Shown piece after piece: positions 1-32,000 of a stretch of DNA of 32,000 bases (position 1 is the stretch's first letter; the number at the start of each line of letters is the position of its first letter). Below the pieces are notes generated by a model, which did no database searches, had not been told where the DNA came from, and was given only the letters and a program-made list of their open reading frames with translations. Where the stretch lies: assembly GCA_016196885.1 (NCBI GenBank), contig JACPWU010000038.1, forward strand, positions 55,895 to 87,894. The letters are read 5' to 3'. The position numbers and the translations under genes are program-made. The DNA comes from Chlamydiota bacterium. GTDB taxonomy: Bacteria; Auribacterota; JACPWU01.

Positions 1-529
1 GCGTGAGAAAGATTTGCCACAGGCTTATGAAGATCATCCCATTCCCATTGGAGAGGGGCAAACCACCTCTCAAACCTATATGGTAGCGGCCATGCTGGAG
101 CTCCTGGAACTCGAGGTTAATGAAAAGGTCTTAGAAATTGGAACAGGATCCGGATATGAATCGGCGTTGTTGTCTAGACTTGCTCGGGAAGTCTATACCA
201 TCGAGAGATTGAGGACTTTGTACGAAAGTGCACAAGACAAATTAAAAAAAATGGGGTATGTTAATATCCATTTTAAATGGGGGGATGGTTCTCTCGGTTG
301 GTCCGATAAATCTCCTTTTCAGGCGATTGTGATTGGGGCGGCAGCGCCTCAGATTCCTCCCGTTCTGATGAATCAATTAGATGAAGGGGGACGTTTGGTT
401 TTGCCTGTGGGCGATCGCAAAGAACAGATTTTGACGCGTGTGACCCGCGGGGGTGATGACTTTAAAATCGAAAAATTCATGACCTGTATTTTTGTCCCCC
501 TGATCGGGGAAGAAGGATGGAAAGAATAG
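1..529 (+). CDS. pcm: protein-L-isoaspartate O-methyltransferase; 5' end lies outside the window
   Basis: The frame of ORF 14..529 stays open to base 2. It has the PIGxGQTxSQ motif and the SAM-binding VLEIGTGSGY motif typical of PCMT. Stop TAG at 527-529. Confidence 0.9.
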   Translation, partial: REKDLPQAYEDHPIPIGEGQTTSQTYMVAAMLELLELEVNEKVLEIGTGSGYESALLSRLAREVYTIERLRTLYESAQDKLKKMGYVNIHFKWGDGSLGWSDKSPFQAIVIGAAAPQIPPVLMNQLDEGGRLVLPVGDRKEQILTRVTRGGDDFKIEKFMTCIFVPLIGEEGWKE

Positions 530-543
530 TTATAAAAAGAATA

Positions 544-610
544 GTTATAAGTTTTAAGTTCTAAGTTTTAAAGGAGTTTATTTTTTTACTTACAACTTAC
601 AACTTCTAAC
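544..610. repeat. heptad-arm hairpin (units ATAAGTT/TTAAGTT/CTAAGTT versus ACTTACA/ACTTACA/ACTTCTA)
   Basis: About 20 of 25 arm positions pair. The loop contains GTTTTAAAGGAGTTTATTTTTTTACT. Confidence 0.75.
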
Positions 611-618
611 CGCTTTCC

Positions 619-693
619 CGGGGTGTGGCTCAGCCTGGCTAGAGCGCTTGGTTCGGGACCAAGAGGCCGGCGGTTCAAATCCGCCCACCCCGA
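619..693 (+). tRNA. tRNA-Pro (anticodon CGG)
   Basis: 75-nt cloverleaf. Acceptor CGGGGTG/CACCCCG, D stem GCTC/GAGC, anticodon stem CTTGG/CCAAG with loop TTCGGGA, T stem GGCGG/CCGCC with loop TTCAAAT, discriminator A. CCA is not encoded. Confidence 0.93.
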
Positions 694-707
694 TGGTTTT
701 TAAAAAA

Positions 708-767
708 AAGGGTCAGGGGTCATCTATGAAAACGTCTTTTTTTCCTGACCCTTGACCCTTGACCCTT
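708..767. repeat. heptad-arm hairpin (AAGGGTCAGGGGTCA versus 3x TGACCCT)
   Basis: 15-bp stem with one G-U pair and a 23-nt loop. Lies directly after tRNA-Pro and abuts the antiporter start. Confidence 0.8.
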
Positions 768-2445
768 GGATGAAAACATGCATGGCCTTCTTACCAATAT
801 TGGAACGGCGTTAATTGCAGCAACCTTGATGGGCATTCTTGCCTTTCGACTGCGGCAGCCTGTCATTTTGGGTTACTTGATCGCGGGCGCTTTTGTGGGC
901 CCTGAAATGGGTTTGAAGCTTGTCAGTGATCCCCTCAACATTGAAATCATTTCAGAAATCGGTTTGATTCTTCTTCTTTTCATCATTGGTTTGGAACTCA
1001 ATCTTCAGAAGGTCATTGCTTCTGGAAGGCAATTGCTGGTGGTTGGCATCGGCCAATTTCTTTTTTGCGTGATTTTGGGACTTTTGATTTTTCCAATGCT
1101 AGGCCTGGGACTCAAGGGTGGAAATTTAGATGGCCTTTATCTTTCTCTTCTTTGTGCGTTGAGCAGCACGGCGATTGTGGTGAAGCTCCTCTATGATAAA
1201 TTTGAACTGGATACCTTGTCGGGTCGTCTCACCTTAGGAATTCTCGTGATTCAAGATTTATGGGCGATTTTAATTTTGGCTGTTCAGCCCAATTTTGCGA
1301 ATCCACGATGGAGCCTTTTGGCACTTGCGATTTTAAAGAGTGGGGGACTTCTCGCTGCGGGTTTTATTTTGAGCCGATTTTTTTTGAAGCCTATTTATGA
1401 ATGGGTGGCGAAATCTCCCGAGATGGTGGTGGCGACCTCCATGGGCTGGTGTGCCTTGGTTTCTTATGGGGCGGGGGCCTTGGGACTTTCCAAGGAAATG
1501 GGTGCCCTTATTGCAGGAATTTCCATTTCCAGTTTTCCTTACAGTATTCATGTGACCGCCAAAACATTGCCCCTTCGCGATTTCTTTCTCACTTTATTTT
1601 TCGTCTCTTTGGGAATGAAAATTGTTGTGCCTTCCATGACGATGATTCTAGCTAGCCTAGGACTCGTCGTGTTTGTGGTCCTTTCTCGCTTTCTCACAGT
1701 GTATCCTCTTCTGATGTTCTCGGGAGGAGGGCGCCGCACTGCTTTTATCACGAGCCTCAATGTGTCTCAAGTGAGTGAGTTTTCTCTGGTCATCGCCCTT
1801 TTGGGCGTCGGCTATGGGCATCTGGGTGAAAAATTAATGGCCGTGATGATTTACACCATGGCCTTTACGGCGGTCATTTCTTCTTATGCGATTAAATTTA
1901 GCCATGAGATTTATCAGATTTTTGATTTTGTGATTAGAAAATGCGGGTGGGTGAGGAAGGTGGATGTTCAAGAAAAAGTGGAAGAAGAGAAACATTACCC
2001 CGTTGTGATTTTGGGTTTTCATCGGGGGGCGCGGTCCTTGATCGAGATGGTTCAGGAGAAAAATCCTCATTTACTTTCAGAAATGCAGGTGATTGATTTT
2101 AACCCTGAGATTTTAAAGGAATTAAAGCGCATGAACATTGCGGCTCTTTTTGGAGATATCAGCAGCCTAGACACCTTGAAACATGCGCATTTGGAGCATG
2201 CCCAGGTTATTCTCTGCACGATTCCAGACATGCTTTTAAAAGGGGTGAATAATTTGAAGCTCGTGAAATTGTGCCGCTCCCTTGCCCCCCGTGCTATTCT
2301 GGTGGCCACGGCGGATTCCTCCGTCCAGGCTGAAAAATTGAAGGCGGCCGGGGCGAGCGAAGTTTTGCTTCCCTACGTGATGACGGGGAAGTTTTTGTCG
2401 TATTTTCTGGAGGAGAATTTGGCATCTTCTGAAAAGGGAAAATGA
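766..2445 (+). CDS. cation:proton antiporter (CPA2/Kef-like) with C-terminal RCK/TrkA-N-like domain
   Basis: Long polytopic hydrophobic N-terminal region with PVILGYLIAGAFVGP near the N-terminus. Soluble C-terminal about 150 aa starts with VVILGFHRGARSL (Rossmann-like). Start is TTG 766 or ATG 778. Confidence 0.8.
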   Translation: MDENMHGLLTNIGTALIAATLMGILAFRLRQPVILGYLIAGAFVGPEMGLKLVSDPLNIEIISEIGLILLLFIIGLELNLQKVIASGRQLLVVGIGQFLFCVILGLLIFPMLGLGLKGGNLDGLYLSLLCALSSTAIVVKLLYDKFELDTLSGRLTLGILVIQDLWAILILAVQPNFANPRWSLLALAILKSGGLLAAGFILSRFFLKPIYEWVAKSPEMVVATSMGWCALVSYGAGALGLSKEMGALIAGISISSFPYSIHVTAKTLPLRDFFLTLFFVSLGMKIVVPSMTMILASLGLVVFVVLSRFLTVYPLLMFSGGGRRTAFITSLNVSQVSEFSLVIALLGVGYGHLGEKLMAVMIYTMAFTAVISSYAIKFSHEIYQIFDFVIRKCGWVRKVDVQEKVEEEKHYPVVILGFHRGARSLIEMVQEKNPHLLSEMQVIDFNPEILKELKRMNIAALFGDISSLDTLKHAHLEHAQVILCTIPDMLLKGVNNLKLVKLCRSLAPRAILVATADSSVQAEKLKAAGASEVLLPYVMTGKFLSYFLEENLASSEKGK

Positions 2446-3299
2446 AAATGGAAGCAGATTTTTACAAATACCATGCATTGGGAAATGATTATATTGTCAT
2501 GGATTCCAACAAGACAAAGATCAAGCTCACTTCCAAAAATATTAAGCTCATCTGCGATCGAAATTTTGGGGTGGGCTCAGACGGAATTCTCTATGGACCT
2601 GTTCTTGAAAAAGGCAGGATTTCTTTAAGAATTTTTAATCCAGATGGAAGCGAGGCAGAAAAAAGTGGAAATGGAATCCGTATTTTTTCTCGGTTCTTGA
2701 TGGAGGCGGGGTATGTCCATGCAAAGAATTTTTCTTTACAAATCTTAGGGGGTCTTGTCGAGGTTGAGATTTTGAATGATGTGGGATCACTGATTAAAGT
2801 AAACATGGGGAAAGTCACTTTTCAAAGCGATCTCATTCGTGTGAAGGGGCCCGTTCGGGAAGTGGTCGAAGAGGAATTAAAGGTGGGGGATCACGCTTAT
2901 CGTATGACGTGTCTTTCGATCGGCAATCCCCATTGCGTGATTCTAATGAAAGAAATTTCAAAAAAAATGGCGATGGAATTAGGCCCTCTCGTCGAGCATC
3001 ATTCTCTTTTTCCAAATCGCATCAACCTGCAGCTTTTGAAAGTGCTGGATCGGAAAAATATTCAAATTGAGATTTGGGAGCGCGGGGCCGGTTATACCTT
3101 GGCTTCCGGCTCCAGCAGTTGTGCGGCTGCCAGTGCAGCCTACAAATTGGGGCTTGTAGATACAGATTTAAAAGTTCACATGCCGGGCGGGGTGATTGAA
3201 ATTGAAATTGAAAAAAATGGGCATGTGCATATGACGGGTGTTGTGAGCTCTGTAGCTCAAGGTGAATTTTCAGAGGAATTTCGTAAGAAATTAATGTGA
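2442..3299 (+). CDS. dapF: diaminopimelate epimerase
   Basis: YHALGNDYIV, SIGNPHCV and ERGAGYTLASGSSSCAAA motifs, with both catalytic Cys contexts. ATGA overlap with the upstream stop. Confidence 0.9.
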   Translation: MKMEADFYKYHALGNDYIVMDSNKTKIKLTSKNIKLICDRNFGVGSDGILYGPVLEKGRISLRIFNPDGSEAEKSGNGIRIFSRFLMEAGYVHAKNFSLQILGGLVEVEILNDVGSLIKVNMGKVTFQSDLIRVKGPVREVVEEELKVGDHAYRMTCLSIGNPHCVILMKEISKKMAMELGPLVEHHSLFPNRINLQLLKVLDRKNIQIEIWERGAGYTLASGSSSCAAASAAYKLGLVDTDLKVHMPGGVIEIEIEKNGHVHMTGVVSSVAQGEFSEEFRKKLM

Positions 3300-3300
3300 A

Positions 3301-5136
3301 ATGGTTAAAACATCCACCCAAACTTTAAAGAATTTTAACTATCGCTGGGCTTGGCAATTTAAATCAAGTCCAGAAGAGCTTTGGCCTTTGGTTTCAGACA
3401 CCAATCGCTTCAATTTTGAAATGGGGATGCCGCCTCTTTCTAAAACTGCCTCCAATGGCAAAAGGGTTTTGAGTTTCTCTCGGTTGGGAATCAAGATGAC
3501 ATGGGAGGAAATTCCTTTTGAATGGGTTCGTCCCTACCGGTTTGGGGTGATTCGGCGGTATTGCGAAGGGCCATTGGAAGAAATGAGAATTCACATAGAG
3601 CTCCTCCCCCTTTCCAACTCTCAAGGGACAGAGATGGTCTGCCAAATTGGATTAAGTCCCAAAAGGAAAGTTCGATGGATGCTGCTGTTTCTTCCCATCG
3701 AGCAAAGAATGGGGAAGTCCTTCGAAAAAATTTTTAGAGGATATGATGTCCTTTTGATCCAGGAAAATCTTTCGTCTTCGGGTTCCACTCAAAAACCCAA
3801 ACGGGTGAAGGGGTCAGAAAAACGGCTGAACTTTTTAAAAGAAAATTTGCTGAAGGAAAATGTCTCGGCGGATTTAGTAAACCAGTTGATTAAACTGGTT
3901 GAATGGGGGGATGATTTGACGGTCCGTCGGATGAGGCCCTATGTTTTTGCAGATCATTGGCATGTTTCGAGAAAGACCGTGTTAGAGCTGTTTCTTTTGG
4001 CGACCCGGACGGGGCTTTTGGAAATGAGTTGGGATTTGCTGTGCCCGATGTGCCGAGGTTCTTCCGAAAGCCATTCTCATCTGGATGAAATCAAGACCCA
4101 TTCGCATTGCGACGGGTGTAACATGGATTTTACGATTAACTTTGACCGCCTGGTCGAATTGACATTTAAGCCGAATCCCTCGATTCGTCAGGCCGAGGGA
4201 AAATTATTTTGTTTGGGGGGACCCCAGATGACACCGCATGTGATGCTTCAGCAATCTCTTTTGCCGGGTGAAAAGCGCTCTGTCCAGGCGATGCTTGAAA
4301 AGGGGCGCTATCGGCTGAGAACGTGCAGTGTGCCCGGGGCCCAGTATTTGAACGTGGAGAAAGAGGGTGCTTCGGAAATTTTCTTCACTGCAAATTCACG
4401 CGGCTGGTCTGAGAAAGAACTGTCTTTAACCAGAGAGGCCAAAATATCACTCGAAAATCAAACCGACCGTCCTCAAACTTTTTTTCTGGAGCGGACAAAA
4501 TGGTCGGATCAGGCTGCGACAGCAGCCGAGGTGATCGCCCTTCAAAGGTTTAGGGATCTTTTTTCTGAAGAGGTTTTACGCCCCGGAGAACACGTCTCGG
4601 TCGGAAGCATCAGTATTCTTTTTACGGATTTGAAAGGTTCCACGCGTCTTTATCGAGAGGTAGGGGATGCCCCGGCCTTTGGTTTGGTCATGAATCATTT
4701 TGATGTTCTCAAAGAGGCCATCTTGGCTGAGGATGGAGCGATTGTGAAAACGATTGGAGATGCGGTGATGGCTGTTTTTAAACAGCCTTTGGGTGCCTTG
4801 AAGGCTGCGTTTGAAGCTGAAAAAAAATTGGCGTCGCCTCCCACGGGAACAAAGCCCTTGTTTTTAAAAGTGGGCCTTCATTATGGTCATGCGATTGCGA
4901 TTAATTTAAACGAGCGCTTGGATTATTTTGGCTCGACGGTGAATTTGGCCGCTCGTCTTGGAGCGCTTTCCAAGGGGCAGGATGTGATTGTTTCAGATAG
5001 CATTTATCGTGATCCCGAGGTTTCAGAATGGATTCGTTCCGAGCCTCACCTTCAGGTAGAGTCAGTCAAAGCCCTTCTCAAAGGCTTTGAAGAAGAGCAT
5101 TTTGACCTCTGGAGGGTTGCTGTAAAAAAGTCTTAA
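3301..5136 (+). CDS. adenylate/guanylate cyclase domain protein (class III) with long N-terminal sensory-like region
   Basis: C-terminal ILFTDLKGST, VKTIGDAVMAVF and GSTVNLAARL motifs of class III cyclases. The N-terminal about 420 aa includes a Cys cluster, CPMC...HCDGC. Confidence 0.85.
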   Translation: MVKTSTQTLKNFNYRWAWQFKSSPEELWPLVSDTNRFNFEMGMPPLSKTASNGKRVLSFSRLGIKMTWEEIPFEWVRPYRFGVIRRYCEGPLEEMRIHIELLPLSNSQGTEMVCQIGLSPKRKVRWMLLFLPIEQRMGKSFEKIFRGYDVLLIQENLSSSGSTQKPKRVKGSEKRLNFLKENLLKENVSADLVNQLIKLVEWGDDLTVRRMRPYVFADHWHVSRKTVLELFLLATRTGLLEMSWDLLCPMCRGSSESHSHLDEIKTHSHCDGCNMDFTINFDRLVELTFKPNPSIRQAEGKLFCLGGPQMTPHVMLQQSLLPGEKRSVQAMLEKGRYRLRTCSVPGAQYLNVEKEGASEIFFTANSRGWSEKELSLTREAKISLENQTDRPQTFFLERTKWSDQAATAAEVIALQRFRDLFSEEVLRPGEHVSVGSISILFTDLKGSTRLYREVGDAPAFGLVMNHFDVLKEAILAEDGAIVKTIGDAVMAVFKQPLGALKAAFEAEKKLASPPTGTKPLFLKVGLHYGHAIAINLNERLDYFGSTVNLAARLGALSKGQDVIVSDSIYRDPEVSEWIRSEPHLQVESVKALLKGFEEEHFDLWRVAVKKS

Positions 5137-5249
5137 TCCATTTTAGTAGAAGTAGTTGTGTCATTCGTCTTTTCACTTTTTTTATTCTCCCCTTTTCTTC
5201 CTTTGGCAAACACCTGAATAAATTGTAGAATCGGCCCCTGATGAAGTTC

Positions 5250-5303
5250 CGTGCTTCGTACAGCGGTGTTCTTTTCGAAGTACGATGTACGAAGTTCGAT
5301 GTT
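5250..5303. repeat. heptad-periodic tract (CGTGCTT CGTACAG CGGTGTT ... CGAAGTA CGATGTA CGAAGTT CGATGTT), only weakly self-complementary
   Basis: 7-nt spacing of CG. CTTCGTAC 5254-5261 pairs with GTACGAAG 5287-5294. Confidence 0.5.
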
Positions 5304-5338
5304 TTGTGTTCTGGTACTTAATAAAAGGAGGGTTTCAT

Positions 5339-5818
5339 ATGGTCGGGGAATCTTTAAGGGTGGGTGCCTTGGCGCCGGAGTTTTCTTTGTTGGATCAAGA
5401 TGAAAAGAAGGTGAGCCTGAAAGATTTTAAAGGCAAATGGGTGATTCTCTATTTTTATCCCAAGGACAATACGCCGGGCTGTACGCGGGAGGCGATTGGT
5501 TTTACAGAGGACCTCGGAGTTTTTAAAAAACTCAGCGCTGTGATTTTAGGGGTAAGCCCGGATTCTTCGCAAAGCCATTGCAATTTTATTGAATCTCAAA
5601 AGTTGAAAATTACGCTTTTGAGTGATCCCGAGCACGGTGTTTTGGAGGAATATGGCGCTTGGGGATTGAAGAAAAATTATGGCAAGGAATATTGGGGTGT
5701 GATTCGGAGCACTTTTTTAATAGATCCCAAAGGAAATCTTGCCTTCGTATGGCCGAATGTAAAAGTAGACGGGCATGTGGAGAAGGTGTTGGAGAAGTTG
5801 AAGGAATTGGGAAAGTAG
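5339..5818 (+). CDS. bcp: thioredoxin-dependent peroxiredoxin (Bcp type)
   Basis: FYPKDNTPGCTREA peroxidatic Cys motif. ATG 5339 is preceded by AAGGAGG. The track ORF start at 5285 runs through a repeat tract. Confidence 0.9.
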   Translation: MVGESLRVGALAPEFSLLDQDEKKVSLKDFKGKWVILYFYPKDNTPGCTREAIGFTEDLGVFKKLSAVILGVSPDSSQSHCNFIESQKLKITLLSDPEHGVLEEYGAWGLKKNYGKEYWGVIRSTFLIDPKGNLAFVWPNVKVDGHVEKVLEKLKELGK

Positions 5819-5886
5819 GGTCAAGGGTCAAGAGAAAGATAAATACCTTTAAACTCTTGACCCATGACCCCTGCAGCTTGACCCTT
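5818..5886. repeat. heptad-arm hairpin (GGGTCAA GGGTCAA GAG versus CTCTTGACC CATGACC ...)
   Basis: Stem 5818-5834 / 5854-5871. Loop AAAGATAAATACCTTTAAA. Same unit family as 708-767. Confidence 0.8.
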
Positions 5887-5942
5887 CTTTAGGTGGATCA
5901 TTCGCCCATATGTGATTTCATGATAGAGCGAGGGAGTTAAAG

Positions 5943-6221
5943 ATGTCGCTTCGTCAAGTTCATGCTTATTTTTCGGGGTGTGTGCAGGGGGTGGGGTTTC
6001 GTTTTACAACGGAGCGGATTGCTGAAAGTTATCCAGTCACGGGCTTCGTTCGGAATGTGTCGGATGGGCGGGTAGAATTGGTGGGGGAAGGCGAAGAAAA
6101 GGAGTTAGAGGCCTTTTTGCAAAAGATTCGCAAAAGCTTTTTGGCCCAGTACATCCATGGGGTTGAGGTGCAGTGGTTTGAACCGACAGGACATTTTCAG
6201 AATTTTAGTGTGGGTTTCTAA
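5943..6221 (+). CDS. acyP: acylphosphatase
   Basis: 92 aa with the VQGVGFRF and GFVRNxxDGRVE signature. Confidence 0.88.
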   Translation: MSLRQVHAYFSGCVQGVGFRFTTERIAESYPVTGFVRNVSDGRVELVGEGEEKELEAFLQKIRKSFLAQYIHGVEVQWFEPTGHFQNFSVGF

Positions 6222-6224
6222 ATT

Positions 6225-6950
6225 GTGCTTTATGCGGTGATTTCTGACATTCATTCAAATTTAGAGGCTTTGGAGGCGGTGCTCGCGGATGCCCGTCTTC
6301 AAGGCGCCGAGGGCTATTTGTGTTTGGGAGATATTGTAGGCTACGCCTCGGAGCCTGAGGGCTGTGTTAAACGGGTCCGGAGTTTGGGCGCTTTAGCGGT
6401 TGCCGGAAATCACGATATTGCGACTTGCGGAAAGTTAGACTTGGAAAATTTTACTCCCTATGCGAAGGCTGCGCTTCAGTGGACGATTCCTCGGGTGAGT
6501 GAAGAGGGAAAATTTTTCTTGGCGAGTTTGCCTTTGGTGATTCGCAAAGACGATTTTTGTCTGGTGCATGCCTCTTTGGATGAACCTCAAAAATGGAAAT
6601 ATATTTTTAATTTGGAAGATGCTCTTCCCAGCCTTAAGCTTTTGAAGGAAAAATTACTTTTCGTCGGTCATGCGCATCGGAACAATGTTTTTTCGTATCG
6701 TGACGGTGAGGCCCAGGAGTTGGGAGCGCAGGATTTGGCATTTTCATCAGACTGTGAATATTTGATCAGTGTGGGGAGTGTGGGACAGTCGCGGGACCGG
6801 GACCCAAGGGCTTCCTATTGTTTGTATGATTCGGCGAAGAAGGAATTGCGTTTTAGAAGGGTGGAGTACGATTTTCGCATCACACAAGAAAAGATTCTAA
6901 AGGTAGGGCTACCGCCCTTTTTGGCTTTGAGATTGGAGTTGGGCAGATAA
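6225..6950 (+). CDS. metallophosphoesterase family protein (YfcE/MJ0936-like)
   Basis: SDIHSN, GDIVGY, GNHD and GHAH metal-binding motifs. GTG start. Confidence 0.85.
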   Translation: MLYAVISDIHSNLEALEAVLADARLQGAEGYLCLGDIVGYASEPEGCVKRVRSLGALAVAGNHDIATCGKLDLENFTPYAKAALQWTIPRVSEEGKFFLASLPLVIRKDDFCLVHASLDEPQKWKYIFNLEDALPSLKLLKEKLLFVGHAHRNNVFSYRDGEAQELGAQDLAFSSDCEYLISVGSVGQSRDRDPRASYCLYDSAKKELRFRRVEYDFRITQEKILKVGLPPFLALRLELGR

Positions 6951-6986
6951 TTTATATGTAGAGTTTTCCCAAAATTTATGGAAATT

Positions 6987-7176
6987 GGGTCCTGCCCCTC
7001 CTCACCCAGCAAAGGAGGCCCGCTGCCTGTGGCAGAAAAAGGGCCGACTGCGGTAGTAGATGTTTTTTTACCTTATAGTGAGACGGCATCGGCGTCGGTA
7101 AAGCATTGGATGAGGCTTTTTGAGTTTTAGGCGACGCCTGCTGGCGTTCGATGGGGGACCCCCAGTCGGGTCACCC
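6987..7176. repeat. modular GC-rich intergenic repeat, copy A
   Basis: Shares blocks with 11528-11672: a 5' block at 16/18 identity, AGCATTGGA, and a 41-nt 3' block at 35/41 identity. Ends 24 nt before the VanZ ATG. Confidence 0.75.
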
Positions 7177-7200
7177 AATTTCCGATTTAGAGGAAGACAC

Positions 7201-7566
7201 ATGAAAAAATGGATCAGACGCTTTTCAGTCTTAGCCTATTGTTCTCTTATTTTTTATTTGTCCTCTCGTCCCTTTCCAAAAGGGTTGCCTAGTTTTCAAG
7301 GGATGGACAAGGGGATGCATTTTTTTGAGTATGGTTTTTTGGCATTTTTAATGTATCGGATGGTTTCGGTTGAAAAATTTTCTTTGTTCAGGACGTGTCC
7401 TGTCATGATGAGTTGGATTTTGACCGTTTTATATGGGATTTCAGATGAGATTCACCAGCATTTTATCCCGACTCGCTCGATGGAATTTTTGGATTGGGTG
7501 ATGGATACGATGGGAGCCCTTTTTGTGCTCCAAATCTTGAAGTGGAGGAAGAGGGAAGAAACATGA
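7201..7566 (+). CDS. VanZ family membrane protein
   Basis: Small 4-TM protein containing GISDEIHQHFIPxR, typical of VanZ-like proteins. ATG 7201 follows AGAGGAAG. The track ORF start at 7120 reads through a repeat. Confidence 0.75.
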   Translation: MKKWIRRFSVLAYCSLIFYLSSRPFPKGLPSFQGMDKGMHFFEYGFLAFLMYRMVSVEKFSLFRTCPVMMSWILTVLYGISDEIHQHFIPTRSMEFLDWVMDTMGALFVLQILKWRKREET

Positions 7567-8348
7567 GGATGTGGGCGATTCAAAAGAGCTTGCGTTGGTT
7601 GAATGGGATTCTTTGGGTAGCGATGGTTGGGATTCTTTTTTATGCCATCAGACCCTTTTTCTTGCCTTCGCAAAAAATGGCTCAAGAAATGGATCGGCCC
7701 ATGGATCCGATCAGTCGAGGAGATAAGCCCCCTGAAACCTCTTTCGATTTTCCGAGTCCGATTTTAGGGACAGGAGTGAATCATGAGGAATCAGGGTTTC
7801 GTTTTTGTGGGGTTGCGGGCCTGGAAAATCACTTTTTTGCCTTGATCGAATATCAGAATCACCAGATGTTGGTTCAAGAAGGGGATCGGGTGGGAGATTG
7901 GACGATCCAAAAAATTCTTTCTGAAGAAGTGGTCTTACAGGACACGAGCGCTCACTTGATTCATTTATCTTTGTCGCAGGAGGGGGCTTCTCATGTCGCA
8001 GATAAACTTGCGGGGGTGAATGGCTCAGAGCGAAGTTTACATCGTCAAACCCTGGAAAATATCGTTTCTCATTGGGGAGAAATTTTAAGAGAGGTGAAGA
8101 TCATGCCCTTTGTCGAAAAGGGCCAAACCCAAGGATTCTTGCTCCTCAATATTCGCTCCGATAGTCTTCTTCAACAGTTGGGTTTTCATACGGGTGATGT
8201 GGTTCAAAAAATCAATGGGCAAGATGTGACGAATTTAGAATCATTGCTTGCCTTGTCTCACCCCTTGGATGGAGAGCAATGGGTGATTGATGTGAGGCGA
8301 GGGCCGAAAAATATGCAGTTGGTTTATAGGGTAGAAGAGGGGAGATAA
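7563..8348 (+). CDS. type II secretion system protein C-like (N-terminal TM, HR-like region, C-terminal PDZ)
   Basis: A single N-terminal TM helix. PDZ-like GFLLLNIRSDSLLQQLGFHTGDVVQKINGQDV. Sits directly upstream of the secretin. ATGA overlap with the VanZ stop. Confidence 0.65.
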   Translation: MRMWAIQKSLRWLNGILWVAMVGILFYAIRPFFLPSQKMAQEMDRPMDPISRGDKPPETSFDFPSPILGTGVNHEESGFRFCGVAGLENHFFALIEYQNHQMLVQEGDRVGDWTIQKILSEEVVLQDTSAHLIHLSLSQEGASHVADKLAGVNGSERSLHRQTLENIVSHWGEILREVKIMPFVEKGQTQGFLLLNIRSDSLLQQLGFHTGDVVQKINGQDVTNLESLLALSHPLDGEQWVIDVRRGPKNMQLVYRVEEGR

Positions 8349-8360
8349 GGGGAGAAAGTT

Positions 8361-10004
8361 ATGCTTCGTCGTTTTTTGATATTTTTGATTCTGTTGAATT
8401 TTTTACCCGCCTGGGCTGAAGACCGTTTGGTCTCGATCAATTTCGAAAATGCGGATTTGCGCCTTGTGATTAAATTTGTGAGCGAGATGACGGGAGAGAA
8501 TTTTGTCGTGGATGAGGCGGTGAAGGGCTCTGTGACGGTGGTAGCGCCCAGCAAGATTTCCGTGGACGAGGTGCGTCCTGTGCTGGAATCCGTTTTGAAG
8601 GCCAGTGGTTATGTCATGGTGCCATCGGGCCCTATTACGAAGGTGGTTCCTTTGGAAACAGCCTATCAGGAAAGTACCGAAACCGTTCCTCAGGGGGGCG
8701 CTGTTTCTTTCGGGGAAAATTTTGTGACTCAAATTTTTCCGCTGAAATCGGCCGATGCCGAAAAAATGTCGGGCATTATCCATTCCTTTCTCACCCGAGG
8801 AGGATATGTCACTTTTTATGGGCCGACGAACACCCTGATTGTTTCAGACAGTGCCAGCAACATGAATCGTATTCAGCAGATTTTAAAGAATCTCGACCAG
8901 GGCCCAAGCGCCGCTTTGGAAGAGGTGTATGTGTATTCCCTCAAAAATGCGGATGTCCAGAATGTGGCCCAGGTGCTCACTCAGCTTTTTGAAAAGGAAG
9001 GGGCTTCTTCCGGAAGTGCCGAAAACAAGACCCCGTGGGTAGTGGCCGATCCCATGACGAATGCCCTTTTGATTCATGCATCGCGTGAAAAATATTTGGC
9101 AATGAAAAAGGCCATTCGAAAATTGGACGCGCCCAAGAAGCAGATTTTAGTGGAGGTGTTGGTGGCCGAGGTGAACATTGATCAGACAGAGAAAATGGGG
9201 ATTGAATGGGCGACGGTAGAGGGCGTTGTTTACGGCTCTCAGGAGGGGTTTGGTGGGGACCGGGTCCATCAATCAGATGATATTGCGCATAACGTTCTGA
9301 CGGGAGGAAAATTTGAAGGAACCTCGGCTGCCTATCTTCATGACACGCTTTCGGTTGGAACGCTCTCGATCCCTCGATTGGGAATTTTGATCAATGCCTT
9401 TCGGAATCATTCCAATATCAATATTCTCTCAACGCCTCAACTTTTGACCACGGATCATTCTGAGGCCGAAATTTTAGTGGGAGAAAACAGGGCCTTCATT
9501 AAGAATGCCCAAGTGACGCCTGAGGGAAGCACGGTTCGAACTTTTGAATTTAAAGATATTGGACTTTCTCTCAAACTGAGGCCCCATATTGCGGCCGATG
9601 GCTGGGTGCGCATGGAGGTTCAACAGAAGGTGGAAGATGTGATTGGACAATCTTTCGAGGGAGCCGTGGAGACCTCGAAGCGAGAGGCGAGGACCCTCAT
9701 CACCGTGAAAGATTCTCAAACGGCTGTGATTGGGGGATTGATCCGTGAACGCAAGGACAAGGTCATTCACAAAGTTCCAATTTTGGGGGATATCCCTCTT
9801 TTAGGCCTTCCCTTTACGCGCATTGCAAATGAGACTGTGAAAACGAATCTCCTCATTTTTATTTGTCCGCATATTTTGGATTCTGAGCAAGCCATTTCAC
9901 AGATGACAGAGAAGAAGCGGGCGCAGGCTGGAATGACGTTGGAAAAGCAGAAGACAGAGGACAGAATTCAGAATTCAGAAGGCAGAATCCAGAATAAAAA
10001 CTAA
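8361..10004 (+). CDS. gspD: secretin (type II secretion system protein D family)
   Basis: Signal peptide. N0 domain INFENADLRLVIKFVSEMTGENFVV. Secretin core ILSTPQLLTTDHSEAEILVG ... VPILGDIPLLGLPF. Confidence 0.85.
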   Translation: MLRRFLIFLILLNFLPAWAEDRLVSINFENADLRLVIKFVSEMTGENFVVDEAVKGSVTVVAPSKISVDEVRPVLESVLKASGYVMVPSGPITKVVPLETAYQESTETVPQGGAVSFGENFVTQIFPLKSADAEKMSGIIHSFLTRGGYVTFYGPTNTLIVSDSASNMNRIQQILKNLDQGPSAALEEVYVYSLKNADVQNVAQVLTQLFEKEGASSGSAENKTPWVVADPMTNALLIHASREKYLAMKKAIRKLDAPKKQILVEVLVAEVNIDQTEKMGIEWATVEGVVYGSQEGFGGDRVHQSDDIAHNVLTGGKFEGTSAAYLHDTLSVGTLSIPRLGILINAFRNHSNINILSTPQLLTTDHSEAEILVGENRAFIKNAQVTPEGSTVRTFEFKDIGLSLKLRPHIAADGWVRMEVQQKVEDVIGQSFEGAVETSKREARTLITVKDSQTAVIGGLIRERKDKVIHKVPILGDIPLLGLPFTRIANETVKTNLLIFICPHILDSEQAISQMTEKKRAQAGMTLEKQKTEDRIQNSEGRIQNKN

Positions 10005-10058
10005 AATTCATTATTATTTGCTTTTATTCTGAATTCTGACTTCTGTCTTCTGAATTCT
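9948..10058. repeat. heptad-arm hairpin (7x AANNCAG-type units versus CTGAATT CTGACTT CTGTCTT CTGAATT)
   Basis: The left arm lies inside the gspD 3' end. The stop TAA 10002-10004 lies in the loop. Same unit family as 29649-29728. Confidence 0.8.
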
Positions 10059-10070
10059 AAGATTGGAACC

Positions 10071-11519
10071 ATGAAACCTGAAACTATTTCACATCCTGCA
10101 ATAAGAGAAATTGCAATCGAACAAATTCCTCAAAATGTTCTTGAAAAGGTTTCTCTTGAGTATTTGCTTGCTTTTCGTCTGCTTCCTATTGAGTGGTTGG
10201 ATGGTAAATTAAAATTGGCAGTGACTCGTCCTTATCCTTTCTACCCCATTGATAATTTGGCTTTGGCTCTCAATGCCTCTGTCGAAATTTTTCTGATGGA
10301 AGAAAAACGCATTGAGCAAACCTTAAGAAGGTTGATGGAATCACGTTTGAAAAGCACCCAAGGGGTTTTAAGGGACCTTCGTCTCGATCTGGGACCTGAG
10401 TCTCGCGAATTGAGAGAAGATTTGATTCGGGATCCGAGTGAAGCTCCTATTGTGCGCATGGTTAATTCTATTTTGCTAGAGGCCGTTCAAAAAAAGGCGA
10501 CAGACATTCATTTTCATCCTCAATCCTCAGGCCTTTCGGTTCTTTACCGCAACGATGGGCTCTTACATGAAATGCATCAAATTTCTCAAGGAATGCAAGA
10601 GGGTGTGATTGCAAGATTAAAAGTAATGGCAAAATTAGATGTGACTCAAAAGCGATTGCCGCAGGATGGGCGTATTTCACTCAAATCTGCGGACAGAGAA
10701 GTCGAGGTGAGGGTATCTGCAGTTCCCACGCTTCAAGGAGAAAGATTGGTGCTGAGGCTTTTGGATCGTGAGAATCTCCTTTTAAAAGCGCGTGATTTGG
10801 GCATGAAAGAGAAGGATTATCAATCTTTAAGGGTCTTGATGGATCGGCCGACCGGAATGATTCTCGTCACGGGTCCCACGGGAAGTGGGAAAACCACGAC
10901 GCTTTATTCCTTTATTTCCGAAATGGATTTGGAAAAAAGGAATGTCATGACCATTGAGGATCCGGTTGAATACAAAATAGAAGGGATCACTCAAATGCCC
11001 GTAAAGCCAACTCTTGGCCTTACCTTCGCTCAGGGTTTAAGGGCTATTTTGCGCCAGGATCCGGATGTGATTTTGGTGGGGGAAATTCGCGATCAAGAAA
11101 CCGCGCAAATTGCGATTCGCTCAGCCCTCACCGGGCATTTGGTGCTGAGTACGCTTCATACTACAGATGCCCCGGGGGCGATCACGCGCCTCATGGATAT
11201 TGGGATGGAGCCCTACCTTATTTCTTCGGCTTTGATGGCGGTGATTTCGCAACGTTTGGTCAGAAAAATTTGTGGATCTTGTCACGGCTCAGGGTGCGAT
11301 CAGTGTTTTTTAACCGGTTTTAAGGGGCGCACCGGCGTTTTTGAATATCTTCCTTTGGATGATGATTTTCGAGAGAAAATTTCAGAGCAGCAAGATGTGA
11401 CGAGCCTTCGCCGGGAAATGAAGAGAAAGGGAATTTGTAGCTTAGAAGAGGAGGCTCGAGAAAAGGTGCTGCAGGGAGTGACCACAGAGAAAGAAATTTT
11501 AAGGGTGATGGGGGTGTGA
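10071..11519 (+). CDS. gspE: GspE/PilB family secretion ATPase
   Basis: Walker A GPTGSGKTTT, Asp box, Walker B ILVGEIRD, His box LSTLHT, and a C-terminal CGSC...C..C zinc site. Confidence 0.88.
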   Translation: MKPETISHPAIREIAIEQIPQNVLEKVSLEYLLAFRLLPIEWLDGKLKLAVTRPYPFYPIDNLALALNASVEIFLMEEKRIEQTLRRLMESRLKSTQGVLRDLRLDLGPESRELREDLIRDPSEAPIVRMVNSILLEAVQKKATDIHFHPQSSGLSVLYRNDGLLHEMHQISQGMQEGVIARLKVMAKLDVTQKRLPQDGRISLKSADREVEVRVSAVPTLQGERLVLRLLDRENLLLKARDLGMKEKDYQSLRVLMDRPTGMILVTGPTGSGKTTTLYSFISEMDLEKRNVMTIEDPVEYKIEGITQMPVKPTLGLTFAQGLRAILRQDPDVILVGEIRDQETAQIAIRSALTGHLVLSTLHTTDAPGAITRLMDIGMEPYLISSALMAVISQRLVRKICGSCHGSGCDQCFLTGFKGRTGVFEYLPLDDDFREKISEQQDVTSLRREMKRKGICSLEEEAREKVLQGVTTEKEILRVMGV

Positions 11520-11527
11520 ATCTAAGA

Positions 11528-11672
11528 GGGGCCTGTCCCTCCTCACCCCCACCGTCGGCACATGTAGTTATAGCCCCTGTGGGGTCGGTGTCGGGCGTGC
11601 GATAGATGGGAGCATTGGAATCTAGGCCTCCACCTGCTGGCGCACGGTGGGGAACCCCCAGTCGGGCCACCC
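11528..11672. repeat. modular GC-rich intergenic repeat, copy B
   Basis: See copy A. Also shares the 16-nt ATAGCCCCTGTGGGGT with 15255-15270. Ends 25 nt before ATG 11698. Confidence 0.75.
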
Positions 11673-11697
11673 TCTTATATGAGGAAAAGGAGGTCGT

Positions 11698-12144
11698 ATG
11701 AAACTCAGATTTTTTGCTGCTTTCATGTTGATGGGGATGTGTGCGATGGCTGAGGATGTGAAAAATGATTGGCAACTCACGATGACGTACGAAGGAGGAT
11801 ATTCTCCGGTGAAGGAGGTCCAGATTCAGATTTTTGAGCAGAGAGACGGCGTTCATTATTCTAAACATCTTGAATATTATGATGAAACAGAGGGGCCCGT
11901 TCACAGGGAGGGTACAGTTTCTGAAGAGGACTTTTCAAATCTCATGGGCCTTTTGGAGAAAAATGAAATTTGGACACTGAAAGATTTGAAGGACCGTGTG
12001 GCCACCGATGGTTTTACTTATGTGATTGAAATTAAGACGCGAGAAAAATCCAATCGCTTTGAGGTCTATTTCCCCGAGCTTCAGCCGGATAGACGCTACA
12101 AAAACATTGTGAAGGCTGTAAAGAGTGCAATGGGAGAATCTTGA
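11698..12144 (+). CDS. hypothetical small secreted protein
   Basis: Strong SD (AAGGAGG) and an N-terminal signal peptide, MKLRFFAAFMLMGMCAMA-ED. I recognise no family motif. Confidence 0.6.
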   Translation: MKLRFFAAFMLMGMCAMAEDVKNDWQLTMTYEGGYSPVKEVQIQIFEQRDGVHYSKHLEYYDETEGPVHREGTVSEEDFSNLMGLLEKNEIWTLKDLKDRVATDGFTYVIEIKTREKSNRFEVYFPELQPDRRYKNIVKAVKSAMGES

Positions 12145-12164
12145 TTTTTCTCGAGAAGGATTCT

Positions 12165-13904
12165 ATGCGGGAAGCATCCACGCTTGAAAAAATTTGGAAG
12201 GTGAAACCTGTTCCGGATCCGGCGCTCTTTCTCCCGCTGTCTGAAATTCTAAAAATCTCTCCCTCTGTTTCAAAGCTCCTCATCCAGCGCGGGATTAAAA
12301 CGATTGAAGAGGCACAATCTTTTACCGCCTGTCGTCTCAAGGATTTATCGGACCCTTATCTCTTTGAAGGCATGGATAGGGCGGTAGCGAGGATTTTGAA
12401 GGCCTTGCAAGGCAAGGAAAAAATTCTGGTGCATGGAGATTATGATGTGGACGGGATTACAGGAACATCCCTGCTCTGTGATGTTTTTCGAAGAGCGGGT
12501 CTTCAAGCGGAGCCCTATATTCCGGATCGTGTGAATGAAGGATATGGCGTGAGCCGAGGGGCCATTGAGAAATCCTTGAGGGAAAATTTTCGACTGATGA
12601 TTACGGTAGATTGCGGCGGCACGGCTTTTGAAGAAATAGATGAAGCGACGAGCCGAGCCTTAGATGTCATTGTGGTGGATCATCATGAGTTGAAAGAAAA
12701 ACTTCCGTCCTGTCTGGCATTGATTCATCCGAGGCGAATGGTGGGCTCAGCAAAATCTTCGCCTTTGGCCGCTGTCGGCGTGGCTTTTAAATTGGCTCAT
12801 GGTCTTGTGAAGGAAGGTTTAAAGCGCGGAGAATCCTGGGCCTCCAAGATGGACTTAAGAGATTTTCTGGATCGTGTGGCCATTGGGACCCTTGCCGATC
12901 TTGTTCCTTTAAGGGGTGAGAATAGAATTTTTGTGAAACAAGGATTAGAAAGGCTTTCTCAAACAAAATGTATGGGGCTTGCGGCATTGCTCGAAAAAAT
13001 TGGAATGGTAGGAAAAGAGCTTACCCCCGTGGACATTGGATTTAAAATTGCACCTCGCATGAATGCGGCGGGCCGCGTAGGGACGGCTTATGACACGGTG
13101 AATTTGCTTCTCTCTCAAAGCAAAGAAGAGGTAGAATACTTGGCTGAGAGTTTGGATGAAAACAATAAAAAAAGGCAATGGATTGAGCAGCAAACGTACG
13201 AAGAGGCCGTTCGTCTTTTGGAAACTCAAGCCTCTCGTGGAGAGGATTGGGTTGTGGTTCTTCATCAAGATGAGTGGCCCTTAGGGGTGATTGGCATTGT
13301 GGCCTCCAGAATCGTGAAATTGTGTCATCGTCCCACCTTTATTATTTCTTCGGATGACACCTTAGGCAAAGGATCGGCTCGAAGCATTCGGGGTTTTCAT
13401 TTGTGCGAGGCCTTGAAGGTTTGTGAAAATTCTCTGGAGGGATATGGCGGCCATGCCTATGCCGCCGGCATTAAAATTAAGAAAGAAAAAATTTCAGAGT
13501 TTCGTAAAGCGATCAACGATCATGCCCAAAAAATTCTGGCTCCGGAAGATTTTCTCCCGAGCCTTGAGGCCGATTTAGAAATTCCTTTGAGTGAGATCTC
13601 TTTAAAATTGGCTCAAGAAATTGAAAGAATAGGTCCTTTTGGTCAGGAAAATCCTTCTCCACTTTTTATCAGTCGGGATCTCGAATTAGCGCGACCTGCC
13701 CAAGGGGTGGGGAAAAATCATCTCAAATTGTGGTTGAGGCAAGACGGATCCATGCTAGAGGCCATGGCCTTTGGCATGGGGGATTTGCTTCCTCAATTTT
13801 CCAATCGCTCGGGCCCTTTTCATGCGGCCTATGAAATTGTGATGAACTATTATGGCGGAGAAAAAAAGGTGCAGCTGAATGTAAGGGATTTGAAGTTTTC
13901 TTAG
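12165..13904 (+). CDS. recJ: single-stranded-DNA-specific exonuclease RecJ
   Basis: DHH motifs (HGDYDVDGITG, VDHH) and DHHA1 GGHAYAAG. ATG 12165 follows GAGAAGGA. Confidence 0.9.
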   Translation: MREASTLEKIWKVKPVPDPALFLPLSEILKISPSVSKLLIQRGIKTIEEAQSFTACRLKDLSDPYLFEGMDRAVARILKALQGKEKILVHGDYDVDGITGTSLLCDVFRRAGLQAEPYIPDRVNEGYGVSRGAIEKSLRENFRLMITVDCGGTAFEEIDEATSRALDVIVVDHHELKEKLPSCLALIHPRRMVGSAKSSPLAAVGVAFKLAHGLVKEGLKRGESWASKMDLRDFLDRVAIGTLADLVPLRGENRIFVKQGLERLSQTKCMGLAALLEKIGMVGKELTPVDIGFKIAPRMNAAGRVGTAYDTVNLLLSQSKEEVEYLAESLDENNKKRQWIEQQTYEEAVRLLETQASRGEDWVVVLHQDEWPLGVIGIVASRIVKLCHRPTFIISSDDTLGKGSARSIRGFHLCEALKVCENSLEGYGGHAYAAGIKIKKEKISEFRKAINDHAQKILAPEDFLPSLEADLEIPLSEISLKLAQEIERIGPFGQENPSPLFISRDLELARPAQGVGKNHLKLWLRQDGSMLEAMAFGMGDLLPQFSNRSGPFHAAYEIVMNYYGGEKKVQLNVRDLKFS

Positions 13905-13920
13905 GAAGAGGAGTAGGTTT

Positions 13921-14020
13921 AATGACAAATGACCTATTCCAAATGTCAAATGAACGACCCATGACTTAATGTCCAATTGAACATTGGCTCATTGGAAATT
14001 AATTTGACATCGGTTATTGG
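13921..14020. repeat. heptad-periodic tract (AATGACA AATGACC TATTCCA AATGTCA AATGAAC) with partial inverted partner
   Basis: ATGTCAAAT 13943-13951 pairs with ATTTGACAT 14002-14010. Local palindrome CCAATtgaacATTGG. Confidence 0.45.
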
Positions 14021-14029
14021 GAATTAGGA

Positions 14030-15208
14030 ATGGATATTGTTATGCCCTTTTACGAATATCAAGGTCTAGACAAATCAGGAAAGGCCCAGAATGGCTTCTT
14101 AGAAGCTGAAAATCCGAAAGCAGCGAAACTCATCCTTTTTGAAAAGGCCATTACCGTGGTGCGCCTTCAGGCTGTTGAGAAAAAGTCTAGGATGAGAAGG
14201 CCTTCCCTCTCACAACTTGTGATCATCGTTCGACAATGGGCCCTGCTTCTTAAAATAGGATTTACATTGGATGATGCCCTTGTCAGTGTAGCTCAATCCT
14301 GTTCCAAAAACTCTGTGCGAAAAGCCCTTTTCTTAAGCGCACATCGGCTCCAAGAGGGACACAGTTTAGAAGAGGTCTTCAAGGGAAGTGGGATTCTCGA
14401 TGAATTATCTTTAAGAATCTTGGTTGTCGCTGAAAAGTCAGGCAAGTTAACACAGGTGTTGGAATTTTTAGCAACATATTATGAGGAAAAGATAGGTTTT
14501 CGCAACCGGTGGATCGAGGCCATGATTTATCCAGCCATTTTGCTCGTGACAAGTCTTGGGGTCATGGTGCTTGTCTTTCAATGGGTTTTCCCCTCTTTTA
14601 TACAGCTCTTTCAAGAGACCCATAGGCCCCTTCCCAAAATCACGCGGATGATCTTATCTATGGGACATGTATTCTCAAACCATGGTGTCTTGGGGTCGAT
14701 CGTTGGGATCGCAGGTGGTTTTGGAATTTACCATCTTTATCGCAAAAGAAAAACAAGCTGGACGAAGTGGATTTCAAATGTGCGGGGTCTTGGGCCTCTC
14801 TTTAAAAAGAAAAACGCGTGTCAGGTCACACGTCAGCTTGGAATTTTGCTTGCGAGCGGATTTTCACTTTCAGAATCTCTAGCCTTAGCAGGGAAAGGAG
14901 AGCCCCTGGTTGAAGAAGAACTTTCTAGACTTAAAATTTATTTGGAGGAAGGGGAATCTTGGGATAAAGAGGAAAACCAGAGCATTGCATTTCCTCCCGA
15001 TTTTCTAAAAATGCTTTCCTTTGGATTTCGAAGTGGAGAATTGATAGAGGCATGCCTTAGAATTTCAAAATATTATGAAGAGGATTTAAAAGTACTGCTT
15101 ACCCGATGCACCACCCTGGCGGGTCCCCTTTTTCTTCTTCTCGTCGGATGCCTCATCGCCTTTTTGGTGATCGGCGTCGTGCTCCCCATTTTCAGTTGGA
15201 CGGTTTAA
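14030..15208 (+). CDS. gspF: type II secretion system F family inner-membrane platform protein
   Basis: Two GspF-type repeats with 3 TM segments. Typical N-terminus, FYEYQGLDKSGKAQNG. Alternative start at ATG 14042. Confidence 0.82.
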   Translation: MDIVMPFYEYQGLDKSGKAQNGFLEAENPKAAKLILFEKAITVVRLQAVEKKSRMRRPSLSQLVIIVRQWALLLKIGFTLDDALVSVAQSCSKNSVRKALFLSAHRLQEGHSLEEVFKGSGILDELSLRILVVAEKSGKLTQVLEFLATYYEEKIGFRNRWIEAMIYPAILLVTSLGVMVLVFQWVFPSFIQLFQETHRPLPKITRMILSMGHVFSNHGVLGSIVGIAGGFGIYHLYRKRKTSWTKWISNVRGLGPLFKKKNACQVTRQLGILLASGFSLSESLALAGKGEPLVEEELSRLKIYLEEGESWDKEENQSIAFPPDFLKMLSFGFRSGELIEACLRISKYYEEDLKVLLTRCTTLAGPLFLLLVGCLIAFLVIGVVLPIFSWTV

Positions 15209-15215
15209 CCCGCAC

Positions 15216-15387
15216 TTCTCATCATCACCTGTCATTCCCGCAGGCTTCAACGAAATAGCCCCTGTGGGGTAAGCGGGAATCCAGGGTTTTACACTCACTC
15301 TGGATCCCCGACAAAACATGTCCCCGAGTGTTTGAGTCGGGGAACACTCGGGGATGACAAGCTGTAGGCATTTTGAGCTCGTGATGA
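15216..15387. repeat. composite of GC-rich palindromic units (REP-like)
   Basis: ATTCCCGC 15234-41 / GCGGGAAT 15273-80. CCCCtgtGGGG 15259-69. Perfect 12-bp stem TCCCCGAGTGTT 15321-32 / AACACTCGGGGA 15343-54. The outer TTCTCATCA..C / GTGATGAGAA are inverted. Confidence 0.7.
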
Positions 15388-15514
15388 GAAACATTCATGC
15401 CGACTGAGGTCGGCACAAAGGGGGATGAAAATCACCCTTGTAGTCGCCCCATTTATGGGGCGGTCTATGACATTGTGGCATTGGGCATTGCCCGATAAAT
15501 CGGGCGACTACAAG
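15388..15514. repeat. 127-nt structured repeat, copy 1
   Basis: 125/127 identical to 31868-31994. Contains hairpins TGCCGACtgagGTCGGCA, CGCCCCAtttaTGGGGCG and GCCCGAtaaaTCGGGC, enclosed by CTTGTAGTCG / CGACTACAAG. Confidence 0.9.
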
Positions 15515-15781
15515 TCATCATGAGTCATTGTATAAGAAAGAGTAAAGACTATTTTCAGATGAAATGCGGTTTAAAGCTATATTTCAAACACGGAATTGTT
15601 CAACGCCTACTTTAAAATTTTCTTGGCATATCCAGAAATGTCGTTTTTGAGAAGCCATGGGAGAGTGACAGAACAATCCAAAACAAATTTCACGGACGCC
15701 CTTCTCCCATTAGTTTTCGAGTAGATAAATCAGAGCATTTTTTTTGGGTAATGAGTTAGAAACTAAAAGCGAAGGCCTGCC

Positions 15782-16012
15782 TTAAGCGGCTTTTAAAACT
15801 TTTTGTGCCTTCAGGCATTTGGTGCAGACACGGACGCTTTGAATCGTTCCATCAATCAAGGCTCTGATTCTTTGGAGATTGGGAAGGAATCTTCTTCTTG
15901 TAATGCCCGTGAGGTTTTCTCCGACGCCGCCTTTTCTCTTGGCCAGACCTCTGCGGGAGATTTTATTGCCTGAAAGAGGTTTTTTTCCACAAACCACACA
16001 AATTTTTGCCAT
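15782..16012 (-). CDS. rpmB: 50S ribosomal protein L28 (Cys-containing form)
   Basis: MAKICVVCGKKP ... RRRFLPNLQ ... VCTKCLK. Confidence 0.88.
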   Translation of the reverse strand: MAKICVVCGKKPLSGNKISRRGLAKRKGGVGENLTGITRRRFLPNLQRIRALIDGTIQSVRVCTKCLKAQKVLKAA

Positions 16013-16074
16013 AATCTTCTCGCTCCAGTTCTATAATGGAGGTGCAATCTGACATAGTTGTAGTAAAAAGTCAA

Positions 16075-16170
16075 CGATAATCAGTCGTTCGATAATCAGT
16101 CGTTCGTCGTCTGTCGTTCGTCGCTCGTACGAAATACGAACGACGGACGACGAACGACGAATGACGAATG
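16075..16170. repeat. 15-nt tandem duplication followed by heptad-arm hairpin (CGTTCGT-type versus ACGAACG-type units)
   Basis: CGATAATCAGTCGTT x2 at 16075-16104. About 25 of 33 arm positions pair, around loop CGAAA. Lies between the divergent rpmB and recG starts. Confidence 0.8.
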
Positions 16171-16181
16171 AAGGGATTTAA

Positions 16182-18284
16182 ATGCCTGTTGCAACGTTCG
16201 TTAAGAAAGATGAAAAAACCTTGGAAATGTCCTGCCAATACGTCAAAGGGGTGGGACCGAAGCGGGCGCTTTTGTTCAAGAAAATCGGTTTAGAAACGGT
16301 TGCCGATCTTTTGTATTTCCCGCCGCGGCGTTATGAAGATCGTAGAACTTTAGTCCCCATTGGAAAACTGAAGGTGGGTGAATTTCAGACGACGCAAGGG
16401 CGGGTGGTGGCTTCTGGGATTAAAGAGACTCGCCAGCGCTTTCGGCTTTTTCAATTGGCCATCGAGGATAGAAGCGGGGTTCTTTTCGCCACGTGGTTTA
16501 ATCAGCCTTATCTCAAGGACCGTTTCAAAGTGGGGGATCACGTTATTTTAAGCGGCAAGGTTCAATGGTACGGCCGCGATCTTCAGATGATGTCTCCAGA
16601 TTATGAAATATTGATCGGCGATGAAACGGATCTCCTCCATACCGGACGCATTGTCCCCGTTTATCCTTTAACAGAAGGGATGTATCAAAGATCCGTTCGA
16701 GCGATCCTCAAAAATACACTCGATCAATATTTGAATGACCTCCCAGAATTCCTACCTTCAGAAATTTTAGAAAAACATGAATTGATCAATTTAAAAGATG
16801 CCATTCATGCGCTTCATTTTCCTGAGGATCTGGAGGTCTTGAAAAAGGCCCGTTATCGGCTCAGCTTCGAAGAATTTTTAATTTTGCAATTGGGCCTCAA
16901 AATAGGACAGAAAAAAGAGGTCTCTCTCTGCAGAGAAAGGGCGTATCATGACCTCCCTCATCTCACTGGGGAATTCACACGCTTCCTGCCTTTTACCTTA
17001 ACGGGGGCTCAAGGAAGAGTTCTCACCGAAATTGCTTCCGACCTTGAGAAAAATCAGCCGATGAATCGCCTGCTTCAAGGCGATGTGGGATCTGGAAAGA
17101 CTCTGGTCGCTTGTGCGGCCCTCTATCTTGCGATTCAAAATGGTTCTCAGGGTGTTTTGATGGTCCCCACAGAAGTTTTGGCCGAGCAGCATACAGCCAC
17201 ATTGGAAAAGGTTTTCACCCCTCATCAAATTCGTGTCGAAAGTCTGGTGGGGGATGTGAAGGCCCGAGAGAAAAAAGAAATTTTTGCCGCTCTTGCCGAC
17301 GGACGGATCCAAATGCTGGTGGGAACCCACGCCCTTTTGGAAGAGAAAGTTGCTTTTCACCGCCTGGGAATGGTGGTGATTGATGAGCAGCATAAATTTG
17401 GGGTGATGCAGCGCTTGGTGCTTCGGCAAAAGGGATTTCGGCCCGATGTTCTGGTGATGACTGCAACGCCCATTCCGAGAACACTGGCCTTGACCGTCTA
17501 CGGAGACCTGGACGTTTCGGTTTTGGATGAAATGCCGCCCGGTCGCCACAAGGTAGAGACTTATTGGATTCGGAAAAATAAATTAAACGACGCCTATCAT
17601 TTCATTCAGCAGCAAATTCAAAAAGGGGGACAGGCCTTTATCATTTATCCCTTGGTTGAAGAATCTGAAAAAAAGGCCTTCAAGGCCGCTGCTCAGATGT
17701 TCCGTCATCTTTCCCAGGACATCTTTAAAGGGTTTCGTCTGGGCTTGATCCATGGCCGCATGAGGGCCTTTGAAAAGAATAAAGTTCTTTATCAGTTTCG
17801 GGATCAAGAACTGGATGTACTGGTTTCTACCACCGTGATTGAAGTGGGTGTGGATATCCCCAACGCAAATGTGATGTTGATTGAAAATGCAGAGGCCTTT
17901 GGACTGGCTCAATTGCATCAACTGAGGGGCCGCGTCGGGAGAGGCTCCCGCAAATCCTACTGCGTGTTGGAAGGGGATCCCAAGACAGAAGAAGGTGTCA
18001 AGCGGCTTCAAACCATGGTGGATACGCAAGATGGTTTTAAGATTGCCGAGGCCGATTTAAGCATTCGAGGTCCTGGAGAATTCTTAGGGACCCGTCAGCA
18101 TGGGCTCCCGGAGATTCGATTTGGAAATTTGCTGACGGATGTGGACATCATTCAACAGGCCCGTCAAGAGGCCCAGATTCTTTTAGAAAAAGACCCTGTC
18201 TTAAAATCTTTTCAGCATCAGGGCTTGAGAGAAAAGGTGGAAAAGAGATTTCTAGAGAAGTCTTTGTTCTTGAAGGCGGGGTAA
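16182..18284 (+). CDS. recG: ATP-dependent DNA helicase RecG
   Basis: N-terminal wedge/OB region. Helicase motifs GDVGSGKT, DEQHKFG, MTATPIPRTL and QLHQLRGRVGRG. Confidence 0.93.
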   Translation: MPVATFVKKDEKTLEMSCQYVKGVGPKRALLFKKIGLETVADLLYFPPRRYEDRRTLVPIGKLKVGEFQTTQGRVVASGIKETRQRFRLFQLAIEDRSGVLFATWFNQPYLKDRFKVGDHVILSGKVQWYGRDLQMMSPDYEILIGDETDLLHTGRIVPVYPLTEGMYQRSVRAILKNTLDQYLNDLPEFLPSEILEKHELINLKDAIHALHFPEDLEVLKKARYRLSFEEFLILQLGLKIGQKKEVSLCRERAYHDLPHLTGEFTRFLPFTLTGAQGRVLTEIASDLEKNQPMNRLLQGDVGSGKTLVACAALYLAIQNGSQGVLMVPTEVLAEQHTATLEKVFTPHQIRVESLVGDVKAREKKEIFAALADGRIQMLVGTHALLEEKVAFHRLGMVVIDEQHKFGVMQRLVLRQKGFRPDVLVMTATPIPRTLALTVYGDLDVSVLDEMPPGRHKVETYWIRKNKLNDAYHFIQQQIQKGGQAFIIYPLVEESEKKAFKAAAQMFRHLSQDIFKGFRLGLIHGRMRAFEKNKVLYQFRDQELDVLVSTTVIEVGVDIPNANVMLIENAEAFGLAQLHQLRGRVGRGSRKSYCVLEGDPKTEEGVKRLQTMVDTQDGFKIAEADLSIRGPGEFLGTRQHGLPEIRFGNLLTDVDIIQQARQEAQILLEKDPVLKSFQHQGLREKVEKRFLEKSLFLKAG

Positions 18285-18836
18285 ATGAGAATCATCGCGG
18301 GGCTTGCCAAGGGCCGTCTTTTCAAAACAGTGCCGGGTTTGGACGTGAGACCTACGGCCGATCGGGTGAGGGAATCCATCTTTAATATTTTAGGCCCGCG
18401 AATGGAGGGCTCACGCGTCCTGGACCTTTTTGCGGGATCTGGAGCCTTGGGGTTGGAATCTCTTTCTCGCGGCGCTTCCTCGGCCATTTTTATTGAAAAG
18501 TCGAAACGGGCTGCGAGAGTCATTGAAAAAAATATTGTGGATCTCGGATTTGAAAGTGCTCGCGTCATGACCCTAGATGTTTTTCGCTCTATGAGTATTC
18601 TCTCGAAGAAGGAAGAAAGATTTGATTTCGTTTTTGCAGATCCTCCCTATCGTTTGTTTGATGAATCCTGGATTTTCGAGGTATGGAAGGTTGTTCAATC
18701 GCTTTTGGAGAGGGAGGGAATTTTTATTCTTGAACATCCCTCTCGTTGGACACCCCCTCAAAAGGTGGGGAATCTTGTGCTGAAAGATTCTAGGAAATAT
18801 GGACAAACACAAATAAGTTTCTTTACTCATTTTTAA
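18285..18836 (+). CDS. rsmD: 16S rRNA (guanine966-N2)-methyltransferase
   Basis: RPTADRVRESIFNIL, DLFAGSGALGLESLSRGA and ADPPY motifs. Confidence 0.88.
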   Translation: MRIIAGLAKGRLFKTVPGLDVRPTADRVRESIFNILGPRMEGSRVLDLFAGSGALGLESLSRGASSAIFIEKSKRAARVIEKNIVDLGFESARVMTLDVFRSMSILSKKEERFDFVFADPPYRLFDESWIFEVWKVVQSLLEREGIFILEHPSRWTPPQKVGNLVLKDSRKYGQTQISFFTHF

Positions 18837-18857
18837 TTAAATTTTAGAATAGATATA

Positions 18858-19340
18858 ATGAAAGCCATTTATCCAGGCAGTTTTGATCCCGTGACGTATG
18901 GGCATTTAGATGTCATTGGCCGGATCACGCGCATGTTTGGGTCCCTGATTGTGGCGGTTGCTCAGAATGATGAGAAAAGTCCTCTCTTCTCTCTTGAAGA
19001 GCGCCTCGAGATGATCCGCCAGTCGGTTCGGGGAATGAAGGGCGTCGAGATTCTGCACTTTGACACCTTGCTCATTGATTATTGTCAGAAAAATAAAATC
19101 AATGTGGTCATTCGTGGCTTGAGGGCGATCTCTGATTTTGAATATGAATTTCAGATGGCACTCATGAATAAAAAGCTTTCAGAGAAAATTGAAACCATTT
19201 TCATGATGCCCAGTGAGTCTTATTCTTATTTAAGTTCTCGAATGATGAAGGAGATTGTCGCCAAAGGAGGAAATGTCTCTGCTTTTGTGCCCCGTCATGT
19301 AGAGAGAGAGCTGAGGAAAAAGTTGTTGGAACCACGTTGA
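18858..19340 (+). CDS. coaD: phosphopantetheine adenylyltransferase
   Basis: YPGSFDPVTYGHLDVI and ISDFEYE motifs; 160 aa. Confidence 0.92.
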   Translation: MKAIYPGSFDPVTYGHLDVIGRITRMFGSLIVAVAQNDEKSPLFSLEERLEMIRQSVRGMKGVEILHFDTLLIDYCQKNKINVVIRGLRAISDFEYEFQMALMNKKLSEKIETIFMMPSESYSYLSSRMMKEIVAKGGNVSAFVPRHVERELRKKLLEPR

Positions 19341-19380
19341 TATTCTCCCCTTTTTAACCCAGGGTTTAAGGAAAAATTCC

Positions 19381-19908
19381 ATGAAAGTGTATGTGGACCG
19401 TATTCCAGAGGAAGGTCTTCTACTGGAAGGTGAAGAATCTGGGGAAATCGTGGATATGGGAGAAGGCCATGAAAAGTTCTCAGAAAATATTCTCGTCCGC
19501 CTTCATGTTTATAAAGTCTCTGGAAAATTAATTGTGACGGGAAGCCTTTCGACCCATGCCCTTCTTTCTTGTGGGCGGTGCCTGGAGGTATTTTCCTATC
19601 TTATTGATAATAAGAAGTTTACGTATGACTGTGACATTGAGGGTAGAGACATAATTGACTTGACAGAGCCCGTTCGGGAAGATATTATCATCGGCCTACC
19701 TGTCAGGCCCTTGTGTCGAGAAGGTTGTAGAGGCCTTTGCAATCGTTGTGGACAGAATTTGAATGTAAAAAAATGCAAATGCGATTTTCGAACACCTTTT
19801 TCAGCTGGGCCCTTTGATGTTTTGGATGATTTGCTGGAAAAGAAAAATTTAAAAATCAAAAATCAAATATCAAAATTAAGGAAAAAAAGTAAGAATCTTG
19901 ATAAATAA
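19381..19908 (+). CDS. DUF177/YceD family protein
   Basis: Canonical position upstream of rpmF. CxxC ... CREGCRGLCNRCGQNLN. The K-rich C-terminal tail is encoded by a repeat arm. Confidence 0.8.
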   Translation: MKVYVDRIPEEGLLLEGEESGEIVDMGEGHEKFSENILVRLHVYKVSGKLIVTGSLSTHALLSCGRCLEVFSYLIDNKKFTYDCDIEGRDIIDLTEPVREDIIIGLPVRPLCREGCRGLCNRCGQNLNVKKCKCDFRTPFSAGPFDVLDDLLEKKNLKIKNQISKLRKKSKNLDK

Positions 19909-19950
19909 ACTCACTTATTTTACATTTTGATTTTTGGATTTTGATATTGG
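19851..19950. repeat. heptad-arm hairpin (AAATCAA units versus TTTGATT units)
   Basis: The left arm lies inside the DUF177 3' end. The stop codon lies in the 47-nt loop. Confidence 0.65.
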
Positions 19951-19998
19951 GTTCTAGTCTATGAGGTTAGGGTAAAATTTACAAAAAAGGTGGTTTTT

Positions 19999-20181
19999 AT
20001 GGCGCTTCAAACCAATCGGCACAGCCGTTCAAGACGAGATAAGAAAAGAACACATTATAAATACATTCCCTTGCAGACAATGTCTTGTCCCAATTGTCAG
20101 CAGCCTGTGCTTCCTCATCGCGTTTGTTCAAACTGCGGCTATTATCAGGGGCGGCAAGTCCTTCAGGCGAAGGTGGGATAA
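19999..20181 (+). CDS. rpmF: 50S ribosomal protein L32
   Basis: MALQTNRHSRSRRDKKR N-terminus and a CPNC...CSNC zinc ribbon. Confidence 0.9.
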   Translation: MALQTNRHSRSRRDKKRTHYKYIPLQTMSCPNCQQPVLPHRVCSNCGYYQGRQVLQAKVG

Positions 20182-20188
20182 ATTCTGT

Positions 20189-20246
20189 CGTTCGTGACTC
20201 GTCGTTCGTTGTTCGTGTTTCGACGAGATACGAACAACAATCAACG
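20189..20246. repeat. heptad-arm hairpin (CGTGACT CGTCGTT CGTTGTT CGTGTTT versus ACGAACAACAATCAACG)
   Basis: About 18 of 23 positions pair. Same unit family as 16097-16170. Lies between rpmF and plsX. Confidence 0.7.
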
Positions 20247-20255
20247 GGGTTTTAA

Positions 20256-21281
20256 ATGAGCATTGCCATTGACGCAATGGGGGGGGATTATGCCCCGAAA
20301 GAAATTGTAGAAGGAACCATTCTTGCTGCTCAAGAAAGCTCAGGAAGACGCACCCTGATTCTCGTCGGTGACCCCAAACGCATTCATGAATTTTTAGATC
20401 CCCAGCAGGCCAAAGATTTAAACATCGAAATTCGTCCTGCCTCTGAAGTGATTCACATGCATGAAACACCGGTGGCGGGTCTCCGCAAAAAGAAGGATTC
20501 CTCCATTGCCAGGGCGGTGGAGCTTGTAAAAAAGGGTCAGGCGGAGGCAGTGGTTTCCGCGGGAAACACCGGCGCTTGCGTTGCGGCCACAAAATTAAAA
20601 TTGAGATTTTTGAAGGGGATTGACCGGCCTGCGATTGCGACGGTCATGCCCAATCTCTTCGGAACGAACATTCTCATTGATGCAGGGGCCACGGTGGACT
20701 GTAGCCCTGAACATTTGATTCAATTCGCCGTGATGGGGATGTGTTACGCCAAGTACGTTTTGAAAAAGGAAAATCCGAGAATCGGTTTACTGAATGTCGG
20801 AGAAGAGGAGTCTAAGGGCAATCATTTGACCAAGGAAACATTTAAGATTTTAAGAAAGACCTCTCTTAATTTTGTTGGGAATGTCGAGGGCCGAGATGTT
20901 TTTAGAAATGTGGCTGACGTGACTGTCACCGATGGTTTTGTTGGGAATGTGGCTTTGAAGGCGGCCGAGGGGAGTGCAAAGCTTCTTCAGAATTTTCTCA
21001 AGCAGGAGATCGTGAAATCCTGGCCTTCCAAACTCGGCGCTCTTTTGATGAAGAAATCTTTTGAAAGAATGAAACGGCGTTTGGATTATGCCGAATATGG
21101 TGGGGCCCCTCTTTTGGGAGTGGACGGTGTTTGCATCATTTCGCATGGCCGCTCCAATGCCAAGGCTATGAAAAATGCGATTCGGGTTGCCGATGAATTT
21201 ATTCAGAACAAGGTGAATCGGCATATTGAAGATGAAATGGATCGGGTTCATCGCTCTCTTTTAAATGAAGTTCCATCATGA
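20256..21281 (+). CDS. plsX: phosphate acyltransferase PlsX
   Basis: IAIDAMGGDYAP N-terminus and SAGNTGA motif, in rpmF-plsX-fabH synteny. Confidence 0.93.
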   Translation: MSIAIDAMGGDYAPKEIVEGTILAAQESSGRRTLILVGDPKRIHEFLDPQQAKDLNIEIRPASEVIHMHETPVAGLRKKKDSSIARAVELVKKGQAEAVVSAGNTGACVAATKLKLRFLKGIDRPAIATVMPNLFGTNILIDAGATVDCSPEHLIQFAVMGMCYAKYVLKKENPRIGLLNVGEEESKGNHLTKETFKILRKTSLNFVGNVEGRDVFRNVADVTVTDGFVGNVALKAAEGSAKLLQNFLKQEIVKSWPSKLGALLMKKSFERMKRRLDYAEYGGAPLLGVDGVCIISHGRSNAKAMKNAIRVADEFIQNKVNRHIEDEMDRVHRSLLNEVPS

Positions 21282-22252
21282 TTAATATCATTGGAACGGC
21301 CACTTATCTTCCCGAAAAAGTTCTCACCAATGACGATCTTCAAAAAATGGTCCAGACGAGTGACGAATGGATTGTGGAGCGTACCGGCATTCGTGAGCGG
21401 AGAATTGCCTCACAGGATGTTTACGCCTCGGATCTTGGAGCCGAGGCGGCCAAGAGGGCCTTGAAGGATGCAGGTGTCGAGGCCTCTAGAATTGATCTCC
21501 TGATTGTTGCCACCATGTCTCCGGACATGCTTTGTCCTTCTACGGCCTGTGTCATTCAGCAAAAAATAGAGGCTTGGAATGCGGCTGCTTTTGATCTGAG
21601 TGCGGCCTGCTCCGGATTTCTTTATGCCCTCGATGTCGCGAAAAAATTTTTGGAATCGGGCGAGTACAAAACCGCGCTCGTCATTGGGACAGAGAAATTG
21701 TCTTCCCTTGTCAATTGGAAAGATAGAACCACCTGTATTCTCTTTGGGGATGGGGCAGGCGCGGCCGTTTTAAAAAAAGGAGAGAAGGGCCATTCCATTT
21801 TAGGAATTTGGCTAGGTGCGGATGGCCGGGGCACAGATCTTCTTAAAATACCTGCTGGAGGCTCGATGCTTCCTGCCAGCCGCGAAACGGTGGATAAGGA
21901 TCAACATTGCATTCAAATGGATGGGAGGGAAGTTTACAAAAGGGCCATTGATGTGATGTGTAGGATTTCACAGGAAAGCCTTCAGAAATCTGGCCTTAAA
22001 AAGGAGGACATTCAACTCTTTGTGCCTCATCAGGCGAATAAGAGGATCATAGATTCTGTTGCGAAGAGACTCTCTTTCCCAGAGGAAAAAGTTTTTTTAA
22101 ATGTGGACCGCTATGGCAATACCTCCGCGGCCTCCATTATTCTTGCCCTAGACGATGCAAAAAGAGAAGGGCGCCTTCACAAAGGTGATCATGTCCTGAT
22201 CGCTGTTTTTGGGGCAGGGTTTACCTGGGGCGGGGCGGTCTTAAAATGGTAA
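21278..22252 (+). CDS. fabH: beta-ketoacyl-ACP synthase III
   Basis: SDEWIVERTGI, AACSGF (active Cys), HQAN and GNTSAAS motifs. Confidence 0.93.
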   Translation: MINIIGTATYLPEKVLTNDDLQKMVQTSDEWIVERTGIRERRIASQDVYASDLGAEAAKRALKDAGVEASRIDLLIVATMSPDMLCPSTACVIQQKIEAWNAAAFDLSAACSGFLYALDVAKKFLESGEYKTALVIGTEKLSSLVNWKDRTTCILFGDGAGAAVLKKGEKGHSILGIWLGADGRGTDLLKIPAGGSMLPASRETVDKDQHCIQMDGREVYKRAIDVMCRISQESLQKSGLKKEDIQLFVPHQANKRIIDSVAKRLSFPEEKVFLNVDRYGNTSAASIILALDDAKREGRLHKGDHVLIAVFGAGFTWGGAVLKW

Positions 22253-22256
22253 CAAA

Positions 22257-22396
22257 ATGTGAAATTCGAAATCCGAAATTCGAAGCACGAAATAAATTCA
22301 AAATTCGAATATTTAAAATATCAAAACGTTTAGAATTTTGAATTTGAGTTTTCAAATTTGTTTCGAATTTCGTGCTTCGGATTTCGAATTTCGCAT
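22257..22396. repeat. 140-nt extended heptad-arm hairpin between fabH and fabD
   Basis: The outer arms are near-perfect complements, apart from one extra GAAATTC unit in the left arm. Inner stem ATTCAAAATTC / GAATTTTGAAT. Confidence 0.85.
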
Positions 22397-22431
22397 GTAT
22401 TATCAACAATCAGTCAGTTTAAGGTTTTTAT

Positions 22432-23391
22432 ATGCAAAGGCATGTTTTTCTTTTCCCCGGTCAAGGTGCCCAATATGTTGGTATGGGACGAGATCTTTTT
22501 GAAAGGTATGAGGCTGTTCGTCGTATTTTTGCTCAGGCCAGTGAAATCCTAAAAGAAGATTTGACTAAAATTTGTTTTGAAGGGCCTGAGGAGACGCTTA
22601 CTTCGACCCGTATTTGTCAGAGCGCTATTTTTACCGTCAGTTTCGCTTGTTTAGAAGCTTTAAAGGTAGAGTGTCCTCACCTTGTTCCTGAGGCCGTCGC
22701 AGGTTTGAGTCTGGGGGAATTTACTGCGCTCACGGTCGCGGGCTCTCTCACTTTTGAAGAGGGGCTTCGCTTGGTTCAGGCGAGGGGTCGATTGATGCAG
22801 GAGGCGTGCCTTGAAAAAAAAGGGATCATGGCCTCGATTTTGGGGTTGGAGTATGAGAAGGTGAAAGAGATTTGTTCTCGCATTCAAGATGCAGTGGTCA
22901 CCGTGGCCAATGTCAATTCTGACCAACAGGTGGTGGTGAGCGGTGATCCCCAGGGGGTCGAAAAGGCTCTTGAGGAGGCGAAGAAGAGAGGGGCCCGCAG
23001 AGCTATTCTGCTTCAGGTGAGCGGGGCCTTTCATTCTCCTCTCATGCAGTCTGCCCGAGAAAAATTAGAAAAATTTTTGGAACATTTTGAGATTCGTCCT
23101 CCACAGAAAATTTTTATTTCCAATGTGAAGGGGGAAGGCGTCGAAGATCCTCAAGAAATTCGTAAGCTTTTGGTTGCTCAAGTGACAGACCCTGTTCTTT
23201 GGAGTCAAGGAATTCAATATTTAATTCAAAAAGGTTTCAGTTCCTTTATCGAGGTGGGATGTGGTAGAGTTCTTTCCGGTCTTCAAAAAAAGATTGCACC
23301 GGATACGAAAATTCTCAATGTCGATGGTGTGGAGAGTCTAGAGAAAATGAAAAAGATAGTGGAAAGTGAAGAATGTAAAATGAAGAATTAA
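22432..23391 (+). CDS. fabD: ACP S-malonyltransferase
   Basis: FPGQGAQYVGMG, GLSLGEF (active Ser) and SGAFHSPLM motifs. Confidence 0.93.
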   Translation: MQRHVFLFPGQGAQYVGMGRDLFERYEAVRRIFAQASEILKEDLTKICFEGPEETLTSTRICQSAIFTVSFACLEALKVECPHLVPEAVAGLSLGEFTALTVAGSLTFEEGLRLVQARGRLMQEACLEKKGIMASILGLEYEKVKEICSRIQDAVVTVANVNSDQQVVVSGDPQGVEKALEEAKKRGARRAILLQVSGAFHSPLMQSAREKLEKFLEHFEIRPPQKIFISNVKGEGVEDPQEIRKLLVAQVTDPVLWSQGIQYLIQKGFSSFIEVGCGRVLSGLQKKIAPDTKILNVDGVESLEKMKKIVESEECKMKN

Positions 23392-23436
23392 AAACAGTGG
23401 ACATTTTTAATTTTGCACTTTTCATTTTTCATTGCT
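23365..23436. repeat. heptad-arm hairpin (AGTGAAG AATGTAA AATGAAG AATTAAA versus TTTTTAA TTTTGCA CTTTTCA TTTTTCA)
   Basis: About 23 of 32 positions pair. The left arm encodes the last residues of FabD. Confidence 0.6.
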
Positions 23437-23455
23437 TTTAGAAAGGAGTAAATCA

Positions 23456-24055
23456 ATGTTGCTTTCAGGTAAAAATGCGCTTGTGACCGGTGCGGCCCAA
23501 GGGATTGGCAAGGCCATTTCTCTGACCTTTGCAAAGGAAGGTGCGAATGTGGCTGTCTGCGATATGAATGAGGCTGTGGGCCAAGAGACGGTTCAAGAGA
23601 TTAGAGCGTTGGGGCAAAAAGCGGAATTTTATAAAGTGGACGTGTCTCGTTTTGAGGAAGTGAAAGAGGTGACGGACAAAGTCCTTGACAATTTTTCGAC
23701 CATTGATATACTCGTGAACAATGCTGGCATTACCCGGGACACACTTCTCATCCGGATGGAAGAAAAGGATTGGGATCTTGTCCTCAATGTTAACCTGAAG
23801 GGGACATTTAATTTCACAAAAGCGGTTGCACGATCGATGGTGAAGAATCGAACGGGCCGGGTGGTGAACATCGCTTCTGTGATTGGTCTCATAGGAAATG
23901 TGGGTCAAGCCAACTACGCAGCCTCGAAGGCAGGGGTTATTGCGTTAACGAAGTCGGTGGCCAAAGAGCTTGCTTCTCGTGGAATTACCGTCAATGCAGT
24001 TGCTCCGGGCTTTATTCAAACTGCCATGACGGATAAACTGCCCCGAAGAGATTAA
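23456..24055 (+). CDS. fabG: 3-oxoacyl-ACP reductase FabG; N-terminal about 200 aa as encoded, terminated early by a frameshift
   Basis: [15 protein letters not shown] and YAASKAG motifs. The frame ends DKLPRRD* just after a CCCC run at 24041-24044. Confidence 0.85.
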
Positions 24056-24197
24056 GCAAGCGATGCTCAAACAAATTCCGATCGGCGCTTTTGGTTTACC
24101 TCAAGATGTGGCCAATGTGGTATTGTTTCTAGCCAGTGATTTGGCACGATATGTGAATGGACAGGTGATTCAAGTTTGTGGAGGCCTGGTGACTTAA
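24045..24197 (+). pseudogene. fabG: fabG 3' segment in the +1 frame ([50 protein letters not shown])
   Basis: Skipping one C of CCCC (24041-24044) restores a full-length protein of about 246 aa with a canonical FabG C-terminus. Confidence 0.85.
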
Positions 24198-24219
24198 AAA
24201 GAGAGAGGAGGGTCTTTGA

Positions 24220-24465
24220 ATGTCAGTCGAGGAGAAGGTTAAAAAAATCATTGTAGAACAGTTGGGGGTTAATCCAGAAGAAGTCACTCCTGAAGCGTCC
24301 TTTGTCGAAGATTTGGGGGCAGACTCCCTTGATACGGTAGAATTGGTCATGGCCTTCGAGGAGGAATTTGATGCAGAGATTCCGGATGAAGAGGCTGAGA
24401 AATTGAAGACCGTGGGAGACACCGTCCGATACATCGAAGAAAAGCAAAAGTCAAAGAGCGCTTAA
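24220..24465 (+). CDS. acpP: acyl carrier protein
   Basis: [19 protein letters not shown] phosphopantetheine attachment motif. Strong SD. Confidence 0.95.
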
Positions 24466-24487
24466 TTGAGACGTTTTTGGGTTTAAT

Positions 24488-24540
24488 AAGGGCATTCCCC
24501 TCTTTTTCTGACAGAATAGATAAGGGAGTGCCCTTTTTGT
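24488..24540 (+). terminator. candidate intrinsic terminator/attenuator after acpP
   Basis: AAGGGCATTCCC (24488-24499) pairs with GGGAGTGCCCTT (24524-24535) with one mismatch, followed by a TTTTT tract. The loop is large, about 24 nt. Confidence 0.5.
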
Positions 24541-24564
24541 TTATACAAGGAAACCTAAAAAACT

Positions 24565-25809
24565 ATGCGAGATAGAAGAGTGGTTATTACTGGAATGGGG
24601 GTCATCAGTCCCAGTGGCACTGATCTTAAGAGCTTTTGGGATAATCTCATTCATGGCCGCAGTGCCGGGTGTCCCATTGAGACCTTTGATGTAAGCAAAT
24701 TCGATACCAAAATTGCTTGTATGGTGAAGGGATTTGACCCTTCTGTCTACATCGGTGCCAAAGAACTCAAGAGAATGGATCCCTTTGTTCGCTTCGCAGT
24801 AGCCGCAGCTAAAATGGCTTTGGACGATGCCCATTTTGAAATGGACAAGGTCAATGCCGATCGCGTCGGAGTGCTGGTGGGTTCGGGGATTGGAGGCATT
24901 ACGACGGTTGAAGAGCAGCACATGATCATGCTTGAAAAGGGGCCCTCTCGCATGTCTCCCTTTTTGATTCCCATGCTCATTGTGAACATGGCACCGGGCC
25001 AAATTTCTATTCAGACAGGTGCCAAGGGACCGAATTCTTGCATTGCCACTGCGTGTGCCACCTCTGCCCATGCGGTGGGAGAGGCGGCTCGTTTGATTTT
25101 GCATGGAGATGCGGACGCGATGATTGCAGGAGGGGCCGAGGCGGCGATTACGAATTTAGGTTTGGGCGGTTTTTGTGCGATGCATGCCTTGTCCACACGA
25201 AATGAAGATCCCAAGCGGGCGAGTCGTCCTTTTGACAAGGATAGAGATGGATTTGTCATGGGGGAAGGCGCAGGGATTTTGATTTTGGAAGAACTGGAGC
25301 ATGCCAAGAAAAGGGGTGTTCCCATTTATGCGGAATTAATGGGTTATGGCCTCACCGGCGACGCTTATCACATGACCGCTCCAGCTCCGGATGGAGAAGG
25401 TGCCACTCGCTGTATGAAAATGGCCTTGAAGGATGCCGAGATTGAGGCCAAGCAAGTGGATTACATCAATGCGCACGGCACTTCGACGCCCTTGAACGAC
25501 AAACTGGAGACTCAGGCGATTAAGGCTGTCTTTAAAGATGAAGCTTATCGCGTCCCCATCAGCTCTACAAAATCCATGATGGGGCATTTATTAGGGGCTT
25601 CTGGTTCTGTCGAGCTCATTGTCTGTACCATGGTGATCAATCACGGAATCATTCCCCCTACCATTAATTATGAAAATCCTGATCCCGATTGCGATCTCGA
25701 TTATGTCCCGAACAAGGCTCGCGAGGCCAAAGTCAATATTGCCCTTTCGAATTCACTGGGATTTGGCGGACATAACGCGACGGTCATTGTGAAGCGGTTC
25801 GAGGGATAG
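24565..25809 (+). CDS. fabF: beta-ketoacyl-ACP synthase II
   Basis: [10 protein letters not shown] (active Cys), HGTSTP and GFGGHNA motifs. Confidence 0.95.
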
Positions 25810-25813
25810 CTTT

Positions 25814-26323
25814 TTATTTTTTAGGTTTTCGATTGACGCACATGCGTAAGTATTTCAGGTCTTCCAAGTCTCGTGGCCTCCCGACTCCTTCTTTGTTAAG
25901 AATCAATGCATCAAGCCCAATGTAGTAAATCGGGATCTGTTGATTTTTGAACTTCAGGGTTGAAATTTCACGAGAGTTCCAGGCCTTTTCGAAAGGAACT
26001 CCATCTATTCTACTGATGAGATCAATTCGATAAGGGGGGCAGCCAAATTGCACAATGAGACCTTCCTCTTCTAATTCCTCAGAATTTGAGATGCCTGGGA
26101 TAGAGCCTTTCCAAAATGCCTTCAGCGCCTCGAAGAGTCGGCCGGCATTTTCTTTGCCAAGGTCGTAGAAAAAATCAATATCACCTGTCAGGCGTGCATG
26201 CCCATAGAAGATGACAGCTTCACCTCCTACAACTAAATAACGAACCTGATATTGATCGAGTAGGCTTAGAAATTCTTGAATGTCTTGAGAGAAGTGAGAT
26301 GGGATTATTTTCTCTTGTGACAC
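25814..26323 (-). CDS. nucleotidyltransferase-fold protein (minimal NTase, unknown function)
   Basis: GGEAVIFYGHARLTGDIDFF fits the NTase G[GS]-x(9-13)-DxD pattern. GTG 26323 follows GGGAG. The longer ATG 26440 start would add an Arg-rich tail overlapping the upstream ORF. Confidence 0.6.
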   Translation of the reverse strand: MSQEKIIPSHFSQDIQEFLSLLDQYQVRYLVVGGEAVIFYGHARLTGDIDFFYDLGKENAGRLFEALKAFWKGSIPGISNSEELEEEGLIVQFGCPPYRIDLISRIDGVPFEKAWNSREISTLKFKNQQIPIYYIGLDALILNKEGVGRPRDLEDLKYLRMCVNRKPKK

Positions 26324-26487
26324 TCTCTGGACTCCCGTACATCTTTGAGGGGTTGATTGCAATAGGCTCTTCTTTTTAGTTCTGTTGCGGCCTCGAGTCG
26401 TTCTGCCAGCGTCATGGTGACCTGCTGTAAGATGTCCCAATTTTCAGCGTTTTCGAAAGAATGAGTTTTATGAAAAACACGTTTCAC
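26305..26487 (-). CDS. small hypothetical protein upstream of the NTase gene (possible partner)
   Basis: 60-codon ORF with a GTG start. Overlaps the NTase start by 19 nt. The SFENAENWDILQQ...LAERLEAATELKRRAY helix-rich pattern resembles small ORFs I recall next to such NTases; this is unverified. Confidence 0.4.
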   Translation of the reverse strand: MKRVFHKTHSFENAENWDILQQVTMTLAERLEAATELKRRAYCNQPLKDVRESRECHKRK

Positions 26488-26494
26488 AAAAAAT

Positions 26495-26503
26495 ATTATA
26501 TCA
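26495..26503 (-). promoter_or_regulatory. candidate extended -10 element (TGaTATAAT) in front of the small ORF
   Basis: The minus strand reads CTGATATAAT followed by 7 nt, then GTG 26487. There is no SD, so the transcript could be leaderless. Confidence 0.25.
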
Positions 26504-26523
26504 GAATTTTGGGAGAATGGAAT

Positions 26524-27288
26524 TTAAATCCCAATGATATGATACCCAGAATCCACAAAAATAATCTCACCGGTCACATTGGCTGAGCTGTCACTCGCGA
26601 GAAAGAGGGCGGTTTCGGCAACATCGCTTGTTTTTGCATTTTTACGAAGAGGAGAGCGGTCTTTGTGGGTTTTGAGAATTTGAGAAAATTTGCGAATGCC
26701 CATGGCTGAAAGCGTTCGGATAGGACCCGGTGAAATCCCATTCACCCGGATGCTTAGGGTCCCCAAATCACTCGCCAAATAGCGTACCGTGGATTCCAGT
26801 GCGGCTTTGGCGACCCCCATCACGTGATAGTTCGGAATAATGCGCCAGCCGCCCATCGAGCTGATGGTCATAATGCTTCCCCCTCTTTCCATTAAAGGAA
26901 GGGCGGCCCGGGTGAGGGCGGTAAGAGAAAAGGCGCTGGTTTCAAGCGTGAGCCTAAACCCATCCCGCGAGACGTCGCAGAACCTTCCTTTTAAATCTTT
27001 TGGAGGGGCATAGGCAACGCTGTGTACTATGAAATCAAGAGAGCCGTATTCTTTTTTTAGAAACTGAAAAACATTTTCAATTTGGGTATCGGAATTGACA
27101 TCACAAGAAATTGTAGGAGAGTGATTGAGTTTGGCCGCAAGTGCCTTGACCGTTTTTCCAAGTTTTTCATTCTGATACGTGAGGGCAAAACGGGCCCCTT
27201 CCTCATGAAATTTCTGAGCAATCGCCCACGCGATGCTCCGAGAATTGGCCACGCCAAAGATAACGCCTTTTTTCCCTTTAAGCTTCAT
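26524..27288 (-). CDS. fabI: enoyl-ACP reductase FabI (paralogue 1)
   Basis: GVANSRSIAWAIA, NYHVMGVAKAALE (Tyr-x6-Lys) and ISPGPIRTL motifs. Confidence 0.9.
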   Translation of the reverse strand: MKLKGKKGVIFGVANSRSIAWAIAQKFHEEGARFALTYQNEKLGKTVKALAAKLNHSPTISCDVNSDTQIENVFQFLKKEYGSLDFIVHSVAYAPPKDLKGRFCDVSRDGFRLTLETSAFSLTALTRAALPLMERGGSIMTISSMGGWRIIPNYHVMGVAKAALESTVRYLASDLGTLSIRVNGISPGPIRTLSAMGIRKFSQILKTHKDRSPLRKNAKTSDVAETALFLASDSSANVTGEIIFVDSGYHIIGI

Positions 27289-27305
27289 TAGATTGTACCT
27301 TATTT

Positions 27306-27347
27306 ACGAAGCACGCTTTACGTTGCACGCCTTACGGTTTTTACGTT
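27306..27347. repeat. six tandem heptads (ACGAAGC ACGCTTT ACGTTGC ACGCCTT ACGGTTT TTACGTT) with no inverted partner
   Basis: Strict 7-nt spacing of ACG, in the spacer between the two fabI genes. Confidence 0.6.
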
Positions 27348-28111
27348 CCCGTAATATGATATCCCGCATCCACATAAATGATCTCGCCTGTGATTCCCTT
27401 GGATAAATCGCTCGCGAGAAAGAGGCCCGTATCGGCCACTTCTGCGGCACTGATGTTTCTCTTTAAAGGGGAACGCTCTCTGTAAACGTCCAACATCTTT
27501 GTGAAGCCTGTGATTCCACGGGCGGCCAAGGTGTTGACGGGACCTGCAGAAATTCCATTCACACGGATTTTGCTTTCTCCGAGTTCATAAGCTAAATATC
27601 GAATCGAGGTTTCAAGTGCGGCCTTCGCAACACCCATCACATTATAATGAGGAACCACGAGATATCCTCCCAGATAGGTCAAGGCAAAGACGCTTCCTCC
27701 TTTTTTCTCCATCAGAGGAAGGGCTCGCTTCGTGATGGCGGGAAGGGAATAAGCGCTCACATCCAGTGCGATTCGAAAACCCTCCCGCGTGGTGTGATGA
27801 AAATCTCTTTCTAGTTCTTCCTTGCGTGCAAAGGCCACGCAATGAACGAGAATGTCGAGTTTCTCAAAAGAGTGCGAGAGGTCCTGAAAAACTTGTTCTA
27901 TTTCATAATCCTTCGTGACATCGCAGGGGAGGATGATGGGGTCCTTCAAGGTCCCAGCGAGCTCTCGAACATTTTCTTCGATGCGCTCTCCTTGATAGGT
28001 GAGTGCGAGTCGAGCCCCTGCATTGTGAAGTGTTTGGGCAATGGCCCACGCAATGCTTCTTTTATTCGCAACGCCAAAGATGATTGCAGTTTTGCCTTCT
28101 AAAAGTTTCAT
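27341..28111 (-). CDS. fabI: enoyl-ACP reductase FabI (paralogue 2)
   Basis: GVANKRSIAWAIA, HYNVMGVAKAALE and ISAGPVNTL motifs. Start ATG 28111 chosen by alignment with paralogue 1; the track ORF extends to 28150. Confidence 0.88.
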   Translation of the reverse strand: MKLLEGKTAIIFGVANKRSIAWAIAQTLHNAGARLALTYQGERIEENVRELAGTLKDPIILPCDVTKDYEIEQVFQDLSHSFEKLDILVHCVAFARKEELERDFHHTTREGFRIALDVSAYSLPAITKRALPLMEKKGGSVFALTYLGGYLVVPHYNVMGVAKAALETSIRYLAYELGESKIRVNGISAGPVNTLAARGITGFTKMLDVYRERSPLKRNISAAEVADTGLFLASDLSKGITGEIIYVDAGYHITGT

Positions 28112-28158
28112 TGTGAAGGTAAGTATTGCCTTTTGGATAAAAGGAGTCAACGGAAAAA

Positions 28159-28234
28159 CGGTCGTGAGTCGTGAGGAATGAGTCGTGAGTAAAAATAATA
28201 CCTTTAAAACTCACGACTCATCCCTCACGACTGT
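28159..28234. repeat. heptad-arm hairpin (GTCGTGA units versus TCACGAC units)
   Basis: About 23 of 26 positions pair. Loop AAAAATAATACCTTTAAA is homologous to the loops at 5835-5853 and 571-587. Confidence 0.85.
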
Positions 28235-28244
28235 TTTCTAAATA

Positions 28245-29627
28245 TTAAACCTCATCCTTGCTAAATGAAAGTTGAACCTTCCTTGGAAGGTTGGGGCCAA
28301 TACTCGTTCCATTAGAACAAAGAGAGCCTGGATAGGCCCACATCTTGCCGTACCAATCCACCACATAGACGGTTCCATCCTTCCCGACGGTGGGGGAGGA
28401 AAGCCCTCCTTGGAATCGGCCATCCAAGGTATAAGTTTCCAGGTCTAGCGAAAAACTTTCAACACCTCTTCCAAGGTTGAGGTAAACCCTGCTGGCTGTC
28501 AAAATGGGTGAAGCCAAAGTTCCCGCAGACAAGGGAAAGAGATTGAGCAATTCTCCATTAGATTCTAGAAAATGGAGAGCTCCATTGGACACGGCGTAGA
28601 TTTGCCTTCCAAAGGAGGCGGGGGTGGCCATGATTTCCTCTCCGGCGTCGTATTCCCAAAGTTTGTCTCCGGATTCAACCCCATAGCCCTGTATTTTCCC
28701 ATCTTTTCTGCCAATCACCAAAAGTCCTGCTGCATTGACCATGGGTGAGGAGGTGAGAAGAATGTCACCCTCGCTGCAATCTTTTCCATATTCTACGCTC
28801 CACAGATTCTCGAGATTTTCGGGGCTCCAACGAAAGGCGACCAGGGCCGTTCGGCCAGAGACCACAAGGATGGGCTCCTCAGGAGAGGCGACATTCCTCG
28901 CTTCCACAATGGCAACGGTCGGATCTAACCAGCCGAATGTCTCAGTGAAAGAGACGCCACTGGGATCAAATTCCCATGGAAATTCTGTGATAAAATCCCA
29001 GACATCTCCCAGCCAACTGAAGGGATTCCAACCTTCTCCGCAAATCGTATGGTTTCCGTAGGATGTCAATTTTTCTTCATGGACCCGTGCGCCTGAATTG
29101 TTGATGATAAAGAGTGAATCCGGCACGTAGACGAAGATGTAAGATTGTCGAGCCGTTCCCCAAGTTTTGGGAGAGGAGGTGGTCGTTCGATTTTCGGGAA
29201 ACGCAAAAGACCATCGCCAAACGCCAGAGGGCGTCACGCTGAAAAGAAAACTCACGTAGGTCTTTTCATCCACTTGTGTGTTCGCTGTGATGTAAATATT
29301 TCCATCTGGCCCCACAGAGGGAGAAGACATGATGATCGTGTTCGGGAGAAAGTCCCTTTTCCACTTTAAGGTTCCATCAGGATTCACAGCCACCAATTCT
29401 CCTTGGGTGGTGCCAACATAAAGGGTGCCGTCTTCTCCGATCACAGGTGAGGAATAAGCCACAGGTCCCACGTCCAAAATCCATTTTTCTTTGATGGCAT
29501 AATCTGAGCGCGTTGCAATAAAGCCATCGTTCGGACCATCATGAAATTGAGGATATTTTTTGTCCCAGTCGCTGAAGGCCTGGATGGATGAGAGAAGAAA
29601 TAAGAAGGTGAATAATATTTTTCGCAT
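28245..29627 (-). CDS. secreted PQQ-like beta-propeller repeat protein
   Basis: Signal peptide MRKILFTFLFLLSSIQA. Recurring SSPxVGxDGTxYV ... G.L.A blades. Confidence 0.75.
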   Translation of the reverse strand: MRKILFTFLFLLSSIQAFSDWDKKYPQFHDGPNDGFIATRSDYAIKEKWILDVGPVAYSSPVIGEDGTLYVGTTQGELVAVNPDGTLKWKRDFLPNTIIMSSPSVGPDGNIYITANTQVDEKTYVSFLFSVTPSGVWRWSFAFPENRTTTSSPKTWGTARQSYIFVYVPDSLFIINNSGARVHEEKLTSYGNHTICGEGWNPFSWLGDVWDFITEFPWEFDPSGVSFTETFGWLDPTVAIVEARNVASPEEPILVVSGRTALVAFRWSPENLENLWSVEYGKDCSEGDILLTSSPMVNAAGLLVIGRKDGKIQGYGVESGDKLWEYDAGEEIMATPASFGRQIYAVSNGALHFLESNGELLNLFPLSAGTLASPILTASRVYLNLGRGVESFSLDLETYTLDGRFQGGLSSPTVGKDGTVYVVDWYGKMWAYPGSLCSNGTSIGPNLPRKVQLSFSKDEV

Positions 29628-29648
29628 AGAGATCTCTTTCCTTTAATT

Positions 29649-29728
29649 AGAATTCAGAATACAGAATTCAGAAGTCAGAATCAATAAGGTTCTTTATTTA
29701 TTCTGCCTTCTGCCTTCTGCCTTCTGCC
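29649..29728. repeat. heptad-arm hairpin (AATTCAG AATACAG AATTCAG AAGTCAG AATCAAT versus 4x perfect TTCTGCC)
   Basis: About 22 of 26 positions pair. Lies between the divergent starts at 29627 (minus) and 29807 (plus). Confidence 0.8.
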
Positions 29729-29806
29729 CTTCCCCCCTTGAATTTTTTTTCGGATGTGTTAAAATAAAGGTAGCAGCGGATGCAATCCGATAATGAAAGG
29801 TTCAAC

Positions 29807-30964
29807 ATGCTGAATTATTTTCTAACGGATGAGCAGAAAGAGATTAGGGCTTTAGCCCGCCAAGTTGCCGAAGAAAAAATTGTCCCCATTCGAGAAAAAT
29901 ATGACCGCAGCGGCGAATTCGCCTGGGAAATGGTGAAGGTCTTTGCCGAAACAGGTCTCACCTCGGTTTACATTCCTCAAGAATATGGAGGGATGGGCGG
30001 TGGTCTTTTGGAATTGGTTTTGGTGGTGGAAGAGTTGAGCCGTGCTTGTGGGGCCATTGCCCTGAGCATCGCCGCCACAGGTTTGGGCGCCTATCCCATC
30101 ATCCTGTTTGGAAGTCCAGAACAAAAGAAAAAATATCTTCCTGACATTGCCTCGGGAAAAAAACTCGCCGCTTTTTCTATTACAGAACCCAGTTCGGGAA
30201 GTGACATTGGTTTTATTGCCACCCGTGCAGAAAAAAAGGGAGATCATTACATTATCAATGGGAATAAACAATGGGTGACCAATGGGGGCGAGGCGGAAAT
30301 TTATACGGTGATTGTAGCCAATGATCTTTCCAAGGGGCCCAGAGGGATCTCTGCCTTTATTGTTGAGAAAGGATTTGAGGGGTTTAGTTTTGGAAAGAAG
30401 GAAGACAAAATGGGCATTCGGTCTTCAGCCACACGGACTCTGATCTTCGAAGACTGCAAAGTTCCTGCAGAAAATTTATTGGGAAAGGAAGGCCGAGGTT
30501 TTGTGATTGCCCTCAAGAATTTCGACCATGGCCGGCCAGGGGTCGCAGCTCAAGCCGTCGGAATTGCACAAGGGGCTTTGGATGTTGCGACACGTTATGC
30601 CAAGGATCGAAAACAATTTGGGAAACCTATTGCCTCTTTTCAGGCGATTCAAATCATGTTAGCAGACATGGCGACCCAGATTGAGGCGGCTCGGGCGCTG
30701 ACCTATGCCGTAGCAAGAGCTTTTGAGGTGTCGGAGGTGGGGGAGCGTTTTACGAAAGAGGCGGCCATGACCAAACTTTTCGCATCAGACATGGCCATGA
30801 AAGTGACCACCGATGCCCTTCAGATTCTGGGGGGATATGGCTACATGAAAGATTACCCGGTTGAGAAAATGATGCGGGATGCAAAGATTACCCAAATTTA
30901 TGAAGGGACCAATCAAATTCAGCGCAACATGATCGCGGCAAGTCTGTTAAAAGAATACGTTTGA
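29807..30964 (+). CDS. acyl-CoA dehydrogenase (short/butyryl-CoA dehydrogenase-like)
   Basis: FSITEPSSGSD, QWVTNG and a catalytic-base region YEGTNQIQR. ATG 29807 follows GAAAGG. Confidence 0.9.
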   Translation: MLNYFLTDEQKEIRALARQVAEEKIVPIREKYDRSGEFAWEMVKVFAETGLTSVYIPQEYGGMGGGLLELVLVVEELSRACGAIALSIAATGLGAYPIILFGSPEQKKKYLPDIASGKKLAAFSITEPSSGSDIGFIATRAEKKGDHYIINGNKQWVTNGGEAEIYTVIVANDLSKGPRGISAFIVEKGFEGFSFGKKEDKMGIRSSATRTLIFEDCKVPAENLLGKEGRGFVIALKNFDHGRPGVAAQAVGIAQGALDVATRYAKDRKQFGKPIASFQAIQIMLADMATQIEAARALTYAVARAFEVSEVGERFTKEAAMTKLFASDMAMKVTTDALQILGGYGYMKDYPVEKMMRDAKITQIYEGTNQIQRNMIAASLLKEYV

Positions 30965-30966
30965 AA

Positions 30967-31041
30967 AATGTGCCAATGTGCCAATGATAAAATGTACCTT
31001 ATTTCATCGGTACATTGGCACATTGGCACATCGGCACAGTG
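30967..31041. repeat. octad-arm hairpin (AATGTGCC units versus GCACATTG units)
   Basis: Perfect 19-bp stem 30968-30986 / 31013-31031, plus an inner ATGTACC / GGTACAT pairing. Confidence 0.85.
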
Positions 31042-31055
31042 TGGTACATCTTAAC

Positions 31056-31838
31056 ATGAAAATCATCATTCTTATCAAACAAGTTCCTGACACCAAGGAT
31101 CAAAGATTCTCCCAAGACTTCCGTGCCGTTCGAGAAGGTTTAGACCTCATTTGCAATCCCTACGATGAATACGCGATTGAAGAGGCGGTGCGTCTTAAGG
31201 AAAGATTTTCGGGAGAGGTGTTGGCCATGAGTATGGGAACTCAGAGGGCGATCGATCTTTTGCGCTTTGCCATTTCTTTGGGAGTGGATCGAGGTCTTCT
31301 TTTGAATGATCCCGCGTTTACAGGCTCAGACCTTTTGGGGACAGCCACCACTTTAAGTCAAGCCATTGAGAAAAATGCCCCTTTTGATTTGGTCATAGGC
31401 GGCAAACAGTCCAGTGACGGAGAGAATGGTGTAATCCCGTCCGCCATTGCCCAATTTTTAGGTCTTCCTTTTGTGATGGATGTTCGAAAGATTGTAGATA
31501 TCAAGGATGGTAAGGCTCGTGTCGATCAAATGGTGGTCGGAGGGTATTATGAGATCGAGGTTCAATTGCCGGCGGTATTGAGCGTGGTCAAGGAAATCAA
31601 TGAGCCTCGTCTTCCTTCCCTCAAAGGAAAAATGGCCGCCAAGGGGGCTCAAATTCCCGTTTGGAAGGCCCAGGATTTGGGATTGGATGCCCACAGAATA
31701 GGAATGGGGGGTGCCCAAACCAAGGTTACTCAAGTCGAGGATCCTCCCAGCAAGACGGGGGTCAAGATTTTTTCTGGAACACCGCAAGAAGCAGTTGCAA
31801 AGCTCGTGAATGAGCTGATGGAGAAAAAGCTGATTTGA
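31056..31838 (+). CDS. etfB: electron transfer flavoprotein subunit beta
   Basis: MKIIILIKQVPDT N-terminus, about 260 aa, directly downstream of the acyl-CoA dehydrogenase. The track ORF start at 30978 reads through a hairpin. Confidence 0.9.
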   Translation: MKIIILIKQVPDTKDQRFSQDFRAVREGLDLICNPYDEYAIEEAVRLKERFSGEVLAMSMGTQRAIDLLRFAISLGVDRGLLLNDPAFTGSDLLGTATTLSQAIEKNAPFDLVIGGKQSSDGENGVIPSAIAQFLGLPFVMDVRKIVDIKDGKARVDQMVVGGYYEIEVQLPAVLSVVKEINEPRLPSLKGKMAAKGAQIPVWKAQDLGLDAHRIGMGGAQTKVTQVEDPPSKTGVKIFSGTPQEAVAKLVNELMEKKLI

Positions 31839-31867
31839 AACTAACTCCCCCAACCCCTCTTTGTTAT

Positions 31868-31994
31868 GAAACATTCATGCCGACTGAGGTCGGCACAAAG
31901 GGGGATGAAAATCACCCTTGTAGTCGCCCCATTTATGGGGCGGTCTATGACATTGGGGTATTGGGCATTGCCCGATAAATCGGGCGACTACAAG
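31868..31994. repeat. 127-nt structured repeat, copy 2 (may continue past the window end)
   Basis: 125/127 identical to 15388-15514. The only differences are at 31956 and 31959, in the central unpaired segment. Confidence 0.9.
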
Positions 31995-32000
31995 CTATCA

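Follow-up and report, generated by a model that had tools for sequence, protein, structure and literature searches.

Hairpins whose arms are built from 7-base units stand at about half of the gene junctions in a 32-kb stretch of DNA (hereafter the window) from an uncultured Chlamydiae-affiliated genome. The source is a groundwater MAG that carries the NCBI label "Chlamydiae bacterium", in line with the initial annotation, which had seen nothing diagnostic of cyanobacteria. The elements are an unusually dense instance of the widespread, still unexplained heptamer repeats of bacteria, and they look like fast-turnover repeat DNA rather than an essential gene-boundary signal.

Among spacers that measure 50 nt or more, 15 of 20 contain tracts with 7-nt periodicity (8-nt in one case and 14-nt in another), and none of the 12 shorter spacers does. 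Elements are thus present at 15 of the 32 junctions, fewer than was implied by the proposal that they separate nearly every gene. Tandem Repeats Finder confirmed the 15 tracts listed in the initial annotation, with period-7 arrays at 13 sites, the 8-nt case at 30967-31038 and a period of 14 at 27303-27336; higher-order periods of 14, 15 and 21 nt were also present. The periodicity had been called strict, but repeat matches within the arrays range from 65 to 100%. In a scan by lag for segments with at least 23 of 28 matches, 32 positions of the window passed at lag 7 (29 intergenic and 3 coding), five at lag 8, and none at lags 3–6 or 9–12 in the 32 kb; 200 shuffles of the intergenic DNA produced zero such segments. 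The period-7 autocorrelation suggested as a check, run on the window, placed the signal in intergenic DNA only, with peaks at lags 7 (0.345), 14 (0.325) and 21 (0.297), and it was absent from shuffles and from coding DNA, which stays at about 0.25 without peaks at these lags.

The elements (Table 1) occur at a density of about one per 2 kb and comprise at least 10 unrelated unit sequences, mostly A+T-rich. Three units recur at two sites each, as first noticed: GGGTCAA at 708 and 5818, CAGAATN at 9948 and 29649, and GTCGTTC at 16097 and 20189. The window also contains one probable base-calling error and, as a separate family, GTAG-type REP doublets at 15388-15520 and 31868-32000.

Table 1. Elements of the window, with repeat units, location, folding energy (dG), z-score against shuffled sequence and agreement of each arm consensus with the reverse complement of its partner.
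Position	Units and features	Location	dG	z	Agreement
543..610	arms AGTTTTA x4.1 / ACTTACA x3.3, loop AGGAGTTTATTTTTTT	pcm-like ORF–tRNA-Pro	-15.7	-3.5	6/7
709..768	arms GGGTCAN x2 / TGACCCT x3.3 (100% homogeneous)	tRNA-Pro–Na+/H+ exchanger	-27.7	-3.9	7/7
5250..5302	short arm 1; arm 2 CGAAGTA/CGATGTA x3.9, 14-nt higher-order repeat	upstream of bcp	-20.8	-3.5	5/7
5815..5886	arms AGGGTCA / TTGACCC; AATACCTTTAAA in loop, as in 28161	begins 4 nt inside bcp stop region	-32.6	-6.4	7/7
9948..10058	arm 1 CAGAANN x7, arm 2 ATTCTGA x4.7; three registers	arm 1 within last 57 nt of secretin ORF	-46.4	-7.8	
13921..14020	degenerate, AATGACA-like, weak hairpin; 49-58% to arm consensus, Tandem Repeats Finder 65%	recJ–T2SS-F gene		-2.05	
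16075..16171	arms GTCGTTC / ACGAACG; perfect 15-nt direct duplication (16075-16106) ahead of them	divergent rpmB/recG	-51.5	-6.1	7/7
19844..19950	arms AAAAATC / GATTTTN	arm 1 codes YceD C-terminal tail		-1.95	
20187..20248	GTCGTTC-type, modest hairpin	rpmF–plsX	-23.8	-1.65	5/7
22257..22396	GAAATTC-type arms, largest element, 140 nt; variant units GAAATCC and GAAGCAC mirrored in both arms	fabH–fabD	-54.9	-8.25	
23344..23438	arms AAAATGA / CATTTTT	arm 1 overlaps last 40 nt of fabD	-25.0	-4.9	
27303..27347	14-nt (2 x 7) tandem array, no inverted partner	between two minus-strand SDR genes		+0.59	
28161..28234	arms GTCGTGA / TCACGAC; loop with AATACCTTTAAA, as in 5815	between minus-strand genes	-44.1	-9.8	
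29645..29728	arm 1 variable AGAATNC; arm 2 TTCTGCC x4 at 100%; pairing per unit 5 bp + 2x2 mismatch	between divergent genes	-27.6	-5.0	5/7
30967..31041	8-nt case: AATGTGCC x2.5 / ACATTGGC x3.4	acd–etfB	-38.6	-6.7	8/8

Twelve to 13 of the 15 elements are inverted pairs with predicted stems of 17–57 bp, bearing out the initial count of at least 11 pairs and extending the 15–35 bp first predicted. An inverted-repeat search recovered the arms, often in several registers spaced by 7 nt, and each arm consensus matched the reverse complement of its partner at 7/7 (or 8/8) positions in seven of 14 elements and at 5–6 of 7 in the remainder. The expectation that the folds would be more stable than shuffled sequence held for 11 strong hairpins (z of -3.5 to -9.8, with 0–1 of 200 dinucleotide shuffles as stable), was only weakly borne out at 13921, 19851 and 20189 (z of -1.65 to -2.05), and failed at 27306, where folding gave no hairpin. 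Across genomes, 11 pairs of loop cores share a 10-mer or longer, compared with 2.2 expected; this sharing above chance hints at a constant module, for which we offer no explanation here.

Most elements have their start about 20 nt or less from a stop codon, or slightly inside it, and their end 7–48 nt ahead of the following start codon, so that the Shine-Dalgarno sequence is not covered. The stop-to-start placement described initially applies to most of them, but four arms begin within the upstream ORF (at -4, -40, -57 and -65 nt). Eleven of the 15 lie between co-directional protein-coding genes, and hairpins are present inside the fab and etf operons, as had been stated; two flank tRNA-Pro and two are hosted by divergent gene pairs.

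Comparison of six syntenic genomes, which share about 65–70% amino-acid identity with each other (78% between L083 and L085), revealed a patchy distribution, with two genomes element-rich, two sparse and two without elements. The count of strict period-7 tracts is 10 for the window, 14 for L086, two for L083 and three for L085, and no heptamer elements were seen in the spacers of L091 and L092. The choice of occupied spacers varies among relatives, and spacers occupied in both of two genomes carry different unit sequences. At rsmD>coaD, L086 has 167 nt with a hairpin where the window has 21 nt, and at fabH>fabD the window has 179 nt where L083, L091 and L092 have 0 nt; operon junctions without an element measure 0–25 nt in the syntenic relatives. 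Arm 1 of the element at 19844 provides YceD with a C-terminal tail of 20–23 residues that is absent in five orthologues. By contrast, a GC-rich terminator hairpin at acpP is conserved in sequence in six of six relatives. The heptamer elements appear to be non-essential and to turn over rapidly between relatives.

The two arms of an element are homogenised independently of each other. At 29649, and likewise at 708, an arm that is 100% homogeneous still deviates from its partner at two of seven positions, and between paralogous copies in L086 one arm is about three units longer in one copy. Two element pairs in that genome, in opposite orientation and 6–15 kb apart, align at 86–87% identity over 82–125 nt, arms and loop included. 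No whole-element paralogues were found within the window, where only unit types are shared, and dispersal is therefore documented solely in L086. These two pairs are also the whole basis of a test for compensatory change, and none was detected: placed on the fold of one copy, the substitutions of the other break 5–7 pairs and keep 2–4, on either strand alike. No target-site duplications, transposase or tag were identified for the elements.

Outside the lineage, heptamer-arm hairpins are sporadic downstream of stop codons in many phyla. In a set of unrelated loci from bacteria, 1.91 Mb in total, an inverted partner accompanied 16 of 25 period-7 tracts, compared with none of 37 at period 5 and two of 23 at period 6. 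Per 10 kb, these loci have 0.13 period-7 tracts, the window has 3.1 and L086 has 6.7. Among the tandem repeats in prokaryotic intergenic DNA, heptamers are reported to be the most abundant (bioRxiv 10.1101/309039), and polymerase slippage has been proposed as their origin (PMC4679880).

We favor, with a probability of about 50%, the interpretation that the elements are self-expanding, dispersing palindromic heptanucleotide microsatellites, amplified in this lineage, non-essential and surviving only in spacers, with incidental RNA stem-loop effects. Replication slippage by 7 nt at a time, on occasion by 14 or 21 nt, would lengthen, shorten and homogenise the arms, and their complementarity probably arises from inverted duplication or intramolecular template switching, not from pair-by-pair selection; they would remain roughly complementary because both are inverted copies of one array. 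Whole elements may occasionally be copied into other spacers in either orientation. Selection would purge any copy that interrupts an ORF or hides a ribosome-binding site, and those that remain would therefore occupy the space from a stop codon to the following Shine-Dalgarno sequence. It counts against this interpretation that most of the co-directional hairpins checked leave the Shine-Dalgarno sequence outside the structure or at its margin; thus, there is some selection on placement. Since most elements lie within operons, they must be transcribed, and the transcripts would form long imperfect stem-loops. REP stem-loops stabilise mRNA, and by analogy with these and with intercistronic stem-loops the transcripts could act as barriers to 3'-exonucleases or as RNase III substrates; we regard any such effect as a by-product and not as the reason that the elements exist. 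The microsatellite interpretation gives no account of why the unit is 7 nt, or why hairpins couple only to period 7, a coupling behind which a specific machinery or function may stand.

It is unlikely that the stem-loops were instead selected as cis-elements of polycistronic mRNAs, whether to stabilise the upstream cistron by blocking exonucleases, to let RNase III cut the cistrons apart, or to act as terminators or attenuators lacking a U-tract, with the 7-nt period reflecting stem construction. The 11 co-directional and two tRNA-Pro junctions, the starts near stop codons and the free Shine-Dalgarno sequences would suit such a role, and several stems are longer than the minimum of roughly 20 bp that an RNase III substrate must have. 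The Xanthomonas heptamer repeats are mostly transcribed as well, about 28 nt past the upstream ORF (PMC4692102). Hairpins of three loci from other phyla (L004, L050 and L064) are 11–21 kcal/mol more stable in the sense orientation, with a strong sense bias in the Opitutaceae and Bacillota examples and G.U counts of 6–7 versus 0 in L050 and L064. In the window, 39 G.U pairs on the sense strand against 20 on the other point the same way, but this excess is confounded because the plus strand has a G+T skew, and total stability is alike on the two strands (-378 versus -361 kcal/mol). Moreover, relatives operate the same operon junctions with 0–25 nt and no hairpin, elements occur in both orientations and at divergent junctions too, arms invade ORFs, and the paralogue substitutions mostly break pairs with no strand preference. 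The elements are not canonical terminators: a T-run is absent from most, and a clear one on the transcribed strand follows only element 28161. These observations speak against the gene punctuation suggested in the initial annotation.

A purely local origin, through slippage around a small intergenic hairpin already in place (e.g. a former terminator), in which loci do not exchange copies and shared units are convergence from A+T-rich composition, is quite unlikely. It agrees with the unit-level similarity that alone links loci in the window, the change of unit at nearly every site, the local homogenisation and higher-order local duplications of the arrays, and the sporadic hairpins after stop codons in many phyla. 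It cannot explain the oppositely oriented L086 pairs, in which the 86–87% identity takes in non-repetitive loops together with the arms, and it is opposed by the 12-nt loop core and related arms common to 5815 and 28161 and by the loop cores that recur across genomes. We consider it improbable that the heptamers are binding sites for a protein reading about 7 nt of single-stranded or duplex nucleic acid, such as a cold-shock-domain or nucleoid protein, with the hairpin as a structure that the protein could titrate. The 7-nt-specific coupling of hairpin and periodicity across phyla would fit; CspB binds heptanucleotide units with one protein on each heptamer, which has been discussed for the TAACTGA repeats (PMC4679880), and for Nostoc a partner that binds heptamers has been postulated (bioRxiv 10.1101/2022.06.06.494920). 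However, with at least 10 unrelated units in the window any binder must be sequence-blind, no candidate gene was identified, and relatives dispense with the elements. An assembly or sequencing artefact is scarcely credible. The MAG source, the tendency of contigs to break at repeats (L082 ends within element 22257) and the probable base-calling error would allow it, but independent Logan assemblies are 100% identical over 708, 5250, 5818 and part of 22257, relatives that come from other samples and other projects carry elements of this kind too, and spacer restriction and regular anatomy argue against it.

Tandem heptamers and hairpin-forming pairs of them (in Xanthomonas) are known; many different units at such density were not found described, and the literature yielded no account of this element class for the lineage of the window. 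Correia elements are extragenic palindromes of the MITE type. Like REP/REPIN and MITE-type palindromes (PMC3733652, PMC3116915), the window elements are extragenic imperfect palindromes, co-transcribed, in either orientation and with dispersed copies. Those families are near-identical, with defined termini and an associated transposase, whereas here the sequence is site-specific, the arms are internally tandem, and neither a tag nor a target-site duplication nor a transposase was observed. The TAACTGA repeats of marine Beggiatoaceae (MacGregor 2015, PMC4679880), for which a post-transcriptional role was proposed, are also abundant intergenic heptamers near gene boundaries with a patchy phylogeny; however, they consist of a single direct unit oriented directly upstream of starts, with one inverted among 170 sets, and not of inverted pairs of many different units. 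The analogy drawn initially with the STRR of heterocystous cyanobacteria is apt: these and the heptanucleotide long SSRs are 7-nt tandem, intergenic repeats with several units per genome and no established function. They differ in lineage and unit sequences and are mostly single direct arrays, compared with 12–13 inverted pairs among 15 elements here; only "a few paired repeats" were reported in Nostoc (PMC4692102), and in Nostoc plasmid alpha, of which 50 kb was covered, an inverted partner was lacking for all three arrays.

Also among the closest systems, the GGGAATC repeats of Xanthomonas (Rehm et al. 2015, PMC4692102) are a hairpin-forming version already described; the initial annotation knew of no description of one that separates nearly every gene. 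These tandem heptamer arrays are mostly intergenic and nearer the upstream ORF, and they often come as two close arrays on opposite strands, which are able to form stem-loops or cruciforms; 70–75 are in convergent inverted pairs just 3' of ORFs, and closely related strains differ in array length but retain the type of repeat, single or paired (PMC4692102). In contrast to that single G-rich unit, studied for G-quadruplex formation and present in about 185 arrays per 5-Mb genome (PMC4692102), the window holds at least 10 mostly A+T-rich units in 32 kb with no G4 potential, some of its arms lie inside ORF ends, and whole-element copies are dispersed in its relative L086.

Of the 15 spacer elements of the window, 13 were recovered as period-7 arrays by tandem-repeat analysis with TRF, and the other two as arrays of 14-nt units at 27303 and of 8-nt units at 30967; higher-order periods of 14, 15 and 21 nt were also seen. 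Stringently periodic windows occurred at 32 positions for lag 7 (29 intergenic) and at five for lag 8, with none at lags 3–6 and 9–12 and none in shuffles of the intergenic DNA. The autocorrelation of intergenic DNA in the window peaks at lags 7, 14 and 21 (0.345, 0.325 and 0.297, respectively), and that of coding DNA is flat at 0.25. An inverted-repeat search finds the element arms, with alternative registers spaced 7 nt apart, and inverted pairs are present in 12–13 of the 15 elements. The consensus of one arm matches the reverse complement of its partner at every position (7/7 or 8/8) in seven elements and at 5–6 of 7 in the others. Compared with dinucleotide shuffles, 11 elements are much more stable (z of −3.5 to −9.8), three fold weakly, and 27306 forms no hairpin. 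The unit types include AGTTTTA, GGGTCAA, CAGAATN, GTCGTTC, AAAATCA, GAAATTC, AATGAAA and GTCGTGA, among others. Altogether, the elements span 1,141 nt (3.6% of the window). Among the spacers, 15 of the 20 that measure 50 nt or more are occupied, as opposed to none of the 12 below this length. The independent Logan assemblies are identical to the window over those elements that they cover. Agreement between TRF, lag windows, autocorrelation, folds, arm complementarity, spacer counts and the Logan assemblies confirms the observation, which is well characterised. The initial annotation had described tandem 7-nt tracts in these spacers, many paired as inverted arms of predicted hairpins, and both descriptions hold, as do the autocorrelation and fold-versus-shuffle checks that it had proposed, here run on the window; the "strict" periodicity and the separation of "nearly every gene" that it had claimed are overstatements.

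The window matches contig JACOUD010000018.1 of the MAG GCA_016178005.1, for which the NCBI protein label is "Chlamydiae bacterium", in keeping with the remark in that annotation that nothing in the window is diagnostic of cyanobacteria. The G+C content is 46%, the GC skew is positive on the plus strand, and this strand is G+T-rich. The gene map was assembled from Pfam scans and from the gene calls on the record (Table). Two differences separate the window from the public contig. An extra C in fabG (CCCC instead of CCC) causes a frameshift, such that the ORF ends after ~198 codons, compared to a normal FabG of 246 residues in the public contig; an error in sequencing or assembly is the probable cause. 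The other difference is a divergence after 31871, where the window leaves the contig directly past the motif AACTCCCCCAACCCCTCTTTGTTATGAAA, inside another repeat family, which suggests that strains or assemblies differ here at a mobile element.

Coordinates of genes, repeats, hairpins and loop cores in the window and in other loci
Feature	Locus	Position	Remark
pcm-like ORF	window		at window start, truncated by window edge
tRNA-Pro	window	619–693	
Na+/H+ exchanger, dapF, adenylate cyclase, bcp, acyP, metallophosphoesterase, two unknown ORFs	window		next, in this order
secretin, T2SS/T4P ATPase, unknown ORF, recJ, T2SS-F gene	window		next, in this order
rpmB	window		next; minus strand
recG, rsmD, coaD, yceD, rpmF, plsX, fabH, fabD, fabG, acpP, fabF	window		next, in this order
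four genes	window		next; minus strand
acd, etfB	window		last
extra C in fabG	window	24041–24044	
AACTCCCCCAACCCCTCTTTGTTATGAAA	window	31839–31872	contig left at 31872
133-nt repeat	window	15388–15520; 31868–32000	copies 97% identical
G+C-rich structured spacers	window	11520–11697; 15209–15300	share AGCCCCTGTGGGGT
acpP–fabF spacer	window	24466–24564	terminator-like hairpin
15-nt direct duplications	window	521–550; 16075–16106	AAAGAATAGTTATAA twice; CGATAATCAGTCGTT twice
array ending secretin ORF	window	9948–10004	
array encoding YceD tail	window	19844–19908	
array ending FabD ORF	window	23352–23391	
TTCTGCC array	window	29701–29728	four perfect units
TTCTGCC array	L090 (Nostoc PCC 7120 plasmid alpha)	4141–4192	direct array
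A+T-rich loop core	window	567–578; 5842–5853; 28197–28208	
A+T-rich loop core	L086 (relative)	6384–6408; 12234–12258	
A+T-rich loop core	L083 (relative)	16902–16995	SDR1–SDR2 spacer
element pair 1	L086	3440–3580; 18576–18720	86% over 125 nt
element pair 2	L086	6345–6470; 12195–12295	87% over 82 nt
coaD–yceD spacer	L086	6992–7166	termini TAACTCCCCCAACCCCTC / GGGGAGTTGGAGGGGTTA
acd–etfB spacer	L086	16643–16800	three tandem 50-nt copies
etfB–etfA spacer	L088 (public contig)	10784–11171	388 nt, edges TAACTCCCCCAACCCCTC ... GGGGAGTTGGAGGGGTTA
hairpins	L003 (Bacillota control)	8860–8990; 13680–13825	units AGAGGTT and CAGAAGN, respectively

Other repeats accompany the elements. The 133-nt repeat consists of GTAG-tagged REP-like palindromes (CTTGTAGTCGCCCCATTTATGGGGC / GCCCGATAAATCGGGCGACTACAAG), and a further copy lies at the extreme end of contig JACOUD010000018.1. 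It is a second family, of the classical REP/REPIN type, alongside the heptamer hairpins; no RAYT (Y1 transposase) was found within the window. The edges of the etfB–etfA spacer in the public contig resemble MITE terminal inverted repeats, and the same termini are present in the coaD–yceD spacer of L086. Additionally, two G+C-rich, strongly structured spacers of the window are without heptamers and have the motif AGCCCCTGTGGGGT in common, a relative of which, AGTCCCTGTGGGA, is present in L088.

In elements 22257 and 28159, direct reading of the sequence shows variant units mirrored across both arms; the arms are therefore inverted copies with a common history. Some arms are fully homogeneous yet consistently unlike their partner, as in 29649, where four copies of TTCTGCC are opposite AGAATNC units, leaving 5-bp helices with 2×2 mismatches between them; full homogeneity (100%) is likewise seen in the second arm at 708. 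Four arms start within the upstream ORF. The secretin and FabD ORFs both end within an array, FabD being slightly lengthened, and the array after yceD encodes a lysine-rich C-terminal tail of 20–23 residues (EKKNLKIKNQISKLRKKSKNLDK) that is missing in all five orthologues. Perfect 15-nt direct duplications, possibly recent multi-unit slippage events, are located directly 5′ of two heptamer arrays.

Elements 5815 and 28161 have a 12-nt loop core in common, as well as related arms. Within and between genomes, 11 pairs of loop cores share 10-mers or longer, compared to 2.2 expected (maximum of 8 in 300 shuffles), a modest excess. An A+T-rich core, approximately TTTTAAAGGARTTnTTTATTTT, recurs in either orientation in loops whose arms differ, both within and between genomes, and a 14-mer of the loop is common to window element 544 and L083. 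An nhmmer profile of eight loop cores matched no sequence in the clade loci other than those used to build it, and had no match in the controls; however, it provides no independent test, since the motif is too short and too A+T-rich (low complexity).

Five syntenic loci were reached through FabD homologues: L083 (GCA_964640155.1), L085 (Logan SRR22387960), L086 (GCA_016178055.1, likewise labelled "Chlamydiae bacterium"), and L091 and L092 (both Logan). PlsX, FabH, FabD and RecG share ~65–70% identity among the six genomes, except between L083 and L085 (78%). L086 is rich in period-7 tracts, with 14 in 21 kb; L083 and L085 have few (two and three, respectively), and inspection of the L091 and L092 spacers revealed no heptamer element. 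Tracts with periods of 5, 6 and 9–11 are absent from the window, L083, L085 and L086. The occupied spacers overlap only partly between genomes, and the units differ at spacers occupied in both, for example GTCGTTC in the window versus AAAATCN in L086 between the divergent rpmB and recG, and AAAATGA versus AATTGAG between fabD and fabG. The rsmD–coaD spacer measures 21 nt in the window and contains a 167-nt hairpin in L086, whereas fabH and fabD, 179 nt apart in the window, abut (0 nt) in three relatives. Only L083 and L085, the closest pair, have a unit type in common at an orthologous spacer, and operon junctions without an element measure 0–25 nt. The patchy occupancy, the differing units and the short empty junctions thus indicate that the elements are insertions or expansions that the genomes can do without and that turn over rapidly. 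In the acd–etfB spacer of L086, each of the three 50-nt copies contains a TTTTGGA/TTTTTGA heptamer array, a higher-order repeat of the heptamer module.

Two pairs of L086 elements, in opposite orientation and in different spacers, can be aligned across the arms and the non-repetitive loop; in pair 2, one arm of the first copy is about three units longer than its counterpart. In the window, similarity between different elements is at the unit level only, aside from the loop core of 5815 and 28161. As regards the multi-copy status typical of a MITE, the evidence consists of these two two-copy families in L086 (86–87%) and the unit-level likeness in the window. No target-site duplications are evident flanking the L086 paralogous copies, for which empty sites are unalignable at 65–70% amino-acid identity. 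RNAalifold applied to the L086 pairs returned only pair-preserving changes, an artefact because the consensus structure is predicted from both sequences. If one copy's fold is instead applied to its partner, the substitutions break 5–7 pairs and keep 2–4, on either strand alike, which is close to the neutral expectation. Sense and antisense stabilities of the window elements are similar (−378 versus −361 kcal/mol), with 39 versus 20 G.U pairs; among hairpins of other phyla, three show a clear stability advantage in the sense orientation, which other examples lack. The G.U excess and sense stability were rejected as a decisive sign of an RNA role, given that the plus strand is rich in G+T and that elements located between minus-strand genes are too few.

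The controls comprised 160 loci from unrelated bacteria (L001–L080 and L093–L172, 1.91 Mb), which came from searches with FabH and FabD over genome and metagenome contigs. The FabH search of genome contigs found no close relative (best identity 59%), and the FabD-alignment search of metagenome contigs gave, among the matches listed, only relatives at 39–48%. The density of period-7 tracts per 10 kb is 0.13 in the controls, 3.1 in the window and 6.7 in L086. With an inverted partner defined as at least 16 of 21 nt matching within 110 nt, 16 of the 25 period-7 tracts in the controls have one, compared with none of the 37 period-5 tracts and two of the 23 period-6 tracts. These partnered period-7 tracts, with examples in Bacillota, Opitutaceae, Binatia, Verrucomicrobiia and one deltaproteobacterium, fold as heptamer-arm hairpins, and start just past a stop codon in L003 and L064, where the ORFs were checked. 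L120 and L150 are additional heptamer-rich contigs. The two hairpins of L003, from one Bacillota MAG, contain an identical small palindromic loop core (GGAATTCGCGnAGCGAATTCC) despite different arms, and the unit of the second conforms to CAGAANN, as in window elements 9948 and 29649. On 50 kb of Nostoc PCC 7120 plasmid alpha, three direct heptamer arrays were found, none with a partner. The recurrence there of TTCTGCC, perfect in four copies in the window, is probably a coincidence.

Several established kinds of hairpin or repeat were considered. None of the 15 elements is among the sites resembling an intrinsic terminator (G+C-rich short stem, 3–8 nt loop, T-run), site counts in a terminator and promoter consensus scan did not exceed those of shuffles, and, by direct reading, only 28161 has a T5 tail. 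A hairpin that does qualify, a canonical terminator or attenuator located after acpP, lies in the acpP–fabF spacer; it is G+C-rich (GGGCATTCCCC...GGGAGTGCCC), TTTTT follows it, and, unlike the heptamer hairpins, it is kept in sequence in all six related genomes. This lineage therefore has ordinary terminators, whose evolution is quite unlike that of the elements. With the Rfam covariance models, tRNA-Pro alone reached the gathering score. Integron attC sites were rejected, since the elements are flanked by housekeeping genes (fab, rpmF, recG, etf) in synteny, with the gene order kept in six relatives, and no integron integrase was found within the window. Anatomy and the same conserved synteny also led to rejection of the CRISPR and mobile-cassette readings.

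The best-supported interpretation is that the elements are a lineage-amplified class of palindromic heptamer microsatellites. Slippage would expand and homogenise the arms, inverted copying rather than pair-by-pair selection would yield their complementarity, whole elements would occasionally spread, and purifying selection would restrict them to the gap from a stop codon to the ribosome-binding site that follows. Their location inside operons suggests that they are transcribed with the neighbouring mRNAs, and long stem-loops transcribed there probably affect mRNA decay or processing, an effect that need not explain why the elements exist. It is also conceivable, but rather improbable, that heptamer-arm hairpins form one pan-bacterial class, whose 7-nt period and hairpin are mechanistically linked and which conserved machinery makes or reads (a palindrome-specific polymerase or template-switch process, or a factor reading ~7 nt), with runaway amplification in this Chlamydiae-affiliated lineage resulting in RNase III/exonuclease punctuation at half of the cistron boundaries. 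If true, this would provide a concrete handle on the dominance of heptamers in prokaryotic intergenic DNA.

With about one element per 2 kb, roughly 25–50 times the background measured in the controls, the lineage represents an extreme natural case. Many unit types are found here side by side, and syntenic relatives range from rich to empty, making it a comparative system for distinguishing mutational origin from RNA-level function. Together with the partner coupling that is specific to period 7, this extreme suggests a restated question, namely why bacterial hairpins grow in 7-nt steps. In practice, the elements lengthen spacers, extend ORFs and break assemblies, and would mislead terminator and sRNA predictors.

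STRR sequences, with the canonical units STRR1–3, are found in heterocystous cyanobacteria. The elements resemble them as tandem heptanucleotide arrays in intergenic DNA. In contrast to STRR, the source here is a "Chlamydiae bacterium", no element unit matches STRR1–3, and 12–13 of the 15 elements are inverted pairs, whereas STRR are mostly single direct arrays. REP/REPIN sequences are near-identical, high-copy palindromes with a GTAG or CGTC tag, whereas the elements vary by site and are untagged. No description of such elements was found in the literature on Chlamydiae or PVC genomes.

According to two reports, heptanucleotides make up the commonest kind of long simple-sequence repeat in many genomes, for which polymerase slippage has been proposed as an explanation (PMC4679880, PMC4692102). 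Mori et al. state that, in prokaryotes of many kinds, tandem heptamers are the most numerous tandem repeats of intergenic DNA and that there is "no clear clue" to what they do (bioRxiv 10.1101/309039); regulatory effects are described for Nostoc heptamers (bioRxiv 10.1101/2022.06.06.494920). Direct TAACTGA arrays occur in Beggiatoaceae (PMC4679880), and only a few heptamer arrays of the Nostoc chromosome are paired (PMC4692102). In Xanthomonas, Rehm et al. described 70–75 GGGAATC arrays as convergent inverted pairs, located on average 28 nt past the upstream ORF, mostly transcribed and variable in length between species (PMC4692102). The elements are similar to these in having two close convergent heptamer arrays, intergenic and nearer the upstream ORF; they differ in their units, those of Xanthomonas being G-rich (GGGAATC or (GGGANTN)n) and G-quadruplex-capable.
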